A DNA stretch of 64,000 nt from a virus (lineage: Duplodnaviria; Heunggongvirae; Uroviricota; Caudoviricetes): IMG/VR virus record IMGVR_UViG_3300020429_000539, positions 396,263-460,262 of that record; one strand, written 5' to 3'. Numbering within the stretch: position 1 is the stretch's first letter; every line of letters begins with the position of its first letter. The translations under genes were made by a program, and so were the position numbers. Positions 1 to 64,000 of this stretch are shown here, piece after piece. The notes beneath the pieces are model-generated. The model saw only the letters and a list, made by a program, of their open reading frames with translations. It was not told where the DNA came from and searched no databases.

Positions 1-15
1 TAGCGGAGGGCTGAT

Positions 16-747
16 ATGTATACTCTACACAAAAAATCATGCATGGGTATGAAGGAAGTTGCGACGGACTCAATCGACGGCATCGTGACATCTCCACCGT
101 ATAAGGATGAGGATGGTTATACCGAAGAACTAATGAAAGACTTGGCTAGAAACTGCTACAGAGTTCTCAAGAATGGTAGCTCTTGTTTTGTTAATTTTGG
201 ACAACTTGCTACGGACAAGGGTCGTCCGTTTCGCGTAGCTAATGAGTTTGCTGAGTATTTTGATTGGATAGATACAATCATCTGGGTCAAAAGTAACGAG
301 TGGATGGGAGGCCATTATACACCTGTCAACAGTAAATATCGTATGAACAATATGTATGAATACATATTTCAGTTTGCAAAGGGCAAAGCCGAAATAGACA
401 GGTTGGCGCTGGGTATTCCTTATCTCGATAAGACAAACATCAAGCGATATGGCGCTACCGATACAAAAAGCGGAACAAAGAAAGACCTGCGTTGCGCAGG
501 AAACGTATGGTATGTATCCTATACTACTGTTCAAAACAAAGACCAGAAACCCCATAAAGATATGTTTCCTGAAGAGATTCCGCGAAGATGTCTAAAGCTT
601 ATGAACTTACCGAGGGGTTCGACCATTTTGGACCCGTTTATGGGAAGTGGAACAACGGGAAAAGCAGCAAGAGACATGGGTTACAAGGTAGTGGGATACG
701 AGATAAACGATAAATACTGGACCAAAGAAGCGGACCTATTTGAATGA
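16..747 (+). CDS. Orphan DNA amino-methyltransferase (N4-C/N6-A, beta class)
   Basis: Motif IV TSPPY near the N-terminus, HKDMFPEE, motif I ILDPFMGSGTT near the C-terminus; ends EADLFE. Confidence 0.92.
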   Translation: MYTLHKKSCMGMKEVATDSIDGIVTSPPYKDEDGYTEELMKDLARNCYRVLKNGSSCFVNFGQLATDKGRPFRVANEFAEYFDWIDTIIWVKSNEWMGGHYTPVNSKYRMNNMYEYIFQFAKGKAEIDRLALGIPYLDKTNIKRYGATDTKSGTKKDLRCAGNVWYVSYTTVQNKDQKPHKDMFPEEIPRRCLKLMNLPRGSTILDPFMGSGTTGKAARDMGYKVVGYEINDKYWTKEADLFE

Positions 748-1529
748 GTATAAGTTGGATATATCCTGATGATTGTATTGGTCTTGAGCTTGATGGCGAA
801 GAGCCGTCTCTCATCTATATGGACCCTCCGTATGGACCCAAAAGCGAAGACACTTATTATGGGGTCGGCGATAACTCACATGACTACTTGTCTTACATGC
901 ACGACCGTCTTGCTCACATGCGAGATATTTCAGGAGATTCCTATAACATCGTAGTTCATGTTGATTGGAAGTATGTTCATAATCTCAAGGTCATGATGGA
1001 TAGCATCTTTGGTCGTGATAACTTTAAGAACGATATCATTTGGTGCTTTAGCAATCCATCGACTAACGAAAAATGGTTGCCGCGTAAGCATCAGAATCTT
1101 CTGTGGTATGGCATCGGCGATAACGTGTTCAATCCTATCCGTATTCCTCACAAGACAAAGATGAACGTCGGAGGGAAGAACGCATGGTCGAAAGAGAAGA
1201 TACCTTGGGAAGAGTATGAGAGGAAGGGCAAGCTGCTTGAAGATTGGTGGACAGATATACCGGCTTTATGTCGCAATGAGCCCGAAAAAACAGGATATGC
1301 AACACAGAAGCCATTGGCGTTGATGCGTCGCATCATTAGTTTATGGAGTAATGAAGGCGACACTATCATTGACCCGTTTATGGGCAGTGGCTCGTTGCTT
1401 GAGGCAGGTATTCGTATGGGGCGCAACGTGATAGGGTGCGATATTAGCCCTGATGCAGTAGAGACAGCTAATAGAAGAATCAAGAAGGCAAGCAGAGCAG
1501 ATATCTTCGCCGGGAGTAGCAATGATTAA
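744..1529 (+). CDS. Orphan DNA methyltransferase (N6-A likely, beta class)
   Basis: YMDPPY, YATQKP, IIDPFMGSGS motifs; ATGA overlap with the previous gene. Confidence 0.92.
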   Translation: MSISWIYPDDCIGLELDGEEPSLIYMDPPYGPKSEDTYYGVGDNSHDYLSYMHDRLAHMRDISGDSYNIVVHVDWKYVHNLKVMMDSIFGRDNFKNDIIWCFSNPSTNEKWLPRKHQNLLWYGIGDNVFNPIRIPHKTKMNVGGKNAWSKEKIPWEEYERKGKLLEDWWTDIPALCRNEPEKTGYATQKPLALMRRIISLWSNEGDTIIDPFMGSGSLLEAGIRMGRNVIGCDISPDAVETANRRIKKASRADIFAGSSND

Positions 1530-2322
1530 CAAGATTATGCACGATGACGTTATCGATGGACTCAAGAAGATAGAAGACGACAGCGTAAGTCTTGTATTTA
1601 CTTCTCCGCCCTACAACGTGGACATCAAGTATGGCAATCATGATGATACGATGCCCTATACCGATTATCTTGATTGGCTCAAAGATATATGGTCTGAGTG
1701 TTATCGCGCTCTTCGTCCAGGCGGTCGTCTAGTCATTAATATCGATTCAATGGTCAATCATGAAGAAGACCGTTTTGCAAAGAAGGCTGATGACACGGGT
1801 AAAGAATACTTCCGCCCTATTTACGCCGACCTATGCAGAATCAATGCGGATGTTGGATACAACTTTCGTTGCGATATTGCATGGTATAAGCATCAAGTAG
1901 TTGGCCGCGCAACTGCGTGGGGAAGCTGGATGTCCTGTCAGAATCCGATCGTTCGTCGTAACCATGAATATCTGCTTGTTTGGAACAAAGGCCCCTGGTC
2001 TTTGCCTCCGATTGACCACAAGAGCGACTTGACCAAAGAAGAGTTTGAGCAGTGGACTATGAGCCATTGGTTTATACAGCCCGAAACTCGCAAGCTTGGC
2101 GGTCATCCAGTTCCTTTTCCCGAGGAACTGGCGAGACGAGTTATCAAGCTTTACTCGTATCCTAATGACATAGTTCTTGATCCATTCTCAGGCACAGGAA
2201 CAACTTGTAAAATGGCAAAGGTTCTCAATCGCAGGTATATCGGTATTGACAATCACCGTGCTTCTGTTGAGTATTCGCGTAGGCGAATCAATGCTTCCGT
2301 GGGGTGTTTTGATGGAGTTTGA
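1522..2322 (+). CDS. Orphan DNA amino-methyltransferase (beta class)
   Basis: FTSPPYN, HPVPFPEEL, VLDPFSGTGTT motifs. Confidence 0.92.
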   Translation: MINKIMHDDVIDGLKKIEDDSVSLVFTSPPYNVDIKYGNHDDTMPYTDYLDWLKDIWSECYRALRPGGRLVINIDSMVNHEEDRFAKKADDTGKEYFRPIYADLCRINADVGYNFRCDIAWYKHQVVGRATAWGSWMSCQNPIVRRNHEYLLVWNKGPWSLPPIDHKSDLTKEEFEQWTMSHWFIQPETRKLGGHPVPFPEELARRVIKLYSYPNDIVLDPFSGTGTTCKMAKVLNRRYIGIDNHRASVEYSRRRINASVGCFDGV

Positions 2323-2764
2323 GATTCAGTTTACAGATGTGACCTTGCTTGAGGCGAATGGTGAATACGATGATGTTGTTCGCATCATGTCTAAACCAGA
2401 GGTTATTAACTTTGTAGAAACGCCACTTGTCAAGGACTGGGTTATTTCTTCTACAGTTACAATTCAGCATATGTCTGGTTTTGCTGTTATCAAAGCTGAC
2501 TTCTATCACGACGGCAAGATTGTTGTTACGGATTATACGCCGAGCATTCGTGATACATTCAATCCTGATATCCGCTGTTTGAAGTTTTGGGCAGTCCAAT
2601 CTGGATGGACCAGTATTGAGCCTACTCAGGCTACAATCGATAGTATGAAGGACTTTTGGAAGAATCAGTGGGATACATATGTAGTTGATTCTACAATTTT
2701 CGACGAACAGTATGGCCCTAGAAAGGACATGATTTTCTCAGATGATGATGAAATAGACTCATGA
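2312..2764 (+). CDS. Hypothetical protein
   Basis: Fills the operon between neighbours; likely start at ATG 2312 (MEFEIQF). Confidence 0.65.
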   Translation: MEFEIQFTDVTLLEANGEYDDVVRIMSKPEVINFVETPLVKDWVISSTVTIQHMSGFAVIKADFYHDGKIVVTDYTPSIRDTFNPDIRCLKFWAVQSGWTSIEPTQATIDSMKDFWKNQWDTYVVDSTIFDEQYGPRKDMIFSDDDEIDS

Positions 2765-2991
2765 AACAGACTTCAAAATGTCGAAATTGTAGCGCCGAGG
2801 TTTCCCATTTTGGAGACCTGCTTGGCATTTTCTGTGCTGTATGCGGTCATTACGAGCTATCTTGGAAACACAGAAAACTGATTGACGACTTAGAGAAGAG
2901 GCATGAAGATGCTCAAAATCAACTTAGAGCATACTTGAAGAAAAAGATGGAGGACAGCAATGCCAATACGACACAATACAAAGAGCCATGA
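2761..2991 (+). CDS. Small zinc-ribbon protein
   Basis: CRNC...CAVC followed by a coiled-coil-like tail; ATGA overlap. Confidence 0.6.
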   Translation: MKQTSKCRNCSAEVSHFGDLLGIFCAVCGHYELSWKHRKLIDDLEKRHEDAQNQLRAYLKKKMEDSNANTTQYKEP

Positions 2992-3562
2992 TTTCGCATG
3001 GGATTTCGAAGACCCAAGCGGCAATGCAGGTGGCGTTATATACATGAGATATCACGAAACAGACGATGGCATACCTAGCTTGTCTATTTTGGAGTCGCAA
3101 GACGGCTCTGAAGTTCTTACGCTTCCTGTCGAGCTATTTCGAGATGCGGTCGCAGAAGTAGACCGCTATGAGTCTATTATTGGAATGCTTTCAGGTAAGA
3201 CGAGTCCTGCTAAGTCTACACAAGTTGCCACATCGCCTATGCCGAATAGCGGGCTAAAGCTACCAACCATCGGTGGTAAGATGGTAAAAACTGGTCAACA
3301 ACCTGCTGAGAGCAAAGCGGAACAAGAGACCCCACAGCCTGACCCTCGTGACCCATCGATGATTCTCGATTCGCAAGAACCGATGGTATCTTTCTTACCC
3401 GGCGAGGCATCCCGTAATCGTCCTAATGTCGATCCAGAAACCAAGAACGAAATTCTTTCTACGAGAGGTTCTACGCCAGAAGAAAGGGCGGCGCTCCGCG
3501 AGCAGCAAAGGGCCTCTGCCGGAAAGAAGTCGCTCAAACGAGTTAGTGAGGATTCTGAATGA
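2960..3562 (+). CDS. Hypothetical protein with low-complexity C-terminal half
   Basis: 200 aa ORF, GGAGG upstream, Pro/Ser/Gln/Glu-rich. Confidence 0.65.
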   Translation: MPIRHNTKSHDFAWDFEDPSGNAGGVIYMRYHETDDGIPSLSILESQDGSEVLTLPVELFRDAVAEVDRYESIIGMLSGKTSPAKSTQVATSPMPNSGLKLPTIGGKMVKTGQQPAESKAEQETPQPDPRDPSMILDSQEPMVSFLPGEASRNRPNVDPETKNEILSTRGSTPEERAALREQQRASAGKKSLKRVSEDSE

Positions 3563-3807
3563 GTCGTTATAAAACGAAACTCATACCCCTAGATAAGCTG
3601 CCTGTCTCCATTAATGGAGTAGCGGAACCGTTGTGCGAATCTTGTGCTAATAGGGACTGTTCTAACCCAATCCGGCCTTGTAAAGTTAGTGTGTTTGGCG
3701 TGACAAAGCTTCGCAAGTGTTACGTATCAGGCCACACTCCCAGTTTTGTTGTTCAATGCGAAGGTTTTGTACCTGAAATGTCTAACGATGAGGAAGACGA
3801 GGACTAA
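3559..3807 (+). CDS. Small Cys-rich hypothetical protein
   Basis: CESCANRDC plus three further Cys; acidic tail; ATGA overlap. Confidence 0.6.
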   Translation: MSRYKTKLIPLDKLPVSINGVAEPLCESCANRDCSNPIRPCKVSVFGVTKLRKCYVSGHTPSFVVQCEGFVPEMSNDEEDED

Positions 3808-4083
3808 GTGCCGACCTATGTCTACAACTATATTGGTCCTGACGGGAAGCCAACAGGCGAGCAGTTTGAAGTCTTTCAAAAGATGACTGATGATGCCTAT
3901 ACGGAACACCCTGAAACAGGGCAGCCGTGCGAAAGAGCAATCATCTGCCCTAATGTTAGGCATAGCGGTCCTGCATGGGATTGGTGCGAGGCGACTAGGC
4001 GATATATTAACAAGTCTAAGCCTAAATATATTCGAGACGATAAGGCGGGCATTCGCAAGCGTTTCCCTAAAGGTGGAGTATGA
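3808..4083 (+). CDS. FmdB-family regulatory protein (Cys-poor variant)
   Basis: MPTYVY...FEVFQKMTDD...HPETG matches the FmdB pattern MPxYxY..C..C...FE..Q......CP.CG without the CxxC pairs. Confidence 0.75.
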   Translation: MPTYVYNYIGPDGKPTGEQFEVFQKMTDDAYTEHPETGQPCERAIICPNVRHSGPAWDWCEATRRYINKSKPKYIRDDKAGIRKRFPKGGV

Positions 4084-4673
4084 AAAAAGAGCAGACTCAA
4101 GCACTGAGAAAGGCCATACTTGAAGCTTTTATAGCCGATGATTCAAGCGATATATCTTGGCTTATGGTGCTGTCTCTGAGTGGCAACGTTGTCACAGACA
4201 ATAGCATTATCAACTGTCTTGATATTTCGGTTGATGACCTTACTTCGCTGATGTGCGATTTGTTTGAACGTGACTATTCTATGTGGCAACAAGAGATATC
4301 TGAAACAAGGTACTTTGAGCCGCATCGAGCCCCAAAATCGCAGGGCCGATTTCGTGGTGCAGATGGCGGCATGCACGGTCGCGAAGAAGTCCGCAAGTCC
4401 TACTCATTCGATTTGGATCGGTCTGAAATTAGTCGTCGCAAGATTGACCACAGTATTCAGCCTCGTCACCGTGGCGGTACGGAGGAAGAGCTTCAAAAAG
4501 AAAGAGTACGAACCGAGGAGCCGATAGCTATACGTTTAGGCGAGGGTGAAAAAGGTAAGACTGTGTATATAGAAGACGATAATGACGTATCTCGCGACAA
4601 TCCCATTGAGGTAGACCTTGAAGAAGACACAGGAAAACGACAAGCGCCCTTCATACCGGACGGCTCCGTTTGA
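4080..4673 (+). CDS. Hypothetical protein
   Basis: 197 aa ORF, ATGA overlap, GGAG SD. Confidence 0.6.
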   Translation: MKKEQTQALRKAILEAFIADDSSDISWLMVLSLSGNVVTDNSIINCLDISVDDLTSLMCDLFERDYSMWQQEISETRYFEPHRAPKSQGRFRGADGGMHGREEVRKSYSFDLDRSEISRRKIDHSIQPRHRGGTEEELQKERVRTEEPIAIRLGEGEKGKTVYIEDDNDVSRDNPIEVDLEEDTGKRQAPFIPDGSV

Positions 4674-5058
4674 GTCTTCTGAGGCCTCTCAACAGGCAAG
4701 AGATTATTTGCTTGATAACTTCAAGTTTGGTTGGCTATTTTCTGCCGACCAGCTAAAAAGTATATCTCCTAACTCCGTAGCTTGGTTGACCGTTATCGGA
4801 ACTCCTGAGATAGATGAACTTTTGAAGGATGAAGATGGCGCATGGATGCATAATCTCGTTGAATATATCAAAACAGAAGAACCTGTTCCAAAAGATGAAA
4901 TAAACGATTACGTAAATAATATCTCAGGTATTATCGCTGAGCGATTTGATCCTGAAAAGTTATTACATGACAGTTTTAAGGTGCTTCGCAACAAGAATAA
5001 ACAAAGGCAGAGAACAACAAGTAATAGCCATAAAAGTAAGATAACTCCATGCAACTGA
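4618..5058 (+). CDS. Hypothetical protein (start uncertain)
   Basis: 146 aa ORF filling the operon. Confidence 0.55.
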   Translation: MKKTQENDKRPSYRTAPFESSEASQQARDYLLDNFKFGWLFSADQLKSISPNSVAWLTVIGTPEIDELLKDEDGAWMHNLVEYIKTEEPVPKDEINDYVNNISGIIAERFDPEKLLHDSFKVLRNKNKQRQRTTSNSHKSKITPCN

Positions 5059-5429
5059 TTTGTAAACAGGTTGTCGTTCATACCTTGGACAGCGAAGACA
5101 TTCGCGATAAAGACCGTGTTCGCGCGGTCTTGTTATGCTTTAAAAAGCAAAGAATGGAGATAACGGCAACGCTCAGGCGATTTGGTTCTAGTCAGAGATA
5201 CAAAATGATCCGCATACTCAAAGTAGATGAGCATACCTGCGACCTTGTATCAGCAGATTCGGACCATACCATGACGATGCGTGCTGTACCGTTTGGTGAT
5301 ATACTCGAAATGTCTGTAACTATTCGTGACCCGATTGCGCCTGATGAACTTGAGAGCCTATCCATGGATGATATCTTTGACTTCGAAAGTGAAATGCCAA
5401 CTCCTGATGCTTCGCCTGACGATAAATAG
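5049..5429 (+). CDS. Hypothetical protein
   Basis: 126 aa ORF directly upstream of dnaE-N; beta-rich core, acidic tail. Confidence 0.6.
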   Translation: MQLICKQVVVHTLDSEDIRDKDRVRAVLLCFKKQRMEITATLRRFGSSQRYKMIRILKVDEHTCDLVSADSDHTMTMRAVPFGDILEMSVTIRDPIAPDELESLSMDDIFDFESEMPTPDASPDDK

Positions 5430-5431
5430 GC

Positions 5432-6826
5432 ATGAAAGCACGAAAGATTACCAACGCTGACTTTGTTCACTTGCATAACCATACCGAGTATTCATCTTTT
5501 GATGGACTAAATAAAGTCAGCGAGTTCCCCAAGGCCGCAGCCGAGAAGGGCTTTAAAGCTCTGGCGATGACCGACCACGGCAATATCGGTGGCGCTTTCA
5601 AATTCATGCGACAGTGTGCTGAAGCAGGCATCAAGCCTATCGTAGGCTGTGAGTTTTATTTGTCCAAAGATAGGCATGTCCATTTTACAAACAAGAAAGA
5701 TAGTCGAGGCAGGATTCTTGAAGAGGGTCAAACTGACGGTCGCAAGGGCAATCGTCATCTCGTCCTGATTGCGAAGAACTGGAAAGGCTATCAGAATCTC
5801 TGTCGCTTGTCTCAGGCGTCTTGGGTCGAAGGATACTATCGCGACCCCCGTATCGACCTCGATTTGCTTTACGAGCATTCTGAGGGACTCATATGCTCTT
5901 CTGCGTGTTTGAGCAGCGTCATCAACGCCAACCTGCTTCATGGGCGATACGACCAGGCGAAGAAGGCAGGCACCATACTCAAGGATATTTTCAAGGACGA
6001 CTTCTATCTCGAAGTCATGTATCATGGTATCGATGCCGAGGGCGCGATCATCTCTGATGTTATTAAGCTTGGTGAGGAACTCGGTTGCAAATGTATCTGC
6101 ACGAACGATTGTCATTATTGTGAGAAGTGCCAGGGCAAGTCTCAGGAACTTTTGATGGCTATGTCTACGTCGCGATGTCTGACGGACCCAAAGCATATTC
6201 ACTTTCCGCATGATGAGTTCTATCTGAAGTCTGCTCAAGAAATGGCAAAAACATTCGGCACGAAGCCTGAGTTGTTGCTGAACACGAATCTTGTAGCAGA
6301 TAAAGTAGATACCGATGATATTATGGATAACCTGGTTGGTAAGATGAGGTTGCCTCGATTCAAGATTCCTGAAGGCTTTCAGACTCCGTATGATTACCTT
6401 GAAAAACTCGCGCTCGACGGAATGAAATCACTCGGATGGGACAAGAGTCAAGAACACGTTGAGCGCCTCAAGATGGAACTGAACGATGTTCGTATTGTGT
6501 GGGAGAACAACCGTTACGACTTCGCGACATACTTCCTTATTGTGCGAGACTACATTCGCGCCTCGCAAGAGAGAGGGATATTGACCGGCTGTGGGCGAGG
6601 CTCGGGCTTCGGCAGTGTGTTATTGAGATGCCTCGGCATTACCCATGGCCCAGACCCTCTTGCTTACGGTTTGCTTTGGGAACGATTCTTGGGCTTCGAT
6701 GATAAGTATTTCGTAACGGAAAGAGATTTTGGCATCGAAGAAGAAGACAAGGTTGTTGAAGTCGAAGTTGATGAAGAGGTCGCACGAGAAGTAGAAGATG
6801 ACCTTGGCGGTGTAGATAGATACTAA
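5432..6826 (+). CDS. dnaE: DNA polymerase III alpha, N-terminal part (PHP domain and start of palm)
   Basis: FVHLHNHTEYS.FDG, ALAMTDHGN, GCEFY, HLVLIAKN..GYQNL, TNDCHY, GRGS, LLWERFL, then an acidic tail and stop. Confidence 0.95.
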   Translation: MKARKITNADFVHLHNHTEYSSFDGLNKVSEFPKAAAEKGFKALAMTDHGNIGGAFKFMRQCAEAGIKPIVGCEFYLSKDRHVHFTNKKDSRGRILEEGQTDGRKGNRHLVLIAKNWKGYQNLCRLSQASWVEGYYRDPRIDLDLLYEHSEGLICSSACLSSVINANLLHGRYDQAKKAGTILKDIFKDDFYLEVMYHGIDAEGAIISDVIKLGEELGCKCICTNDCHYCEKCQGKSQELLMAMSTSRCLTDPKHIHFPHDEFYLKSAQEMAKTFGTKPELLLNTNLVADKVDTDDIMDNLVGKMRLPRFKIPEGFQTPYDYLEKLALDGMKSLGWDKSQEHVERLKMELNDVRIVWENNRYDFATYFLIVRDYIRASQERGILTGCGRGSGFGSVLLRCLGITHGPDPLAYGLLWERFLGFDDKYFVTERDFGIEEEDKVVEVEVDEEVAREVEDDLGGVDRY

Positions 6827-6840
6827 GCTAGCAGGTAGAT

Positions 6841-8820
6841 ATGGAAATAGAGGAAATCAAACAGTCTATATTATCCCTCGTTGGAGATGACGAGAACCTT
6901 GATAAGATCAAGGAAGAGATTGATACAATGGCTTCCGTAGAGGGTCTTGATGGGAAGCCAATACTGTTCAAGTTCTATGATGTATACAAAAAGCACGGCC
7001 ATAAGACGGGCGAAGAGAACAAGATAAACTCATGGACTGCTGTTGCTTTGGGGATGACCTCTAAGGAACCTGACGGCGAGTTTCTTCCTAAGCGCCGTGC
7101 TTTTGCTCGTGCAGGTTTTCCCGATATCGATTCGGACTTCGACTACGCTCGCAGGCAGGAAGTATACGACTACATCATCGATAAATACGGAAGAGAAAAC
7201 GTCGGTAACATCGGAACATATGGCGCGTTGAAGATGAAAAGCTTCGTCCGTCGTGCGTTTCGGGCGATTGACCCTGACAACGTGTGGCAGCCCACGCCGA
7301 AGGGTAAAGAACAGTGGATAACTCATTCTCGACTCAAGGGCGATGAGATTGTCAAGTCTCTGCCTACGCAGTTTGGTGCTGTTCTAAAGGTCAAACATGA
7401 TGGAGAAGAGCATGCAATCAAAACAACGGAAGACGCATACAGATATTGCAGGAACTTTGCTAGTTATATCGACAAATATCCTGACCTCCTCACTCACTCT
7501 AGGAATATTGAGGGACTTCTCTCTACATTTGGAGTACACGCTGCCGGTATCGTTATATCTGATTGTCCTCTAGATGAGATTGCTCCGCTTCGACAAACAA
7601 GTATCATTAAAGATACGCTCGACGGCGGCGAAAAAGTCTTTGAGTATGCAACTCAGTTTGAAAACGCAGACCTTGAGGAAATGGGTCTAATCAAGTTCGA
7701 TATTCTCGCTCTTAGCACCTTGACTGTTATGTCAAAGTGTATCCAACTTATTGAAGAGAACTGCGGCTTCAAGCTCGATATTACAGAGATACCGCTTGAT
7801 GACGAGAAGACGTTCGACTTATACAGGCAGGGTAAACTTGTTGGTGTGTTCCAGTGCGAAGAACCTGGTATGCAGCGGACTATGCAGCAGATGGGCGTTG
7901 ACCGCTTTGACGATATCATGGCAGGCGTAGCTCTTTATCGCCCTGGTCCAATGGAGAGTATACCGAGCTATTGCGCTCGCAAGCATGGTTCTGAGAGGGT
8001 TGAATACTTCCATGAATCTATCGAACCATTCGTAAAGCCCTATCTAGAGAGAACCTATGGACTGCTCGTTTATCAGGAGCAGATTATGCAGATTTGTAAC
8101 TCGCTTGCAGGTTTCTCTATCTCTGATGGTTACGTCATTATCAAGGCTATTGGTAAGAAGAAAGAGAAGCTGCTTGTTAAATATCGCGCTCAGTTTATTG
8201 ACGGCTGCGTGAGCAATGGCATTAGCAAGGGTCTTGCCACTGATTACTGGGACAAGTTTATTACGCCATTCGCCTTGTATGGCTTCAATGCTTCTCACTC
8301 GTGTTGTTATGGGTTCTTGTCATATCAGACGGCTTACCTCAAGGCAAACTTTCCAGAAGAGTTTATGACGGCATATTTGAACGTCGAACTTGACCGTGCA
8401 AAGCATGAGAAGGTTCAGCATCTCGAACAAGAGTGCAAGGCTATGGGAATCGAGATACTTCGCCGAAGTATAAATAGCGCTAACTGGGACTACGAGATTG
8501 TTCAGAAGAAAGGCAACGGCGTCCAAGTTTCGCAGATTCAGCCCGCGATTAGGTGCAAGGCTTTGCCTTCTCATGCGGCTAAGAATATCTTGGAAAATAG
8601 ACCTTACAAAGACATGCGGGACTTCGCGTTTAGAACAGATTCAAAACAGGTTGATACAAAAGCGGTTGAAGCTCTTGCTCTGGCAAACTTCTTTGCCCCG
8701 CACGGAAAGACAGTTGATAACACGCCTCCATCAGAGCGCGTGAAGAAGTTCTCGATTCTTCGAGAAGACAGGAAGAAGGCCTCTCGAAAAGGGGTCGTAT
8801 CGCAAGACCTATTTAGCTAG
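6841..8820 (+). CDS. dnaE: DNA polymerase III alpha, C-terminal part (catalytic palm, thumb, fingers)
   Basis: FPDIDSDF, HAAGIVIS, GLIKFDILAL, LYRPGPM, YQEQIMQI, YGFNASHS, YLKANFP; ends QDLFS. Confidence 0.95.
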   Translation: MEIEEIKQSILSLVGDDENLDKIKEEIDTMASVEGLDGKPILFKFYDVYKKHGHKTGEENKINSWTAVALGMTSKEPDGEFLPKRRAFARAGFPDIDSDFDYARRQEVYDYIIDKYGRENVGNIGTYGALKMKSFVRRAFRAIDPDNVWQPTPKGKEQWITHSRLKGDEIVKSLPTQFGAVLKVKHDGEEHAIKTTEDAYRYCRNFASYIDKYPDLLTHSRNIEGLLSTFGVHAAGIVISDCPLDEIAPLRQTSIIKDTLDGGEKVFEYATQFENADLEEMGLIKFDILALSTLTVMSKCIQLIEENCGFKLDITEIPLDDEKTFDLYRQGKLVGVFQCEEPGMQRTMQQMGVDRFDDIMAGVALYRPGPMESIPSYCARKHGSERVEYFHESIEPFVKPYLERTYGLLVYQEQIMQICNSLAGFSISDGYVIIKAIGKKKEKLLVKYRAQFIDGCVSNGISKGLATDYWDKFITPFALYGFNASHSCCYGFLSYQTAYLKANFPEEFMTAYLNVELDRAKHEKVQHLEQECKAMGIEILRRSINSANWDYEIVQKKGNGVQVSQIQPAIRCKALPSHAAKNILENRPYKDMRDFAFRTDSKQVDTKAVEALALANFFAPHGKTVDNTPPSERVKKFSILREDRKKASRKGVVSQDLFS

Positions 8821-8831
8821 GAGAAAACACG

Positions 8832-9149
8832 ATGAGCGATAAAGAAGCAGCACCGAGGCAGTCACGTATCCGCAAGGCGATTACTCGTAAGTATAATCTG
8901 GGTAACTATGAGAACATAGATGTCGTTGTTGATCAAGAACATACTATTGAATGGTCAAGTCTTGACGAGTTTATGAAGAAGTCCGCAAATATTACAAAAC
9001 TGGTAAACCGTGACTTTATGGATACTATTTCTCTCGTAGCTGAAGAACTGAGTCTTGAAGAAAAGAAGGCGTTTGTCAATGAATATGGTCCTGCCAAGTC
9101 AAATAGTGAACTGGCTGGGAAGGAAACTGACTACGATTCGCTGGATTAA
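8832..9149 (+). CDS. Phage hypothetical protein (NLGNYE motif)
   Basis: AGGAG SD; RKYNLGNYENI resembles a motif in small phage replication-module proteins. Confidence 0.7.
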   Translation: MSDKEAAPRQSRIRKAITRKYNLGNYENIDVVVDQEHTIEWSSLDEFMKKSANITKLVNRDFMDTISLVAEELSLEEKKAFVNEYGPAKSNSELAGKETDYDSLD

Positions 9150-9164
9150 TAAGGTAGATGTAGC

Positions 9165-10319
9165 ATGTCCAAAAGCAAGGCACTAGAAGCTCTAGACGAT
9201 ATATTTGGCGTTGTCCAAGATGGCAGCAATATCGCCAAGCAGGATAGCGAAGAATCGCATGATTCTAGCTATGCAGATGCAGTAACAGATGATGATGCGT
9301 CCTTTGAGGATAAGGCTGATTTCGTCAAGCAATCTCTTGGAACCTCTGATGAGGTTCAGGTGGAGTATGGCGATAAGCCAGATGATGCCGAGCAAGAACC
9401 CTCTTTAGAAAGCGAGGCCGACCGTGAAGGACAAGCACCCTGTCAGGAAGAAGAGTCAAACGTTGTCTCCAAGAGCCCTGTTCCATCCGAAACCGTTGAA
9501 CCCGCTTCAACTGAACAAGTGGAGCAAGGTGCAGAGGCCGACAGTTCGACAAATGAGTCCCGAGATGAGAAAGAGCATGATATGGAAGTTCGGCCCGACG
9601 ATAGCGACGTATCGTCATCTAAAGAAGAGGTGAAAACTTCTCCCAAGAAAAAGCAGACAATAGATGAGCTTGAAGCAAACGGCTGGCTCGTGACTTGTCC
9701 TTCTCCGATGTGGCAAGAGTTTTACGACCGCAAGATTTCCGCTCTACAGCGGTATGTCGCGGGTCGGGAGATTCCGTTTGGTAAGTTTTACAAAGAACTC
9801 AAAACGGCTTACGTGGATATCCGTGTTAGCATGAGCGACCATAATGCTATTGCAGAAAAGATGCAAGAGATTCAGCAGTGTCGTGACCGTGTTACACAGA
9901 TTCGCGCACAGGTTAATTCGCAGTTTTATCTTTGGAAGCGGCTTGTCCCGTTGTTTGAGGGTCTTGTAGCTATGGTCAAGTATGAAAAGCCCGCTGCAAA
10001 GCAAGAAGGCGTCATTTATGATCGCATGCACGACATGATCGAATACTTTAGTAAACTAGAGACAATGCATGACACAAGCAAAGATATTCTTGCCAATCTT
10101 GATGCTGCTTATGACTCGCTGAGTAGACAGGTTACCATGTCAATGCCTCAGAAGTCGATTGAGCGTCATGAGGGTGGTTCTGGTAGCGTCCAGAGCCCCA
10201 AACTATCTGACTTTGATAGCATTGAAAATAAGCCTCAAAAAGGAGTGAATACGTCATCTCCAAAAGGCCAAAAGTCGATAGATAAAAAGACGAATGGAGC
10301 AGTAGAAATAGACTGGTAA
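9165..10319 (+). CDS. Hypothetical protein, acidic disordered N-half and coiled-coil C-half
   Basis: 384 aa; about 160 aa D/E/S-rich region then heptad-rich helices; directly upstream of ssb-recA. Confidence 0.75.
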   Translation: MSKSKALEALDDIFGVVQDGSNIAKQDSEESHDSSYADAVTDDDASFEDKADFVKQSLGTSDEVQVEYGDKPDDAEQEPSLESEADREGQAPCQEEESNVVSKSPVPSETVEPASTEQVEQGAEADSSTNESRDEKEHDMEVRPDDSDVSSSKEEVKTSPKKKQTIDELEANGWLVTCPSPMWQEFYDRKISALQRYVAGREIPFGKFYKELKTAYVDIRVSMSDHNAIAEKMQEIQQCRDRVTQIRAQVNSQFYLWKRLVPLFEGLVAMVKYEKPAAKQEGVIYDRMHDMIEYFSKLETMHDTSKDILANLDAAYDSLSRQVTMSMPQKSIERHEGGSGSVQSPKLSDFDSIENKPQKGVNTSSPKGQKSIDKKTNGAVEIDW

Positions 10320-10382
10320 ATCGAAGGATTTACGCGACGAACTACAGTAGATGATTGGACAAAGACTTTTGTTCTCCTAAAC

Positions 10383-10475
10383 CACTGGTTCAAAGAGACA
10401 CTGGTCACTGGCTTCAGCGATTCAAGGTGTTCTTGTCTCGCTAAACACACTGTAACGTTAGCACTGCCAACACTG
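10383..10475 (+). repeat. Six CACTG pentamers in the ssb leader
   Basis: CACTG at 10383, 10399, 10406, 10448, 10462 and 10471, ending just before the AAGGAG SD. Confidence 0.75.
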
Positions 10476-10494
10476 ATTATAAGGAGAAAAAGTT

Positions 10495-11151
10495 ATGGCA
10501 AACGTAGTATCTTGGGGTGATCGTGAGAAGAATAGCAAGAAGAACCGCAGCGGAAATGATTTCCTCAGGCTCAAGCCTGGCGAGTACCAGATTCGCTGCA
10601 TTGGCCGCCCGGTCAAGTTCTATCGCTATTATGTAGACCAGCCTGCTGGCTCTGAACGACCATTCCTCTCCGCAATAACGTCGGACCCCGAAGAGTGCGT
10701 CATTCGCAATGTTTACAATCAGGAGCCTGCTTGCCGCTACGCTCTGAACGTAATCAACCGCGAGTCTGGCGAGCTTCAGATTCTTGAGATGCCTCAGACC
10801 ATTTTCAATCAGATTGCTGATTGGGCCGAGGAATGGGAGGTTGCTCCCGGCGGTCCCGAAGGCTGCGACTTCAAGATTAAGGTTCAGCGAGAGGGTAACA
10901 ACCCCCGCAACACCAAATACAAGGTAATCCCTCTCAAGCAGACTCCGTTCTCCGATGAGGAAGCAGAGTATCTGAAGGATGATGGCAAGGGACTTCACCC
11001 ATTGCTCGATATCTTCCGTGCGACTCCGCAGGACAAGATCGAGGAGGCCCTTGGTCTCAAGGCTCCCTCTGGTGACAGTGGCAGTAGCTCGAACGAGACG
11101 GTATCCGCCGGTTCCGGCAAGGATGCGTCTGACGACGACTTCCCCTTCTAA
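10495..11151 (+). CDS. ssb: Single-stranded DNA-binding protein (phage gp32-like type)
   Basis: FLRLKPGEYQIR...RYALNVINR...DFKIKVQREG...TKYKV pattern; acidic tail DDDFPF; strong SD; adjacent to recA. Confidence 0.8.
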   Translation: MANVVSWGDREKNSKKNRSGNDFLRLKPGEYQIRCIGRPVKFYRYYVDQPAGSERPFLSAITSDPEECVIRNVYNQEPACRYALNVINRESGELQILEMPQTIFNQIADWAEEWEVAPGGPEGCDFKIKVQREGNNPRNTKYKVIPLKQTPFSDEEAEYLKDDGKGLHPLLDIFRATPQDKIEEALGLKAPSGDSGSSSNETVSAGSGKDASDDDFPF

Positions 11152-11178
11152 TCCTAACGGATAATCCAAATGCTTTAA

Positions 11179-11215
11179 AGGGGCCGTGGCCTAAACGGTC
11201 GCGGCCCCTGTTCTA
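11179..11215 (+). terminator. Stem-loop after ssb (probable intrinsic terminator or attenuator)
   Basis: AGGGGCCGTGGCC-TAAAC-GGTCGCGGCCCCT, a 13-bp stem with two G-U pairs; weak U tract. Confidence 0.7.
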
Positions 11216-11239
11216 TCCCTATGCAAGGAGAATTGTGAG

Positions 11240-12481
11240 ATGGCGAAAAACAAGAAAGCCGCCCTTCAGAACTTGAAGGGTTTTGAGTGGGGCGGATATG
11301 AGAGCAAAACTCTTATCCCAACGGGTCATGCTGAGCTTGACTACTACATTGCCCGTGGTCTTATGGAAGACGAAGAGTTCGGGAAGTTCGATGAAAGCAA
11401 AGTCGGTGGACTTCCTCTCGGTTGTATCTGCATGGTCTATGGCGGTCCTGGTGGCGGTAAATCATCTTTGGCTTATCGTATTTGTGGTTACGCTCAACGG
11501 ATGGGCCTGACTCCCGTTTGGTTCGATGTTGAAAACTCATTCAGCGAAGGCCTATCCAAGATCAATGGTGTTGACCTCTCGAAGATTGGTCGCATGCGTA
11601 TGTATGACAAGGATAACCCCGAAGATGTTTTCTACGCAGAACAGATTTTGGATTCGGTTGCTGACACAATCAAGGCCGGTGCTGATGTAATTGTGATTGA
11701 CTCGATTGCTGCTCTTGTTACTAAGGCTGAGCTTGAGAACTCTGCTGAGAAAGACACGATGGCTTCTTTGGCTCGTGTTCTTGGCAAGACAATACCCGCA
11801 ATCAATTCTTTGGCTGCCGCGAATAACTGTTTGGTTATTGCTATCAATCAGTTACGAGAAAAACCCGGCGTGAGCTTCGGTAATCCCGAGGGGACCAAGG
11901 GTGGTAACACGCTTCGCCACCAGTCTTCGATTATCCTCAAGGTTAATAAGCTCAGCAGCAAGGATTCGTTGATATATGTTGAGGGTGACGATGGTGAAGA
12001 TGAACTTATCGCTGGCTCAGCGAACGTATGGATTGAGAAGAACCGCTTTTCGATGCCACACAAAGCCGGTATTAATGTTCCTGTTTACTACAAGCCATAC
12101 TTTCCAGATATTGAAGAGGTTATCTTTAACACTGGGCGGCAGGTTCGTGTCATAAACAAGCGGAAGAGCGTGTATTCTTGGGGAGATATCAAAGTCGAAG
12201 GCCGGCGCGAGTTCATTGAAGCGCTGTCCGAAATACCAAACATGGATGACTTGATTGAGGAAATCAAGGTGGCAGCCGAAGAGCGTTCAACACCTTTGCC
12301 TCCAGAAATATTGAACATAGAAGCCCATCAGAGGTTTGAGAAGGGCTCTGAAGACGACACCGCCGAGGAAGCCGAAAAGCCAAAGCGCAAGAGACGCACA
12401 AAGCGTAAAGCCGCAGAACCAGATAAGAGCAATTTGGAAGCAGTTACTATACCTGCCGCCGAAGAGCAACCTGATCTATGA
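11240..12481 (+). CDS. recA: RecA/UvsX recombinase
   Basis: IPTG..ELD, GGLPLG, Walker A YGGPGGGKSS, VIVIDSIAAL, INQLREKPGVSFGNPE..KGG..L, KNR. Confidence 0.95.
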   Translation: MAKNKKAALQNLKGFEWGGYESKTLIPTGHAELDYYIARGLMEDEEFGKFDESKVGGLPLGCICMVYGGPGGGKSSLAYRICGYAQRMGLTPVWFDVENSFSEGLSKINGVDLSKIGRMRMYDKDNPEDVFYAEQILDSVADTIKAGADVIVIDSIAALVTKAELENSAEKDTMASLARVLGKTIPAINSLAAANNCLVIAINQLREKPGVSFGNPEGTKGGNTLRHQSSIILKVNKLSSKDSLIYVEGDDGEDELIAGSANVWIEKNRFSMPHKAGINVPVYYKPYFPDIEEVIFNTGRQVRVINKRKSVYSWGDIKVEGRREFIEALSEIPNMDDLIEEIKVAAEERSTPLPPEILNIEAHQRFEKGSEDDTAEEAEKPKRKRRTKRKAAEPDKSNLEAVTIPAAEEQPDL

Positions 12482-13233
12482 TTACAAAGTTTACCGAAGT
12501 AGAACGAGCCGAAATATGCGATTTGGCTAATGAAACTCTTCTCAAAGAGACGACCGAGGATACTCTTGAGGCGCTCAAATATCTCACAGATGTCCGTGGT
12601 ATCTCATTGGAGGTTTTGAAGAAGTTCAGGTTCGGTTACATTCCTAAGCGTGTCGGGCATGATTGGTCTGAAAGGATCATCATGCCGTTATACGACTCTC
12701 ATGATAATCTTATCGTCCTGACAAGCCGAAAGTTTCGCACGACGGACCATAAGCAGCGTCCTCATCTTCATGAGCAGTTTGATAAGAAGCGTTTTTTGTA
12801 TGGCATTCAGGCCGCAAAGAGAAGCATTCTTAACTGGAACGCGGTTGTTCTTGTTGAGGGGCAGTTCGATACGTGTCGATTGCATACAAATGGCTTGATC
12901 AATACAGTTGGAGTTCTTGGCAGTGCCTTTACTTTTGACCATGTATGTCAGCTTAGAAGGTATTGTTCTAACTTCTATCTTGCGTTTGATCGAGACAAGT
13001 CCGGATGGCAAAATATAATTCGAGCCATGAGGATGTATGACGAAAAAAGTCTCGCAACTTTCGATGTCAACTTTATTCCTGTTAGATTGCCGCAAGGCAT
13101 CAAAGACCCGGACGACTTCATCAGCAACCATGGCGTGAAAGCTTTTAATCGCTTACTCAAAGAGTCGAAAGAGCTAGCCAGTAGTTACAAAGAAAGAGAA
13201 TGGCATGGCATTACCACAGAAACAGCCGCCTGA
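12478..13233 (+). CDS. dnaG: DnaG-type primase catalytic core (no N-terminal zinc-binding domain)
   Basis: YL..VRGIS, RIIMP, VVLVEGQFD, AFDRDKSG, KDPDDF Toprim motifs. Confidence 0.9.
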   Translation: MITKFTEVERAEICDLANETLLKETTEDTLEALKYLTDVRGISLEVLKKFRFGYIPKRVGHDWSERIIMPLYDSHDNLIVLTSRKFRTTDHKQRPHLHEQFDKKRFLYGIQAAKRSILNWNAVVLVEGQFDTCRLHTNGLINTVGVLGSAFTFDHVCQLRRYCSNFYLAFDRDKSGWQNIIRAMRMYDEKSLATFDVNFIPVRLPQGIKDPDDFISNHGVKAFNRLLKESKELASSYKEREWHGITTETAA

Positions 13234-14197
13234 AGTAGTCAATCTTATCAATCTTGTCAACACTCATCTGAAGTGGAAGAATCTTAATGGACCGCCCAGG
13301 GGTTATGAGGTTTATCACCCATCTGCCTTCGGTAGCTGCCTGCGACAGATGCAGTATCAGCGATACGCTGAGCGAGGCCTTATCGAGGGAGAGCCGGCGA
13401 AACCTGACCCTCGTATGTGCCGCATCTGGGAAACAGGTCATATTATTCAGACCCGTTGGGAGCAATACTTCATTGACATGGGTGTTCTTCGAGGTTATTG
13501 GGCCTGCCGCAACCCTTTGTGTCGCGAATATGATGATGAAGGCAAGCATGTAGGTCAGTCCAAGGATGAACCCCTTGAGAGGCCTCGTGTTCACGGGCGC
13601 GATAACAAGATTGGTATTTTCAAGCCAGATAAATGTAACTGTGGCTCTGACAAGTTTGATTATCAAGAAATCTCTGTTGTTGACAAAGAGCTAAACTTTC
13701 ATGGGCACGCTGATATCATTCTCGATTTCTCGAACTTCGATGCATCCGTCTACAAGACAGGCAATGCCGTTCGAATGCTATTCAAAGAGAACGAGCTACC
13801 GCAGAAGCCAATTGTTGTAGATATGAAGACAATCAACTCGTTCAAGTTCAAGAAGCTTGGCGCGTTGCCACATTTTCACTACAGGGTTCAGCTAACTATC
13901 TACACACACATTCTTGATTTGCAGTATGGCGTTTTGATTTACGAGAACAAAGACAACTGCGATACGAAGATATATCAGGTTCCTCGCAATGAAGCGATGT
14001 GGAAGAAGATTATCGAACAAGCAAACGTTATGTCTGAAATGGTGGAAGAGAAAAAACTTCCCCCGCCGCGCCCTACTTCTAAAGAGTCAATGGATTGTGG
14101 TTATTGTGATTTTCGGTCGATATGTCACTCATCAGCCGTGTGGAATGACCCTCATCTGCGTGAGAAAAGGAGGAAGTTCTACGGCGATTTCCGTTGA
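13205..14197 (+). CDS. Cas4-like PD-(D/E)xK exonuclease
   Basis: HPSAFGSC.RQ, GHADII, VVDMKT, QL.IY, C-terminal CGYCDFRSIC Fe-S motif; insert carrying extra Cys. Confidence 0.85.
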   Translation: MALPQKQPPEVVNLINLVNTHLKWKNLNGPPRGYEVYHPSAFGSCLRQMQYQRYAERGLIEGEPAKPDPRMCRIWETGHIIQTRWEQYFIDMGVLRGYWACRNPLCREYDDEGKHVGQSKDEPLERPRVHGRDNKIGIFKPDKCNCGSDKFDYQEISVVDKELNFHGHADIILDFSNFDASVYKTGNAVRMLFKENELPQKPIVVDMKTINSFKFKKLGALPHFHYRVQLTIYTHILDLQYGVLIYENKDNCDTKIYQVPRNEAMWKKIIEQANVMSEMVEEKKLPPPRPTSKESMDCGYCDFRSICHSSAVWNDPHLREKRRKFYGDFR

Positions 14198-14208
14198 AGG
14201 AGAATGAG

Positions 14209-14535
14209 ATGACACAGATCAATGATGACCCTACTTTGCTGAAGGTTCGTGGGGAAAGCCGTTTTGGAGATTCCGAGGCAGACAGAGAGGCCAGCCGCAA
14301 GGATTATGTCAAGAAGCTTTCAGGAGCTATTTTGACAGTTATTGGAAAGCATGGTTCGGCAAAGCTCAAAGTAGTTGGTGCGCCTTCTCTTAGCAATGCT
14401 ACAAAGGCAGCAATCATCGCCAAAGGCGAAGGCATGAAGAAAGGTCTCGACCTGGTTATAGAGCCGAGCTTTGATAACGCAGAGTTTGATGGCAGCACGA
14501 AGACTGCTATTGTTTTGAAAGTAGTACCAAGATAA
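14209..14535 (+). CDS. spoVS: SpoVS-family protein
   Basis: LKV...LSGAI...VGAPSLSNATKAAIIAKG...L.IEPSF...DG..KTAIVL aligns with Bacillus SpoVS (GAGALNQAVKA.AIARG...PAF...DGEERTAI). Confidence 0.85.
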   Translation: MTQINDDPTLLKVRGESRFGDSEADREASRKDYVKKLSGAILTVIGKHGSAKLKVVGAPSLSNATKAAIIAKGEGMKKGLDLVIEPSFDNAEFDGSTKTAIVLKVVPR

Positions 14536-14547
14536 AGGAAGTAGCAG

Positions 14548-15177
14548 ATGTCGCACGAGTTTGATTACGATGAATACGAGACGTTAGCAAGCGATAAAAT
14601 CAAAGAGGTTCTTGCAGGTATTAGTCAGTTTGAGAATACCGCTGAGCTTGAAGATGCTTTGCTTGAGATTCAGCGAGCAGAAGATGCTATTGCGCATGTG
14701 AGAGCTATTAAGCAGCGGCGTGCGGCTTTCTACGATGCCGAAATCAAGGAAAACCAGCAAAAAATTGATACGCTTCGTGATGCTGTTCTTGATTGCATGG
14801 ACCGACGCGGCAAGAAGAGTCTGAAGTTTCCTGGCTTGGGCAACGCCAATATCCGCAACATCAAGGGCAAGTGGAATGTTGCTGACGAGAAAGCTCTTGT
14901 CGAGCATCTGAAGTCACTCAATATGGCTGACGAGGCTGGTATTGAACAGACTATTAAGATCAACAAGACTAAGTTGAACAAAGTTCTCAATGAGCTTGAT
15001 CAGAATAACAACCTTGGCGATTTTGTTGAGCGAGAAGAAGATAAGCAATCCTTGACCGTGAAGTTTGAATCGAAGGAAGAGGCTCCTGCTAAAGAAGATA
15101 AGGCGACCAAAAAGGTGAAGACGGTCAAGAAGCAAGCCGAGGCTCCCAGTAACGAATTCGATAAGTTAGAAATATGA
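14548..15177 (+). CDS. Gam/Gp157-like host-nuclease-inhibitor-type protein
   Basis: Long coiled coil followed by KSLKFPGLG...R and a KINKTKL motif typical of the Mu Gam/Gp157 superfamily. Confidence 0.65.
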   Translation: MSHEFDYDEYETLASDKIKEVLAGISQFENTAELEDALLEIQRAEDAIAHVRAIKQRRAAFYDAEIKENQQKIDTLRDAVLDCMDRRGKKSLKFPGLGNANIRNIKGKWNVADEKALVEHLKSLNMADEAGIEQTIKINKTKLNKVLNELDQNNNLGDFVEREEDKQSLTVKFESKEEAPAKEDKATKKVKTVKKQAEAPSNEFDKLEI

Positions 15178-15476
15178 GTATACCGCAAGCCATTATTGAC
15201 GATCTGTCTGGTCTAAAAAGGTTTCCTTATTCCGATCTTTCCGAAGAAGAAATCACAGCGATTGATCAGTGGCGAGAGCAGGCATTGAATATATTACCTG
15301 CTATTACTCCCGATACTTGGGAAACCATTTTGCCTATTTTGGGTTACGACCTTGAAGGCGCAAAACAGGCTGTTAATAAGAAAAGAGAAAGCGATTTATT
15401 ACCTAGTTCTATACAGTCGCTTTTTCTATTAGAACAGTTGAACAAATTAGCAGAACAAAATGTACGGTTCCACTAA
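15174..15476 (+). CDS. Hypothetical protein
   Basis: 100 aa, ATGA overlap. Confidence 0.55.
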   Translation: MSIPQAIIDDLSGLKRFPYSDLSEEEITAIDQWREQALNILPAITPDTWETILPILGYDLEGAKQAVNKKRESDLLPSSIQSLFLLEQLNKLAEQNVRFH

Positions 15477-16236
15477 AGATAATCATAAGTTAGAGAACGC
15501 TCGAAAAACTCTAGAGTATCTGTATAAGAAGATACCAGATACTAAAGGTTGTATGGAGCATATCAGTAAACCTGTTGATAAAGGTGGTTGCGGTGCATGG
15601 TGTTGTGAATTACAGAATCCGCAGGTTCTATACTCAGAGTTTTTGCTAACATGGGATCATATTACACATAACTGGTCCGATGAGAAGGTCGGCGAACTTA
15701 TTCGTCGTTCTCTTGAAAACTACATGCAAGATAGCCATGTCAAGGGCTGTGTTTTCTGGGACAAAAAGACAAAGCTTTGTGGACAGCATGAAACACGACC
15801 ATTCAACTGTCGTGTCTATGGCATAACTCCTGAAGAAGAGTGGAAGCCACGGTATGAGAGATTGAAGGTTATCTATCCTGATACTAGGCCTCAATGCGGA
15901 CTTGTTTCAACAGCAGATGGTTCTGAGTTTACCAAGAAGAAATCTGATGCTATTTGGAAAGAAGTCAAGCAGGTTGAACAAATGATCGGTATCAGTTCCG
16001 AGCTAATAACCGATGATTTTGGCGGCAGTTACAGGACTTATCATGACCACATATTGTTGCATATATTTGGCGAATCTGGCATGGAGTTCTTGACTGATAT
16101 CAAGGTTAATAGCAGCAACGAAGAAAAAGCAGAGCATATAGACCACCTAATGAAAGCATACTGGAGTTATCAAAAGGATTTGAGAGAGCATGGAAGACCA
16201 GGTCAACAGTCAGAGAGTGAAGATTCAGAGAGCTAA
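15460..16236 (+). CDS. YkgJ/CxxCxxCC-family Fe-S or zinc cluster protein
   Basis: GCGAWCC...GCVFWD...LCGQHETRPFNCRVYG. Confidence 0.8.
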   Translation: MYGSTKDNHKLENARKTLEYLYKKIPDTKGCMEHISKPVDKGGCGAWCCELQNPQVLYSEFLLTWDHITHNWSDEKVGELIRRSLENYMQDSHVKGCVFWDKKTKLCGQHETRPFNCRVYGITPEEEWKPRYERLKVIYPDTRPQCGLVSTADGSEFTKKKSDAIWKEVKQVEQMIGISSELITDDFGGSYRTYHDHILLHIFGESGMEFLTDIKVNSSNEEKAEHIDHLMKAYWSYQKDLREHGRPGQQSESEDSES

Positions 16237-16534
16237 ATACGATGAGGAGAAAGACCTCATCATTTGGCATTTCTTGTTTCTCGATTCAGGCACCGAGCAG
16301 TCTTTTTGCTGGCCGAGTGTTGACCTATTGAAGGCGGTCGGTATTACGGCGATTGATCAGGTAGAACCTGAACATTTGCACGAGTTTTGTGAAAATATGC
16401 TGGGTAAAGAGATTAACTTTCTTGCTGAAGGAGTGCCGTACTATGAGCCTCCCAAGGGAACGCAGGAACAATACCACGATATTACCGACAAAATGGCCGA
16501 GCATTTCGATACTTTCAAGGATAGCGTAGAATGA
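16190..16534 (+). CDS. Hypothetical protein
   Basis: 114 aa ORF in the operon. Confidence 0.6.
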   Translation: MEDQVNSQRVKIQRAKYDEEKDLIIWHFLFLDSGTEQSFCWPSVDLLKAVGITAIDQVEPEHLHEFCENMLGKEINFLAEGVPYYEPPKGTQEQYHDITDKMAEHFDTFKDSVE

Positions 16535-16920
16535 AGGGCAGCGAGCTAAAAATACGCATATTCGGCTCAAATACATGCAAATCCTGCGGTCATTTGATGA
16601 AGGCCTTCGATATGCATGGGTTCTCTTATGAATTCATAGATGCAGATGACGAAGTGAATGACAAGCTTTGCGAGCAACAAGAAGTCGATGAGCTACCTCA
16701 TACACAAATCCTATCTGAAGAAGGCAAAGTTCTGTATAAGCACGTTGGCTACATAGCTCCTTATATGCTGCTCGCCATTGTTGCTGATTCAGAGGAAGAG
16801 CAAAACAACGACCTGCATCTAAAAGGAGTAGGAATTCCCAATGGGCATATTGTCAAACCAAAAAGACAACCAGGAAAAGGATGCTCAGGCTGCGGTAAAG
16901 CCGAAGGCCGTTCTGAATGA
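16531..16920 (+). CDS. Glutaredoxin/thioredoxin-like protein
   Basis: IRIFGSNTCKSC, YEFIDAD, ELPHT; C-terminal GCSGC. Confidence 0.75.
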   Translation: MKGSELKIRIFGSNTCKSCGHLMKAFDMHGFSYEFIDADDEVNDKLCEQQEVDELPHTQILSEEGKVLYKHVGYIAPYMLLAIVADSEEEQNNDLHLKGVGIPNGHIVKPKRQPGKGCSGCGKAEGRSE

Positions 16921-18799
16921 GCAACAAGAAATAGCAGCGAATCATGAGTATGGTTCTGCTTTTATTTCTGCCTGTCCAGGTTCAGGGAAAACCCGTGTTG
17001 TCGTCGAGAGAACAGCACGGCTGATAGATAAAGGCCATTCCCCTCGCAACATTCTCTGTATCACGTTTACCAATAAGGCCGCAGCCGAGATGAAAGAGCG
17101 GCTCCGCGCTCGCCTTGGCGACGCCGTGAGCGATTTATATGTCAGCACGTTCCACTCGTTATCTGCAAACATACTGAGACGCTTTGGTCGTAGTATTGGG
17201 TATGTAGATGGCATGACTATCATGGACTCATCCGACCAAGAGGATGTCATGTCGCAAACCGCTCGGCAGCTTGGCTTTGACTATAAGAGGGGCGAGATAT
17301 TCGGTCTATGCTGGATTGCAAATACTGCCCGCGAAAAGCTCCTTCCTATCGAACGGTTCGGCGAGGTCCATGATGACGAGAACAAGGTCCGAGTCGCACA
17401 AGAATACGTTGAGCGCATCAAAAAGAATAATCAGGTAGATTTTAGCGGACTGTTGTCGGAAACGATTCGTCTCCTTAAGAAAGATACGGAGGTTTTGCAG
17501 CGACTCCAAGACCGTTTCAAGTTTATTCAGGTTGACGAGGCCCAGGACACAAACCTTGCACAGTTTGAGATGGTCAACCTTCTCAGTGTCCACAAGAACG
17601 TAGTCATGGTCGGTGATATTGACCAGTCGATTTATGGGTGGAGAGGCGCTCGCTATGATAATATCAATGACTTTATCAAGCAAAACAAAGCAAAGGTTAT
17701 AGAGTTCCCTTGGAACTATCGCTCGACGCCTGAGATTGTTGAACGAGCAGAGCAGCTTATACGCTGGAATGACGGTCGTGATAAGGTTCAGTTCAGAACT
17801 GTCAATGCTTCGGGCGCTCCCATCGAATACCATGAACATGATAACTCAAGAGAAGAGGGCTCCTGGGTTGCAGATAAAGTGTATGAGATGATGGTTGAGC
17901 ATGGCTATGGTCCTGAAGACTGTGCCGTTCTTTATCGAGTCAATGCTCATTCGCAGCACATTGAGCTAGGTTTTCGCGCTCTAGGAATGCCGGTCAATAT
18001 GGTTGGTGGCCAGAGCTTTTTCGATAGAGCAGAAATCAAAGACTGTTTTGCTATGCTCAAGTTCTATGTTAATCCGCGAGATAGTATGGCTTTGAGTCGC
18101 TTCATTAATAAACCAGCGCGTTCAATAGGCAACGTAACCTTGGGTAAGATTGAGAACTATGCCCAAGAAAATAACGTAGACATGCTAGAGGCTTTGCGAT
18201 TAGCTCCTCAATATCTTACAAGCGTGCCCAAGAAAGAAGCGGTTCTAGTTAGTTTGAAGCTTATTCATGAGACCTTCAGTGCAGATTACTCAGGATACAA
18301 TATTGGTCAGATGCTTTATGAGTTTGTAACTAAGCTCAACTATCTAGATTTCTTGCGAGAGAAATACGCAGATGATTTCTTGGAGCGAGAAAACTACATC
18401 AACGAACTATCTAAGGATGCTGCTGTCGCTGGCGATGCATCTCGTAAGAATACGGAAAGCTATTTAGCTAGACAAGCTCTAACTTCGAGTAGCGATAAGG
18501 AAACCCAGCAAGGGCGAGTCACTTTGATGACGATGCATGCTGCAAAGGGTTTGGAGTTTCCTGTGGTTATCATTCCGTCTATGGAAGATGATATTCTGCC
18601 TCATTTCCGTTCTAAGGCAGAAAAATCGGTTGATGAGGAACGACGGCTTTGTTATGTTGCTATGACACGAGCGAAGGAGAGGTTGATTCTTAGTAGGTGT
18701 CGCAATAGGCAGGTCCGTAATGGCAAAAACTTCATGAACAAGAGAACAAAGCCGAGTCAGTTCCTTATAGAGATGGGTGTTCTGGAGGAACAGATATGA
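16841..18799 (+). CDS. uvrD: UvrD/PcrA-type SF1 helicase
   Basis: ACPGSGKT, ITFTNKAA, VDEAQDTN, VGDIDQSIYGWRGA, NYRS, MTMHAAKGLEF, EERRLCYVAMTRA. Confidence 0.95.
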   Translation: MGILSNQKDNQEKDAQAAVKPKAVLNEQQEIAANHEYGSAFISACPGSGKTRVVVERTARLIDKGHSPRNILCITFTNKAAAEMKERLRARLGDAVSDLYVSTFHSLSANILRRFGRSIGYVDGMTIMDSSDQEDVMSQTARQLGFDYKRGEIFGLCWIANTAREKLLPIERFGEVHDDENKVRVAQEYVERIKKNNQVDFSGLLSETIRLLKKDTEVLQRLQDRFKFIQVDEAQDTNLAQFEMVNLLSVHKNVVMVGDIDQSIYGWRGARYDNINDFIKQNKAKVIEFPWNYRSTPEIVERAEQLIRWNDGRDKVQFRTVNASGAPIEYHEHDNSREEGSWVADKVYEMMVEHGYGPEDCAVLYRVNAHSQHIELGFRALGMPVNMVGGQSFFDRAEIKDCFAMLKFYVNPRDSMALSRFINKPARSIGNVTLGKIENYAQENNVDMLEALRLAPQYLTSVPKKEAVLVSLKLIHETFSADYSGYNIGQMLYEFVTKLNYLDFLREKYADDFLERENYINELSKDAAVAGDASRKNTESYLARQALTSSSDKETQQGRVTLMTMHAAKGLEFPVVIIPSMEDDILPHFRSKAEKSVDEERRLCYVAMTRAKERLILSRCRNRQVRNGKNFMNKRTKPSQFLIEMGVLEEQI

Positions 18800-19080
18800 G
18801 CGATTTATCGGCTACAGAGTTACAGGATTTCATTATCGAAACAGCAAATAAATATGCTGCGATTATCATAGTTTACCTCAAAAGGACCGAGCAGAAGCTA
18901 TCTACGAATATGGCGAGAGCAGCCATGGAGCTTGTTGCTGCTTATGAATCACGAGCTTCGAATGAGGACGTATGGAAAGCTTATCACGAACTCATTCAGA
19001 CTGCGAAATCTGAAGGAATCGATTTGGATAAGATAGCCTTGGCAATGATGCACAACTATATAGGGTTACAAAATGGATAA
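18796..19080 (+). CDS. Hypothetical protein
   Basis: 94 aa, ATGA overlap, GGAGG SD. Confidence 0.6.
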   Translation: MSDLSATELQDFIIETANKYAAIIIVYLKRTEQKLSTNMARAAMELVAAYESRASNEDVWKAYHELIQTAKSEGIDLDKIALAMMHNYIGLQNG

Positions 19081-19378
19081 CGTGTTTTACGATGAATCTC
19101 TACATGAAGATTGCATAGAAGTTATGCGTCTCATGATTAAGCTGCATGTTGAGTTCTGTACTCGTAACCCAAATCCTGATATATCGGGTCACATGCTTCG
19201 CGAGGCCGAGCGAATTAGTGACGCGGTTCAGAGTGATGAGTTAGATATTTACGAAGTCATAGAGTTATATGCTACGATAGTTCAAGACTTGGAAGAGCTT
19301 GGCAATGTATCGAGTTTCCTAAAACTTCCGCTGATATTTATGGTTAGAGAGACCAATGACAAGCCTAAAGAAGAATGA
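19073..19378 (+). CDS. Hypothetical protein
   Basis: 101 aa helical ORF in the operon. Confidence 0.55.
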   Translation: MDNVFYDESLHEDCIEVMRLMIKLHVEFCTRNPNPDISGHMLREAERISDAVQSDELDIYEVIELYATIVQDLEELGNVSSFLKLPLIFMVRETNDKPKEE

Positions 19379-20354
19379 TATAGAGCTTTTCCTTGGTTCT
19401 TCCGTTGAGGTTCTGAGGAAAGAATTTGCCAGCGAGAGCGTTCATTCCATCATAACCAGTCCGCCTTATTACGGGCAAAGAGATTACCATAGCGATGACC
19501 AAATAGGCAACGAAAGCACGCTAGAGGGTTATCTTGATAACTTGTGCGATGTTTTTGATGAGTGTCATCGCGTTCTGCGAGACGACGGAACGCTCTGGGT
19601 TAATCTTGGCGACAAAGGGGAGAAGGGCAATGAACTCAATGTCCCCTTTTTGTTTGCGGAAGAGATGAAGAAGCGAGGATGGTATCAGCGAAGGTGGTTC
19701 CCTTGGCTCAAGCGGAATGGAATACCGCGTGGCGGCAATAATCGTCCGCATGACAATCTCGAAGTCATCTTTATGTTTGCGAAGAGGCCCAGAAACTATT
19801 ATTACGATCAGTTGTCTGCTAAAGAAGCAGCAGGATTGACAACTCGTAACTTCCGCAATGGAGATACTGTTCTTCTTGATCCCGACCCTGATTTCTGGGT
19901 CTTTGATGTATTGACTCGCAAGAACGCCTCAGAACACTTCGCTACGTTCCCTCCACAGTTGGCGGAGATAATGATGCGAGCATCTACAAGCGACTACGGT
20001 GTTACGAAGACAGGAGAACAGATTGGTCGTCTTTTTGAGAAGAAAAGATATGCTACTCGGCCTGGCACGAATGCAAAAAAGGATGAGTCAGGTATGGCTT
20101 TTCGTGATTCAGGACGACACATCACAGAAGTCAAACATCTTGGATGGGACACGATAGAAGGCGAAGAGGTAGGAAAACCAATCGTGTTAGACCCGTTCAG
20201 TGGTATGGCAACGGTAGGCGTAGTCTGCATCAATCATGGCAGAGCATATCGTGGGATAGAAGTCAATGCAGACTACTTAGAAGAAAGCCGGCGGAGACTT
20301 GAAGAGGAACTTAAAAATGCCACCAAGCACGAGCCGGATTTGTTTGCCAGTTGA
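19356..20354 (+). CDS. Orphan DNA amino-methyltransferase (beta class, with insertion)
   Basis: ITSPPYYGQRDY, LWVNLGD, HFATFP, VLDPFSGMATVG; ends HEPDLFAS. Confidence 0.92.
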   Translation: MTSLKKNDIELFLGSSVEVLRKEFASESVHSIITSPPYYGQRDYHSDDQIGNESTLEGYLDNLCDVFDECHRVLRDDGTLWVNLGDKGEKGNELNVPFLFAEEMKKRGWYQRRWFPWLKRNGIPRGGNNRPHDNLEVIFMFAKRPRNYYYDQLSAKEAAGLTTRNFRNGDTVLLDPDPDFWVFDVLTRKNASEHFATFPPQLAEIMMRASTSDYGVTKTGEQIGRLFEKKRYATRPGTNAKKDESGMAFRDSGRHITEVKHLGWDTIEGEEVGKPIVLDPFSGMATVGVVCINHGRAYRGIEVNADYLEESRRRLEEELKNATKHEPDLFAS

Positions 20355-21093
20355 TGAACTGCTTGATAAACACAAGGGGCAGATGGCCTTTATTCTTGGC
20401 GCGGGCCCCTCACTTCGTATGCATGATATGTCTGCGCTAGATGATTACGTTACATTTACTGTTAATAGTTCGATCGTCAAAAAGCCAGATTGCGATTACT
20501 TTGTCACGGATGATTCTGCGTCTGCAAACTGGTCTTGGTTTCGCAATACAGCCGTAGAGAGTAAATGCACGAAGTTTTTGCATCGAGCGAAGCTCGCTGA
20601 GAGAACCTATTTCTTTCGCGAAGATGAAGTTATTCTTTATGACCATGTATCGCAGCATAGTCCTGATTTCGATCCTAAATCTGAAGAAGGCTACGAACTA
20701 ACTAAAGATGGCTATGTCGTTGCATCTAGAACTTCTGTTGGCAGCGCTCTGCATATTGCGTGGCTGATGGGATGCGACCCGATTGTTCTATTAGGTTGCG
20801 ATGCTTGTTACACAGACAATAAGAGATACTTCTGGCAGTTCGATGGTGAGCCTCGCCCTTGCAGGACCGACTCTCGTGTGGTAAGGTATCAGCCCAATCG
20901 ACCTAGCGTGGACAATCAGAAAGTGGATTTGCATTGTTTGGAGTTTTGTAAATACTGGGACCGAATAGCTGCTGCTAACCCAGAGACGCAGAAACGAGTT
21001 CTATACGTCTCAGACCATGGTATCGTCAAATCTTTTCCCAAGACGACGATGCAGCAGGTTTTGAGAGATTTTGGCGATAGGACTATAACATGA
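20317..21093 (+). CDS. Maf/DUF115 (MptE-like) putative ulosonic-acid transferase 1
   Basis: KHKG..AFILGAGPSL, FTVNSS, DYFVTDD, ALHIAWLMGCDPIVLLGCD. Confidence 0.75.
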   Translation: MPPSTSRICLPVDELLDKHKGQMAFILGAGPSLRMHDMSALDDYVTFTVNSSIVKKPDCDYFVTDDSASANWSWFRNTAVESKCTKFLHRAKLAERTYFFREDEVILYDHVSQHSPDFDPKSEEGYELTKDGYVVASRTSVGSALHIAWLMGCDPIVLLGCDACYTDNKRYFWQFDGEPRPCRTDSRVVRYQPNRPSVDNQKVDLHCLEFCKYWDRIAAANPETQKRVLYVSDHGIVKSFPKTTMQQVLRDFGDRTIT

Positions 21094-21800
21094 CAACAAC
21101 ACTGCCTTCATATACTAACTTTATAGATTCTCACTGTGGAGAGACTGCTTTCATTGTTGGCGCGGGCACGAGTCTCAAGGATGTTGACCTTAGTTTCATC
21201 CATGATCATGTAGTCTTTTCCGTCAACTCATCTATTTTGTTGATGCCATGGCAAAGAGGCGACAGCCGCAAGAGATACTGGGTTTCGAACGATTCAGGCG
21301 TGATGGCTTGGGATTATTGGAAGCTTGTTCTGAACTCCAAGTCGAACAAGGTAGTTCGTGATAGCTGGTCATCTTTATATGACAAATTTGATACAACAGA
21401 TTTTTATGAGTTTAAGCCAAGGCCAACTTCGGAAGATGTAGTTCGGCCAAACGATACTGGTTTGGCTTACTGCTCAAGTGTCCCGTCTTCTCTTGATTTG
21501 GCGATACAGGCTGGATGTAGCAGGGTCTATCTTCTTGGTGTTGACCAGTATGCACAGAACGGCAAGAGCCACTATTGGCAGTATTGGCCGCGAGAACGTC
21601 AGCCTAAGCGCGGGCTATCTTCCCAGCCAAACAGTATGGACAATCAGCGATACGCCTTTGGTTACAACAATAAAGCGTATCCTGCATTGCTTGATTTTGC
21701 AATGTACAAGAACTGTCTCGTATATAACTGCAACCCGCTTAGCCGTGTAGACTGTTTTGAGAAGATCAGTATTGAAGATGTAAGAGATGAGTTTTCATGA
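21090..21800 (+). CDS. Maf/DUF115-like putative transferase 2
   Basis: AFIVGAGTSL, FSVNSS, LDLAIQAGCSRVYLLGVD, YNCNPLS. Confidence 0.75.
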   Translation: MTTTLPSYTNFIDSHCGETAFIVGAGTSLKDVDLSFIHDHVVFSVNSSILLMPWQRGDSRKRYWVSNDSGVMAWDYWKLVLNSKSNKVVRDSWSSLYDKFDTTDFYEFKPRPTSEDVVRPNDTGLAYCSSVPSSLDLAIQAGCSRVYLLGVDQYAQNGKSHYWQYWPRERQPKRGLSSQPNSMDNQRYAFGYNNKAYPALLDFAMYKNCLVYNCNPLSRVDCFEKISIEDVRDEFS

Positions 21801-22504
21801 TGAAAATGGAAGACTATCACAATAAACATATAGGCAAGATAGCTTGCATATTGGGGGCAGGCCCATCGCTTAGGCATTTCGATATCGAGATGTTTGATGA
21901 CCGTTTTGTGATGTTCTGTGTAAACTCATCTATTGCAAAGTTGCCAGAGACAGATTATTATGTTAGCGACGATAACGGAATAATGTTCTGGAACTATTAT
22001 CGAGAATATATCGTGCCCTCAAAATGCATGAAGTTTTTGTATGGCAAGAAGCTTGAACGGTTTGCAAAACATATTCCCGAAGACAAGAAAGTCTATTACG
22101 ACCATATGAGTTGGTGTTCCAAGAGCAAGAGCAATATCAATCTCACAGACAATCCTAATGCCCCTCTCATCGGAGCAAGAACTTCGTTAGCTACTTCGTT
22201 ACATATTGCTTACATCATGGGTATTCGTAAGTTTATACTATTTGGATGTGATTGCCAAAAAGAGGAAGATAAGCGTTATTTTTGGGAGTTTCCAGGAGAG
22301 GCTCACGTATACCCTATCATACCAGAAATCACTGAGGCTAAATATCTACAGGAAGCTCAAAGTCATTTTGATGACTTCAAGACTTATTGGAAAGCATTCG
22401 AAGAATGTAATAGAGACAAGGTAGAAATTATCAACTGCTCTGATGGTGTTCTTGATACGTTTCCAAGGATGTCAGTAGAAGAGGCTATAGATAAGCTGGG
22501 GTAA
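21797..22504 (+). CDS. Maf/DUF115-like putative transferase 3
   Basis: ACILGAGPSL, FCVNSS, SLHIAYIMGIRKFILFGCD, IINCS. Confidence 0.75.
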   Translation: MMKMEDYHNKHIGKIACILGAGPSLRHFDIEMFDDRFVMFCVNSSIAKLPETDYYVSDDNGIMFWNYYREYIVPSKCMKFLYGKKLERFAKHIPEDKKVYYDHMSWCSKSKSNINLTDNPNAPLIGARTSLATSLHIAYIMGIRKFILFGCDCQKEEDKRYFWEFPGEAHVYPIIPEITEAKYLQEAQSHFDDFKTYWKAFEECNRDKVEIINCSDGVLDTFPRMSVEEAIDKLG

Positions 22505-22507
22505 GAT

Positions 22508-23269
22508 ATGTTGAACGGTAAGCGGGTTATTGGAATCATACCAGCCCGAGCAGGTTCGAAAGGAGTCAAAGGCAAGAATTTCCGCTCTATTTATGGCAGA
22601 CCGCTTATCGATTGGTCTATTAATGCGTCAGTATATAGCAGCATCATAGATACTACAGTAGTAAGCACAAACTGCCCCCATGTCGAATCTTGTTGCAAAA
22701 CAAATGTAGCATTTAGTAGATGGCATTATTGGGGGGATAGTCCAAATGGTAAAGCTAACTTGAAGTTCCATCTTTACTGTGTGCCTCGTCCTGAAGAGCT
22801 TTGCACTGATGAAGCCCCGACTGAGCCTGCGATGATTCATGCTATTGACTACATGAAAGAAGAGCATGGTGTTGAGTATGGATATGCAGTTTTGTTGCAA
22901 CCCACTTCTCCTGCTCGTCCTTCTGGTCTTATTGATAGATGTCTAAAAAAGATGGAAGAGGGTTTCGATAGCGTGATGACCGTTTCTTCTCATACTCCCT
23001 TTTTCTGGCGCGTGCGCGCCGGACAAGCGATTCCTGATTATGACCCGAACAATCGACCTCGTAGGCAGGACATACCCGATGAAGATATAATGTATCATGA
23101 TAATGGGAACCTTTATGCCGTTTCTGTCGATAACCTGAGAAGGAAGGGCCGAATTGGAGATAACCCTTGCCTTTACGAAACGACTCATTTCGAATCGTTG
23201 CAGATAGATATAGAGGATGATTTTGTCATGCTTGAATCTCTCGCTCAGCATTATGGAGGTTTCCTGTGA
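22508..23269 (+). CDS. neuA: CMP-nonulosonate synthetase (acylneuraminate cytidylyltransferase)
   Basis: IIPARAGSKG..GKN, LLQPTSP.R, RRQD, NG.LY, QIDIEDDF. Confidence 0.93.
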   Translation: MLNGKRVIGIIPARAGSKGVKGKNFRSIYGRPLIDWSINASVYSSIIDTTVVSTNCPHVESCCKTNVAFSRWHYWGDSPNGKANLKFHLYCVPRPEELCTDEAPTEPAMIHAIDYMKEEHGVEYGYAVLLQPTSPARPSGLIDRCLKKMEEGFDSVMTVSSHTPFFWRVRAGQAIPDYDPNNRPRRQDIPDEDIMYHDNGNLYAVSVDNLRRKGRIGDNPCLYETTHFESLQIDIEDDFVMLESLAQHYGGFL

Positions 23270-24135
23270 AAAACTATACTAAGCCCAAAGTTATAGCTGA
23301 AATCGGCTGTTGTCATTTAGGTAAGTTCGATAGAGCTAAAGAGCTTATCAGTCTTGCTAAGCTTTGCGGCGCTGATTATGTTAAGCTTCAAAAGCGGAAT
23401 CCGGATGAATCCGTTCCAGAGAGCATCAAGCATAAGCCTCACCCTAATCAGATGTTTGCTTACGGCGACACGTATCTTGAGCATAGACAGAATCTTGAGC
23501 TTCCCATTGAAGACCATGTAAAACTCAAGGCTTATTGCGAGGAGATAGGCATTGGTTATTCGACATCAGTGTGGGACATGACATCCGCCCGCGAGGTTGT
23601 CGCTATGAATCCTGACTTCATTAAAGTTCCAAGCGCCTGCAATCAAGACTGGGAGATGATGAACTACTTGAGAGATTCTTATAGGGGCGATCTACATCTT
23701 TCTACTGGCATGACTACGGCAGAAGAGATGTCCGAGCTTTGTGCTTGGATAGCCCATAAAAATGTCAAGGAACGAGTTGTTCTTTACCATTGCACGAGCA
23801 AATACCCATGCCCATTTGAAGACCTGCATTTATTAGAGATAGAGTCTTTATCTGTTCGTTATCGTGGCAGTCCTATTCGTATTGGCTTTAGTAATCACGG
23901 TAAAGGTATTGCCGCAGATGTTGCCGCATATACGCTTGGAGCAGAATGGATTGAGAGGCACTTTATCGACGACCGTATGGTTCGACACACGGATGCCTCA
24001 GCAAGTCTTGAGCCACAGGGCTTGTCAAAGCTAGTGCGAGATTTGAACGCAGTTTATAGGGCTCTAGACCATCGACCGGCACAGATGGATGCCGATGAGC
24101 AGGCGCAAAGAGACAAACTAAAAGTTATCAAATAA
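23266..24135 (+). CDS. neuB: Nonulosonate (KDN/Neu5Ac-9-P-type) synthase, no SAF domain
   Basis: VIAEIG..H.G, GAD.VKLQKR, IKVPSA, STGM, HCTSKYP, GFSNH, WIERHF. Confidence 0.93.
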   Translation: MKNYTKPKVIAEIGCCHLGKFDRAKELISLAKLCGADYVKLQKRNPDESVPESIKHKPHPNQMFAYGDTYLEHRQNLELPIEDHVKLKAYCEEIGIGYSTSVWDMTSAREVVAMNPDFIKVPSACNQDWEMMNYLRDSYRGDLHLSTGMTTAEEMSELCAWIAHKNVKERVVLYHCTSKYPCPFEDLHLLEIESLSVRYRGSPIRIGFSNHGKGIAADVAAYTLGAEWIERHFIDDRMVRHTDASASLEPQGLSKLVRDLNAVYRALDHRPAQMDADEQAQRDKLKVIK

Positions 24136-24147
24136 CAGAGGTAGCGA

Positions 24148-24627
24148 ATGAATATTAGGATGATAGTTACAGACGTAGATGGCACGTTGACTGATGGCCG
24201 TTATTTTGTAAGCGAGTCGGGTAACGTTATAAAAGCTTTTCATACCAGAGATTTTTGGGCGCTACGAAGGGCCAGGGAAGAAGGCATCGAAACATTTATG
24301 TTGACTTCGGCAACGGATAGATGTGCTGATGAGAAATCGCAAACAACAGGCATTCCTCTTGTTAGCGCATCTACAAGTAAGGCAGCCGACCTTAAGATGA
24401 TTGCTGAAGAAAAAGGCATACCACTTGAGCAGGTAGCTTATATAGGCGATGCAGAGAACGACATTGCGGCTATGGAACTCTGCGGTTTTACCGCATGTCC
24501 CGCTGATGCAGTCCAAGAGGTAAAACAGGTCTCCAATATTGTTACGGATGCAAAAGGAGGCAATGCTGTTGTATATGAAGTTGTGCGATACATCTTCGAT
24601 AAGCAGGAGCTTAGTTGGACAGAATGA
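24148..24627 (+). CDS. KdsC/KDN-9-phosphate phosphatase-like HAD
   Basis: TDVDGTLTDG, F..RD, YIGD..ND, ACPADA, GG.AV.E. Confidence 0.9.
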   Translation: MNIRMIVTDVDGTLTDGRYFVSESGNVIKAFHTRDFWALRRAREEGIETFMLTSATDRCADEKSQTTGIPLVSASTSKAADLKMIAEEKGIPLEQVAYIGDAENDIAAMELCGFTACPADAVQEVKQVSNIVTDAKGGNAVVYEVVRYIFDKQELSWTE

Positions 24628-25679
24628 CAATACAGATTATCCATCTACTACCTAATCGTTTTCCATATGGCGCATATGCCATGTTGGACGAGCTTTACTA
24701 TGCTTTGAATAAATACTATGGCGATGAGATAGAACAGAAGGTTATGTATCTCTATGGTCGTAGTGACCCAACGCCTGAGCATTTTAAGATACCTGCTGAG
24801 CATACGGATATTAAGTTCTTACGCAGAACAATCGTCAAAGAACATACCAATCCGGTCGTTTTCTATCATAAGTTGTCTGCTACAGATTGTAAAGATGTTT
24901 CAAAGACGCTGCACAAGAAGGCCCCCTTTGCAATCATCAATCATACAGCATCAAATACATTCAAGGGCATTGCTCCATGCGATACTCTTGTGTGCGTATC
25001 GAAGCAGATGTATAAGGCCGCTCGTAAGCGGCTTCCTTCTTACAAGCTGGCAAAGATTCGGAATGGTGTTAATGCTTGTCGCTATGAAGATATACAGCCG
25101 TATAAGCCAGGTCAGGTTAGGGATTATTTTGCAACTGGCAGATTGAACAACTTCAATAACTGTAAGCATCCTAGAGACTGGATTACCTATGTCAAAACGG
25201 TCAACCTAGCTAAACCGTTGTGGCATGACTACATCGGTAACGGCGCTCATTTTAAGCATGCGCAGAACTATGCATCAAAGCGGTTTAGGCGACCGACACA
25301 GAACGTTGTGAATCTTCCAGGTAGAATCGATGATTTTGAGCGTAAGATTAGCTACATCAAGCGCTGGGATGCCTTCTTGTATGAGATACCAGGAACCGAA
25401 GGTACGAGCATGGCTCTGCTCGAAGCTCTAGCTTGTGGAGTGCCGGCAATCATCAACAATAGGTATGGCAACAAGGAAATCATTACTTCTGGCGTCAATG
25501 GCTTTGTCTATGATGACCGTCGAGAAGCTATGCGAATTATGAATGATTTGATTCGTCGTCCTGACAGGCTTGACGATCTAAAGCGCAGCACGAAGCGAAA
25601 CTTCTTGGAAAATTTGGATGCAAAACACATGGCTGCAAATTACTATGAGTTAGCGAAGGGACTAGCTAAGGGTGGCTGA
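24624..25679 (+). CDS. GT-B (GT4-like) glycosyltransferase
   Basis: IRNGV, EGTSMALLEALACGVP, G..EII..GVNG. Confidence 0.88.
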   Translation: MTIQIIHLLPNRFPYGAYAMLDELYYALNKYYGDEIEQKVMYLYGRSDPTPEHFKIPAEHTDIKFLRRTIVKEHTNPVVFYHKLSATDCKDVSKTLHKKAPFAIINHTASNTFKGIAPCDTLVCVSKQMYKAARKRLPSYKLAKIRNGVNACRYEDIQPYKPGQVRDYFATGRLNNFNNCKHPRDWITYVKTVNLAKPLWHDYIGNGAHFKHAQNYASKRFRRPTQNVVNLPGRIDDFERKISYIKRWDAFLYEIPGTEGTSMALLEALACGVPAIINNRYGNKEIITSGVNGFVYDDRREAMRIMNDLIRRPDRLDDLKRSTKRNFLENLDAKHMAANYYELAKGLAKGG

Positions 25680-26463
25680 AAAGTTTTCCATATTGACGAC
25701 ATCATATAACCACACTCCATGGCTTAGGGAGTGGGCCGACGCTTTGCTATGTCAGTCATACTCTGATATTGAGGTTGTCTTTGTGGATGATGCATCAAAG
25801 CTTGATGATTACAAGACTGCCCACTCTTTCGAACCAGAATTCAAGGCCAAAGGTATCGACCTCAAGATCAAGCGGCTTAATAAGAACGTAGGATGCGCAA
25901 CGGCCTACCTGCATGCTTTAAGAATGGCAACCGGAGACTATTTTGGCGTAGTTGACGCGGATGATGTTCTTCTTCCTCATGCGGTAGATGATATCATGCG
26001 TCTTTATGTCATGCACCCCCATATTGGTTGGATTTACACGCAGTTTAGTTGGTGTAACAGAAATCTAAGTAAATGTAGAACAGGATTTTGTCAAGCTCCC
26101 CCAAAGGGTAAGAATATGCTTACGGCTGAGTTGGGTATTGTGCGTCATTGTTACTCGCATTGGAGGACGTTTTCTAGGCGAGTTCCTGATTTAGAATCAA
26201 TCTTGTGTAAAGGAAGAAAGGTTTCTGTTGACAAATATATGGGTTATCGACTCGAAGAACTCTCTAGGGGCATGTTCTATGACAAAATTTGTTACCAGTA
26301 TCGAGGAGACCTCAAGCAGGGCGTAACCAAGCAATATAACTCGCTGCAAGCTTGGAAAGATGTTCGAGCCGACGCCATGGGCCGACGACGAAGGCTGAAG
26401 ATACGAAAGGTTTACCCTATTCAGAGGCATAAGCCGTTGCCATCGCAGAAAGGTTTGAAATGA
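25672..26463 (+). CDS. GT2 glycosyltransferase
   Basis: SILTTSYN, FVDDAS, ATGDYFGVVDADD. Confidence 0.88.
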   Translation: MAEKFSILTTSYNHTPWLREWADALLCQSYSDIEVVFVDDASKLDDYKTAHSFEPEFKAKGIDLKIKRLNKNVGCATAYLHALRMATGDYFGVVDADDVLLPHAVDDIMRLYVMHPHIGWIYTQFSWCNRNLSKCRTGFCQAPPKGKNMLTAELGIVRHCYSHWRTFSRRVPDLESILCKGRKVSVDKYMGYRLEELSRGMFYDKICYQYRGDLKQGVTKQYNSLQAWKDVRADAMGRRRRLKIRKVYPIQRHKPLPSQKGLK

Positions 26464-27140
26464 AACACGTATCGCTACCAGATTTTCTTGATATCATTGA
26501 ATATGATTTTGATACCGAGACTTTGAAAGACTACAAAGCTATTGGCGATAAGACTGCTATTCGAGAAATGAAGGGCAAGAAATATCGGCGCAACTATGAG
26601 CGAGGTATTTTAATGTCAGCGCTTGCGGTCAAGTTTGAGCGAAAGCGTCTATTGGAAATAGGAACCGGACGCGGCTATGTAGCAGCTTGTGTAGAGCAAA
26701 TGTCCGACGTTGATCATATTGCCACAGTTGACCGCTCTTCGTCAGAAGATGCTCGAAAGCTTATCAAGCAATGCGGTATTGATACTTCAAATATTGAGTT
26801 TATCAAGGGCAATGCTAATAAGATGAAACCTTCAGATTTCGCAGGTCGTTTTGATTTCTTCTTTATTGATGGCCAGCATGATGGACCTTCGGTCCAAGCA
26901 AACTACGCTCTATGTCAAGCCCTCGCTGAACCCAAGTCGATTGTTGTGTTTGATGATTACCGAAATAAGTTTTCATCTATCAAGAAAGTGATAGACAAAA
27001 TGAGGCTTAGAAACGCCTATCTTGTTCATACGGATGGTTGGTACATCGAAAATGTTTGCATCAAACAGGCTAAAGATGCCGATTATGTTAAGAATGGCCG
27101 AGAACACGGTTCGGGCATGGTTGTGTGTTTTGAGGACTGA
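26460..27140 (+). CDS. Class I SAM methyltransferase (Methyltransf_24-like)
   Basis: LLEIGTGRG, FDFFFIDGQH, VVFDDY. Confidence 0.85.
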   Translation: MKHVSLPDFLDIIEYDFDTETLKDYKAIGDKTAIREMKGKKYRRNYERGILMSALAVKFERKRLLEIGTGRGYVAACVEQMSDVDHIATVDRSSSEDARKLIKQCGIDTSNIEFIKGNANKMKPSDFAGRFDFFFIDGQHDGPSVQANYALCQALAEPKSIVVFDDYRNKFSSIKKVIDKMRLRNAYLVHTDGWYIENVCIKQAKDADYVKNGREHGSGMVVCFED

Positions 27141-27142
27141 GC

Positions 27143-27889
27143 TTGAAAGTTTCTGTACTAACAACTTGCGCCAATTACGATACTCTTATTGGACAGGCTA
27201 TCCATAGTGTTGCGCAACAGAACTATGATGGCGAAATTGAGATGATTGTCGTAGATGATTGCAGCCAGGACCGCTCGTGGAAGAAGCTACTAAAATATGA
27301 GAAGAAAAACGATTTTCTAACTATTCATAGAAATCCGAAGCGACTATATTGCTCATCGGCATACGGAGAAGCCCTAAAAAGGGCAACAGGCGATATTTGC
27401 TGTATATTAGATGGTGATGATGCCTTGTTGCCTCATTCTATTTCCGAGCTTGTGCGTATATATCAAGAGAATCCTGATGTTCTTTTTATCTATACCCAGC
27501 ATTATTCTTGCGATCCGGAACTTGGCCGTAGAAAGCGAGGAATAAGCAGGATGCCCCATATCAATGAGAGTTTACTTGATTCTTTTCTGAAGGGGAGGGC
27601 TCATTGCTATTCTCATTGGCGAACCTTTAGGACTATTGCCAGAGACAAAGGAGAGCTATTCAAGCCTGGTCTAAAATATGGCGTAGACAAATATCTCGGC
27701 TTCAAACTAGAAGAAATTGGAAAGGGTGGATTCTATGATGTACCGCTTTATCTTTATCGCAAGCATAAGCAAAATATGACGCATACCTCTGGAGGAAGGC
27801 AAAGACCTACGATTATCAGGCAAGCCAAAGCTATCCATGCCAATAGGAAAGCAAATAATATACTGCCAAAAGGAATCAAACAACTATGA
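27143..27889 (+). CDS. GT2 glycosyltransferase (paralog of 25672)
   Basis: IVVDDCSQD, ATGD..CILDGDD; shares HCYSHWRTF and VDKY.G..LEE with 25672. Confidence 0.88.
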   Translation: MKVSVLTTCANYDTLIGQAIHSVAQQNYDGEIEMIVVDDCSQDRSWKKLLKYEKKNDFLTIHRNPKRLYCSSAYGEALKRATGDICCILDGDDALLPHSISELVRIYQENPDVLFIYTQHYSCDPELGRRKRGISRMPHINESLLDSFLKGRAHCYSHWRTFRTIARDKGELFKPGLKYGVDKYLGFKLEEIGKGGFYDVPLYLYRKHKQNMTHTSGGRQRPTIIRQAKAIHANRKANNILPKGIKQL

Positions 27890-28905
27890 GCGTTTCGCTA
27901 CAAAAAAGTCATCCTATACAGGGGCTTGTAGGTCTAAAGCCTAATGGACAGGTTGTAGATATTTACAACATTTACTGCATTCGCAAGAATGCAACAGGTA
28001 TTCGTTATCAGCCTAATTACAATCTACTTCCTAGGACTCGTCGCCAACCAATTAAATACTTCACAATGTATTCAACACCCAAGATGTATAAGTGTGATTT
28101 TGCAAAGCAGAACTCAGATTTCTGGTGCCATCCATTCCGTAGCGATGTCAAAAGCAAATATCTTCCAAAAAAGATGCGTCAGTTTTTGATGTCTGAGTCG
28201 GATTTTATCGACGAAACTATTATTCCTGTTAACAAACGCAACATCAAACGACCTAAGAAATACGATTTCTTCTACATGACGCTCAACAACAAAAAAGGTT
28301 TCACTTACAAAGGCCTCAATGAGTTTGTGGATGCTGTCAAGGTTCTTTGTCTTGAGCAAGGATTACGTGGTCAAGTTCTGCCATATTTTCCAAATAAGAT
28401 TGAGCATTGGCAGGTTGATTTTACGCAAGAACAGCGGCAGATTCTTAAAGAAGCAGACCCTTTCTTGAAGTACCATTGGGGTTGGAAGACTTCTGCTTTC
28501 TTGAACCGCATGATGAGCGGATGCCATTTCGGTTTCTTCCCGAACGTCATGGACTGTAGTCCTCGCATCATAACCGAATGTTTGTCTCGCGATGTTCCTA
28601 TTCTTGTAAACAAGAACATTTGGGGTGGGTGGAAATATGTAGAAGAAACAACAGGCCGAGAGTTTGACCCTCAAGACCCCCAAACTTTGAGGGAGGCTTC
28701 AGATTTCATTGTCAATAATCAGCGAACATTCTCGCCGAAGGCGACATATATGTCTCGTTACGGGTTCGAAAAGTCATCTCGTCGCTTGGCAAAATACATC
28801 AATCGCGATATCAAGAACACAGGATGCACGCATATCTATTTTAGTGGATATCGTGTTATCCTGGAACGTTTGCATCAGTCAATCCTGCGAGGCGAGCATC
28901 TGTGA
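27886..28905 (+). CDS. Putative GT-B glycosyltransferase
   Basis: MSESDF, KKYDFFY, DCSPRIITECLSRDVPILVN..IWGGWKYV (E-x7-E-like GT-B motif). Confidence 0.7.
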   Translation: MSVSLQKSHPIQGLVGLKPNGQVVDIYNIYCIRKNATGIRYQPNYNLLPRTRRQPIKYFTMYSTPKMYKCDFAKQNSDFWCHPFRSDVKSKYLPKKMRQFLMSESDFIDETIIPVNKRNIKRPKKYDFFYMTLNNKKGFTYKGLNEFVDAVKVLCLEQGLRGQVLPYFPNKIEHWQVDFTQEQRQILKEADPFLKYHWGWKTSAFLNRMMSGCHFGFFPNVMDCSPRIITECLSRDVPILVNKNIWGGWKYVEETTGREFDPQDPQTLREASDFIVNNQRTFSPKATYMSRYGFEKSSRRLAKYINRDIKNTGCTHIYFSGYRVILERLHQSILRGEHL

Positions 28906-29672
28906 TTAGTGTAGTAGTTCCTTTATATAACTATGCCCACTATATAGAAGCCAACATTAGGAGCGTTCTTTCTCAGACGCATACCGATTGGGAGTTGGTC
29001 ATCGTGGATGATGCGAGCAAAGATGACCCTGCTCGTGTAGTTATGCCATACGTTAGCAATCATGAGAATATCTATTTCTATCAGTTGCAAAAGAATAAAG
29101 GCTATTCTCACGCGAAGAACTATGCGATAGAGCGAGCAAGGGGCGATTACATTACGACTATTGATGCTGATGATCTCTTAACTCCTGATTCCCTTAAAAA
29201 CCGCTTAGCTGCACTGGAAGCCAATCCTCATGCCGACTGGGTTCATGGCCGTGCGATGGTCTTCTCAGATAACCCAAAGAATGCTAAACCTGAAAAGATG
29301 CTCTACAAGAGATGGCGAGATGTATCGGCGAAGGGCCAACGAGACATGATGTATAAGGCTATTCATGCTCAGACAGTTATGGTCCGCCGAAGGTTCTATG
29401 AAAACTTTGGGTTGTATGATGAAAAAATGCGGTTCTCTGCTGACCGAGAGATGTGGTTGAGGGCCATAAATCAAAATAGTATACCAGTTTATGCCGATGG
29501 TTATATATGCTTTTATAGGACACACAAGAAGCAAATGCATCGCTCAAAGTACAAGGCGGAGAACTTGGCAAAGATACAAAAATACGCCAAGAAGATATCA
29601 GCTATTAGAGCGAATGGAATCAACGAATCAAATACTAGGATGCTGAAGCATGAGGATAATCGACCCAAATGA
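28902..29672 (+). CDS. GT2 glycosyltransferase
   Basis: ISVVVPLYN, ELVIVDDASKD, ARGDYITTIDADD, YDE.MRFSADREMWLR. Confidence 0.93.
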   Translation: MISVVVPLYNYAHYIEANIRSVLSQTHTDWELVIVDDASKDDPARVVMPYVSNHENIYFYQLQKNKGYSHAKNYAIERARGDYITTIDADDLLTPDSLKNRLAALEANPHADWVHGRAMVFSDNPKNAKPEKMLYKRWRDVSAKGQRDMMYKAIHAQTVMVRRRFYENFGLYDEKMRFSADREMWLRAINQNSIPVYADGYICFYRTHKKQMHRSKYKAENLAKIQKYAKKISAIRANGINESNTRMLKHEDNRPK

Positions 29673-30360
29673 GTTTCGTTCATGTAAAAGTAGCGATACC
29701 ATCTACATCCTAGGTTCTGGTTCTTCAATCAATGCCATCTCTCCGAGTCAGTGGGACGCTATTGGGTCTGCTGACTCGATTGCTTTTAACTGGTTCTGTA
29801 AACACGATTCTTTCGAGCCTCGCTTCTACATTGTTCGAGAGCAGGCTAACATACCCAAGCGGATATCAAGAGATGAAACGCCTGAGATACTTTTCAAGCG
29901 GCTTAACCGTTACAGCGAATGTTGCTTTATTGTTCATGATGTCTCAAATCATTCGCCTCATGCCTACCCCTATAATGCAAATCTAGACAGAATTGAAGGC
30001 AAGGGGGTCGTCGTCCATGACAGACAGAAAGGTTCTTTTGAAGATGATATCTTTAAGCAAGGAGTGTATCATGGAGCAATAACGCTTAACAACGTACTGC
30101 ATATTGTTCAGTATCTTGGATATAAGAAGGTCGTGTTTGCGGGTATAGATTTGAACAACTCAAAATACTTCTGGCTAGATGATTCTCCTCGTCATACTAT
30201 TGTGAAGAAGGGAATAAAGGTCTTGGACCGGCATCCTGTAAGCAAGAAGACAATAGAGGCTGTACGAAAGTTTGATGAGCGCAATCCGTCGATAAAGGTG
30301 GTAAGCGCAAGCAAGAGTTCTTTACTGAATAAAGTGATTCCCTATGAGCAAATACGTTGA
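29650..30360 (+). CDS. Maf/DUF115/sialyltransferase-like putative transferase 4
   Basis: IYILGSGSSI, IAFNWF, YLGYKKVVFAGIDL. Confidence 0.65.
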   Translation: MRIIDPNEFRSCKSSDTIYILGSGSSINAISPSQWDAIGSADSIAFNWFCKHDSFEPRFYIVREQANIPKRISRDETPEILFKRLNRYSECCFIVHDVSNHSPHAYPYNANLDRIEGKGVVVHDRQKGSFEDDIFKQGVYHGAITLNNVLHIVQYLGYKKVVFAGIDLNNSKYFWLDDSPRHTIVKKGIKVLDRHPVSKKTIEAVRKFDERNPSIKVVSASKSSLLNKVIPYEQIR

Positions 30361-30976
30361 GTTTGAAGCATTTATCATAACAAACGGACGCAAAACCTTT
30401 GACACGGCATTGCAATGTTTGCATAACCAAAGTTTGCCGCTCAAAGTTACGCAACTTGAGAACATGGTGTGGCATGAAGCGCTTAATCTCATCAATAAGC
30501 AGGTAGAGTCGCCTTTTTATTTTCGTGTAGATGATGATTTCTTCTTGCATCCTCGTGCCGTGGAGTATATGGCAAAGCAGATGGCTCGTTGCAATCATAG
30601 CAAGACAGCAGCCTATATCTGTCATCTTTATGAACCTGCCGAGCGGATGCCGGTGCGAGGCATTAAGCTTTACAACACTAAGATTGCTAGAGAGGTTGGC
30701 TTTCGACCTAATGAGCTTGGTAAGATTGATAAAAACTTTCGCAAAGACATAACTCGTAGGGGTTATAAGTTTGCCATGGATAAGAGTGTTGTAGGTATCC
30801 ATGCTAACTCTGACCTCGAAGACGAAAAGAAGTATCGAGACCTCTGGAAGAGTATCGCACCAAAGCATAACCGTAAACTTGTAGTGGGTGACGAACCTAT
30901 TTCAGAGCAGTACGAAATGCTGAAGACTATGCTACCAAAACTGAATAAAAGAACAGGATTTAGGAAGTACGTATGA
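30344..30976 (+). CDS. Putative GT-A fold glycosyltransferase
   Basis: EALN...FYFRVDDDFFLHP DxD motif. Confidence 0.65.
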   Translation: MSKYVEFEAFIITNGRKTFDTALQCLHNQSLPLKVTQLENMVWHEALNLINKQVESPFYFRVDDDFFLHPRAVEYMAKQMARCNHSKTAAYICHLYEPAERMPVRGIKLYNTKIAREVGFRPNELGKIDKNFRKDITRRGYKFAMDKSVVGIHANSDLEDEKKYRDLWKSIAPKHNRKLVVGDEPISEQYEMLKTMLPKLNKRTGFRKYV

Positions 30977-31884
30977 GAGTATGGATTGATAACAAGAGGG
31001 GCAAGCTGCGAGGCGCAAGTATTTTCATGACGCAGCTTGAAAAGGGGCTAACTGACCTTGGTTGTACGATTACGAATCGCAGACCCAATATCGCTCTTTG
31101 CCCTGTTTATGGAAAAAACCCTCATCAGTGTAAGACCGTATATCGCATTGACGGCATGTATTACGATACCGAACGCGATAAAATGAACAAGGGTATCAAG
31201 AAGAACATTCAGTTTGGTGATGGAATTGTGTTCCAAAGTAACTTCTCGAAAGAGATGTGTACTCGCATGCTCAAGTGTCAGGCAAGGCAGAGTGCGGTCA
31301 TAGCAAACGGTATGGACCAATCGGTATTTGCGGGCATGAAGAAGGACTATAGCGGCGAGTTGGTGTTTGTCTCGGCGGCTCATTGGCGACCGAATAAGCG
31401 ACCAGGCACTATTGCTCATGCTTTTCTGGAATCAGGACTGGATAATGCTCGCCTCGTGTTTATTGGCGATGTTGAGCCTCGCAAGCAAGTCAAGCATGCC
31501 AAAATACAGTATGCAGGAACAAAGAATCGTAAGGACATCATTGAGCTTTACAAGCAGGCTCATTATATGATTCATATATGCCACATAGATTCCTGCCCTA
31601 ACTCGGTCGTTGAAGGACTGAGTGCTGGCTTGCCTGTCGTTTGCAATAACATCGGTGGCACGCCAGAACTAGTGGGTTCGAGCGGTATTATCGCGAATAT
31701 CGAGCCCAAGTTTGACTTCCGATTTTTGCGAAATATGAAGCAGATACCAAAAGTCAATAGGGCCGAACTCGCAAAACAGATACGCGAACTTACGAATATC
31801 AAAGAACCTGTTCGTCGTCCTGACCTTGATATCTCTCATACAGCGAAACAATACAAGGCTTTCTTTGAAAGGGTTCTTGCGTGA
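30973..31884 (+). CDS. GT4 glycosyltransferase
   Basis: VFQSNFSK, VIANG, DSCPNSVVEGLSAGLPVV, GGTPELV. Confidence 0.88.
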   Translation: MRVWIDNKRGKLRGASIFMTQLEKGLTDLGCTITNRRPNIALCPVYGKNPHQCKTVYRIDGMYYDTERDKMNKGIKKNIQFGDGIVFQSNFSKEMCTRMLKCQARQSAVIANGMDQSVFAGMKKDYSGELVFVSAAHWRPNKRPGTIAHAFLESGLDNARLVFIGDVEPRKQVKHAKIQYAGTKNRKDIIELYKQAHYMIHICHIDSCPNSVVEGLSAGLPVVCNNIGGTPELVGSSGIIANIEPKFDFRFLRNMKQIPKVNRAELAKQIRELTNIKEPVRRPDLDISHTAKQYKAFFERVLA

Positions 31885-32738
31885 AGGTTTTAGCGGTCAT
31901 TGATAAAAAGCACAGAGTTCAGCATGCTCGCATCAATGTACTGCAAAATATGACGGGTATTGATTTCTTGTTGCAGACAGTCAAAGGCGACCGCAAACAG
32001 GCTCAGAAAATGGCCGACAATGCTGATGCCGTGTATTATGCCAGCGCTGGTCTTTACTGGACCTTCCCTCTTAAGCACAAGCGTCTTTTGGGCTCGGTGA
32101 CGAGCCATAAGGATGTTCCAAAACTACAAAATCTTCACAAGATATCTGTCAACAACAAGTTCTTGCTTGAGCGATATCAGTCTTTGCATTCAGATGTCAG
32201 TTATATACCCAATGGTGTTGATACTAAGTTCTTTTCGTGCGAAGACAAGCAGCTATCAAGTCCTATTGTGATTGGTTGGTGCGGTAACATGGACCGTGCT
32301 GTCAAGAACTTTGATGTTGTCAAGAAATTGATGGCGAGCAAGATTGACGGCATCCGATTCGAGATCGCGGGCACGCTAAAGCGCCACACGGCCAAAGAGT
32401 TGCTAACCAGGGAACAAATGGTCAAGTTCTATGGCAAACTTCACTATTTTCTGGTCACTAGCACGGCTGAGGGGACTCCAAACCCGGCGCTCGAAGCGGC
32501 GTCATGTGGTGTCCCTTTGATCGCAACGAGAGTAGGGAATATGCCAGATATCGTGTCTGAGGGTACGGGCTTCTTCGTTGAAAGTAATGAAAACAGCATA
32601 GGTAAAATGCTCAAGCAGTTGAAGAGTATAGATGCTAGCCGATATTCGGAGATGCGTCAAAATATTCGAGGTCTTATGCGAGAGAACTGGGATTGGTCTC
32701 ATCGCCAAGACTCTTGGCAGTCTTTTTTCTCGTCATGA
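31881..32738 (+). CDS. GT4 glycosyltransferase
   Basis: IPNGVD, IGWCG, S..EGTPNPALEAASCGVP.IATRVG. Confidence 0.88.
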   Translation: MKVLAVIDKKHRVQHARINVLQNMTGIDFLLQTVKGDRKQAQKMADNADAVYYASAGLYWTFPLKHKRLLGSVTSHKDVPKLQNLHKISVNNKFLLERYQSLHSDVSYIPNGVDTKFFSCEDKQLSSPIVIGWCGNMDRAVKNFDVVKKLMASKIDGIRFEIAGTLKRHTAKELLTREQMVKFYGKLHYFLVTSTAEGTPNPALEAASCGVPLIATRVGNMPDIVSEGTGFFVESNENSIGKMLKQLKSIDASRYSEMRQNIRGLMRENWDWSHRQDSWQSFFSS

Positions 32739-33556
32739 AAGATGTATATGTAACATGCTGTTTTGCAGAAGGCAAAGATAAGAAATCTCAAGAGGCAAAC
32801 TATTGGTTGCTAACGAGAACTTGTATTGCTTCGTTATTGCATACCGGCTTTTCAGCAGAAAAAGTTATCTGTGTGTGCGAGAACAAAGAGCATGCTCGCC
32901 AGTTGAATAGACAGTTCGGCATACAAGGCATCCACGGTCCTCCTATTCCTGACAAATATGCAGATAGTATATCTATCTCAAGAGGACGAAAGCTCTTCTT
33001 CTATAAGCCTATCAGCTATTATCGTGTTGTCAAAAATATGCTTCCTACAAAGAACGCAAACATCTGCATGACCGATGTAGATGCAATCTTTGTTCGCAAT
33101 CCAGATGAATCGTTTGATAAGCATGGCGTATGGGCTCAAAGGAAATGGACCTATCTCAGGCCAAGTCGTGTCAGGACAATGCAGCAGCGGCACAAAATCC
33201 CCAAGCTTGACCATAGGCCATCTTTAGAAGGATACTTTGGGAGCAAGGTTCAAGCTGACCTGTTTCTTAGGTATAAGATGTCCCAACTGCCTCAGGCTCG
33301 TATCGTATCTGATTATGTATTATTTCCTGCTGAGCAATACGCTCAGATTATTGATACTTGGATGGATATGAGCAATTACATACTCACCAAGAAGAAGTCA
33401 ATATGTAAGGGAGACCAGGAAATATTATCATCGGCTCTTGATTACAACGGTATTACGTTCAGAACCGAGCCAGATTTTCGATACACTAAACAGTATGGTT
33501 GTGTGGGGAGTAAGAAGGCCATGCATAAGCATGCAAAAAACTATGGGCTGAAATGA
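32735..33556 (+). CDS. Putative GT-A nucleotide-diphospho-sugar transferase
   Basis: FFYKP, MTDVDAIFVRNP (DxD), GDQEILS. Confidence 0.65.
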   Translation: MKDVYVTCCFAEGKDKKSQEANYWLLTRTCIASLLHTGFSAEKVICVCENKEHARQLNRQFGIQGIHGPPIPDKYADSISISRGRKLFFYKPISYYRVVKNMLPTKNANICMTDVDAIFVRNPDESFDKHGVWAQRKWTYLRPSRVRTMQQRHKIPKLDHRPSLEGYFGSKVQADLFLRYKMSQLPQARIVSDYVLFPAEQYAQIIDTWMDMSNYILTKKKSICKGDQEILSSALDYNGITFRTEPDFRYTKQYGCVGSKKAMHKHAKNYGLK

Positions 33557-34206
33557 TGTATTCAACGTGTGATTTCTCAAAACTCGACTCTATCGGCGTC
33601 ATATGTAGAGGAGCCTCAATATCGAAGATATCGAAGGTCTCTGACCGTTTTGAGGCATGTTTTTTGGTGGGACAGTTCGAGAATGGTCTTCTTAAGATTG
33701 GCAATTATCTATGCAATAAGCATATCGTGCAGGTCATCAATAAATGTGCAATCCAGACTGACCGCAAGGTTTGCGAGCAATACCGCATCCGTGATATACA
33801 GTGCAATTTCGGAAGTTACTTCGGCGAAGAACTCAGCGAAGGAAAAACCGCGCTTTTCAAAAAGATTAGAAAGAAGAACCCCTGGGCAGAAGTCCATCTT
33901 GTGCCTGAAGGGTTGACTGCTCGTCGTCCGATGGATAAATGGGAGACGACTGGTATTTATGCTGTAGATTTGGCGTGTTTCTTTCAGCCCAAAGAGATTC
34001 ATGTCATTGGTCTAGATTTCTATGAGAGCGATTATTTTGCGAAAGAGAAGCTTCATGCTGGCATCAAAGCAAATCGAGCAAGAGGTCGGGCTATGAGGGA
34101 GCAGTTCATGAAGCTTGTCGATAGGGACAGGAACATTCACTTCAATGTTGTCACGCATTCTCGCCACCTAAAGTCAGGAGAAAATCTAAGTGTCAGAGTT
34201 ATTTGA
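33553..34206 (+). CDS. Sialyltransferase (GT29)/Maf-like putative transferase 5
   Basis: IGVICRGASI, TTGIYAV, EIHVIGLDFY (sialylmotif-S-like). Confidence 0.6.
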   Translation: MMYSTCDFSKLDSIGVICRGASISKISKVSDRFEACFLVGQFENGLLKIGNYLCNKHIVQVINKCAIQTDRKVCEQYRIRDIQCNFGSYFGEELSEGKTALFKKIRKKNPWAEVHLVPEGLTARRPMDKWETTGIYAVDLACFFQPKEIHVIGLDFYESDYFAKEKLHAGIKANRARGRAMREQFMKLVDRDRNIHFNVVTHSRHLKSGENLSVRVI

Positions 34207-34846
34207 TTTGAGAACAGAATATCCGGTGGCGTTTGATTCGCCTGACCATCTTGAACCTTTGGGGACGAAGAACGACAACTCTAAGAACCCAAAGTTTGTG
34301 CAGCAGTGTGAGAAGCTACTTCGGCAGCGAGGGAAGGACAAGGGTCTCATCCTTGACATCGGTTGTGCGGGTGGAGGTTGTATCGAGGATTTCTGTGCGG
34401 CTCACCATGATGCTTGGGGTATTGAAGGCTCCGATTACTCAAAGAGGCTTAGGAGAGCCGCTTGGGGTAGTATCCCTGACCGTCTTCATACCTGCGACGC
34501 ATCCCGCCCCTTTGAGATATTGCGCAACGGCGAGACTTTGTTGTTTGATATCATCTATTCGTTTGAGGTTATGGAACATATACCGCCTGACAGGCTTTAT
34601 ATCTACTTCGAGAATATACACAAGCATCTTGCAGATGACGGTGTATTCATCGGCTCATTTACCTGCACAAAGAGCAATAAACATCCTGACCATCATCAGA
34701 GCGTTATGTCTAAGCGACAGTGGCACGAGTTTATCAATGGCTTGGGACTGTTCAATATTATTGACTTGAAATGGAAAAGCGGCCACTATCTTCGTCATAG
34801 CGCTCTCAAGAAGAACTGTATCCCCGTTGCTATGGAGAAGAAATGA
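34190..34846 (+). CDS. Class I SAM methyltransferase
   Basis: ILDIGCAGG, GIEGS, FDIIYSFEVMEHI, HL..DGVF. Confidence 0.85.
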   Translation: MSELFDLRTEYPVAFDSPDHLEPLGTKNDNSKNPKFVQQCEKLLRQRGKDKGLILDIGCAGGGCIEDFCAAHHDAWGIEGSDYSKRLRRAAWGSIPDRLHTCDASRPFEILRNGETLLFDIIYSFEVMEHIPPDRLYIYFENIHKHLADDGVFIGSFTCTKSNKHPDHHQSVMSKRQWHEFINGLGLFNIIDLKWKSGHYLRHSALKKNCIPVAMEKK

Positions 34847-35604
34847 GCTACGCAGAAAAGCTACAAAACTGCTTCAAAGACAAGCGGGTTGTTCTTATGG
34901 CGAACTCTCCATCGATGGAGTACTGGGTCGAGAGGCGAGATATCTTCAAAGACAAGGACTATAAGTTTGCCTGTAATAACTGGTGGATGCCAATTGAGAA
35001 TGATCTTCTCAAGCCCGTAGGCCAATCATTTGACCTCATCGTTCTGGGCGAACATCGCGCATATCATGAAGCAAACTTAGAGTTCGTGAAAAGACCTGGT
35101 TCTTTATTATTTGTTACTAGTCCAAGTCCAGAGTTGGCTAAGAAACAGTCTAAGTATCGCCCTATGGTAAATAGGCTAAATAGATATTATAAAGGTACTA
35201 ATGCTATGTTCACAGAGCTAGAACTTGTCAAGAGATTTACCAAGTTTCAGCCAAACAGGCCTTTGATGTACCCAAATCTTGATACGATACAAGTTCTAAC
35301 AATCATGGCAACGCTGGGTCGAGCAAAGGATATCTTCATTCTTGGCGCAGATGGCGGCGTCACACCTGAGTTTGCTAAGTATTCAAAAGGCAAATGTCAT
35401 TATAAGTGCGAATGCAGCGCCAAGCGTAACTATGTAAAGAGCGTCAAGTGTTATGATGGGCTGACCAAGAGTATTATACAAGATGCAAAAAAGGCATTTC
35501 GTATTCCATCTATACCAACTTATATAGTTGGTTCTCAGAGCAACTACAACTTCTGTGATAAGATGGATAAAGACCACGCAGAAAAAGTGCTTAGAGATGG
35601 ATAA
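34843..35604 (+). CDS. Maf/DUF115-like putative transferase 6 (divergent)
   Basis: FKDKRVVLMANSPS, FACNN, DIFILGADG. Confidence 0.55.
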   Translation: MSYAEKLQNCFKDKRVVLMANSPSMEYWVERRDIFKDKDYKFACNNWWMPIENDLLKPVGQSFDLIVLGEHRAYHEANLEFVKRPGSLLFVTSPSPELAKKQSKYRPMVNRLNRYYKGTNAMFTELELVKRFTKFQPNRPLMYPNLDTIQVLTIMATLGRAKDIFILGADGGVTPEFAKYSKGKCHYKCECSAKRNYVKSVKCYDGLTKSIIQDAKKAFRIPSIPTYIVGSQSNYNFCDKMDKDHAEKVLRDG

Positions 35605-36292
35605 TATGGATTTTACTACTATTGTGGATTTTGATGGTCGCAAGTTTACGATGCATCTGGTCAATGACACAGATGGCAAGCGAGCTAGACCTATTGATTC
35701 TATAAGCAAGACTATTTGGAAAACAAAAGCCTTCTATTCGCAGAATGAACTTCGGCGATCTTTGGACCTTGGCTGGGTCCACAAGGACTCGGTTGTTCTT
35801 GACTGCGGAGCCAATATTGGAAACCACTCTGTTTTCTGGGGCGCTCACTGTAAAGAAGTTCATGCGTTTGAACCCTTTCCCGAAGCATTCAAGATATTGA
35901 AGCAGAATGTTAGGGACAATAATGTTCCTGTTATATGTTACAACAAACTGCTCAGGCATAGCTCTGGTAAGTGCAGCTTGCAAAAGGCTGCGGGCTACTA
36001 TGGGTCGAATCGTTTTGTAAATGACCCCCAGGGTAAATACGAGGCAGTAACGCTTGATGAGGTGCTTGACGAAAGTATCAAGCCAACATTCATGAAGATA
36101 GATGTAGAAGGCGATGAGTACCGGCTACTGAAAGGGGCGGAACGTATAATAAGAGACCATCATCCCATTATTTTTGTAGAAGTTCATTGCTCGATACAGA
36201 ACAATCTTGATGACTTGATTCTAAGCTATCTGACCGAGTTTGGCTATGAGCTTGACAAAGACCTTATTATGAAAGTGAAAAATAAGTCATGA
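35597..36292 (+). CDS. FkbM-family methyltransferase
   Basis: LDCGANIGNHS, HAFEP, KIDVEG.E..LLKGA. Confidence 0.9.
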   Translation: MDNMDFTTIVDFDGRKFTMHLVNDTDGKRARPIDSISKTIWKTKAFYSQNELRRSLDLGWVHKDSVVLDCGANIGNHSVFWGAHCKEVHAFEPFPEAFKILKQNVRDNNVPVICYNKLLRHSSGKCSLQKAAGYYGSNRFVNDPQGKYEAVTLDEVLDESIKPTFMKIDVEGDEYRLLKGAERIIRDHHPIIFVEVHCSIQNNLDDLILSYLTEFGYELDKDLIMKVKNKS

Positions 36293-37341
36293 AGCGTCGA
36301 GCTATGGTAGAACCTGAAATTCGTGACCATTGTCCAGAATCGTACAATGCCTTGATTGACGTTTGTCATGGCAATGGTATCAAGGTTGATCTTTTGCGTG
36401 TCCGTAAAGTTATCAAAAAGAAGCGCATACAATATAAGAAGTATCCTGTCTATGATCTGGATAAGCTTCGTCAAGTTGAGTTTGCTGCTGTGTTTAGTCC
36501 ATACGCAACGAGTCATAAGATTCGACAGCAATGTAAAGACTATCATAAGCCGCTACTTCATATGGAACATGGCTTTTTGCCTTCTTCATTGCTCTGTGAC
36601 ATTACAGGTTTTTGGGGAGACTCGTATCTCGTCAATACTATCAGTCAAGAGTTGGATAAACTGGATCACGCTAAGGCGATTGCTTGGGCTGATGAGTATT
36701 CAAGCTACCTGATAGAAAACAATATCAGCAAACGAAGTCAACCAGAATCAGTTGTCAATATTGAGGGAGACTTCGTATTTTTGCCTATGCAGTATATGCA
36801 AGACCAGAGCATTTTGAGGTTTACCAAGACAAAGTATGTCGATTTTGTCAATGAGGTTGCTCAGTTTTGTGCAGACCGTTCGATAACTCTCGCCATCAAA
36901 AAGCACCCACATGCTTACAAAAAAGAACCTAAAGAAGTAGATGCTTTGTTCAAGGCTATGAGAAGGCGATATGGCGATATCTTTCAGCCGGTAGACGGCT
37001 CGGTGCATCAATTGTGTAGAGATTGCTTATTCATGTCTGGCATGAATACTGGTTCGATTGTTGATGGCTGTATTAACGGGTCAGTTATATCCCATTGCGG
37101 TCAGTCTTTGTTTATGAATAGTGGTGCGGTTTGTCATGATGACAACGTGGGCAAGGGCCTATCCAAGGCTCTTGACGTAGCAAGAGATGAAGAAGCAAGG
37201 ACGCAAATGAACCGGAGACAAAAGCTACTGCTGTATTTCCTCTACAATAGGTATTTGCTTCTAGAAAACGACACTCACAAGAGCGAACTAAGTAATGAAG
37301 AGAAAATTGCTTTTCAGCTTAGTAAGAAAGGACTCGTATGA
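36289..37341 (+). CDS. KpsS/KpsC-like (capsule polysaccharide synthesis, PF05159-type) putative ulosonate transferase
   Basis: HMEHGFLP, FVFLPMQ...DQSI, IKKHP, NTGS. Confidence 0.7.
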   Translation: MKRRAMVEPEIRDHCPESYNALIDVCHGNGIKVDLLRVRKVIKKKRIQYKKYPVYDLDKLRQVEFAAVFSPYATSHKIRQQCKDYHKPLLHMEHGFLPSSLLCDITGFWGDSYLVNTISQELDKLDHAKAIAWADEYSSYLIENNISKRSQPESVVNIEGDFVFLPMQYMQDQSILRFTKTKYVDFVNEVAQFCADRSITLAIKKHPHAYKKEPKEVDALFKAMRRRYGDIFQPVDGSVHQLCRDCLFMSGMNTGSIVDGCINGSVISHCGQSLFMNSGAVCHDDNVGKGLSKALDVARDEEARTQMNRRQKLLLYFLYNRYLLLENDTHKSELSNEEKIAFQLSKKGLV

Positions 37342-38198
37342 TGTTTACTTTTGCAATGATATCTTGCAACCGCAAGCATTACATCAAGAACTCAATAGAC
37401 AGCGTTCTGAAGTTTGTTGATGTTGACCGTATAAAGATGATTGTCGTTGATAACGGTTCAGTTGAAGAGGGCTTAGACGAGTATCTAAACTCTTTACCTG
37501 ATTTTATAGAAGTAAAGAAGTTTGAAGACCGTTGCCCAAATGAGCTTCATCGTGCCATGAACTATGGCATAGAGTTTGCCAGGAAAAACGGTAGCAAGTA
37601 TATCAATTTTATACAAGATGATTACCAGTATATCCGTAGAGATAAGGATATGCTTAATAACGTTCATGTTGCGTTTGAAAAATGTAAAGACGTAGTTCAG
37701 CTTCAAACTAACATGATTTGGAAGAAGAAGTTCCATAAAATAGGCGGCGTCGATGTTATCAAAGTTGGGAAGCACAAGTGGTTCAAGCTACTCGACAAAT
37801 CGCCATGCGACAATGGTTTTACTCGTGTTGACCTTTACGACCGTATCGGCCTCTATCCGGTTGGCGTAAGTATACATGGCAAGGAAAAGGGTTATGTGAG
37901 TGGCGAAGCCTGGTTTGCAAAGAAAACCAGAGGAACATATCGAATGTTATCTGCTTTTCCAAATATGTCTATGATCAAGAACTGTGCCTATGTTAGAGGC
38001 GATAAGCGTCATGGAGATTATTTTCCGCCACCTAAAGAATTGTATCTTACTCCCTCAAGCGAGGAAGACGAAATGTGCATAGAAGCCCGTGGCAATGGCA
38101 ATAGCTTTTGTTTTATTGAAGATATGACAAAGACATGGGGCTGGGAGCCAAAGACATCTGATAAACACAGTCAGTCAGATAAGGTAGAAAAAGTCTAA
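37338..38198 (+). CDS. GT2-like glycosyltransferase
   Basis: SCNRK.Y, IVVDNGS, AMNYG, FIQDD. Confidence 0.78.
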   Translation: MMFTFAMISCNRKHYIKNSIDSVLKFVDVDRIKMIVVDNGSVEEGLDEYLNSLPDFIEVKKFEDRCPNELHRAMNYGIEFARKNGSKYINFIQDDYQYIRRDKDMLNNVHVAFEKCKDVVQLQTNMIWKKKFHKIGGVDVIKVGKHKWFKLLDKSPCDNGFTRVDLYDRIGLYPVGVSIHGKEKGYVSGEAWFAKKTRGTYRMLSAFPNMSMIKNCAYVRGDKRHGDYFPPPKELYLTPSSEEDEMCIEARGNGNSFCFIEDMTKTWGWEPKTSDKHSQSDKVEKV

Positions 38199-38740
38199 TG
38201 TCATCAAAGATGGAACGAGATGGATTCAAACTCATAAAGACCAACAAAGTTGGTCCGCATGTATTATTGTGCCAATATGTTCCCCGCGTCTTTAGGCCCG
38301 AGCATTGGGAAGGAGCCGACCACCCTTATCTTAGAAACTCGCCTCATGTTCGTTTTGTTAAACAGATGTTGACCGATGATGGGCGCAAGCTTATGGATAG
38401 CGATTATGCAAACTGGCAGCGATATCTCTACGAGATTGGCTTTAGCACGGGAGAGTCAGCAGAACACGTTGCTCAACGTAAAGTAGATAAGTTCTCCAAG
38501 CTAGTTCGTATGATACAAAAAAATGGCTATGACCACACGAAGATTATCAATCTTCTTGATCGGCCAATGATGGAAACGCGATATGGACAACCAGTCAAGG
38601 CTAAAGGTCTTGAGATATACAACGGCCATCACCGCGCAGCCTATGCCTATGCGGTAGGAATCAGCAAACTCAAATGTAATATACATCAAGATATGAAACC
38701 AGGAAGCAAGGAATCGCGACTTGACTTCCGTTTAACATAA
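38198..38740 (+). CDS. ParB/Srx-fold-like protein
   Basis: L.RMIQKNGY...I....IYNGHHRAA matches the ParB/Srx G.HR motif. Confidence 0.65.
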   Translation: MSSKMERDGFKLIKTNKVGPHVLLCQYVPRVFRPEHWEGADHPYLRNSPHVRFVKQMLTDDGRKLMDSDYANWQRYLYEIGFSTGESAEHVAQRKVDKFSKLVRMIQKNGYDHTKIINLLDRPMMETRYGQPVKAKGLEIYNGHHRAAYAYAVGISKLKCNIHQDMKPGSKESRLDFRLT

Positions 38741-38754
38741 ACTACGGAGTCGTC

Positions 38755-39720
38755 ATGGATATTTGTAAACTGCTTGTGGGAGGCAACTACTTCTTGGCTG
38801 ATCAGGTCAAGTTTTTCGATAACCCTATATTCCATCAGGCATCGGATAGGCTTGATGTTGAGGTAATCGACTGGACTGATGTTATCAAGAAGAAACCTCA
38901 CAAGGTTGATGCTCCATGCGCTATGGTATTTGGGCTTAAAACATGGACCAGATTGGCGCGCAAAAAACACGGTATGGGGTGGTCTGAAATTATTCCTCGT
39001 ATTCATCGCTATCTCAAGCACGCTGTAGGCGACAAACCGATTGGTGTGTTCGATGATCTTTCGACCAAAGAGGTCAGGCACCACGGCGAGAGAATGCAGC
39101 GAATGTTCTTTGATAACTTCGACTGTCGCTTCTATCTCCTCAGAGAAGGCATGAAGAAGCAGCAATACGATAAGAGGGTAAAACCGTTCACAATGCCGTG
39201 TAAGGACTTTACTTATTTGGCAAAGCCAATCAAAGATAAGCAGTTAGACATTTTCTTTCGTGGCAATGAGTCTGACCCTGAACGGGTCAAATTCTTCAAG
39301 CAATATCAGAAAACCAAACATGACATGAGAGCCGATGTTATCGTTTACCGTGGCGGCGACCGTGCCAAGGAGCGATTATCTCATGAACAGTTTATGGCGA
39401 AGATGGCCGACTCTGTATTCAATTTTCATTTCAAAGGGACTGGCTATTGTTGCTATCGCTATCAAGAGATTGCATCTTCAGGCTCGATAATCGTTAGCCC
39501 CAGCTATCCTCATCTTGTTTCTCATGATTATGTTGACATGGAAAGCTGCATCATATACAGGTCATTTGACGATATGATGAGTAAGATGCGTCAGTTGCTC
39601 AAGCGGCCAGAACGGTTGCAAGAAATGCAAGACCGCTCTATTGAAAACTTTAGAAAGTATCACACGACCGAAAAGAGATTTGAAGAGCTTCTTGAGTCGA
39701 TTGAACTTCTTGGGAGATAA
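38755..39720 (+). CDS. Putative GT-B glycosyltransferase (exostosin/CgeB-like C-terminus)
   Basis: DIFFRG...R, F..KMA.S.F....G.G..CYR.QEI...GS. Confidence 0.7.
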   Translation: MDICKLLVGGNYFLADQVKFFDNPIFHQASDRLDVEVIDWTDVIKKKPHKVDAPCAMVFGLKTWTRLARKKHGMGWSEIIPRIHRYLKHAVGDKPIGVFDDLSTKEVRHHGERMQRMFFDNFDCRFYLLREGMKKQQYDKRVKPFTMPCKDFTYLAKPIKDKQLDIFFRGNESDPERVKFFKQYQKTKHDMRADVIVYRGGDRAKERLSHEQFMAKMADSVFNFHFKGTGYCCYRYQEIASSGSIIVSPSYPHLVSHDYVDMESCIIYRSFDDMMSKMRQLLKRPERLQEMQDRSIENFRKYHTTEKRFEELLESIELLGR

Positions 39721-39722
39721 GC

Positions 39723-40424
39723 ATGGCAGAACTAGGTGTAAAACTCAACTATGGTAACAAGGATTTCAAGCTGTATGTATATCCAGAAATGCGAACCAAT
39801 AAGAAAACGGGAAAGAAAGAGCCCGTAGATAGTATTAGTCGTCGTATCTGGGAGAACAAGCAGTTCTACGAGATCGATAAGATAGAAGACTATCTCAAGT
39901 TCATGAACAATGACGCTGTTGTATTTGATTGTGGAGCTAACATCGGAAATCACTCAGTTTTCTGGGGAGCGCACTGCAAAGAAGTCCATGCGTTCGAGGC
40001 TTTCCCATCAAACTATAAACTCCTCAAGAGAAACATGAAAGAGAATAATATTGCAGGACAAGCCTATCGTGTCCTTCTTGGCAATTCACCAGGTAAATAT
40101 AAGGTTGTTACCACGGAAGTTAGTCGTGGCGCAACTTGCTTTGAGCCCGACCCGAACGGCGAGTATACCTCGATGCGTCTTGATGATGTTGTCGATGAAA
40201 GCGTCAGGCCTACTTTCGTGAAGATAGATGTAGAAGGCGATGAACTTGAACTTCTCAAGGGCGCAAGTCGCATCCTTGAAGAGAGCCATCCCGTTTTGTG
40301 GATTGAGATTCATTACTTCTATCACGATGACATGGATGATCAGGTTCTTGCAGAGTTGTCAAAGTATGGGTATAAAGAAGGCGTTGATGTCTTTCTAACT
40401 CGTAGGACGAAAAAGAAGAAGTGA
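39723..40424 (+). CDS. FkbM-family methyltransferase (paralog of 35597)
   Basis: DCGANIGNHSVFWGAHCKEVHAFE identical to 35597; KIDVEGDE. Confidence 0.9.
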   Translation: MAELGVKLNYGNKDFKLYVYPEMRTNKKTGKKEPVDSISRRIWENKQFYEIDKIEDYLKFMNNDAVVFDCGANIGNHSVFWGAHCKEVHAFEAFPSNYKLLKRNMKENNIAGQAYRVLLGNSPGKYKVVTTEVSRGATCFEPDPNGEYTSMRLDDVVDESVRPTFVKIDVEGDELELLKGASRILEESHPVLWIEIHYFYHDDMDDQVLAELSKYGYKEGVDVFLTRRTKKKK

Positions 40425-40897
40425 AGTATGTAGGCATCAAAAACTCAGCACAGAAGTCCGAGCTTCTGAGGAAGGCCAAGAAAATTGGCAAGATAACGAC
40501 AGTTCAGTTACCTGCTATCGCAGGAGGCGACTGTAGCCGTCACCGAGAACTGCTTGCGATGTTCGATGCAGGCGAAACAGATTTTCGTGAAGCTGAATAC
40601 TACAAGTATCAGAAAAGCAACGGCAAGAAACACGCTCAGATTATTGAGAAGATAGAGCGGTTTCGTAAGACCTATGAGTCAATCAGAAAGAAGGGTTACG
40701 ACTACCGCCAGGGTCATATTGTTGTGACATCAAATGGCGCAAGGCTAGATGGCTCGCATCGTTCGTCGATTGTCGAGCATCTTGGCTTTAAAGAACTTGA
40801 TGTTTTAATGGTTGACTGGGAGTCAGTCTTTCCGAAATCAAAACTCAGGGATGTATACGCTCATATCGAAGAACAGCAAAAGAGGTATAACTTATGA
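40421..40897 (+). CDS. ParB/Srx-fold-like protein
   Basis: F...YESIRKKGY...I.V....RLDGSHR.SI...LG. Confidence 0.7.
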   Translation: MKYVGIKNSAQKSELLRKAKKIGKITTVQLPAIAGGDCSRHRELLAMFDAGETDFREAEYYKYQKSNGKKHAQIIEKIERFRKTYESIRKKGYDYRQGHIVVTSNGARLDGSHRSSIVEHLGFKELDVLMVDWESVFPKSKLRDVYAHIEEQQKRYNL

Positions 40898-41811
40898 AAT
40901 GTTTGATGCTTACGGACAAGAGACACTGGGCTTATGAGAGCATCGGAAAGAATCTTGTTAAGTACAATACAGATAATTCGGTTGAGTTGTCTTACACTCA
41001 TATCAAGGGCAATGTTGAAAACATTAGGAAGATTTATACTAAGTATGACCGTGTTCTCGTGATGGGATGGCAGAACTATAAGCTTGTCGATTTCTTGCCC
41101 AAGAAACATACCTTGATTGGCATACATGGACATCATGCATGGGATAATCGCAAGACTCAGCCAGATAGGGACGTTACCCCTCCAAAAGAACTGGTTGATT
41201 TTCTAAATCAGTTTATCAGAGTTAATACTGTCTCTCGCAAGCTTGACCGTATCTTCAGAAAAGCTGGTGTTGAGAAGTTAATCTATACAGCGAATGGTGT
41301 AGATAGTAAGCTTTTTATTCCTCGACCAAGCGGAAACAAAGAGTTTACCGTGGGTTACTCTGGTTCTTCTGCTCACGATTGGCGAAAGGGTGTGACCGAG
41401 TTCATGAAGCCAGCAGCAAAGAAGGCAGGCGTCAAACTCAAGGTTGCTATGCTAGCCACTGAACATCATATCACGCTTGAAGAGATGCCCGCTTTCTACC
41501 AGGCGCTTGACGGGTATCTTTGTGCTTCATCATCTGAGGGTTTTTCGCTGAGTGTTTTAGAAGCGGCTTCATGTGGTCTGCCAATCGTCTCGACTCGTGT
41601 GGGTGGTTGTGAGGATTTGATTGATGATAAAGTAAACGGCTTTTTGGTCGATAGGAATGTGGATGCGATTGCAGATAGGCTGAGGCTACTTAAGGACAAT
41701 GTAGACCGTCGAAAAGAGATAGGCGAAGCCATGAGAAAGACTATCGAGGACAAATACTGCTGGAGCAAGCGAACGCAAGATTGGATTGATTTTTGCAAAG
41801 GAGAAGCGTAA
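40894..41811 (+). CDS. GT4 glycosyltransferase
   Basis: ANGVD, VGYSG, S.SEGFSLSVLEAASCGLP.VSTRVGG. Confidence 0.9.
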   Translation: MKCLMLTDKRHWAYESIGKNLVKYNTDNSVELSYTHIKGNVENIRKIYTKYDRVLVMGWQNYKLVDFLPKKHTLIGIHGHHAWDNRKTQPDRDVTPPKELVDFLNQFIRVNTVSRKLDRIFRKAGVEKLIYTANGVDSKLFIPRPSGNKEFTVGYSGSSAHDWRKGVTEFMKPAAKKAGVKLKVAMLATEHHITLEEMPAFYQALDGYLCASSSEGFSLSVLEAASCGLPIVSTRVGGCEDLIDDKVNGFLVDRNVDAIADRLRLLKDNVDRRKEIGEAMRKTIEDKYCWSKRTQDWIDFCKGEA

Positions 41812-42392
41812 TGGCTTGGACACCAGGACATGAACTAAAATATTGGCGAAAGAATGGCCTTAGCAAAGGTTCGCATATCTACAAAAACTATTTTGATAGT
41901 TTCAAGCTTGCAGAACATAGTTTTTACGGTAAGAAGGTCGCAGATGTCGGGTGCGGCCCCTTCGGTGGCGTTCTTATCGAGCTTGAAGGGGCAGACGTTT
42001 ACCCTATTGATGTTTTGGCAGATGAATATAATGCCATGAAGGTCTCTAAAGTCAAGATACATAAGGGCGATCTATCTGAAAAGCTTCCATTTGAGGATGG
42101 CTTCTTTGATTATGCAATTTGTACCAATGCGATTGACCACATTCCTGACATGCTGCATGGAATGAAGGAACTCAACCGCATCCTTACAACTGGCGGAACA
42201 CTTTTCTTGCACGTTCATTTGCGCAGCAAGGAAGAACTCAACAAGGCTCATGTTCATACGCTCGACCTCAAGAAGGCCGCGAAGCTTGCAAATGATGCGG
42301 GCTTTGAAGTCTTGCAAAATCAGAAAGACACCGACTGGGTTAATGATGAGCCCGAACGAGACGCCACTTATATGATACTCAGAAAGGCCTAA
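41811..42392 (+). CDS. Class I SAM methyltransferase (Methyltransf_11-like)
   Basis: VADVGCGPFG, LPFEDGFFD, NAIDH, RIL..GG. Confidence 0.88.
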   Translation: MAWTPGHELKYWRKNGLSKGSHIYKNYFDSFKLAEHSFYGKKVADVGCGPFGGVLIELEGADVYPIDVLADEYNAMKVSKVKIHKGDLSEKLPFEDGFFDYAICTNAIDHIPDMLHGMKELNRILTTGGTLFLHVHLRSKEELNKAHVHTLDLKKAAKLANDAGFEVLQNQKDTDWVNDEPERDATYMILRKA

Positions 42393-42393
42393 T

Positions 42394-43329
42394 ATGCTTG
42401 ATAGGTTACTCGTTATATTCTCTAACTACGATGGCTACCGAACGTCTAACGACCTGAAAGAGCCAAGAGTCAAAGTCATGATTGACTCGTTTATTGAGAC
42501 ATGCGGCGACCCCTCAAGAATTCACGCCTTACTACTTGATAATGGCTCAACCGATGGTTCTGAGAAAATTCTTCAAGACTATCAGTCGAATACTTGGATG
42601 TATCGAAGGAAGACAACAGAAGACTACTATCTTGGCACGCTCAACAAGCTTCTTCATGAGTATCAGAGTCAGTATGATTATATGATGGTTATAGACAATG
42701 ACCAATACTTTTTTCGACCTAACTACCTTGAGCGCACTTTACAGATATTTGAAGAGGAACCTGAAATTATTGCTGTTCATCTCAAGGAACACACTAAGAA
42801 CGAAGAACTAGATTCACACCCCGGTAAGAAGGGTATCGCAGGTATATACGATAAGATACGACCTGTTCTTGGGAGCTATTGGGGTCGCGCTCCTATCTTC
42901 GAGCCAACCGATCCTTTTTTCAAGCCTGCGCCAGATAGAAGAGGCATGGGTGTAGTCGATCTTGCAGGCTTCGCTCCTAAGCGAGTATGCTGGATGTATT
43001 ACGGTTACTCAAACGTAGTAATACGAACAAACCCTTTTGTTGAGGTATTCAAGCGTAAAGGTCTTGAGTTGCCGTTCAAGTCCAATCCTGATCGCTTAGC
43101 TTTATTCTCATCGACAGCGACACGATTTGGTCGTTCTGCGCAGTTACTACAGGGAGCCTCAATTAACTTTGGTTTTAGAAAACATATCAAGCCTAGCGTA
43201 AGCGTCAAGAAGATGATCAATGATTATAGGAAGGGCTATGGAAGTCTCAACATGAGCGATAAATACTCTTTCTACTATGACAGCGGGAGGCTTGGTCCAG
43301 TGAGCAGGCAGATAGGAGCATTAGCATGA
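42394..43329 (+). CDS. GT2-like glycosyltransferase
   Basis: LLDNGSTDGS, YMMVIDND. Confidence 0.75.
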   Translation: MLDRLLVIFSNYDGYRTSNDLKEPRVKVMIDSFIETCGDPSRIHALLLDNGSTDGSEKILQDYQSNTWMYRRKTTEDYYLGTLNKLLHEYQSQYDYMMVIDNDQYFFRPNYLERTLQIFEEEPEIIAVHLKEHTKNEELDSHPGKKGIAGIYDKIRPVLGSYWGRAPIFEPTDPFFKPAPDRRGMGVVDLAGFAPKRVCWMYYGYSNVVIRTNPFVEVFKRKGLELPFKSNPDRLALFSSTATRFGRSAQLLQGASINFGFRKHIKPSVSVKKMINDYRKGYGSLNMSDKYSFYYDSGRLGPVSRQIGALA

Positions 43330-44600
43330 GTATGTTGAAGACGAGGCAGACATGCCGCATCTGTGGCGGGCCTTTAGCCGAGATACTCGACCTCGGTAAG
43401 CATCATCTTGTTGGTTATGTCGGGGCGGAAGGTCATGAGCCTATTAAGCGTAAGGTTCCTCTTGTTCTTTGTCGCTGCGATACAGTAAACAACGAGAACG
43501 GCTGTGGTCTTGTTCAACTTCGTCACACAACTCCTGGCAAGCTTATGTATCCTCGATACTTCTATCGTTCTGGTATTAATAGAACAATGACAGAGCATCT
43601 TCATGGCATTGTTGAAGGTATTCATGAGTTCTTTGAAAGAGAGGAAAGCCCCTTAGAGAAGAATGATATGATTATCGATGTTGGTTGCAATGATGGTACG
43701 AGTTTGAAATACTGGAAGTCAAAGAGCTACGAAAACTTGTTCGGTTTTGACCCTGCGAAAAATATGCTTGAGTTCTCTGCTGAATCAGGCGCGAATATCA
43801 CAACTGATTATTTCAATCTAGAGAACATGGGTAGAGTAAGGGCTTTTGGCGCTAAGGTTATCACGAGTATAGCGATGTTCTATGATCTTGAAGACCCCAA
43901 TGAGTTTGTTCGTGATATTGGTCTTGCATTAGATAGTAAGGGTATATGGGTGTTTGAACAATCTTATTTACCTTCTATGCTGAGCCAGAATGCATACGAT
44001 ACTATATGTCATGAGCATATTGAATACTATAGTTTAGCAACCATTCAGCATCTTCTTCGTAAAAATGGTATGGAGGTTGTTGACGTTCATCTAAATGATA
44101 TAAATGGTGGTAGTTTTCAAGTTTATGCTGCTAAGAGAAAAGCATTCAAGATTCAACCAGAAGCCGAAAAGCGGATACAGTCTTTGCTAGAAAGGGAGTT
44201 TGAGCTTGCTCTTGATAGCGAAGAACCCTTCGACGCTTTCAAGGAGCGTGTAGAGTCAAACAATAAGCAGTTGGTTGACTTTCTCAAGCAGGCGAAGGCG
44301 GAAGGCAAAACCGTATATGCGTATGGAGCCTCAACGAAGGGGGCTATCACGCTACAAGTCTGTGGCATAACCAATGAACTCATCAAGGGCTGCGCCGATC
44401 GTAATCCGATGAAATGGGGTACAGAGATTATGGGTACGGGGATACCTATTGTCTCTGAGGATGAGGCACGAGCCGATAAGCCTGACTATTTCCTTGCTCT
44501 TCCATGGCACTTCATGGAGGAGTTCAAAGAGCGAGAGCAGAGTTTTCGTGACCACGGCGGCAAGTGGGTTGTTCCAATGCCAGAGTTCAAGGTGTTCTAA
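43326..44600 (+). CDS. NDP-sugar C-methyltransferase (C-3 type, Methyltransf_13/14 architecture)
   Basis: N-terminal CRICG...C...CGLVQL, IDVGCNDG, YDTICHEHIEYY, YGASTKG, PDYFL.LPWHF, VPMPE. Confidence 0.9.
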   Translation: MSMLKTRQTCRICGGPLAEILDLGKHHLVGYVGAEGHEPIKRKVPLVLCRCDTVNNENGCGLVQLRHTTPGKLMYPRYFYRSGINRTMTEHLHGIVEGIHEFFEREESPLEKNDMIIDVGCNDGTSLKYWKSKSYENLFGFDPAKNMLEFSAESGANITTDYFNLENMGRVRAFGAKVITSIAMFYDLEDPNEFVRDIGLALDSKGIWVFEQSYLPSMLSQNAYDTICHEHIEYYSLATIQHLLRKNGMEVVDVHLNDINGGSFQVYAAKRKAFKIQPEAEKRIQSLLEREFELALDSEEPFDAFKERVESNNKQLVDFLKQAKAEGKTVYAYGASTKGAITLQVCGITNELIKGCADRNPMKWGTEIMGTGIPIVSEDEARADKPDYFLALPWHFMEEFKEREQSFRDHGGKWVVPMPEFKVF

Positions 44601-44995
44601 TGGCGATTGAAGACGATATCAAGCGAGTTCTTTCTGTAGGCGACCTAATAGATAGGTACTTGATTGTTCAAATCAAAATACGCAAACTTGATGCGTCTGT
44701 TCGAGAGGCTCTAAAAGAGGAAGCCAGGGCTCTGTCCGCTGTCATTATGTATTGCACACAACATCTTTCGGAGGAGGAGCAGCTTCGTCTTGGTTCCTAT
44801 CAAGATATGCTGTTTGGCATTCTCTCTAGGCAGTGGGAGACCCTTGATAAGGTGCGAGATAGCAATTCAGATGCGGAAAGAGGAAGAAAGGCGGTTGAAG
44901 CGCAAGACATAAATATCGAGCGAGTGGATGCCAAGAACAAAATTAACAAACTGTGCGGGTCTTTCCCTGAATTTAAGAGGTACGGAAACTCATGA
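44600..44995 (+). CDS. Helical-bundle protein (DUF4254/DUF6165-like)
   Basis: SVGDLIDR..I.QIK...N.ER...KNKIN pattern. Confidence 0.6.
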   Translation: MAIEDDIKRVLSVGDLIDRYLIVQIKIRKLDASVREALKEEARALSAVIMYCTQHLSEEEQLRLGSYQDMLFGILSRQWETLDKVRDSNSDAERGRKAVEAQDINIERVDAKNKINKLCGSFPEFKRYGNS

Positions 44996-45741
44996 TACAA
45001 AGATACTCAGCTAACAACGTGAGAGAAGCTATAGTTAGGCTAACCAATAAGCCTGGTAAGAAATGGGCGTATGACCGACCCGAAGATGAAGGCAAGCCAG
45101 CTTTTGAGCGGTGTATCGAGAATCCATGGACTTTAGACAAGATTTCATCTATTGATAAAGACCTTTCAGGGGCCAAAATGTTTGATTTTGGTTGCAACAA
45201 AGCCAAGTATGTACAAGCAGCTAAAAAAATGCATAAGTTGAAGACATATGGCATTGATGCAAAACCCGAAGGCAAACGATACGTAGACTACTTTTTTGAG
45301 GGCCAATATGACGATGCCTTGGAACGCAAGATTATCAGAGAAGGCCCATACGCTATAGCGACTTCTATCTCGTCTGTGGAGCATGCGGGCCATGACCTCC
45401 ATCCCAATGAAGGCGCTATACGCAGATATCAATATCGCATATGTAAGATGATGATAGAGAACTCGGAGTATTTCTTTCTTACGGTTCCATTCGGTCAGCG
45501 ACCAGGTTGGGCTAAGGATGAGAGTCGCAAGAACCTCTATCAGTTCAACCCTGAGATGCTTGACTATATCAAGGCGGTGGCTGAAGCTGAAGGCAAGAAC
45601 TATCTAGAAGAGGTCTACAAGCTTGAGGGCGACAAATGGGTCATCTCGGATAGAGATGCTGCCGCTGATTGTCGATACAGGGGAAATAAGCTTGGCGCGA
45701 CAGCTATAGCATTGGTTTCTGTATGGAGCGAAGATGAGTAA
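44992..45741 (+). CDS. Putative SAM-dependent methyltransferase
   Basis: MFDFGCN, YGID, ISSVEHAG, FLTVPFG. Confidence 0.65.
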   Translation: MIQRYSANNVREAIVRLTNKPGKKWAYDRPEDEGKPAFERCIENPWTLDKISSIDKDLSGAKMFDFGCNKAKYVQAAKKMHKLKTYGIDAKPEGKRYVDYFFEGQYDDALERKIIREGPYAIATSISSVEHAGHDLHPNEGAIRRYQYRICKMMIENSEYFFLTVPFGQRPGWAKDESRKNLYQFNPEMLDYIKAVAEAEGKNYLEEVYKLEGDKWVISDRDAAADCRYRGNKLGATAIALVSVWSEDE

Positions 45742-46756
45742 GACAGCATTGATAACAGGGCTCACGGGACAAGATGGCTCCTACATGGCCGAGTTGCTTC
45801 TTAAGGATGGATATGATGTGCATGGTCTTGTGCGTCGAAGTTCTATAGACAAATTTGACCGTCTTGAAGAGGGCGACATTTTGGATAAGATTACTATTCA
45901 TGAGGGCGACATGGGAGACCCTGTTAGCCTAAGCAATCTTATCTCCGAAATACGACCACATGAGCTATACAACTTCGCAGCGATGTCGGATGTTCCATTC
46001 TCATTTGTGTCTCCATTCTATACAGAGATAGTTAACTCTTTGAGCGTTATGGTTATGCTTGAGGCTATCAAGCAGTCATGCTCAGAATGCAAGTTTTATC
46101 AGGCGTCATCTTCCGAGATGTATGGCAACCCTCAAGAAATCCCCCAGATAGAGTCTACTCCGCTCAAGCCTATTTCGCCGTATGCAATCTCGAAGACAAG
46201 CGCTTACCACTATGTCCGTTACTATCGAGAGGCATTTGGCCTCTTTGCGGTCAATGGCATTCTGTTCAATCATGAGAGCCCTCGTCGAGGCGACAAGTTC
46301 GTAACCAAGAAGATAGTTAAGCATGCGGTCGAAGTTCTGGCTGGCAAGCGAGATTGTATCTATCTTGGCAACTTGGATGCCAAAAGAGACTGGGGATACG
46401 CTGTTGATTATATGGAGGCAATTCGTCTCATGATGGCTTACGAGAGGCCAGATGATTGGGTTATCTCTACAGGAGAATCCCATTCGGTTCGGTCTTTCTG
46501 TGAGCTTGTGTTCAAGAATCTCGGTTGTGACCTTCAGTGGAATGGTAGAGGACTGAGCGAGACAGGTTCCATCGATGGGAGGACCGTAATACGAATATCG
46601 GACGATTTCTATAGGCCATCTGATATCCGTATGCTAAAAGGCAATGCATCAAAAGCCAAGCACATTCTTGGCTGGTCTCCTAAGACATCGATCGAAGGTT
46701 TGGTTGAAAAAATGGTTTCCTATGAAATAAGTCAAACTAAGGTAAGCAATGATTAA
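45734..46756 (+). CDS. gmd: GDP-mannose 4,6-dehydratase
   Basis: ALITG.TGQDGSY.AELLL..GY.VHG, QASSSE, SPYA.SK, GILFNHESPRRG, GNLDAKRDWG. Confidence 0.95.
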   Translation: MSKTALITGLTGQDGSYMAELLLKDGYDVHGLVRRSSIDKFDRLEEGDILDKITIHEGDMGDPVSLSNLISEIRPHELYNFAAMSDVPFSFVSPFYTEIVNSLSVMVMLEAIKQSCSECKFYQASSSEMYGNPQEIPQIESTPLKPISPYAISKTSAYHYVRYYREAFGLFAVNGILFNHESPRRGDKFVTKKIVKHAVEVLAGKRDCIYLGNLDAKRDWGYAVDYMEAIRLMMAYERPDDWVISTGESHSVRSFCELVFKNLGCDLQWNGRGLSETGSIDGRTVIRISDDFYRPSDIRMLKGNASKAKHILGWSPKTSIEGLVEKMVSYEISQTKVSND

Positions 46757-47744
46757 AGTAGGTATTAACGGCTTCGGACGAATAGGCAGGGTGTGCATGC
46801 GCATTTTGCTTGCTAGCGATGATTTTGAAGTTGTTGCCATCAATGATCCTGTAAGCACAGATAACTTGTGCTATCTTCTTAATTTTGATTCCCATTATGG
46901 TAGAATACCAGAATTTGACGCGCAGGGAAATTTCTTGATACGAGACAATATCAAGATACCAGTTCATCATGAGCTAGACATTGCCAAGGTAGACTGGAAC
47001 GGTGCAACCGTTGTAATAGACGCTTCTGGTGTAACTGAGAATGTTTATAACGCACGCAATCTTCCCGAGCAGATTACGAGTATTGTAACTCATTCTCCCA
47101 AAGACGGAGTAGATAGTTATATCGTGATGGGCGTAAACGATGCTGAATACAAAGATTCGCACAAGGTTATTTCAAGTAGCATTTGCGATGTAAACGGTGC
47201 GGCACAAGTTATAAAGCCTCTTGACGAAAAGTATGGCATCGAGAATGGTTTTGTCACGACGCTGCATCCTTGGCTGTCATATCAGAATCTTATTGATGGA
47301 CCTGTAGAAAACCAAAGCAATCCCGGCCATTCATGGCCTGATTACTCCTTGGGCAGGTCGTCAGTCGGCACGATGATACCAAAGAACACGAGCTTGATTC
47401 CTGCTCTAGACAACGTGATACCTGAAATTAGCAAGAGAGTTGATGCTATTTCTTTTCGGACTCCTACTTCAATTGTGTCAAGCGCAGACATGACCCTTAG
47501 TCTTAGGTCAGATTTCGATCTAGAAGAAGTTATAGATTTTCTACGAGGTTTGCGTTCAGAATACATCAAGGTCAACGAGCGACATCTTGTTGGTATGGAC
47601 TATTTAGCCATGGATGAAGCTGTGGCTATTGATTTGCAGTGGGTTAGAAAGATTGGTCCGATGCTGCACCTTGTTATTTGGTATGACAATGAATGGTCGT
47701 ATTGTTCGAATACTGTCAAGCTTGCAAGAAAGGTTGGTTCATGA
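46749..47744 (+). CDS. Divergent GAPDH/erythrose-4-P dehydrogenase-like enzyme
   Basis: VGINGFGRIGR, VVAIND, DS..G, catalytic motif ISSSICDVN (canonical SNASCTTN), WYDNEW.Y. Confidence 0.85.
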   Translation: MIKVGINGFGRIGRVCMRILLASDDFEVVAINDPVSTDNLCYLLNFDSHYGRIPEFDAQGNFLIRDNIKIPVHHELDIAKVDWNGATVVIDASGVTENVYNARNLPEQITSIVTHSPKDGVDSYIVMGVNDAEYKDSHKVISSSICDVNGAAQVIKPLDEKYGIENGFVTTLHPWLSYQNLIDGPVENQSNPGHSWPDYSLGRSSVGTMIPKNTSLIPALDNVIPEISKRVDAISFRTPTSIVSSADMTLSLRSDFDLEEVIDFLRGLRSEYIKVNERHLVGMDYLAMDEAVAIDLQWVRKIGPMLHLVIWYDNEWSYCSNTVKLARKVGS

Positions 47745-48484
47745 GTATAGCATCTTTGTTAATAGGCAAGAAAAACAGTACAGGGGTTCCAGGCAAGAAC
47801 GTAAGACTCATTAACGGAGTTCGTTCAGCCGAGTATGCTTATCGTGCTTCGGAATATAGCAAGCTAATACAGCACCGCTTTGTGTCTACCGATTGCGGCA
47901 GAATTCAGTCTATGGGCAGGCAGCATGGCTGGTCGATCATTGACCGACCAAGCGAGCTTGCGCAGCCAGAGACGCTTACCGAGGATGTCTTAAGCCATGC
48001 TCTTGAGTTCATGGATAGCGAGCTTCCTGAGCCGCCAGAAATCATTGTGCTGCATTTCTGCAACACACCCGCTATCGACCCCGTATTGATTGACGAAGGC
48101 ATACAGACGCTTCTCGATGAGCCTGAATGGAGTTCAGTGTTCTCGCTTTGTAAATTTGATATGTTTAGCCCTGTTCGCGCTCAAAAGGTTATAGATGGCG
48201 AGGTCATGCCATTTGTAGACCCCAAGCACCTTCCAGAGGCAAACTCTTTGCGGAACAGTCAGGGTGCTTGTTACTTCTTGGATTTCTCTGTCCAAGTTCT
48301 TCGTCGCGAGTGTTTCGAAAGTATGGATCGAACCGATACTATCTTTAAGTGGATGGGCAAAAAGCCCAAAGCCCTCATTCGAGACGCGAGAGTCTTCGAT
48401 ATCGATGAAGAGTGGCAGCTAGGAGTGGTAGAGGAGTGGGTCAAGAAACATGCTCAAAGTAGTAATACCGGATCACATCGTTGA
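47741..48484 (+). CDS. Second cytidylyltransferase (NeuA/KdsB-like, divergent)
   Basis: GKKNSTGVPGKN, VSTDC, DRP.ELA, FDIDEEWQ. Confidence 0.85.
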   Translation: MSIASLLIGKKNSTGVPGKNVRLINGVRSAEYAYRASEYSKLIQHRFVSTDCGRIQSMGRQHGWSIIDRPSELAQPETLTEDVLSHALEFMDSELPEPPEIIVLHFCNTPAIDPVLIDEGIQTLLDEPEWSSVFSLCKFDMFSPVRAQKVIDGEVMPFVDPKHLPEANSLRNSQGACYFLDFSVQVLRRECFESMDRTDTIFKWMGKKPKALIRDARVFDIDEEWQLGVVEEWVKKHAQSSNTGSHR

Positions 48485-49361
48485 TGATACAGAAGTTGAA
48501 AATCAAGTCTTTGGCAGTGATGCAGAGATAACTGCCTACCGTCAGCCACCTGATTCATTAGAATACCTACGAGATTTTGATGCCGTTATGCATTGGCATC
48601 ATTTTCGTGTCAATGAAGAAACGCTTGCTTACATGGATAAATGCAAGTGTGTTGTTCGTTTTGGAGCGGGCTTGGATAACGTAAACCAGGAACTCTGTAA
48701 GCAACGAGGTATACAAGTATTCAATGTTCCTGACTATGGCGTAGATGAGGTTGCTGACCATACTCTTGCTTTGATTCTCGGTCTCTCTCGTAGTATTGTA
48801 GCGCATCAGAATGACCATAGAGCGTGGGTTGACCAATACGAGCAGCCTAATATACGCTTGCAGGGCAAGACCGCAGGTATTGTTGGTCTTGGACGAATCG
48901 GCTTGGCTGTAGCTCGGCGATTGCAGGCCTTTGGAATGAACATCTTGTTCTATGACCCGTACGTCGAAGAGGGTATCGAGAAGAGTCTTGGTTTTCAGAG
49001 AACAAATAATCTAAGCAAGATAGCTGCTGTAAGCTCAGTTATCACGTTGCATGTTCCTCTAACAGAAGAAACTCATCATATGATCAATGATGAGTTCTTA
49101 CATTATGTAAACAAGGCTCCTATATTTGTCAATACTTGCCGAGGCGGTGTTGTGGATTATGATGCTCTTATTGAGGCTCACAAGGCGGGGAAGTTTCAGG
49201 GTCTAGGTATAGACGTATTCGAGACGGAGCCGCCTACAAATTTGTATAGAGACAATCGCATTATATATACGCCTCATTCTGCTTTTTATTCAGATGAATC
49301 TATTGTCGAGCTTCGCAGTAAAGCGGCGAGAAAGTGTTTGCAATGCCTGAAAAAACTCTAA
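48450..49361 (+). CDS. D-2-hydroxyacid dehydrogenase (CtBP/SerA-like)
   Basis: RFGAGLDNV, NVPDYG..EVADH, GIVGLGRIG, VNTCRG.VVD, DVFETEP, TPHSA. Confidence 0.92.
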   Translation: MLKVVIPDHIVDDTEVENQVFGSDAEITAYRQPPDSLEYLRDFDAVMHWHHFRVNEETLAYMDKCKCVVRFGAGLDNVNQELCKQRGIQVFNVPDYGVDEVADHTLALILGLSRSIVAHQNDHRAWVDQYEQPNIRLQGKTAGIVGLGRIGLAVARRLQAFGMNILFYDPYVEEGIEKSLGFQRTNNLSKIAAVSSVITLHVPLTEETHHMINDEFLHYVNKAPIFVNTCRGGVVDYDALIEAHKAGKFQGLGIDVFETEPPTNLYRDNRIIYTPHSAFYSDESIVELRSKAARKCLQCLKKL

Positions 49362-50089
49362 AACAAAAACTTGCCAATAGGGAAAAGCTCGTCGGAACAT
49401 GGAGCGTTATTCCTTCGCCCGTTGTAGCTGATGCTCTAGCTTCGTACCTGGACTTCGTTATACTAGATATGGAGCATGGTCCAGTTAGCTTTGAAACAGC
49501 ACAGAACATGCTTATTGCTCTTCAGTGTAAGGGCTGTCACGGAATGATTCGTGTTCCTGATTACTCGGAATCAAATATACTGAAAGCTTTTGATATCGGC
49601 GCTGAAGGCATTATTGTTCCTCAAATCAAGCAGCATGATGCAGTTTGGGATATAATTAGTCGCTCTAAATACCCTCCCGCAGGTTGTCGAGGGTTATCTC
49701 CATACACCCGCGCGGGACGCTATGGCTCTCGTGTTGATCATATGAGTAAATCAAATGAAGAATCTGTAACGAGTGTTATCATAGAAAACAAAACTGCTTT
49801 GGATTCTCTGGATTATATCATCAAGGATCATACAGTAGAATTAATCTATTTTGGTATCTACGATATTTCTTTGGCCCTTGGTCATCCTGGCGATATTTCG
49901 CATAAGGAAGTTAGAGACACAATAGAACAAGGTATCAAAAAAGTCGCTGATGCTGGTATTTCTGTAGGGGGATTTGTTCATACCAAAGAGGAGATGGATA
50001 TGTATGGCGATATAGGTATGAACTTTTTTGCTTATGGAGTTGATGCTCACATCTTACAGAGAGGCTATGATGGCTTACAAGGGAATTAG
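49343..50089 (+). CDS. HpcH/HpaI-family class II aldolase
   Basis: DFVILDMEHG, IRVP, D.GA.GIIVPQI, YPP.G.RG, IIEN, YFGIYDIS. Confidence 0.9.
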   Translation: MPEKTLKQKLANREKLVGTWSVIPSPVVADALASYLDFVILDMEHGPVSFETAQNMLIALQCKGCHGMIRVPDYSESNILKAFDIGAEGIIVPQIKQHDAVWDIISRSKYPPAGCRGLSPYTRAGRYGSRVDHMSKSNEESVTSVIIENKTALDSLDYIIKDHTVELIYFGIYDISLALGHPGDISHKEVRDTIEQGIKKVADAGISVGGFVHTKEEMDMYGDIGMNFFAYGVDAHILQRGYDGLQGN

Positions 50090-50714
50090 ACATCGCAATC
50101 TAATCATAGTCGGAGCGGGTAAGACTATTGTAGACAATGATTCGAAGCTAAAAGATTTCATTGTAGATAATGATTGTAAGGTCATCGGCATCAACTACAT
50201 GACCAATTTTTGTCATCCCGACTACCATCTATGGACCAATCGTCAGCGACTAAAAGCTTTCGGTCAATGTATAGATGCTGCTAAGTCAAGATTGATGTTT
50301 AACTACCGCATGCCAAAAGACATTATTCGACGCTTCCATAAAGGGCCTTATATCAAAGTGGTCTATTCTGATGATGACCGTTTCGCTGAGCGATTTGCAA
50401 TACGCGAAGACCATATTAAGGGCCGATTCAGGACAGCGGGCGTTCTCGCGATAGCGATTGCGCATCTCATGGAGGCAGAGAATATTTGGGTTGCAGGTAT
50501 GGATGGGTATACGCTTCATGCCCACGATGATGTTCAATCAGGCAAAGCGACGCAGCATTGTTATGGGACAGGTCATACAGACGATGTTTCGTGGGAAGAC
50601 GGTGCTGCGAAGGACGCGGCAGTTCAGTCATGTTTAGATAACTTATCAAAGTATGTCAGTTTCAAAATAATCACACCCACGAAGTTTGAGAACCACTATG
50701 CAGGAATACTATAA
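50070..50714 (+). CDS. Maf/DUF115-like putative transferase 7
   Basis: LIIVGAGKTI, VIGIN, PDYH, HLMEAENIWVAGMDGY. Confidence 0.65.
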   Translation: MAYKGIRHRNLIIVGAGKTIVDNDSKLKDFIVDNDCKVIGINYMTNFCHPDYHLWTNRQRLKAFGQCIDAAKSRLMFNYRMPKDIIRRFHKGPYIKVVYSDDDRFAERFAIREDHIKGRFRTAGVLAIAIAHLMEAENIWVAGMDGYTLHAHDDVQSGKATQHCYGTGHTDDVSWEDGAAKDAAVQSCLDNLSKYVSFKIITPTKFENHYAGIL

Positions 50715-51333
50715 GAACTGGTGTTTTGACTTCGATGGAGTTATTCTTGATTCTAACGGCGTCAAACACGCATCGTTTTTGCAAGTTTGCCAGAAGTACG
50801 AGCCCGAGCATGCCTATGCTATGTTAGAAGTATTTAAGACTAATAGCGGCAAGTCGAGGTCTAAGATCATCGAAATAGCTGAGTCTGAAGTCGTAGGTCG
50901 TCCTATCGATAAAAGCGCTATCGAGCAAGAGTATTCTATATTATCTGACGAGCTAACTGCGCAATGCAAAGAGACAACCGGGCTTCGAGAATTTCTTGAT
51001 TCCATACCAAGAGATTGTAATAGGTTCATTATAACTGGTTCGGGTCAGATAAAAACAACTCAGATGTTAGGCGACAGAGGATTGTTGCCTTATTTTGATG
51101 CGGTTTATGGGGCTCCTGCTTCCAAGGTTGATGCATTCGCGAATTTACAAGTCAGAGGTTTTTTGGATGAGCCAACTGTGTTTATTGGCGATAGCAGATA
51201 CGATTATGAATCATCAGTAGGGTTCAATGTGGATTTTGTATTTATGAGCGACTTCACAGGGTTTGATAATTGGAAGTCGTTTTTTGACGATAAGAGTTGT
51301 AAGGTTATTCGCTGCCTTAGAGACCTGATGTGA
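50698..51333 (+). CDS. HAD-superfamily phosphatase
   Basis: FDFDGVILDSN, VFIGDS.YD. Confidence 0.88.
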   Translation: MQEYYKNWCFDFDGVILDSNGVKHASFLQVCQKYEPEHAYAMLEVFKTNSGKSRSKIIEIAESEVVGRPIDKSAIEQEYSILSDELTAQCKETTGLREFLDSIPRDCNRFIITGSGQIKTTQMLGDRGLLPYFDAVYGAPASKVDAFANLQVRGFLDEPTVFIGDSRYDYESSVGFNVDFVFMSDFTGFDNWKSFFDDKSCKVIRCLRDLM

Positions 51334-51343
51334 GGAGCATACT

Positions 51344-52186
51344 ATGAAAATAGCAGTTATTGGACATGGATATGTCGGAAAGGCCATGGCCGAGTTTTTT
51401 CAAGACCACTATGATCTCGTGGTAGTCGATACCAAATTCACGGGACCATCTTCAGTCAAAAACGAAGAGTTTGGTCGCAATCATCTATTTACTAATGATT
51501 TATGTGCTGCGAATGGCTGTGACTTGGTTGTTGTTTGCCTGCCTACCCCTCGCAGCGATGATGGCTCTTGTGATACGAGCCTAGTGGAATCGGCTATTCG
51601 TGACATCGATGCTGAGTTATTCCTTATTAAGTCAACGATCGAGCCAGGCACTACCGACCGCCTTAAAGAGGCAACTGGTAAGCGTATTGTTTTCTCACCT
51701 GAGTATTGTGGCGAGTCTAAATACTGGACAGAATACAAGTTTCATACTGATGTCAAAGAGACTCCTTGGTTTACTTTTGGTGGCGACCCAGAAGATACTG
51801 AGGCAATGGTTCGCTTCTTCATCAAGGTTGTTGGTCCAACAAAGACATACCACCAGACTGATACCCTTACTGCTGAACTCGCAAAGTATGTTGAGAATAC
51901 TTTTTATGCTATGAAAGTTACGTTCTGCTATGAAATCAACGAGTTGTGCGAGCGCATGGGTGTGGATTACTACAAGCTGCGAGAGGCATGGCTTCTTGAC
52001 CCGCGACTGAGCCCAATGCATACAGCAGTATTCCAAGAGAGCGAAAAGCCTTTCGGTGGGAAGTGCTTCCCTAAAGATGTGTCTGCAATTGCTCGATATG
52101 CTGAGAAGCTGGGTTATGATGCTAAGCTGATTCAGGAAATTTTGTTGTCCAATGACCGTATTGGAGAGCTTCGCAAAAATCGCTAA
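51344..52186 (+). CDS. UDP-glucose/GDP-mannose 6-dehydrogenase family (short, lacks C-terminal domain)
   Basis: IAVIGHGYVG, CLPTP, KSTI.PGTT, FSPE, AELAKY.EN, FGGKCFPKD. Confidence 0.9.
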   Translation: MKIAVIGHGYVGKAMAEFFQDHYDLVVVDTKFTGPSSVKNEEFGRNHLFTNDLCAANGCDLVVVCLPTPRSDDGSCDTSLVESAIRDIDAELFLIKSTIEPGTTDRLKEATGKRIVFSPEYCGESKYWTEYKFHTDVKETPWFTFGGDPEDTEAMVRFFIKVVGPTKTYHQTDTLTAELAKYVENTFYAMKVTFCYEINELCERMGVDYYKLREAWLLDPRLSPMHTAVFQESEKPFGGKCFPKDVSAIARYAEKLGYDAKLIQEILLSNDRIGELRKNR

Positions 52187-52198
52187 CGGGAAAAGCGA

Positions 52199-52888
52199 AT
52201 GTCCTGTCTTGAACTTGCCAAAAACATTGTTGTAGCAGGATATCCAAGATCAGGTACAAGCTGGCTAACCCGCTTGATCGCAGACTCTCTGCGATGCCCC
52301 ATCAACTCATACTATAACGGCAACAGGTTATGCTATAAGAATTCAGATGGCTTTGCTAATGATGTAAACCAGTTGGCTAGTTGTGTCCGTATAGATTATG
52401 CTCTGATGAAAACTCATTGCCATCCTCAAGTTGTGTTTACTGAAAACTCTGTTTTTGAAGCTAGTCGAGAACTAACAGTATTTATACACAGAGACCCTCT
52501 TGATGTGCTGGTATCTTGCATGCATTACTATAACACATCATTTGAAGATATGCTTCATAAAATGCAGCATGGTTACAGAGAAGTTTCAGGTTTTGATTAT
52601 ATCAGATATAGAAAAGACTGGTTATCCGAAAAGGTCATAGCAACTACTTATGAGAAGCTTTTGCAAAAAACAGACTGGGAGTTGCTTGCAATCATTCACA
52701 CTTTAGGATTTGTTGAAACTACGCTTGATGATGTTCAGAATGCTATTGAGCAACAGAGCTTTGCTTTTAAGAAAGCTTCAGGTATCAATGCCAACCATTA
52801 CCGAAAAGGACAGATAGGTTCTTATGTTGATGAGTTGTCAACAGAGCAAATCAATCGTGCTAGATGTTTTCTAGGTAAATATTCATGA
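52199..52888 (+). CDS. PAPS-dependent sulfotransferase
   Basis: GYPRSGTSW (5'-PSB), KTH, RDPLDVLVS (3'-PB), YEKL, RKG.IG. Confidence 0.9.
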   Translation: MSCLELAKNIVVAGYPRSGTSWLTRLIADSLRCPINSYYNGNRLCYKNSDGFANDVNQLASCVRIDYALMKTHCHPQVVFTENSVFEASRELTVFIHRDPLDVLVSCMHYYNTSFEDMLHKMQHGYREVSGFDYIRYRKDWLSEKVIATTYEKLLQKTDWELLAIIHTLGFVETTLDDVQNAIEQQSFAFKKASGINANHYRKGQIGSYVDELSTEQINRARCFLGKYS

Positions 52889-54558
52889 TTCTCGGAATAT
52901 TGCCACACGGACATGACCAGAACGTTGCCCTTTTGGACGACGATGGCTGTCCTGTAACAGTTTACGAATGGGAAAGACTGTTCGGCGAAAGGTATTGTCT
53001 AAGCTATAGTCCTTTTTCTTATAACTCTATGATGACAGAGTATCCGCGAAGCAAGCATATGCGACAAGCGGATGCGTTTGTAGATAGAACAGTTGATTTC
53101 TGGAATACGTATGCTAAAGACATAACTGCTGTGGCCCTATGCGCTACGGTCTTTGTCAAGGACCATTTATACATAGAGCATTGCCGCTGTCTTCTTCGAG
53201 TTCTACGGGAAAGATATGGTAATCATATACCGCAGCATCCGGTTTTGTTCAACCATCATGAGTGTCATGCATCGCTTGCTTTTTATGGTTCGCCCTTTGA
53301 GCAAGCTAAAGTATTCTCATATGATGGAACAGGTAATGATGGATTTACCAAATTCTATCATATGTCAGAGAATACGATAGACCATATCGCTGGCTATAAA
53401 GGCAGGTTTGGTCATTCTTATGATCTGCTTGGTCGCCGCATTGGTGATTATGATGAGTTTTGGCCTGTTCCTGCTATTTCAGGCCGTCTTATGGGCCTAA
53501 GCTCATACGGTAAGCTTGATGATAAGCTTTACAAAGAGGCCAAAGCGTTTTTTGAGTTTGTTTCGGAATACGTATGGCTTAATCCTCGCGGCTGGAAAGA
53601 GTTAATGGTGGAGTACGCTAAGTATAGCAAAAGCGATCAACCACACCTGTATCATCTTGGGCCATCAGACGGATGGTTAGCAAAGAACTACGTACATAGT
53701 TTTCAGCAAATGTGGACCGATAGAGCCATTGATCTTATCAAGCGTCATCTTGCAAAAAACGAGCCGTTATGTGTAACAGGTGGTTGTGCCATGAATGGTA
53801 TAACTAATCATGCTATCTTCAAAGAAGTATCAGACAACATTTACGTTCCACCAAATCCAGGTGATTGTGGCCTTGCGCTAGGGGCGGCTTTTGCATATCG
53901 CCAATGGTTTGAGCAGAAGCCACGTAAATATTTTGGACCTCTAAACCCTTATATCGGCGCACCTATCTTGGATATCAAAGATATTCAGAAGTACCGTGAC
54001 CGAGATGACTACAAGGGTAAGGTAACTATCAGAGAGATAGCAAAGCATATTGCGAATGGCAAGGTTTTTGGAGTTATTCAGGGAAATAGCGAAATAGGCC
54101 CCAGAGCGTTAGGCAATCGCTCGATTCTTGCAGATTGCCGCAAGAAAGATATCAAGGACCGTTTGAACAAGGAAGTCAAGTTTCGAGCCTGGTATAGGCC
54201 GTATGCGCCGGTCGTGCGACAGGAAGATGTAGATAGGTATTTTGAGTTCAATGCCGCTTCTCCATATATGTCGCAGGTTGTGAAAGTAAAAGATAAAGTG
54301 AAAGACAGTATCCCCGGCGTGACTCATGTCGATAATACAGCAAGGTTGCAGACAGTTACAAGACAACAGCATCGTTGGCTCTATGACCTGCTAACCGAGT
54401 ATGAAAAATCTGTAGGTGTAGGAGTACTATTGAACACTTCGTTCAATTCAAGAGGACGACCGATGGTCACAAAACTCAAAACTGCTTTCGATACTTTGGA
54501 CTCTACGGGACTAGATGGAGTGATTGTCGAAGGGAATGAGTTGTGGCTAAAAGTGTGA
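52885..54558 (+). CDS. O-carbamoyltransferase (NodU/CmcH/TobZ family)
   Basis: HD...AL, ER, HH.CHA, DGTG, LMGLSSYG, GGCAMNG, GDCGLALG, EIGPRALGNRSIL, THVD.TAR.QTV, LLNTSFN. Confidence 0.93.
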   Translation: MILGILPHGHDQNVALLDDDGCPVTVYEWERLFGERYCLSYSPFSYNSMMTEYPRSKHMRQADAFVDRTVDFWNTYAKDITAVALCATVFVKDHLYIEHCRCLLRVLRERYGNHIPQHPVLFNHHECHASLAFYGSPFEQAKVFSYDGTGNDGFTKFYHMSENTIDHIAGYKGRFGHSYDLLGRRIGDYDEFWPVPAISGRLMGLSSYGKLDDKLYKEAKAFFEFVSEYVWLNPRGWKELMVEYAKYSKSDQPHLYHLGPSDGWLAKNYVHSFQQMWTDRAIDLIKRHLAKNEPLCVTGGCAMNGITNHAIFKEVSDNIYVPPNPGDCGLALGAAFAYRQWFEQKPRKYFGPLNPYIGAPILDIKDIQKYRDRDDYKGKVTIREIAKHIANGKVFGVIQGNSEIGPRALGNRSILADCRKKDIKDRLNKEVKFRAWYRPYAPVVRQEDVDRYFEFNAASPYMSQVVKVKDKVKDSIPGVTHVDNTARLQTVTRQQHRWLYDLLTEYEKSVGVGVLLNTSFNSRGRPMVTKLKTAFDTLDSTGLDGVIVEGNELWLKV

Positions 54559-54581
54559 AAAGTATAAGAACCTAAGCAGAG

Positions 54582-54935
54582 ATGTCGATAGAAGTGAAAC
54601 AAAGGCAGCAAGTTATGCCCCGTCGTAGACAGCAAATCCCAACAGTATTTCCGTATGAAGTAACTGATATCATCAAGATGGATGATATCTATACGGTCAT
54701 CAATTATGTTCAGCTTAGCCGTGAAACTTGCAAGTTCGTGGCAGACAAGACCGATGCATTGACAATGCAGACTTTGCTCAAGGATGTTGAGATGTCATTC
54801 GATACAAAGTCTCATGAAAATGGCGTTCAGTTCACTGTCTTCCCTCCTCCCGAGCGAGAGGTCCCCGAAGAACAGATTATATTTGCTGATGAAGATTTCC
54901 CGGATGAAAAGATTGAGCCGGGTCAGTGTTTCTGA
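54582..54935 (+). CDS. Hypothetical protein
   Basis: 117 aa ORF. Confidence 0.6.
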   Translation: MSIEVKQRQQVMPRRRQQIPTVFPYEVTDIIKMDDIYTVINYVQLSRETCKFVADKTDALTMQTLLKDVEMSFDTKSHENGVQFTVFPPPEREVPEEQIIFADEDFPDEKIEPGQCF

Positions 54936-55002
54936 GCATCAGGTTTGTAGTTCTACTTGAGTAGGATGCTTGATGTTCTTGGTTATAGTATAGGATATTC
55001 CA

Positions 55003-55407
55003 ATGGAACCTATTCGTCGTGTTGCAAGCTTCCTCGGTCCACGAGGAGAGCGTGTTGAGGCTCTTATCGCAATCAATCCTACAACTCTCGAAGACTTGAA
55101 TGCCGAGAGTCTCAAGGAAATGGGGAGTAGCGAGCCTGCTATTGTATATGCTGGTGTTGCTACGCTAATGTCAGCTATCCCTACGCCGCAAGGCCCTGTG
55201 CCTGCGATTCCTAACGAGATTCGTTTCCCGATTATCGCAGACGATCTCGAAACCGCAATTTCACAGTACGCTGATGAATTGCAGTCGTTCATTGATAACC
55301 TCAAGAAGGAGCAGGAGCAGGCGCAGCAGAAGCGCGCAACTGAAGAACTATATGTTCCAAGTCCTGCTGAGTCTGAGGCTATCAATAACCTCAAGATTTC
55401 TGACTAA
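55003..55407 (+). CDS. Hypothetical protein
   Basis: 134 aa, AGGA SD. Confidence 0.65.
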   Translation: MEPIRRVASFLGPRGERVEALIAINPTTLEDLNAESLKEMGSSEPAIVYAGVATLMSAIPTPQGPVPAIPNEIRFPIIADDLETAISQYADELQSFIDNLKKEQEQAQQKRATEELYVPSPAESEAINNLKISD

Positions 55408-55425
55408 TTACAAGGAAATCGAGCT

Positions 55426-55827
55426 ATGAAGCAGGAATATGAGCGCGTTGTTCGTGTAGTGTGTGGCGATGATTGGTGTGGGCAGCATAAGACGCCGGAT
55501 GAGAAAGATGGCGGCTTTGGCATCGCTATGGTTCTTGCCTTTCTTAGAGGCACACCAGCAAGGTTGGCTGAGCTATCTAAAGAGATAGATGTTCCTCATT
55601 ACGTTATTGAAATACCATTTAGGCGATTGCATTTGAATGGTATCTTCAATGACTGGTCATGGGTTCTTACCGAACCTTTGTTGAAGGGTGAGAGTAGGTC
55701 TGCTGATGATGCTCATAGAGCGATGTTGATATGGTGTCATATTGCAGGTTTGTCCAGTGGGTTTACTGGTAAGGGCCTTACTCGACCAGAACTCTCTGAG
55801 AGGAAAAAGCATAGAAATGACTCCTGA
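55426..55827 (+). CDS. Hypothetical protein
   Basis: 133 aa, AAGGA SD. Confidence 0.6.
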   Translation: MKQEYERVVRVVCGDDWCGQHKTPDEKDGGFGIAMVLAFLRGTPARLAELSKEIDVPHYVIEIPFRRLHLNGIFNDWSWVLTEPLLKGESRSADDAHRAMLIWCHIAGLSSGFTGKGLTRPELSERKKHRNDS

Positions 55828-56359
55828 ACGTTCTATAGCAATTGCCTTTATCAAGCAGTTTCGTGAGAATATGGACGATATGTTGCGACCATTAAGCGAA
55901 GCTGCTGATAGAGAGAGGCATTTGGAAGAGAGTTTGGAGCCATATGTTGCTTATCAGCTTGGCGTTAGCGAAGGAAGCGTAGACGAAGAATTGCTAGAGA
56001 GCATCAAGAACATCGTTCTAGCTGTGAGCGAGTCCTTGATTGAAATTCAGGCTCCCTTATATGAAAAGCTTTTGACTACGATAGTTAGCGATGTGATGCA
56101 TGATATCGAAGTTCATTTGCGAGAGAACTATAGTCAGGAAGACTTGGAGTTTTTCGCAGAAATAGTGAATGACGAAAGAATGCAGAGGCTTTTGGGCGAC
56201 AATGGTATTTTTGGCATGTTGCGCACTGCGCATGGAAATGCAAAGAAAGAACTTACTGCATGCACTTTGAATTTTCTAAATGATGAAGATGGCTTTTCGC
56301 CAACGATGATGGACTACATGCTGAAGTTTGGATTAGGGCGTAAGCCCAAAGATTCGTAA
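55817..56359 (+). CDS. Hypothetical helical protein (weak DUF2059-like segment)
   Basis: Likely start 55817 (MTPER); YSQEDLEFF segment. Confidence 0.55.
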   Translation: MTPERSIAIAFIKQFRENMDDMLRPLSEAADRERHLEESLEPYVAYQLGVSEGSVDEELLESIKNIVLAVSESLIEIQAPLYEKLLTTIVSDVMHDIEVHLRENYSQEDLEFFAEIVNDERMQRLLGDNGIFGMLRTAHGNAKKELTACTLNFLNDEDGFSPTMMDYMLKFGLGRKPKDS

Positions 56360-56385
56360 TGCCGATACATAAGGAGAAACAAGGT

Positions 56386-56625
56386 ATGGCAGCAAAAATG
56401 CGTATCAATAGGCGTATTGTAAACAGCAAGAGGCACACCACTGGATACATCGTAACTGGTGGTCGTCGTATTACTCGTGCCCAGGCTGTTCGTATGGCTC
56501 GCAAGGGTGAGCTTTCTGGCGTTCGCGCTATTCAGGGCAATGGAGTGAGTTACATTCAGTCCACCACCAACCGCAGTTTGTATGACCTCCCTATCGAGGT
56601 TGACGCGGGCGGACGCCGCCGCTAA
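56386..56625 (+). CDS. Small basic DUF3892-like protein
   Basis: TGY..TGG..ITRAQAVRMARKGEL.GV......YIQS...L.DLP; AAGGAG SD; followed by a terminator. Confidence 0.7.
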   Translation: MAAKMRINRRIVNSKRHTTGYIVTGGRRITRAQAVRMARKGELSGVRAIQGNGVSYIQSTTNRSLYDLPIEVDAGGRRR

Positions 56626-56644
56626 TCAAGGCGGGAAGAATCTG

Positions 56645-56684
56645 AAACAAGGGGAGTGACTGTTTGTCGCTCCCCTTGTTTATT
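56645..56684 (+). terminator. Intrinsic terminator (possibly bidirectional)
   Basis: AAACAAGGGGAGTGAC-TGTTT-GTCGCTCCCCTTGTTT, 16-bp stem with one G-U pair, then ATT. Confidence 0.8.
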
Positions 56685-56700
56685 GGTCGATAGGAGAGAG

Positions 56701-58725
56701 ATGCCTAAGTATCTAGTAATCATTGAAGGCCCTGGTAAGATTAAGAAGGTCTCAGCAGCGCTAGGCAAAGACTATAAAGTAGTTGCCTCTAAGGGGCACT
56801 GCGTTGACCTGCCTGCCAAAGGTAAGAATATATCAGTTAAGAAAGATAAAGCTACTGGTGATTATTCTTTTACGCCAAACTATCAAATTCTCGATGATAA
56901 AAAGGAAATCGTTTCTGACCTTGTAGACTTGGCACAAAAACACCAGACAACTTATTTGATGATGGACCCTGACCGTGAGGGCGAGGCTATTGCTTGGCAT
57001 ATAGCGAATCAGTTGCCTGCGAGTGTTAAGCCGGTTCGAGTAACGACGAACAGCATTACACAGTCAGAGATAGCCAAAGCTCTTAAGAAAACCAGGTCGA
57101 TTGACCAAGACCTAGTGAACAGTTATGAGGCCCGTCGTATTCTTGACCGCCTTGTGGGGTATGAATGTTCATTCTTGACAACACAAGCAACTGGTGGCCG
57201 ATCTGTGGGTCGCGTTCAATCCGCCGCTCTTAGAATTTTGGCTGACCGCGAGAAATCGATTCAGTCATTTGTGCCAGAAGAATACTGGGAGATAAAAGCA
57301 AGCCTGCTCTCCAAGAAAGCCGAAAAACTGGTAGTTGATCTTGTAGACCCTAAAGCAAAGGACATCAAGAATAAAAAAGCAGCGGAGACCATCAAGACCG
57401 CTTTGGAAGGCAATGAGACAGAGGTAACAAAATATGACCAGAAACAGAGAGTTTCTAGACCATACGCTCCATTTACAACCTCTACCATGCAGCAATCGGC
57501 AGTCTCAATACTTGGGCTTTCTCAAAGTCGTGCGATGCGTGCTGCTCAAGGGCTATACGAAGACGGCCATATTACATATCATCGAACGGATTCGATATCG
57601 ATTTCATCAGAGGGTATCAAGAATATCAGAGGCTACATACAGTCAAACTTTACGCCTAACTACTATCCTTCGAAGCCCAATCTCTACAAGACTTCGGCAA
57701 AGAATGCTCAAGAAGCTCACGAAGCTATCCGTCCAACCGATGCCAACGTCGTCGGCGTAGGACGAGATATGGACCAGAAGCGTTTGTATGAGCTTATTTG
57801 GCAGCGCGCTGTATCTTCGCAGATGACTGATTCTGTTTCTAATCAGGTTACAATCCGCTTCGAGACCAAAAAGTATACGCTAGGTGTATCGGGCTCCAGT
57901 CTTGTTTTTGATGGTTGGAAAAAAGTCTGGTCTTATGCGCTGTCTAAAGATGTTCAGCTTCCTGCTCTCAAGGTTGGCGAGAAGCTTGATATATCGAAGG
58001 TGTCAACTGAGCAGAAGTGGACACAGCCCCCGCCCAGATTCTCTGAAGCTTCAATTACGAAAGAGCTAGAGAAGACCGGCATCGGTAGGCCGTCTACTTA
58101 TGAGCAAACGATGCGAACTCTTAAGGACCGCGAATATATTGAACTAACAAAGAAGGCATTCCATGTAACTGATCTAGGGATGCGAGTAAATGATTTTTTG
58201 GTTCGGTCTAATTTCTGCTTCATTGATTTGAAGTTCACCGCTGACATGGAAGACGACCTTGATGAAATCAGCGCTGCTAAGAAGACTAAAGAGAAGGTTC
58301 TTGATCTATTTTACAAACGGCTGATGCAGGACATGGATGTTGGTCGTAAGATGAAAGATACTATTAGTCAGACCACCGTCCCATGCCCTGATTGCTCTAA
58401 GATGCTGTTGAAGAAGTTTGGACGCCAAGGCGAGCCATTCTTTGCTTGTCCAGAACGCAAAGCTTGCGGTTTTACTGCAAATATCGGTAGCGATGGCAAG
58501 CCTGAGAAGAAAGTTCCAAAACAGGTTATTCTTTCTACTCATAAATGCCCTATCTGTGATGAGCTTATGGCAGAGCGGCAGAGCAAATATGGCAAGTTCT
58601 TTGGGTGTTCTAAGTTTCCTAAATGTCGCGGCATGCGCGATGAGAACGGCAAAGAAGTTAAGAAATCTACAGGCAAGAAGAAGTGGTCAAAGAAGACTAA
58701 AAAGAAATCAGCAAAGAAAAAATGA
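56701..58725 (+). CDS. topA: DNA topoisomerase IA
   Basis: LVIIEGPGK, GH..DLP, DPDREGEAIAWH, RRILDRLVG, GRVQS, ITYHRTDS, QEAHEAIRPT, GIGRPSTY, two zinc ribbons, Lys-rich tail; AGGAG SD before 56701. Confidence 0.96.
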   Translation: MPKYLVIIEGPGKIKKVSAALGKDYKVVASKGHCVDLPAKGKNISVKKDKATGDYSFTPNYQILDDKKEIVSDLVDLAQKHQTTYLMMDPDREGEAIAWHIANQLPASVKPVRVTTNSITQSEIAKALKKTRSIDQDLVNSYEARRILDRLVGYECSFLTTQATGGRSVGRVQSAALRILADREKSIQSFVPEEYWEIKASLLSKKAEKLVVDLVDPKAKDIKNKKAAETIKTALEGNETEVTKYDQKQRVSRPYAPFTTSTMQQSAVSILGLSQSRAMRAAQGLYEDGHITYHRTDSISISSEGIKNIRGYIQSNFTPNYYPSKPNLYKTSAKNAQEAHEAIRPTDANVVGVGRDMDQKRLYELIWQRAVSSQMTDSVSNQVTIRFETKKYTLGVSGSSLVFDGWKKVWSYALSKDVQLPALKVGEKLDISKVSTEQKWTQPPPRFSEASITKELEKTGIGRPSTYEQTMRTLKDREYIELTKKAFHVTDLGMRVNDFLVRSNFCFIDLKFTADMEDDLDEISAAKKTKEKVLDLFYKRLMQDMDVGRKMKDTISQTTVPCPDCSKMLLKKFGRQGEPFFACPERKACGFTANIGSDGKPEKKVPKQVILSTHKCPICDELMAERQSKYGKFFGCSKFPKCRGMRDENGKEVKKSTGKKKWSKKTKKKSAKKK

Positions 58726-59000
58726 ATAGAAGAGTATCTAAAAATCTGATACAGGCTGAGCGACTATACAAGAGAGTGTGGCGCGCTGCAAATGAAGCAG
58801 AAGCTACAGAAATCGAAAGCCTAATCCGTATACTTGATTCGCAGTTGACCGTTAACGAGTCAAATCGCATTCCTATGGAAAAACTAAAAGAGTTACTGGA
58901 GAAGATTAGGTCTGAAGAGGTCTCTCTTGATGAACTCGGAGACATGGACCCGAATCAGTTGTTTGAGTTCATAACAGGTGAAAAAGCAGATGAAGAATGA
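58722..59000 (+). CDS. Hypothetical protein
   Basis: 92 aa, ATGA overlap. Confidence 0.55.
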   Translation: MNRRVSKNLIQAERLYKRVWRAANEAEATEIESLIRILDSQLTVNESNRIPMEKLKELLEKIRSEEVSLDELGDMDPNQLFEFITGEKADEE

Positions 59001-59193
59001 AATACGAGGGCTAAAAGCAGGTCGATACTATTCACCTTGTGAAAGCGTCCTCTTGCAGCTAAGAATATCCGATGAGGGTGTAATAGTCGAGATAGCGGAC
59101 TCTGATGCCGATATCTTCTATGCATTTACGATTGATGATGAAGAAGTGATTAAGTTCGAAGTAGACGAACTAGCAGCAACACAAGGAGAATAA
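58990..59193 (+). CDS. Hypothetical protein
   Basis: Short acidic ORF in the operon. Confidence 0.5.
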   Translation: MKNEIRGLKAGRYYSPCESVLLQLRISDEGVIVEIADSDADIFYAFTIDDEEVIKFEVDELAATQGE

Positions 59194-59196
59194 CAG

Positions 59197-59634
59197 ATGC
59201 CGCAGATTGCCCCCAACTACGAAGAGAATCCAGAGATTATCGATATTGCCGATGAGTTGATCACGTTGTATCCCGAGCTATTTGGAGGTACTGACCTGAC
59301 TCGCATCGCTGCGTTCTCGATTACCAATAAAGACCGCAAGGAAGGCAAGCCGATTTGGGAAATCATGCCTGTCAAGGCTCCTGCCAATATCCTTTGCAAC
59401 AAAGACTACATTATCGCTGTTTACTTGAACAGCTATGAGATGCTTGATGATGCGCATAAGGCTGCGATGGTAGCAGATATCCTCTGCACGATTCCCGCCG
59501 AAGGAAAAGGCAAGCTTGTGCCCAAGGATGTTAAAGAGCATGGTGTGATGATTCGCACGCTTGGGGTTGACTTCATGGACAACCCTGATCTTCCTGATAT
59601 CCGCAAGGGTGTAACTGATTGGGTACGAGGCTAA
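59197..59634 (+). CDS. Phage metallopeptidase-like protein (HExxH lost)
   Basis: A.ELI..YP, DYII.V....YE.L...HK.A.VADIL..I......KL...DVKE matches the phage metallopeptidase layout; AAGGAG SD. Confidence 0.6.
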   Translation: MPQIAPNYEENPEIIDIADELITLYPELFGGTDLTRIAAFSITNKDRKEGKPIWEIMPVKAPANILCNKDYIIAVYLNSYEMLDDAHKAAMVADILCTIPAEGKGKLVPKDVKEHGVMIRTLGVDFMDNPDLPDIRKGVTDWVRG

Positions 59635-59646
59635 GGAGAGACATAG

Positions 59647-60072
59647 ATGAAATTTCAGGCTATATCAAGAGACGATTACGGACAGACGGCCATTATTGGT
59701 ACGCATGACACCGTAGAAGGCGCGATTAATCAGTGCCGTGAAGAAGTTACAAATCTGAACTTCTCAAACGCCCTTACAACGGATAATAAGTTCCGTTCTA
59801 TTGAAGCGTTTATGGTTGACATTATTAACGGCGCGGGCGATGTCGAGAGCGATATTGTTTATATGGGTAACATGACCGCTGGACAGCATCAAGCTCTCAA
59901 TGTTAAGACTGGCGAGAAGTCAATGATTGATGATACGACCAAGCTGCGTATCTACATTGGGCGAAATGAGAATCAAGATTTTTACCTTGAGAACTTCAAG
60001 GGCGATCCGGTAGCGACATTGAAGGATGAAAACCTACAGGATAAAACCTATTTCTTTGTCAAGGGGGTATAA
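59647..60072 (+). CDS. Hypothetical protein
   Basis: 141 aa, AAGGAG SD. Confidence 0.65.
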   Translation: MKFQAISRDDYGQTAIIGTHDTVEGAINQCREEVTNLNFSNALTTDNKFRSIEAFMVDIINGAGDVESDIVYMGNMTAGQHQALNVKTGEKSMIDDTTKLRIYIGRNENQDFYLENFKGDPVATLKDENLQDKTYFFVKGV

Positions 60073-60728
60073 TGACCCTAGTTTTAGCTATCTCTGGAAA
60101 GAAGCAGAGCGGCAAAACAACCTGGGTCAATCGCTTTGAAGAGATGTATAAAGGTCATGGTTGGGATGTCCGTTCGTATTCATTTGCAGATCCGTTGAAA
60201 GAATTTCTAATCAACTCAATGGGCCTTGCGTATAGTCAGTGTCATGGCACTGATGAAGAGAAAAACTCTCCAACTATTTATCGTTGGGAAACTTTGCCTG
60301 AAAATATACGCGCAGTCAATGGGAATAAAAGCGGATTGATGTCGGGTCGAGAACTGATGCAGGTATTCGGCACGGATGTTATGAGACAGATGTTTGATGA
60401 TTGTATTTGGGTTAATGCGACATTCCGTTCTATTCGACGGGATAATCCAGACATAGCTCTCATTCCTGATACCCGTTTTCCTTCGGAGTTGCGAGCGATA
60501 TATGCGAATAACGGATATGTTATTCGTCTCACACGCAACGTATACATGCAAGACCGTCACCCTAGTGAAACAGCTTTGGATGATTGGAATTGGACCGAAG
60601 AACCCTCTACGAGTAGCAACTCGTTGTTAGTGCCTGATGGTATGGGCATAGAAGAAACGTGGAAATACACGGGAGCCTTTATTGACCGATTGTTGGTCAT
60701 GCACGGGCTTACCAAGCAGAAGGTATGA
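60072..60728 (+). CDS. Deoxynucleoside monophosphate kinase (T4 gp1-like)
   Basis: ISGKKQSGKTT, SFADPLKE, RELMQVFGTDVMR, IWVN, DTRFP.E, HPSETALD. Confidence 0.88.
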   Translation: MTLVLAISGKKQSGKTTWVNRFEEMYKGHGWDVRSYSFADPLKEFLINSMGLAYSQCHGTDEEKNSPTIYRWETLPENIRAVNGNKSGLMSGRELMQVFGTDVMRQMFDDCIWVNATFRSIRRDNPDIALIPDTRFPSELRAIYANNGYVIRLTRNVYMQDRHPSETALDDWNWTEEPSTSSNSLLVPDGMGIEETWKYTGAFIDRLLVMHGLTKQKV

Positions 60729-60729
60729 C

Positions 60730-61908
60730 ATGAGTAAAGACGCATTCGCCAGAAAGTACCGCCCTAAGAAGCTTGCAGACCTAGTGGGCCAAGAGCATGT
60801 GGTCAAGGTGCTACTGAACTCGCTGAAACAAGACGACTACCATCACGCCTACATCTTTGCGGGTAAGTTTGGTTGTGGCAAAACATCAACTGCTCGCATT
60901 TTTGCGGCTGCCGTCAATAATCCAGGTGGAGCCTCTGCTGAGCCTGATCTTGACTCAGAGCTTGTCAAGAAAATCTTCAATGGCAAGCATCCTGATATCA
61001 AAGAGATCGACGCGGCAGCCAGTGGTAGCATCGATGGCATCCGCGACCTCAAAGAGCAAATTAAGTATGCTCCGATGGAGTGCAAGTATCGCTTCGTCAT
61101 CCTTGACGAGGCCCACAGATTGAGCGGCGCGGCGGCAGAAGCCGCATTGAAGATGATCGAGGAGCCTCCATCAAATGTCATCTTCATTCTTTGCACAACT
61201 GACCCGCAGAAGCTTAAGGACACGATTCATAGTCGCTGCCTGCCTTTGCGATTCAATGCCTTATCTTGGAATCAGTCGTTTCAGCATCTTTGCAAAGTTG
61301 CTGATGCAGAGAAAATTGACTACGAAGAAGCTGCGCTGAAGATTGCAGCACGCAAGAGCAAGGGCTCTGCACGTAATGCGTTGCAGAACCTACAAATGTT
61401 GATCACGTTTGCCGGTGAGGGAAATAAGATCACAACTGAGATTGCTCAACAAGCTCTGTCGGCTATCGATGAGAACTTTTACTTCCATTTGGTCGATGCT
61501 ATAGTGAAACCTGACGCTGGAGAAGCCATGCGTATCGTTGACAAGTTGCTTGCTGACGGACGCGATGTCGGGGAAGTCTTGGATGGTCTCGTTGGACATC
61601 TAAGAAACTTGCTAGTTATTACAACGGCCCCTTCAACTCAGGGTTTGATATACCTGACAGATGATGAGCAGAAACGTTACGTGCATCAAAGAAACAGCCT
61701 TCCGAATGGTCTTGCAGCAGCATTCATTATTGAAGCTCTGGAGAACTTGGCAGAGGCTTCGCGGAGTATTCAGCTAAACCTGAATCCTCAAGTGATGCTT
61801 GAAGGCTTTGTCGTAAAGACAATCATGAGCGCTGCGACTCTGAGGCGAAGGGACACTTCACGGAGTCAGAATACGAATGCCTCAACCCAACCGCAAAAAG
61901 CGGGGTGA
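60730..61908 (+). CDS. dnaX: DNA polymerase III clamp loader gamma/tau (short, gamma-like)
   Basis: ARKYRP..L.DLVGQEHV, HAYIFAG..G.GKTS.AR, EIDAA, ILDEAH.L, LK.IEEPP, TI.SRC. Confidence 0.95.
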   Translation: MSKDAFARKYRPKKLADLVGQEHVVKVLLNSLKQDDYHHAYIFAGKFGCGKTSTARIFAAAVNNPGGASAEPDLDSELVKKIFNGKHPDIKEIDAAASGSIDGIRDLKEQIKYAPMECKYRFVILDEAHRLSGAAAEAALKMIEEPPSNVIFILCTTDPQKLKDTIHSRCLPLRFNALSWNQSFQHLCKVADAEKIDYEEAALKIAARKSKGSARNALQNLQMLITFAGEGNKITTEIAQQALSAIDENFYFHLVDAIVKPDAGEAMRIVDKLLADGRDVGEVLDGLVGHLRNLLVITTAPSTQGLIYLTDDEQKRYVHQRNSLPNGLAAAFIIEALENLAEASRSIQLNLNPQVMLEGFVVKTIMSAATLRRRDTSRSQNTNASTQPQKAG

Positions 61909-62671
61909 GGTCAAGAAAAAAGTAGCCAAGAAGAAGGCAACGACGAAGAAAAAAGCTGAGAAGAAACTCAGCGTTGAAGAACAAGAAGCCGAGCGATGCA
62001 ATGAGCTAATCTTGATCATCCGCGAATCAGATAATCTAAATGAGACCAACGCCGCATTTGAGGAGATAGTCTATAGACTAAAGCCTCGAATACAACGGTT
62101 GGTTAATAGATTCAACATCGCGGGTCTCGGCAATGATGATGTTATGCAGGAGGCGTTATACGCTTTACGATACAAGGCTATCAAGGACTATGATGCTGAA
62201 AGAGGAAACGGTACTGGCTGGTCTCCGTTTGATAAGTTCGCCATTCTTTGTATAAGGCGACACTTATCAACCGAATATAAGGCTAGTTACCAAAACAAGA
62301 AAAGAGTCCTCAATCAGAGCATGTCTCTTGACCATGAAACCCGTACCAGTTCAGATGACGATTTATCATTGATCAATATAGTCGCGTCTGATGATACAAA
62401 CGTTCTAACCAACGTTATGCAAAAGGAGTACTATCGAGACTTGATGGGCAGGTTACTGAAGAGCTTGTCAAGTTTTGAGAAAGAAGTTTTCCTATTGTAT
62501 GCCCAGAGATACTCTTACGAAGAGATTGCAGACAAGATCAACGAAAATCGTGTCAAAGTCAAAGTGAATATCAAGGGAGTTGATAACGCTTTGTCGAGAA
62601 TAAAGAACAAGGCACGAGTCATTTTGATTCAATATGAGCAAAACCAAGTTCCTGATGAAGAAACCGATTAA
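61877..62671 (+). CDS. sigH: SigH-like sigma-70 family factor
   Basis: DDVMQEA, KAIKDYD, F..FA.LCI.R, K..LN.S.SLD, LS.FEKEV..LY...SY.EIA, K.VDNAL.RIK.K closely follow Bacillus/Clostridium SigH. Confidence 0.85.
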   Translation: MPQPNRKKRGEVKKKVAKKKATTKKKAEKKLSVEEQEAERCNELILIIRESDNLNETNAAFEEIVYRLKPRIQRLVNRFNIAGLGNDDVMQEALYALRYKAIKDYDAERGNGTGWSPFDKFAILCIRRHLSTEYKASYQNKKRVLNQSMSLDHETRTSSDDDLSLINIVASDDTNVLTNVMQKEYYRDLMGRLLKSLSSFEKEVFLLYAQRYSYEEIADKINENRVKVKVNIKGVDNALSRIKNKARVILIQYEQNQVPDEETD

Positions 62672-62682
62672 GGAGTACATTG

Positions 62683-63978
62683 ATGAAGTTTAGCGTTCAA
62701 GTGAAAGATTTCGCGAGAGGCTTAGAGCCTGTTATTTCTGTCGCGGTGAAAGGCGTTACCAAAGAATACGAGAACGCTTTCTTCGCCACGCTGATTGTTG
62801 ACGAAAATGGCATCACGGGTGTTGCAGACGGCGGCAAGGTCAGTATCTATGCCGATATTACCAACTCTCGTTTTGACAAGCTGAACTTCAAACATGAAGT
62901 CAGCGGTATTGCTACTGTTAAAGCTGCTGATTTGAAAGCCGTGCTTGCCTCGATTGATGAGAATGAAATCGTCAATGTCGAGATAACTGGTAATGACGAT
63001 GAGGGTCGTGAGCTAATGTTTACGCTTGAGTCGGACCCTGAGCAGTTCCAGACGTTGCCGGTTAACTCCGAGAACATACCTCGTGACCGTTACATCGATG
63101 ATTACATGGAGGCTGTAAGCGACGATGATGGTCTTCAGATTCGTCGTGACCTCTTTGCTTCGGGCGCAAGCGCGTTGACATTTACCCATGGCTTTGAGGA
63201 GTATCGTCCTGCTTATCTCTATTGGGTCATTCGCGCGTCTAAGGATGAGCTACGCTTTGCCTCTGGTAGCGGTGGTCGATTTGCGGTTCTCGAATACATT
63301 GGTCATGACCTTTCGAACGCGACCGACACCACAACCCTTGTTGTTCCCAATGAGCAGACGCAGGTTTTCGTGGACATTGTTGGCAAGGTCAATGATGACA
63401 TGATTACCCTACATAAAACAGACAGGCACCTTGTTCTCAAGACGAACAACTTTATCGCGGTTGCTTCAAACTATGACCCTGAAATTCAGTGGCCTGATCT
63501 TGATGTCTTCCTCAAGAGAGAGAACAAACTGCGACTGACCACGCGAGTTGGAAGCTGGCCGAATGCGGTCAAGGGCCTTGCGGCGACTTATAACGAAGAT
63601 GCCAAGAAGACCTTTGACTATCATGTCGCCAACCTTGATATTGATCTGGCTGGCAATATCATTACCGCTAAGACGACAGGCAGCACGATGCGATCGAAGC
63701 GTAAGATCAACATCGAAGATGCTGAAGTCAAGGATAGCGATTCGATGAGTGCTGTCAATCTCAACTTCCTTTCGAAGTATCTCTTTGAGGCATTCAAGAA
63801 TGCGTCTGATGACGAGCATGTGCAGATTGAGATTGAAAATGAACTGAAGCCTGTTGTTATCCGCTACCACGCCGGTCAGCAGGTTGGTGAGGCTGACGAT
63901 TTCCGCAAGCCCAACGAGTCGTTTGGCGTGGATGAGCGATTTACTGTGTTCTTCGCGACCTTTACCGAAGACGACTAA
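62683..63978 (+). CDS. dnaN: DNA polymerase III beta sliding clamp (divergent, long)
   Basis: MKFSV...F...L..V, G..TV.A..L, LRFASGSGGRFA (cf. ATDGHRL), WPD, F..KYL.EA, I......KPVVI; next to dnaX. Confidence 0.8.
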   Translation: MKFSVQVKDFARGLEPVISVAVKGVTKEYENAFFATLIVDENGITGVADGGKVSIYADITNSRFDKLNFKHEVSGIATVKAADLKAVLASIDENEIVNVEITGNDDEGRELMFTLESDPEQFQTLPVNSENIPRDRYIDDYMEAVSDDDGLQIRRDLFASGASALTFTHGFEEYRPAYLYWVIRASKDELRFASGSGGRFAVLEYIGHDLSNATDTTTLVVPNEQTQVFVDIVGKVNDDMITLHKTDRHLVLKTNNFIAVASNYDPEIQWPDLDVFLKRENKLRLTTRVGSWPNAVKGLAATYNEDAKKTFDYHVANLDIDLAGNIITAKTTGSTMRSKRKINIEDAEVKDSDSMSAVNLNFLSKYLFEAFKNASDDEHVQIEIENELKPVVIRYHAGQQVGEADDFRKPNESFGVDERFTVFFATFTEDD

Positions 63979-64000
63979 GCTAACTCTCTCCTGAGCTAAC

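Follow-up and report, generated by a model that had tools for sequence, protein, structure and literature searches.

The polymerase locus

The 488-kb genome of a marine phage encodes its DnaE-type polymerase by two separate genes, which lie in different frames, 14 nt apart, within the window analysed here (the whole stretch of 64,000 nucleotides; coordinates are those of the window, and all features given are on the + strand). Gene 1 (P0001, 464 aa, 5432..6826, TAA stop at 6824-6826) is the N-terminal half, with a PHP domain, the nucleotide-binding palm subdomain, a connector strand and an acidic tail. Gene 2 (P0002, 659 aa, 6841..8820) is the C-terminal half, with an N-terminal module, R90, D95/D97 (7123-7131), D287 (7699-7701), the fingers and HhH. 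Judged by its sequence, the two-gene polymerase is a C-family enzyme of the DnaE type. The domain order PHP, palm, fingers, HhH is complete across the two genes; no OB or C-terminal domain was detected in gene 2, which ends 37 residues past the HhH match.

The PHP match of gene 1 spans residues 13-198, and the NTPase profile was covered over 2-97 of its 260 positions. Nine PHP metal-ligand positions (H15, H17, D24, H49, E74, H109, C159, D226 and H228; 5474..6115) were placed by alignment to M. tuberculosis DnaE1 (7pu7). These five His, three Asp/Glu and one Cys are each invariant in 90 of 90 rows, and the PHP domain of gene 1 is predicted to be an intact, active proofreading exonuclease. The functional copy of the GS palm subdomain (6452..6691) comprises a helix with E349, the GRGS motif (6593-6604) and WERFL (6677-6691), which contains R418; G388, R389, G390, S391, W416, R418 and F419 are invariant in all 90 gene-1 rows. 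In gene 2, the R-AGF-PDIDSD stretch corresponds to residues 90-99 (7108-7137), and KFDIL, which holds the third Asp, to residues 285-289. The original prediction had placed these motifs correctly and had proposed that the active site is divided over two genes, which the homologues bear out: GRGS and xRF are present in 120 of 120 gene-1 proteins, with PDxD after them in none, while PDxD is present in 120 of 120 gene-2 proteins and GRGS in none. The GS motif, the ERF arginine, PDxD and the third Asp are invariant in 90 or 89 aligned rows, on two chains.

Gene 1 continues past WERFL with a connector (residues 421-433, 6692..6730), which is predicted to form a strand alongside residues 82-86 of gene 2, and then with an acidic linker and a conserved C-terminal motif ending in GGVDRY (6731..6823, the motif at 6785-6823), recognized by homologue alignment. 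Among 120 gene-1 C-termini, 85 had a GGVDRY-type motif, 28 a short end and seven a long acidic end lacking the motif, which occurs a single time in the genome. The codon pattern of the tail is typical of a conserved protein stretch. Gene 2 ends with a clamp-binding-like motif, S-Q-D-L-F (8800..8814), which fits the beta-clamp consensus, as worded in the available text of PMC3919608, at the last positions and not at position 1; [DSN][LIM]F is found at the C-terminal end of 111 of 120 gene-2 homologues.

The DnaE pair is the only one among the 3,644 ORFs of the genome. A search with PolA and PolB profiles gave no match in this genome, which is classed as complete; a divergent third polymerase could slip past these two sets of profiles. 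Genes for DnaB, primase, single-strand DNA-binding protein and clamp loader were all found near the pair by profile searches. This replisome context includes a single-strand DNA-binding protein with an acidic DDDFPF end (10495..11151, profile match), a DnaG-like primase core (12478..13233, profile match) and a DnaX-like clamp-loader ATPase (60682..61908, profile and PHROG matches). A candidate sliding clamp (62680..63978) gave a weak match only (phrog_947, E 1.6e-5, profile positions 2-352 of 368), with no Pfam match and no PDB sequence match, and beta-clamp Pfam profiles matched nothing genome-wide. A promoter and terminator scan gave a result at chance level, and no tRNA gene was found within the 64-kb window.

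The break between the two genes

The polymerase is interrupted between GRGS/ERF and PDxD, that is, between the NTP-binding and Mg-binding subdomains; in the PHROG 405 profile, the match to gene 1 stops at position 435 and that to gene 2 starts at position 439. The 14-nt gap (6827..6840), which is the site of cargo insertion in relatives, holds a purine-rich CAGGT run before the gene-2 ATG, possibly a ribosome-binding site, and no ORF, hence no endonuclease ORF.

The split had been described as intein-less, and a search for intein and intron elements upheld this. The intein profile PF14890 had no match in the whole genome, and the end motifs of inteins were absent: Cys at gene-2 position 2 was found in 0 of 120 proteins, and H-N/Q-C/S/T within the first 100 gene-2 residues in three of 120. 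Split-intein motifs are plain at a second break in four relatives (L094, L101, L102 and L103) and absent at their ERF/PDxD break. An Rfam scan over 5000-9500 returned no intron model and a single sub-threshold match. The junction, for which the original prediction had asked for a check of read support, recurs in sequencing runs. The whole stretch is unchanged in three DNA runs, which are possibly the source runs of the genome, and 6665-6977 is unchanged in a contig of another run, one that carries no flag as a potential source. Two RNA-library contigs (6694-6908 and 6593-6902) are colinear across the gene-1 stop; both come from one sample and may be DNA. The RNA contigs are sparse (12 of 30 and 10 of 30 bins covered, one sample) and not usable for expression level.

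The N-terminal module of gene 2

The first 85 residues of gene 2 (6841..7095) duplicate the GS palm subdomain in degenerate form, as recognized by profile and fold; the GRGS loop has become G-x-x-N-x-x-N-S. The module matches canonical DnaE by profile (E 2e-6) and by HHalign (probability 89.5%, score 34.7, compared to at most 15.5 for 68 controls), and it aligns contiguously into the PDxD of canonical DnaE. When its fold was compared with 48,161 PDB folds, the top seven were C-family polymerases, the match to DnaE reaching Z 7.4 with an rmsd of 2.4 over 79 residues. E26, N60, P77 and R85 of the module are invariant across the gene-2 rows, and the homologues show little or no variation at R85, R86 and R90. 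Both the module and the gene-1 tail evolve as protein, as judged by third-position excess.

The module had been read as a decayed copy of the end of gene 1. Its homology to canonical DnaE stands; a direct match to gene 1, however, was not obtained by BLASTP (E 11, not significant) or by within-family HHalign, which gave a probability of 0.4-0.6% for the gene-1 copy, no better than controls. Within-family HMM cross-searches detected 0 of 120 in either direction. The canonical HMM applied to single gene-2 N-termini reached 10 bits or more in just four of 120, with 1.8 bits for P0002. A Foldseek search with the module model gave nothing at E 0.001 against the PDB, where M. tuberculosis DnaE1 ranked first (E 2.3), or against BFVD, and no PHROGs family matched the module alone. 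The nearest ESM Atlas clusters are proteins of 111-133 aa, and two of the three shown are named DnaE NTPase-domain proteins.

Split, fused and trimmed relatives

The same split point was sought in large phages, as had been proposed, and it was found in 24 of 31 related IMG/VR loci; four others are fused with the module, one is fused without it and two end early. More than 100 protein clusters are listed for each half, and the two-gene layout is common to many uncultured giant phages. The gap at split loci ranges from -8 to 2,936 nt and in some contains whole cargo genes. Gene 2 takes the three frame offsets relative to gene 1 in 7, 10 and 8 of 25 cases, the window included. No cargo ORF among 49 matched an endonuclease Pfam family, and 38 of the 49 matched nothing.

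The module of about 100 aa is also carried within single chains, namely at the four fused loci, in P0242 and in 11 more proteins. Distant single-chain DnaEs outside the clade (P0280, P0290, P0298, P0305, P0328 and P0380) have the insert at the same site. Fused forms lacking the module are L010/L097, L011 and P0250; insert-less forms are sister to the insert-bearing P0242 (SH-aLRT 98 and 96), and the GS subdomain copy that corresponds to gene 1 is retained in all fused relatives, with or without the module. We conclude that the module predates the split: it is an insertion in single-chain relatives and was lost in one single-chain lineage. Because of this loss, the module is not needed for catalysis as such. 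In the trees, fused and split rows are interleaved, and a tree in which the split arose once is not rejected (p-AU 0.66); these are quick trees with a single-matrix model, the database 'split' proteins of the first being without genomic context, and the second keeping only the 19 split rows with context (26 split and 10 canonical rows were dropped).

Other searches returned more ordinary enzymes. Among the matches listed in an alignment scan, most were ordinary phage DnaEs, with canonical spacing in 64 of 75 examined, and a related-locus search with a single protein as query gave no loci. The module was detected at none of six GTDB loci (three canonical, two unclassified by patterns, one short match), which therefore gave no host lead. 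In INPHARED, the best gene-1 matches were below 39% identity and no cultured member was found.

Predicted structure of the complex

A heterodimer with the module in its interface had been proposed, and prediction favours it: the model of gene 1 with gene 2, built with gene-2 residues 531-659 left out, reached an ipSAE of 0.79, the best control scoring 0.00. The mark used for this score is reached by 116 of 157 solved pairs and by two of 215 mismatched pairs. Runs shared at least 84% of contacts, with a partner pLDDT of 75. Halves of split genes tend to pass such a test because they resemble the single-chain DnaE structures already solved, which makes the canonical part of the interface weak evidence. 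The stalk and latch contacts alone are without counterpart among the solved C-family chains compared. Here gene-1 residues 424-433 are paired with the module, and the invariant D432, together with F433, is predicted to dock on gene-2 N60-I62.

The AlphaFold model of the fused P0242 has a mean pLDDT of 92.3, with values of 42-80 in the module and below 50 in the linker 431-441; its fold matches DnaE structures with Z 41-48 (best 47.5). Strands 417-421 and 531-535 form a predicted two-stranded stalk, and the position of the break corresponds to the linker of the insert, predicted to be flexible. The acidic tail had been suggested as a possible docking surface, which was not supported: 28 of 120 gene-1 homologues stop within 10 residues of the DF motif, and residues 436-464 are absent from the confident contacts of this model, built without gene-2 residues 531-659. 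The conserved clasp is instead predicted to lie in residues 421-433, which directly follow ERFL, and not in the acidic run.

Proposed mechanism and alternative explanations

These models, together with the distribution of motifs, make it probable that the two proteins form a non-covalent two-chain DnaE replicase with a composite active site and no intein. The PHP proofreader and the nucleotide-binding subdomain with GRGS and R418 would come from gene 1; gene 2 would contribute R90, D95, D97, D287, the fingers, HhH and the clamp-binding-like end, and the pair would likely serve as the phage replicase. In the history we envisage, an ancestor gained a second GS subdomain as an insertion of about 100 aa between ERFL and PDxD, as in the carriers observed, and the inserted copy lost its GRGS loop to become what is predicted to be a side domain on a two-stranded stalk. 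The gene would then have broken in the flexible linker, leaving one stalk strand and D432 on the first chain and the other strand and the module on the second. Normal palm contacts plus the stalk and latch are predicted to hold the halves together. The module likely helps to hold the two proteins as one working enzyme. After the split, the gap would have gathered the unrelated cargo genes that are observed. More tentatively, and with some doubt, one may imagine that the dead G-x-x-N-x-x-N-S loop grips the Asp-Phe latch, so that a replicative polymerase could be cut through its active site; the PHP and nucleotide-binding half would be a detachable subunit, its GGVDRY tail docking on another replisome protein, and activity would be switched by subunit assembly.

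The alternative that comes closest concerns history and is compatible with the two-chain mechanism: instead of arising by duplication within the DnaE gene, the module may have been captured from a separate gene for a GS subdomain, comparable to the N-terminal unit of the minimal split Pol III in group 2.2 jumbo phages, or a split ancestor may later have been re-fused to give the single-chain forms. The module is indeed nearer to canonical DnaE profiles than to the gene-1 copy, its closest ESM Atlas clusters are small proteins, and fused and split rows interleave. However, divergence alone could explain the weak match to gene 1, the distant single-chain DnaEs carry the insert at the same site and the trees do not reject a single split, so that we regard this history as rather unlikely. 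It is improbable that gene 2 is a polymerase alone, with the module in the GS slot and gene 1 as an epsilon-like proofreading subunit whose palm piece serves for docking only. The palm of gene 2 could fold alone, since the module keeps the subdomain fold and runs contiguously into PDxD. The gene-2 arginines R85, R86 and R90 are conserved, and cultured actinophages carry the PHP domain as a separate gene. Yet the module lacks GRGS in 120 of 120 proteins whereas GRGS and R418 are invariant on gene 1, the single-chain forms with one copy dropped the module and not the gene-1 copy, and in the model the palm and fingers of gene 2 are contacted by gene-1 residues 383-415.

Covalent rejoining of the halves, by RNA splicing, ribosomal bypass, frameshift or an unrecognised trans-splicing element, appears very improbable. 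A gap of just 14 nt, single-chain relatives and split inteins at other sites in the family speak for it, but gaps that reach 2.9 kb and enclose complete cargo genes, the use of all three frame offsets, the protein-like evolution of both tail and module, the lack of any match to the intein profile or to an intron model and the near-absence of intein end residues speak against it, as do the two colinear RNA-library contigs (one sample, possibly DNA). Finally, the genome is metagenomic and uncultured, and three of the runs may be its own source, which could suggest that the break arose during assembly or sequencing, or that the locus is a pseudogene in decay. The identical junction in a contig of a run not flagged as a potential source and the same break at 24 other loci refute this, as does the presence of more than 100 listed clusters per half, and the catalytic and metal-binding residues are invariant; the chance of such an error is negligible.

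Comparison with known systems

The nearest published case is that of the group 2.2 jumbo phages, whose split minimal Pol III alpha has been proposed to be reconstituted from two proteins (Iyer et al. 2021, PMC7824862): an NTP-binding N-terminal protein and a Mg2+/DNA-binding C-terminal protein, with no intein mentioned in the available text of that paper. Compared via the paper's wording, the subdomain boundary is apparently the same. That enzyme, however, is minimal, without other Pol III domains, encoded by distant genes and found beside a family B replicase. The two-gene DnaE, in contrast, is full-size with intact PHP, fingers and HhH, is encoded by neighbouring genes, is the only polymerase found (no PolB match) and has a degenerate duplicate at the break. 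With single-chain DnaE1 (M. tuberculosis 5LEW/7PU7, T. aquaticus 2HPI; PMC5636811, available text) it shares domain order, nine PHP ligands, GS motif, PDxD and third Asp, and the fold of the fused relative matches with Z 41-48; it differs in its two chains, the palm insertion of about 100 aa and its end after HhH, with no OB or C-terminal domain detected.

In the cyanobacterial split-intein DnaE and the 'fractured' phage dnaE (Dassa et al. 2009, PMC2677866, available text), there are also two genes, sometimes with a gene between them; those halves are rejoined by protein trans-splicing, whereas the ERF/PDxD break has no intein. In the actinophages Chivey, Ajin, Tedro and Suzy, the GenBank annotation divides DnaE over a pair of neighbouring genes, in one case separated by a small gene, and no intein family matched in the six halves scanned. 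There the cut separates PHP from polymerase and leaves the polymerase site whole, with 40 residues from the GS motif to PDxD on one chain. By analogy, the best experimental precedent for a two-chain mechanism is NrdA-a/NrdA-b of Aeromonas phage Aeh1, an essential enzyme cut between active-site residues, whose two pieces build a composite site with no splicing step (Crona et al. 2010, PMC3045599). New tails at that break, supplied by a homing endonuclease insertion, matter for assembly, according to the available text of the same paper. Aeh1 NrdA is a ribonucleotide reductase, whereas in the two-gene DnaE the predicted interface piece duplicates a subdomain of the enzyme itself, and no cargo ORF among the 49 matched an endonuclease family.

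Surveys of bacterial genomes put aside DnaE fragments as likely errors (PMC3919608, available text). Halves such as these are prone to mis-annotation as fragments or pseudogenes. The break points to a place in the DnaE palm that tolerates cutting. Such a site is of use in designing split-polymerase tools and in telling the role of the nucleotide-binding subdomain from that of its metal-binding counterpart. Fused, split and trimmed forms occur side by side in nature, so the route from insertion to fission is directly testable. Published descriptions of replicative C-family polymerases are of single chains or of chains restored by inteins; across a broad group of giant phages, replication appears to rely on an active site to which two proteins contribute.

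A DnaE polymerase divided between two genes

The DnaE of this phage is encoded by two genes on the + strand, which are spaced by 14 nt and lie in different reading frames. Gene 1 (5432-6826, 464 aa) contains the PHP domain, with its metal ligands intact, and covers the DnaE NTPase profile (260 positions) from 2 to 97; gene 2 (6841-8820, 659 aa) covers this profile from 69 to 260 and contains the fingers and the HhH. All motifs lie where the original prediction had placed them. The break is no artefact, an explanation left with practically no weight: the whole 3.5 kb was identical in three DNA runs (which may be the source, two being perhaps one data set), and 6665-6977 was spanned unchanged by a contig of a run not marked as a possible source. 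The gene-1 tail (its acidic C-terminal end) and the start of gene 2 show a third-position excess, as in protein under selection.

The best 120 gene-1 proteins (query included, lengths 255-812 only) all had GRGS and xRF, and none had PDxD after these. Conversely, PDxD lay within the first 130 residues in all of the best 120 gene-2 proteins (lengths 362-1154), and GRGS in none. Genomic context is needed to call a split, as some of the proteins in the databases could be fragments cut off at contig ends. The same split point was found in other phage genomes: of 31 IMG/VR loci retrieved by gene-1 alignment (L088/L089 and L108/L109 being near-copies), 24 were split, four were fused with the duplicate described below, one was fused without it, and two ended before gene 2. 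The gap between the halves ranged from -8 to 2,936 nt (median 1,254, some gene-2 starts being the first possible codon), with frame offsets of 7, 10 and 8 out of 25. This gap is a cargo hotspot. Among 49 of its 51 ORFs scanned (two duplicates were omitted), there were 6 Dam-type methylases, 2 ClpP, 1 other methyltransferase, 1 deaminase and 1 weak zinc finger, while 38 had no family. Entire clpP or Dam-type methylase genes separate the halves at L100:6453-7100 and L105:6394-7014 and in L081-L086 and L102.

A decayed duplicate at the break

Residues 1-85 of gene 2 (the module) had been described as a decayed copy of the end of gene 1. Aligned directly with gene 1, as proposed at the time, the module gave no significant match. 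HHalign matched it to a profile built from 63 GS subdomains of canonical DnaE with a probability of 89.5% (E 2e-6, 65 columns) and a score of 34.7, compared to at most 15.5 in controls (40 shuffled sequences, 27 other windows and 1 reversed sequence). When the query was made from 12 inserts of single-chain relatives, the probability was 95.8%. The AlphaFold model of residues 1-85 (no templates) had a pLDDT of 86, and its top 7 among 48,161 PDB representatives were all C-family polymerases, each aligning the module to the subdomain just ahead of the catalytic aspartates. The match to 5LEW residues 316-419 reached Z 7.4 (rmsd 2.4, 79 residues), compared to 4.0 for the best unrelated row; the tool itself rates a Z below 8 as middling, and the weight lies in seven rows agreeing on one subdomain. 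Given this agreement and the canonical-profile match, we conclude that the description as a decayed copy was right.

In E. coli DnaE, R396 binds the dNTP triphosphate and D555 is catalytic. In the accessible text of PMC4374717, the incoming nucleotide is bound by the GRGS loop (G363, S364, R362, R390), and the third aspartate is a residue other than D555. The module has G-x-x-N-x-x-N-S where this loop would be, and N60 within it is invariant.

A search of longer proteins revealed single-chain forms that carry the module as an insert between ERFL and PDxD, their GRGS-to-PDxD distance being 136-169, compared to 39 in canonical DnaE. They include close kin (P0242, P0247-P0249, L096, L106, L108) and distant proteins (P0280, P0282, P0290, P0298, P0305, P0328, P0380; longest contigs 9-253 kb). 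They indicate that the module is older than the split. Three close kin, L010, L011 and P0250, lack it (distance 49-56). In two trees built on the core following the break, they nest inside the clade as sister to P0242 (SH-aLRT 98 and 96), which points to secondary loss. Since they keep the gene-1 copy of the GS subdomain, this copy is presumably the working one, and a single chain can do without the module. One origin of the split is compatible with the 19 context-checked rows (p-AU 0.66) and may hold among them. That the module was captured as a stand-alone unit, or that fused forms re-fused, seems rather doubtful, and is independent of mechanism. P0316, P0353 and P0362 start with such a module and are placed outside the main clade, which hints at a second, independent split.

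Splicing and the predicted complex

Covalent rejoining of the halves occurs in split-intein DnaEs (accessible text of PMC2677866), whereas the conserved break here has no intein, and we consider such rejoining very improbable. The split had been predicted to be intein-less, and this was confirmed: the intein profile had zero matches genome-wide, and Rfam gave a single, unrelated sub-threshold hit over 5000-9500. A positive control was built in. L094:7015-9493, L101:7545-11398, L102:7187-10456 and L103:6678-11409 are three-gene DnaEs: their gene 2 is broken once more, just ahead of the HAAG motif, with clear split-intein ends by eye (N-ends at all four loci, C-ends seen at three). Nothing resembling these ends flanks the conserved break. 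L010, too, shows a break associated with an intein, farther downstream. Two RNA-library contigs cross the gene-1 stop colinearly, a weak observation, as they come from one sample and may be DNA.

The model of P0242, a natural fused form, had a mean pLDDT of 92.3 and matched DnaE with Z 47.5. Its strands 417-421 and 531-535 flank the insert, and its linker 431-441 (pLDDT <50) lies where split relatives break. The two-chain model (gene-1 residues 296-464 with gene-2 residues 1-530, 531-659 lying outside) scored 0.79, compared to 0.00 for the best control, with at least 84% of contacts shared between runs and a partner pLDDT of 75. The complex mark is reached by 116/157 solved and 2/215 mismatched pairs, a calibration that is only rough with own alignments. 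As split-gene halves tend to pass by resembling solved DnaE, the canonical contacts show likeness only. Contacts between the chains are predicted at the stalk (the paired strands flanking the insert) and the latch (D432/F433 of gene 1); the best-defined pairs, gene-1 424-426 with gene-2 82-86 and D432/F433 with N60-I62, are family-specific, and D432 and N60 are each invariant.

The original prediction took module and tail as a possible docking interface. The model retains the module and not the tail, as residues 436-464 are absent from the confident contacts with gene-2 residues 1-530. Among 120 gene-1 C-ends, 85 carry a GGxDRY motif, 28 stop at most 10 residues from the DF motif, and the other 7 finish in a long acidic stretch that lacks GGxDRY. 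This motif is unique within the genome and was not present in the fused junctions of relatives examined. The tail is optional and lies outside the predicted interface, and it likely binds some partner.

Genome setting

The record (488,051 bp, one piece) is classed as complete with direct terminal repeats; runs containing the stretch carry either a marine-metagenome label or a coded organism name. With family profiles built here, a single DnaE pair was detected in the 3,644 ORFs. PolA and PolB profiles had no match genome-wide (control matches in 10/14 and 5/14 genomes, respectively). DnaB lies immediately upstream of the window, and SSB, RecA, a DnaG-like primase core, UvrD and topoisomerase I lie near the split genes. 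A DnaX-like clamp loader (60682-61908) and a sigma-factor-like ORF (61877-62671) precede a 432-aa ORF (62680-63978, +) with a weak PHROG processivity-factor match (E 1.6e-5) and no match in beta-clamp Pfam and PDB sequence searches, possibly a divergent phage-encoded sliding clamp.

Three tandem ORFs at 16-2322 (+; 243, 261, 266 aa) resemble N4/N6 DNA methyltransferases by their DPPY/SPPY and DPFxGSG motifs. The second gene after gene 2 (9165-10319, +; 384 aa), without Pfam or PHROG family, is acidic and of low complexity over a long N-terminal half and looks helical in its C-terminal half. A SpoVS-family protein (14194-14535, +; Pfam E 2.8e-14) lies within the replication/recombination cluster. 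About 35 kb of densely packed ORFs of 150-430 aa (19356-54558, +), the last a carbamoyltransferase (52885-54558), may form a large cluster for modifying DNA or glycans.

A two-chain polymerase

Two genes with complementary invariant motifs, intact PHP ligands, no intein, a duplicate, and fused and trimmed relatives form the observed basis. The two proteins would form a heterodimer with an active site composed by both chains and serving in replication, which we consider probable; a gene 2 polymerase working alone is unlikely. Splits are known in other polymerases: gp43 is split in some T4-like phages, and the PolB of Methanothermobacter has two subunits. Composite active sites can function, as proved by Aeh1 NrdA (accessible text of PMC3045599). 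A minimal, split Pol III alpha, with apparently the same boundary as here, was described by Iyer et al. 2021 (PMC7824862); the phages concerned use PolB for replication, a family with no profile match in this genome. Our search of the accessible literature, including text of the bacterial surveys PMC3919608 and PMC12926913, found no description of this split-DnaE family, which may nevertheless be in print.

The two-gene DnaE is real and conserved, its mechanism is open to testing, and it is a variant among split enzymes, not a novel type of system. In cultured actinophages, DnaE is cut elsewhere, between PHP and polymerase, which are two genes in Chivey, Ajin, Suzy and Tedro (L119-L122); these phages offer an accessible system for PHP action in trans.

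Follow-up and report, generated by a model that had tools for sequence, protein, structure and literature searches.

The marine, uncultured phage IMGVR_UViG_3300020429_000539 (G000), a complete virus record of 488,051 bp with direct terminal repeats, carries a 43-gene island of glycan-building enzymes. In our judgment the island is probably, though far from certainly, the variable tier of a two-tier cytoplasmic system that glycosylates the phage's own virion proteins. Its gene content suggests that the product is likely an anionic, methylated, and sulfated glycan with a Kdn-type cap; the coat would thus likely carry a sialic-acid-like sugar, and giant fiber-like proteins would be its most likely target. 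The window analyzed is a 64,000-nt stretch of this genome (IMGVR_UViG_3300020429_000539:396263-460262), and features are given in window positions, all on the + strand, unless G000 positions are named.

The island in the phage and its relatives

G000 is a tailed dsDNA jumbo phage of the Bacillus phage G-like capsid lineage, as its genome of >200 kb and its hallmark genes show. PHROGs matches identify terminase, portal, maturation protease, major head, and tail-fiber genes, and Pfam identifies a tail tube gene; together with the terminal repeats, these confirm that the contig is viral. The major capsid protein is 54% identical to phage G gp27, and that of Myrna is a distant homolog (26.8%). The lineage is phage G-like and DnaE-type. 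Further glyco-loci are present elsewhere in the genome.

The island (20317..54558) consists, as first annotated, of 43 contiguous co-oriented ORFs, with intergenic gaps of -35 to +14 bp. It belongs to the replication module, where the genes continue without a break from RecA (11240), and 36 kb separate it from the end of the fiber block. On its left are a UvrD-type helicase gene (16841..18799; phrog_1967), the conserved left anchor of the locus in relatives, and, immediately before the island, an N6/N4 DNA methyltransferase gene (19356..20354; phrog_67) whose position is kept in many relatives. The conserved right anchor (56701..58725; phrog_13226, an unnamed family) is a gene that we take to be topoisomerase I-like.

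Ten glycosyltransferases score above the Pfam GT cut-off: the GT4 genes 7 (24624..25679), 15 (30973..31884), and 28 (40894..41811; all PF00534) and 16 (31881..32738; PF13692/PF00534); the GT2 genes 8 (25672..26463), 10 (27143..27889), 12 (28902..29672), 23 (37338..38198), and 30 (42394..43329; all PF00535); and the GT-B gene 25 (38755..39720; PF13524). Gene 14 (30344..30976) is GT2-like below threshold (PF00535, E = 0.009), and gene 22 (36289..37341) encodes a Capsule_synth, KpsC/KpsS-like protein, a predicted ulosonate transferase (Atlas score 0.97 to PF05159 clusters; PF07388 weak). The overall count is 12 to 14, compared to about 14 in the initial annotation; the upper figure takes in two by-eye assignments that have no library match: gene 11 (27886..28905), GT-B-like, with homologs at 30-32% in the islands of relatives G070 and G072, and gene 17 (32735..33556), DxD-bearing and GT-A-like.

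Seven Maf-like proteins had been proposed, and four of these are firm: genes 1 (20317..21093; PF01973), 2 (21090..21800; phrog_4603, local profile E = 9e-52), 3 (21797..22504; PF01973), and 39 (50067..50714; local profile E = 2e-15). Gene 13 (29650..30360; hhalign 47%, E = 2e-4) is probable, while genes 18 (33553..34206) and 20 (34843..35604), Maf-like by eye, are unsupported (hhalign probabilities of 0.4% and 0.8%). Pfam recognizes six of the seven proposed SAM methyltransferases, namely genes 9 (26460..27140; PF13578), 19 (34190..34846; PF13489), and 29 (41811..42392; PF08241), the FkbM-type genes 21 (35597..36292) and 26 (39723..40424; both PF05050), and the NDP-sugar C-methyltransferase gene 31 (43326..44600; PF08484 and PF08421); gene 33 (44992..45741), methyltransferase-like by eye, has no match. 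The two cytidylyltransferases, NeuB, GDP-mannose 4,6-dehydratase (Gmd; gene 34, 45734..46756; PF16363, E = 5e-118), Ugd, sulfotransferase (gene 42, 52199..52888; PF00685), and NodU/CmcH-type carbamoyltransferase (gene 43, 52885..54558; PF02543 and PF16861) all have Pfam matches. The Ugd-like gene 41 (51344..52186; PF03721 and PF00984; 68-76% in relatives G070 and G009) encodes a short nucleotide-sugar dehydrogenase of 280 aa in which the C-terminal UDP-binding domain has no match. To these we add a KdsC-like phosphatase, a second HAD phosphatase (gene 40, 50698..51333; PF13419), a GAPDH-like dehydrogenase, a D-2-hydroxyacid dehydrogenase, an HpcH aldolase, two ParB/sulfiredoxin-like proteins (gene 24, 38198..38740, Atlas 0.95, with a GxHR motif; gene 27, 40421..40897, model pLDDT 93, with weak Srx/ParB fold matches at Z 4-5), and one ORF without a library match (gene 32, 44600..44995).

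None of the 43 ORFs contains a membrane segment, the highest 19-residue Kyte-Doolittle mean being 1.57, which agrees with the earlier description of soluble enzymes without multi-pass proteins, export, or initiating machinery. Among five clade genomes there was no match to the initiating phosphoglycosyl transferase PF02397 (positive control, 9 of 14; for WecA-type enzymes, the guide is the island's lack of multi-pass proteins), nor to the flippase PF01943 or the ABC exporter PF01061 (controls positive), and the polymerase/ligase PF04932 was absent from all eight records searched (controls positive). The absence of an initiating transferase, flippase, polymerase/ligase, and Wzm/Wzt exporter rules against a Wzx/Wzy- or ABC-dependent surface polysaccharide locus. 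An ABC pair in G000, ~310 kb from the island, resembles a TauC/SsuC importer.

Far from being a one-off, the locus recurs across the clade with variable content. The interval between UvrD and topoisomerase I, ~25-80 kb long, holds glyco-genes in all eight distinct relatives examined, which have just 2-15 of the 43 G000 genes in common with it. Not one ORF has two or more hydrophobic segments among 271 in the intervals of six relatives and 103 in those of two more; bacterial loci with the GAPDH-like cassette contain a multi-pass ORF in five of seven cases, with Wzx- and Wzy-type proteins in one (L186). GT9 and KpsC/S-like genes are present in relatives. Most relatives share a front module of Maf-domain transferase, CMP-synthetase, short NeuB, and KdsC-like phosphatase, which likely constitutes a Kdn pathway. 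If the glycosylation reading is true, gene exchange at this locus would yield serotype-like coats.

Ulosonate chemistry and Maf-domain enzymes

The ulosonic-acid chemistry first annotated is supported. The conserved core includes, besides gene 1, a NeuA-type CMP-ulosonate synthetase (gene 4, 22508..23269; PF02348, PseF-like below cut-off), a short NeuB without SAF domain that is likely a Kdn-9-P-type synthase (gene 5, 23266..24135; PF03102, E = 1e-62, below the NeuB and PseI cut-offs), and an HAD protein (gene 6, 24148..24627) that scores similarly against the KdsC model and the KDN-9-P phosphatase model (93.6 and 90.2 bits, both below cut-off). Synthase, phosphatase, and CMP-synthetase together, with amino-sugar precursor genes absent, make up a CMP-Kdn pathway set: the DegT aminotransferase PF01041 is absent from five genomes, and a UDP-GlcNAc 2-epimerase is absent from the G000 island and present in that of G002. 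The same three enzymes, as described for Bacteroides thetaiotaomicron and Prymnesium parvum (PMC6200933), form the CMP-Kdn pathway there and imply a sugar-phosphate route, but the phage enzymes fall below every equivalog cut-off, so that Kdn as the product and Man-6-P specificity are both putative.

Gene content also points to a second ulosonate route in genes 35-39. A divergent GAPDH-like dehydrogenase (gene 35, 46749..47744), whose bacterial relatives adjoin genes for a CMP-synthetase and a 2-hydroxyacid dehydrogenase, is followed by the second cytidylyltransferase (gene 36, 47741..48484; PF02348), a D-2-hydroxyacid dehydrogenase (gene 37, 48450..49361; PF02826), an HpcH/HpaI class II pyruvate aldolase (gene 38, 49343..50089; PF03328), and the Maf-like gene 39.

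The predicted structure of gene 1 (pLDDT 94) matches residues 257-520 of the Maf flagellin nonulosonate transferase (PDB ID 5MU5) with Z 18.1 over 211 residues at 13% identity, and CstI and GT29 enzymes with Z 8.6-9.2; for this gene, the model thus indicates a GT42/GT29-like catalytic domain, with a fold in common with CstI/CstII and a predicted role as a CMP-ulosonate transferase. The 5MU5 protein is a multidomain enzyme of 632 aa, whereas the phage Maf-like proteins (215-258 aa) are stand-alone domains of ~250 aa, and a full Maf flagellin glycosyltransferase is rejected, since the other domains are missing. As catalytic domains only, they need not act directly on proteins; they are therefore no evidence of protein acceptors, which counts against a virion target.

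Candidate targets of the glycan

In the system we propose, conserved GT4/GT2 enzymes of the structural module would start glycans on Ser/Thr residues of structural proteins and lengthen them. NeuB would join PEP to a hexose-6-phosphate, the HAD enzyme would strip the 9-phosphate, and NeuA would form the CMP donor, from which the stand-alone Maf-domain enzymes and the KpsC/S-like protein would transfer the sugar. From pyruvate and a short aldehyde, the cassette of GAPDH-like protein, dehydrogenase, aldolase, CMP-synthetase, and Maf may provide another 3-deoxy-2-ulosonate. Deoxy, branched, and uronic sugars could come from Gmd, the C-methyltransferase, and Ugd, and the chain would be tailored by methyl-, sulfo-, and carbamoyltransferases.

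The virion, named the likeliest target in the initial annotation, gains support because conserved GTs bracket the fiber-like genes, although we still infer it from sequence. One GT4 gene (g442) lies between a baseplate-region gene and the first giant fiber-like gene in all six relatives covered, and GT2/GT4/GT2 genes (g451-453) follow the fiber block in all seven covered. The conserved GT4/GT2 genes of the structural module are at G000 positions 340738, 379811, 380585, and 381681; others at 297166 and 322030 were found in four of six relatives. Soluble phage-encoded GTs linked to structural genes, a feature of virion glycosylation as in Che8, Corndog, and Myrna, are present in G000. The giant ORFs themselves are putative virion fiber-like proteins, judging from position and weak PHROGs and domain matches. 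Relative G003 has a 2494-aa multi-GT2 ORF between the capsid and tail-tube genes, where G001 has a cluster of collagen, GT9/GT4/methyltransferase, and LamG genes. The search for Ser/Thr-rich structural-region proteins gave g411-416 and g429, with 19-25% Ser+Thr (genome mean, 11.6%), but such richness is common in beta-rich phage fibers, which weakens the argument. Among 55 loci whose sequence extends 5 kb or more past the capsid gene, 24 have a GT4 gene within 8 kb downstream of it, which speaks for a virion target; its absence from the other 31, as well as from G001 and G002, speaks against one. Also counting against the virion are the island's place in the replication module, 36 kb from the end of the fiber block, and the lack of a late promoter for it in the searches.

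The main rival, which we consider unlikely but worth serious weight, is host-surface remodeling (serotype conversion or superinfection exclusion), in which the enzymes would modify LPS core facing the cytoplasm, lipid-linked repeat units, or S-layer glycans, and the altered product would leave through the host's own exporters. Bacterial surface-glycan loci contain the same enzyme families, and the GAPDH-like cassette also occurs in them; the GT9 and KpsC/S-like genes of relatives fit as well, and coupling to replication genes suggests early or middle expression. Published readings of similar clusters, offered as a hypothesis in the cited accounts, favor this change, for P-SSM2 (PMC1079782), jumbo cyanophages (PMC7824862), and pelagimyophages (PMC7029224). 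Against it, the searches described above found no initiating transferase, flippase, polymerase/ligase, or ABC2 permease, and the conserved GTs bracketing the fiber genes are left unexplained. Selectivity for the cognate repeat unit is usual among host flippases, which fits badly with 12-14 foreign GTs.

We regard as improbable a free glycan or small glycoconjugate, cytoplasmic or released by lysis (a decoy, matrix, or scaffold), or several sub-modules with different targets. The mosaic content and the other glyco-loci of the genome would suit it, and Iyer et al. (PMC7824862) suggest that certain carbamoyltransferase clusters in cyanophages serve secondary-metabolite roles, but we saw neither a polymerase nor a carrier system, and the fixed GT set beside the fiber genes points to a defined acceptor.

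DNA hypermodification, with island enzymes glycosylating a hydroxymethyl-pyrimidine or similar handle, seems very improbable because ThyA is ordinary (the sole PF00303 match in G000, 417 bits; dUTPase is also present), the C5-methyltransferase PF00145 is above cut-off in none of five genomes, and 12 of 64 palindromic 6-mers are missing from 488 kb (17-148 expected each; none of 4032 non-palindromic), a depletion shared by relatives and expected for restriction-exposed DNA. The handle enzyme of known sugar-hypermodification clusters (C5-MT + 5mYOX + GT, or a T4-type hydroxymethylase) is thus missing; the TET/JBP dioxygenase PF12851 matched none of five genomes, nor its control set. The island does lie among replication genes and adjoins a DNA methyltransferase, it has the two ParB/Srx-like proteins, and G002 has a divergent thymidylate-synthase homolog (42 bits). 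LPS-enzyme-related phage GTs can decorate 5hmC with sugars as long as trisaccharides (10.1101/2023.12.21.572611), but the enzyme number and CMP-ulosonate donors here go beyond the DNA glycans named in that source. The genome has seven N6/N4-type methyltransferases.

Likeness to known viral systems

By our analysis, the island resembles three known systems, and "undescribed system" in the initial annotation overstates its novelty, since large phage glyco-clusters are already known from P-SSM2 and pelagimyophages. Those T4-like phages, as the cited accounts have it, carry large polymorphic blocks of epimerases, nucleotidyltransferases, GTs, and methyl- and carbamoyltransferases, with 24 genes in two "LPS" clusters in P-SSM2 and GTs within the fiber island (the host recognition cluster) in pelagimyophages, both read as changing the host O-chain (PMC1079782, PMC7824862, PMC7029224); here, a conserved core of NeuA, NeuB, phosphatase, and Maf stands behind UvrD, and the fiber genes have a conserved GT set of their own. 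Megavirinae have clusters of 6-33 genes, linked to fibril glycans, at a fixed locus flanked by helicase and thioredoxin-like genes (Notaro et al. 2022, PMC10117803), and share with our phage the variable cluster at a fixed locus, virus-encoded nucleotide-sugar pathways and GTs, clade-specific content, and bacterial-type sugars. They are eukaryotic giant viruses whose measured fibril sugars are, in that account, mainly amino-sugars, whereas the 43-gene island of this tailed phage has predicted CMP-ulosonate chemistry without a DegT aminotransferase. The tailed-phage hallmark genes exclude membership in Mimiviridae; the resemblance is in working mode only. In the mycobacteriophages Che8, Corndog, and Myrna, virion proteins are glycosylated (Freeman et al. 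2023, as cited in PMC12363180, PMC13313380, PMC12619734), and these too are tailed phages with their own soluble GTs acting on structural proteins (PMC12363180). The same sources describe few GTs and, in the passages cited, do not mention self-encoded donor pathways, whereas the G000 island has tens of enzymes and its own donor synthesis.

The island and its carrier phage

The glyco-island of G000 (IMGVR_UViG_3300020429_000539, a single virus record of 488,051 bp, with direct repeats at its termini; the window is 396263-460262) is real, viral and clade-wide. As the initial annotation had it, 43 contiguous ORFs run along the + strand from window position 20317 to 54558, with gaps of -35 to +14 bp, and none has a multi-pass hydrophobic segment, the peak hydropathy window across them being 1.57. 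A Pfam scan recovered the two cytidylyltransferases, NeuB, Gmd, short Ugd, sulfotransferase and carbamoyltransferase named there, and added two HAD phosphatases, a GAPDH-like protein, a D-2-hydroxyacid dehydrogenase and an HpcH aldolase. The larger family counts shrank: 10 of about 14 glycosyltransferases (GTs) pass the Pfam cut-off; of seven Maf-like proteins, four are secure, a fifth is probable and two lack support; and Pfam finds six of the seven SAM methyltransferases, the seventh lacking such support. Gene 22 is Capsule_synth-like. Genes 24 and 27 show a weak resemblance to ParB/sulfiredoxin, the match to a ParB-like fold being weak too, and a PDB sequence search with the Maf and ParB-like alignments gave no match. 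GC3 is 0.44 in the island, compared to 0.45 in replication genes and 0.43 in structural genes.

Terminase and capsid genes, proposed earlier as a check on viral origin, are both present, along with portal, maturation protease and tail tube, in profile scans of 288 proteins outside the window (short ORFs and 19 ORFs across locus edges being left out) and 72 inside, from 583 called genome-wide. The terminase was missed by PF03237 and recovered by PHROGs. A cellular chromosome is ruled out by the complete virus record and these hallmark genes. The major capsid protein shares 54% identity with gp27 of Bacillus phage G and matches 80 kept IMG/VR loci at 69-100%; a DnaE query matched zero viral loci. 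Replication and translation genes include a split DnaE, DnaB, DnaG, RecA, gyrase and tRNA synthetases. Runs containing G000 DNA are labelled marine metagenome wherever they carry a source label, and GyrB, TyrRS and IF3, compared with 34 bacterial genomes, did not agree on a host phylum.

A chimeric assembly is unlikely, since contigs from several runs span most of the island and flank at mostly 99% identity or higher. The check covered two stretches: contigs of runs X8, X9 and X10 fill 30, 30 and 29 of 30 bins in 12001-32000, and those of X7, X8 and X10 fill 30, 30 and 29 of 30 bins in 40001-60000, X7 and X8 apparently being the same data set. One contig (53227-55707) bridges the 3' island edge, and none among those listed bridges the 5' edge. 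Run X20, of RNA, yielded short contigs that match in 11/30 and 18/30 bins, in island and flanks alike, and may represent DNA.

Clade-wide variation and predicted sugar chemistry

An interval with GTs, methyltransferases, NeuB, cytidylyltransferases and sugar-nucleotide enzymes follows the UvrD-type helicase gene in the related phage genomes G001, G002, G003/G004, G005, G009, G020, G070 and G072, the last three read by BLAST to G000 only, and it ends at the topoisomerase gene wherever the contig extends that far. It measures about 25 to 80 kb; the G001 interval holds 101 ORFs, part of them non-glyco, and three NeuB. Reciprocal best hits to the 43 genes (35% identity, 60% cover) number 15, 2, 4, 4, 13, 5, 9 and 15 across these relatives, compared to 16-30 of 44 flanking genes matched at that level, by one-way hits, in five relatives. 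The front module is conserved, mostly in the order UvrD-(MTase)-Maf-NeuA-NeuB-KdsC, an order that G002 does not have. UvrD and NeuB both lie within 10 kb in 21 of the best 25 of 46 viral loci matching the Maf1 (gene 1) alignment, several of these records being near-duplicates. Bacillus phage G has neither NeuB nor GT4 above cut-off, so the glyco-system does not extend to the whole of its capsid lineage. Such islands also occur beyond this clade, as indicated by a different soluble glyco-cluster in the unrelated huge-phage record LR756508.1 (302778-343518, L176), with NeuB, five GT29, two GT25, one GT10 and two sulfotransferases.

The NeuB of G000 has 289 aa without a SAF domain. Its partner is a KdsC-like phosphatase on which the NCBIfam models for KdsC and KDN-9-P phosphatase score alike, and whose best PDB matches are 164-aa proteins titled acylneuraminate cytidylyltransferase, which we take to be the Bacteroides Kdn-9-P phosphatase. 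A DegT aminotransferase was absent in the five genomes searched. The phosphorylated route and the lack of amino-sugar genes fit the Kdn pathway set out in PMC6200933, and from gene content we infer that the NeuB route would yield Kdn. The gene 1 model aligns with the Maf catalytic domain (5MU5, residues 257-520) at Z 18.1 and rmsd 3.2 over 211 residues, followed by the MptE kinase (Z 12.2) and by CstI and GT29 sialyltransferases (Z 8.6-9.2); the adjoining NeuA and NeuB genes favor reading it as a predicted transferase.

Genes 35-40 make up a second cassette, with a class II pyruvate aldolase and CMP activation, from which we infer a second 3-deoxy-2-ulosonate. Nine of 16 close bacterial loci have the cytidylyltransferase and 2-hydroxyacid dehydrogenase near a GAPDH-like gene; one of the 16 has the aldolase, and in two an FAA-hydrolase protein takes its place. 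The corresponding cassette of G001 is missing the GAPDH-like gene.

Target of the glycan

Gene context tilts modestly toward the island product being a glycan on the virion. In G000 a GT4 gene (g442) precedes, and GT2, GT4 and GT2 genes (g451-453) follow, a block of giant fiber-like ORFs of 1,100-3,300 aa each with fn3, LamG, Kelch and GH56-like domains. These positions are kept in 6/6 relatives covered for g442 and 7/7 for g451-453, and the four genes are 31-64% identical among relatives, equal to the conservation of the giant ORFs. A GT4 gene follows the capsid gene in 24/55 loci and is missing in 31/55, and in G003 and G001 further GT fusions are encoded between the genes for capsid and tail tube. 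Among isolated phages, g442 comes closest to GTs of Streptomyces phages, at about 26%; g452 matched no annotated phage. Against a virion target stand the coupling of the island to replication genes and the failure to find a late promoter for it. Sigma-70 sites occur at chance level, and two repeated upstream motifs of the phage are found nowhere in the island except for one in-gene match.

Remodeling of the host surface by the island is a less favored, unlikely explanation. Large phage glyco-clusters have been interpreted since 2005 as tools that change the host surface, and in the accessible text of the respective papers this is what the authors propose for three gene blocks resembling the island: the 24 'LPS' genes of P-SSM2 (PMC1079782), the jumbo-cyanophage clusters (PMC7824862, PMC9123017) and the pelagimyophage host recognition cluster (PMC7029224). 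The island does not group with bacterial export-dependent loci. The earlier expectation of no export genes nearby was borne out, with two hydrophobic segments in 0/374 ORFs of eight relatives' intervals; by crude ORF calls, 5/7 bacterial loci have such proteins, confirmed as Wzx and Wzy type in L186. Searches with PF02397, PF01943, PF01061 and PF04932 found nothing, and their controls worked. G000 encodes eight multi-pass proteins, none in the island, and its ABC pair resembles a sulfonate/nitrate importer. A free or mixed product is improbable.

Glycosylation of phage DNA by the island enzymes is very improbable: it would fit the placement in the replication module, the two ParB/Srx-like genes and a divergent thymidylate-synthase homologue in G002 (279973-280491, 42 bits; possible hydroxymethylase) unseen in the other four genomes searched, but ThyA is canonical, there is no C5-methyltransferase, seven methyltransferases are of the N6/N4 type, and G000 strongly avoids palindromes. 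The island is not a member of the C5-MT/5mYOX DNA clusters as outlined in the accessible part of 10.1101/2023.12.21.572611, and a TET dioxygenase search gave no match, its control being silent as well. In 488 kb, 12/64 palindromic 6-mers are absent versus 0/4032 non-palindromic ones, and relatives avoid palindromes as well, GCGC being absent from the fetched 260 kb of G002; this points to hosts with many type II restriction systems. In the window, a 20-kb span contains four genes for N6/N4 DNA methyltransferases (16-2322 and 19356-20354).

Returning to a glycan on the virion, we tentatively propose, as a possibility short of probable, that phage-G-like phages of 450-550 kb form an aquatic lineage, found worldwide, with a true glycocalyx. 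Conserved priming GTs would glycosylate the giant fiber proteins and those of the head; the chains would be capped, by enzymes of an exchangeable, O-antigen-like locus of 25-100 genes, with Kdn made by the phage itself and with another ulosonic acid that may be new. If so, virions would have 'serotypes', the system would parallel in tailed phages the fibril glycans of Mimivirus, and no phage glycosylation pathway described would be more elaborate.

Wider comparison and other genome features

The proposed virion glycosylation would work like the Megavirinae fibril-glycosylation clusters, as far as the available text of PMC10117803 describes them, and like mycobacteriophage virion glycosylation (Freeman 2023, as partly related in PMC12363180, PMC13313380 and PMC12619734). 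A 2026 huge-phage survey (10.64898/2026.10.24.761521), in its accessible part, treats GTs only as broadly distributed auxiliary genes. The main texts of PMC7162821 and PMC13037316 have no glyco-, sugar or polysaccharide wording, and their supplements may include such genes. We found no published account of the clade's locus in a search that excluded supplements and most subscription papers.

The clade splits into two tiers, conserved fiber-linked GTs versus exchangeable donor and tailoring genes, which makes the 'virion or host' question testable with defined enzyme-acceptor pairs. With the virion as target, giant marine phages would supply sialic-acid-like, sulfated glycans, and their serotype-like variation would act on adsorption, grazing and decay. 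Beyond this, the locus holds a predicted pool of small soluble ulosonate transferases and offers an uncharacterized aldolase-based sugar-acid pathway.

Further glyco-loci of G000 comprise a double GT29 protein with three DXD GTs (228862-235128, L012), a Maf-like gene pair (261554-262893, L014) and an epimerase with a GT15 mannosyltransferase-like gene (463675-465419, L021). The structural region of G003 holds a 2494-aa ORF at 430145 (L141) with repeated GT2 domains and methyltransferase-like stretches, and the capsid-to-tail interval of G001 (533-548 kb, L118) a collagen-repeat protein, a GT9/methyltransferase/GT4 fusion, FkbM, a GT9 protein and five LamG. A volactin-like actin homologue, 58-76% in relatives, sits in the G000 structural region at 318002 (L016:18002-19033).

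CCACATA[CG] stands ahead of about 60 small genes between 161 and 213 kb of G000 (L009-L011), often at a constant distance of 25 bases 5' of the ATG, and all 36 G000 copies of AAGATGGGTG fall in the same region, many after a GC hairpin; this is a cassette array with two repeated sites, one of them a likely phage promoter. Among 63 tRNAs there are two CTA-anticodon calls, at 40480 and 46542, and TAG is the stop codon in 60 of 458 genes. Loci L001-L007 and L022 of G000 encode a PARP-WGR protein, TROVE/Ro60, RtcB, NAMPT, a histidine kinase and two response regulators, glutamine synthetase and a stand-alone GH56-like protein.
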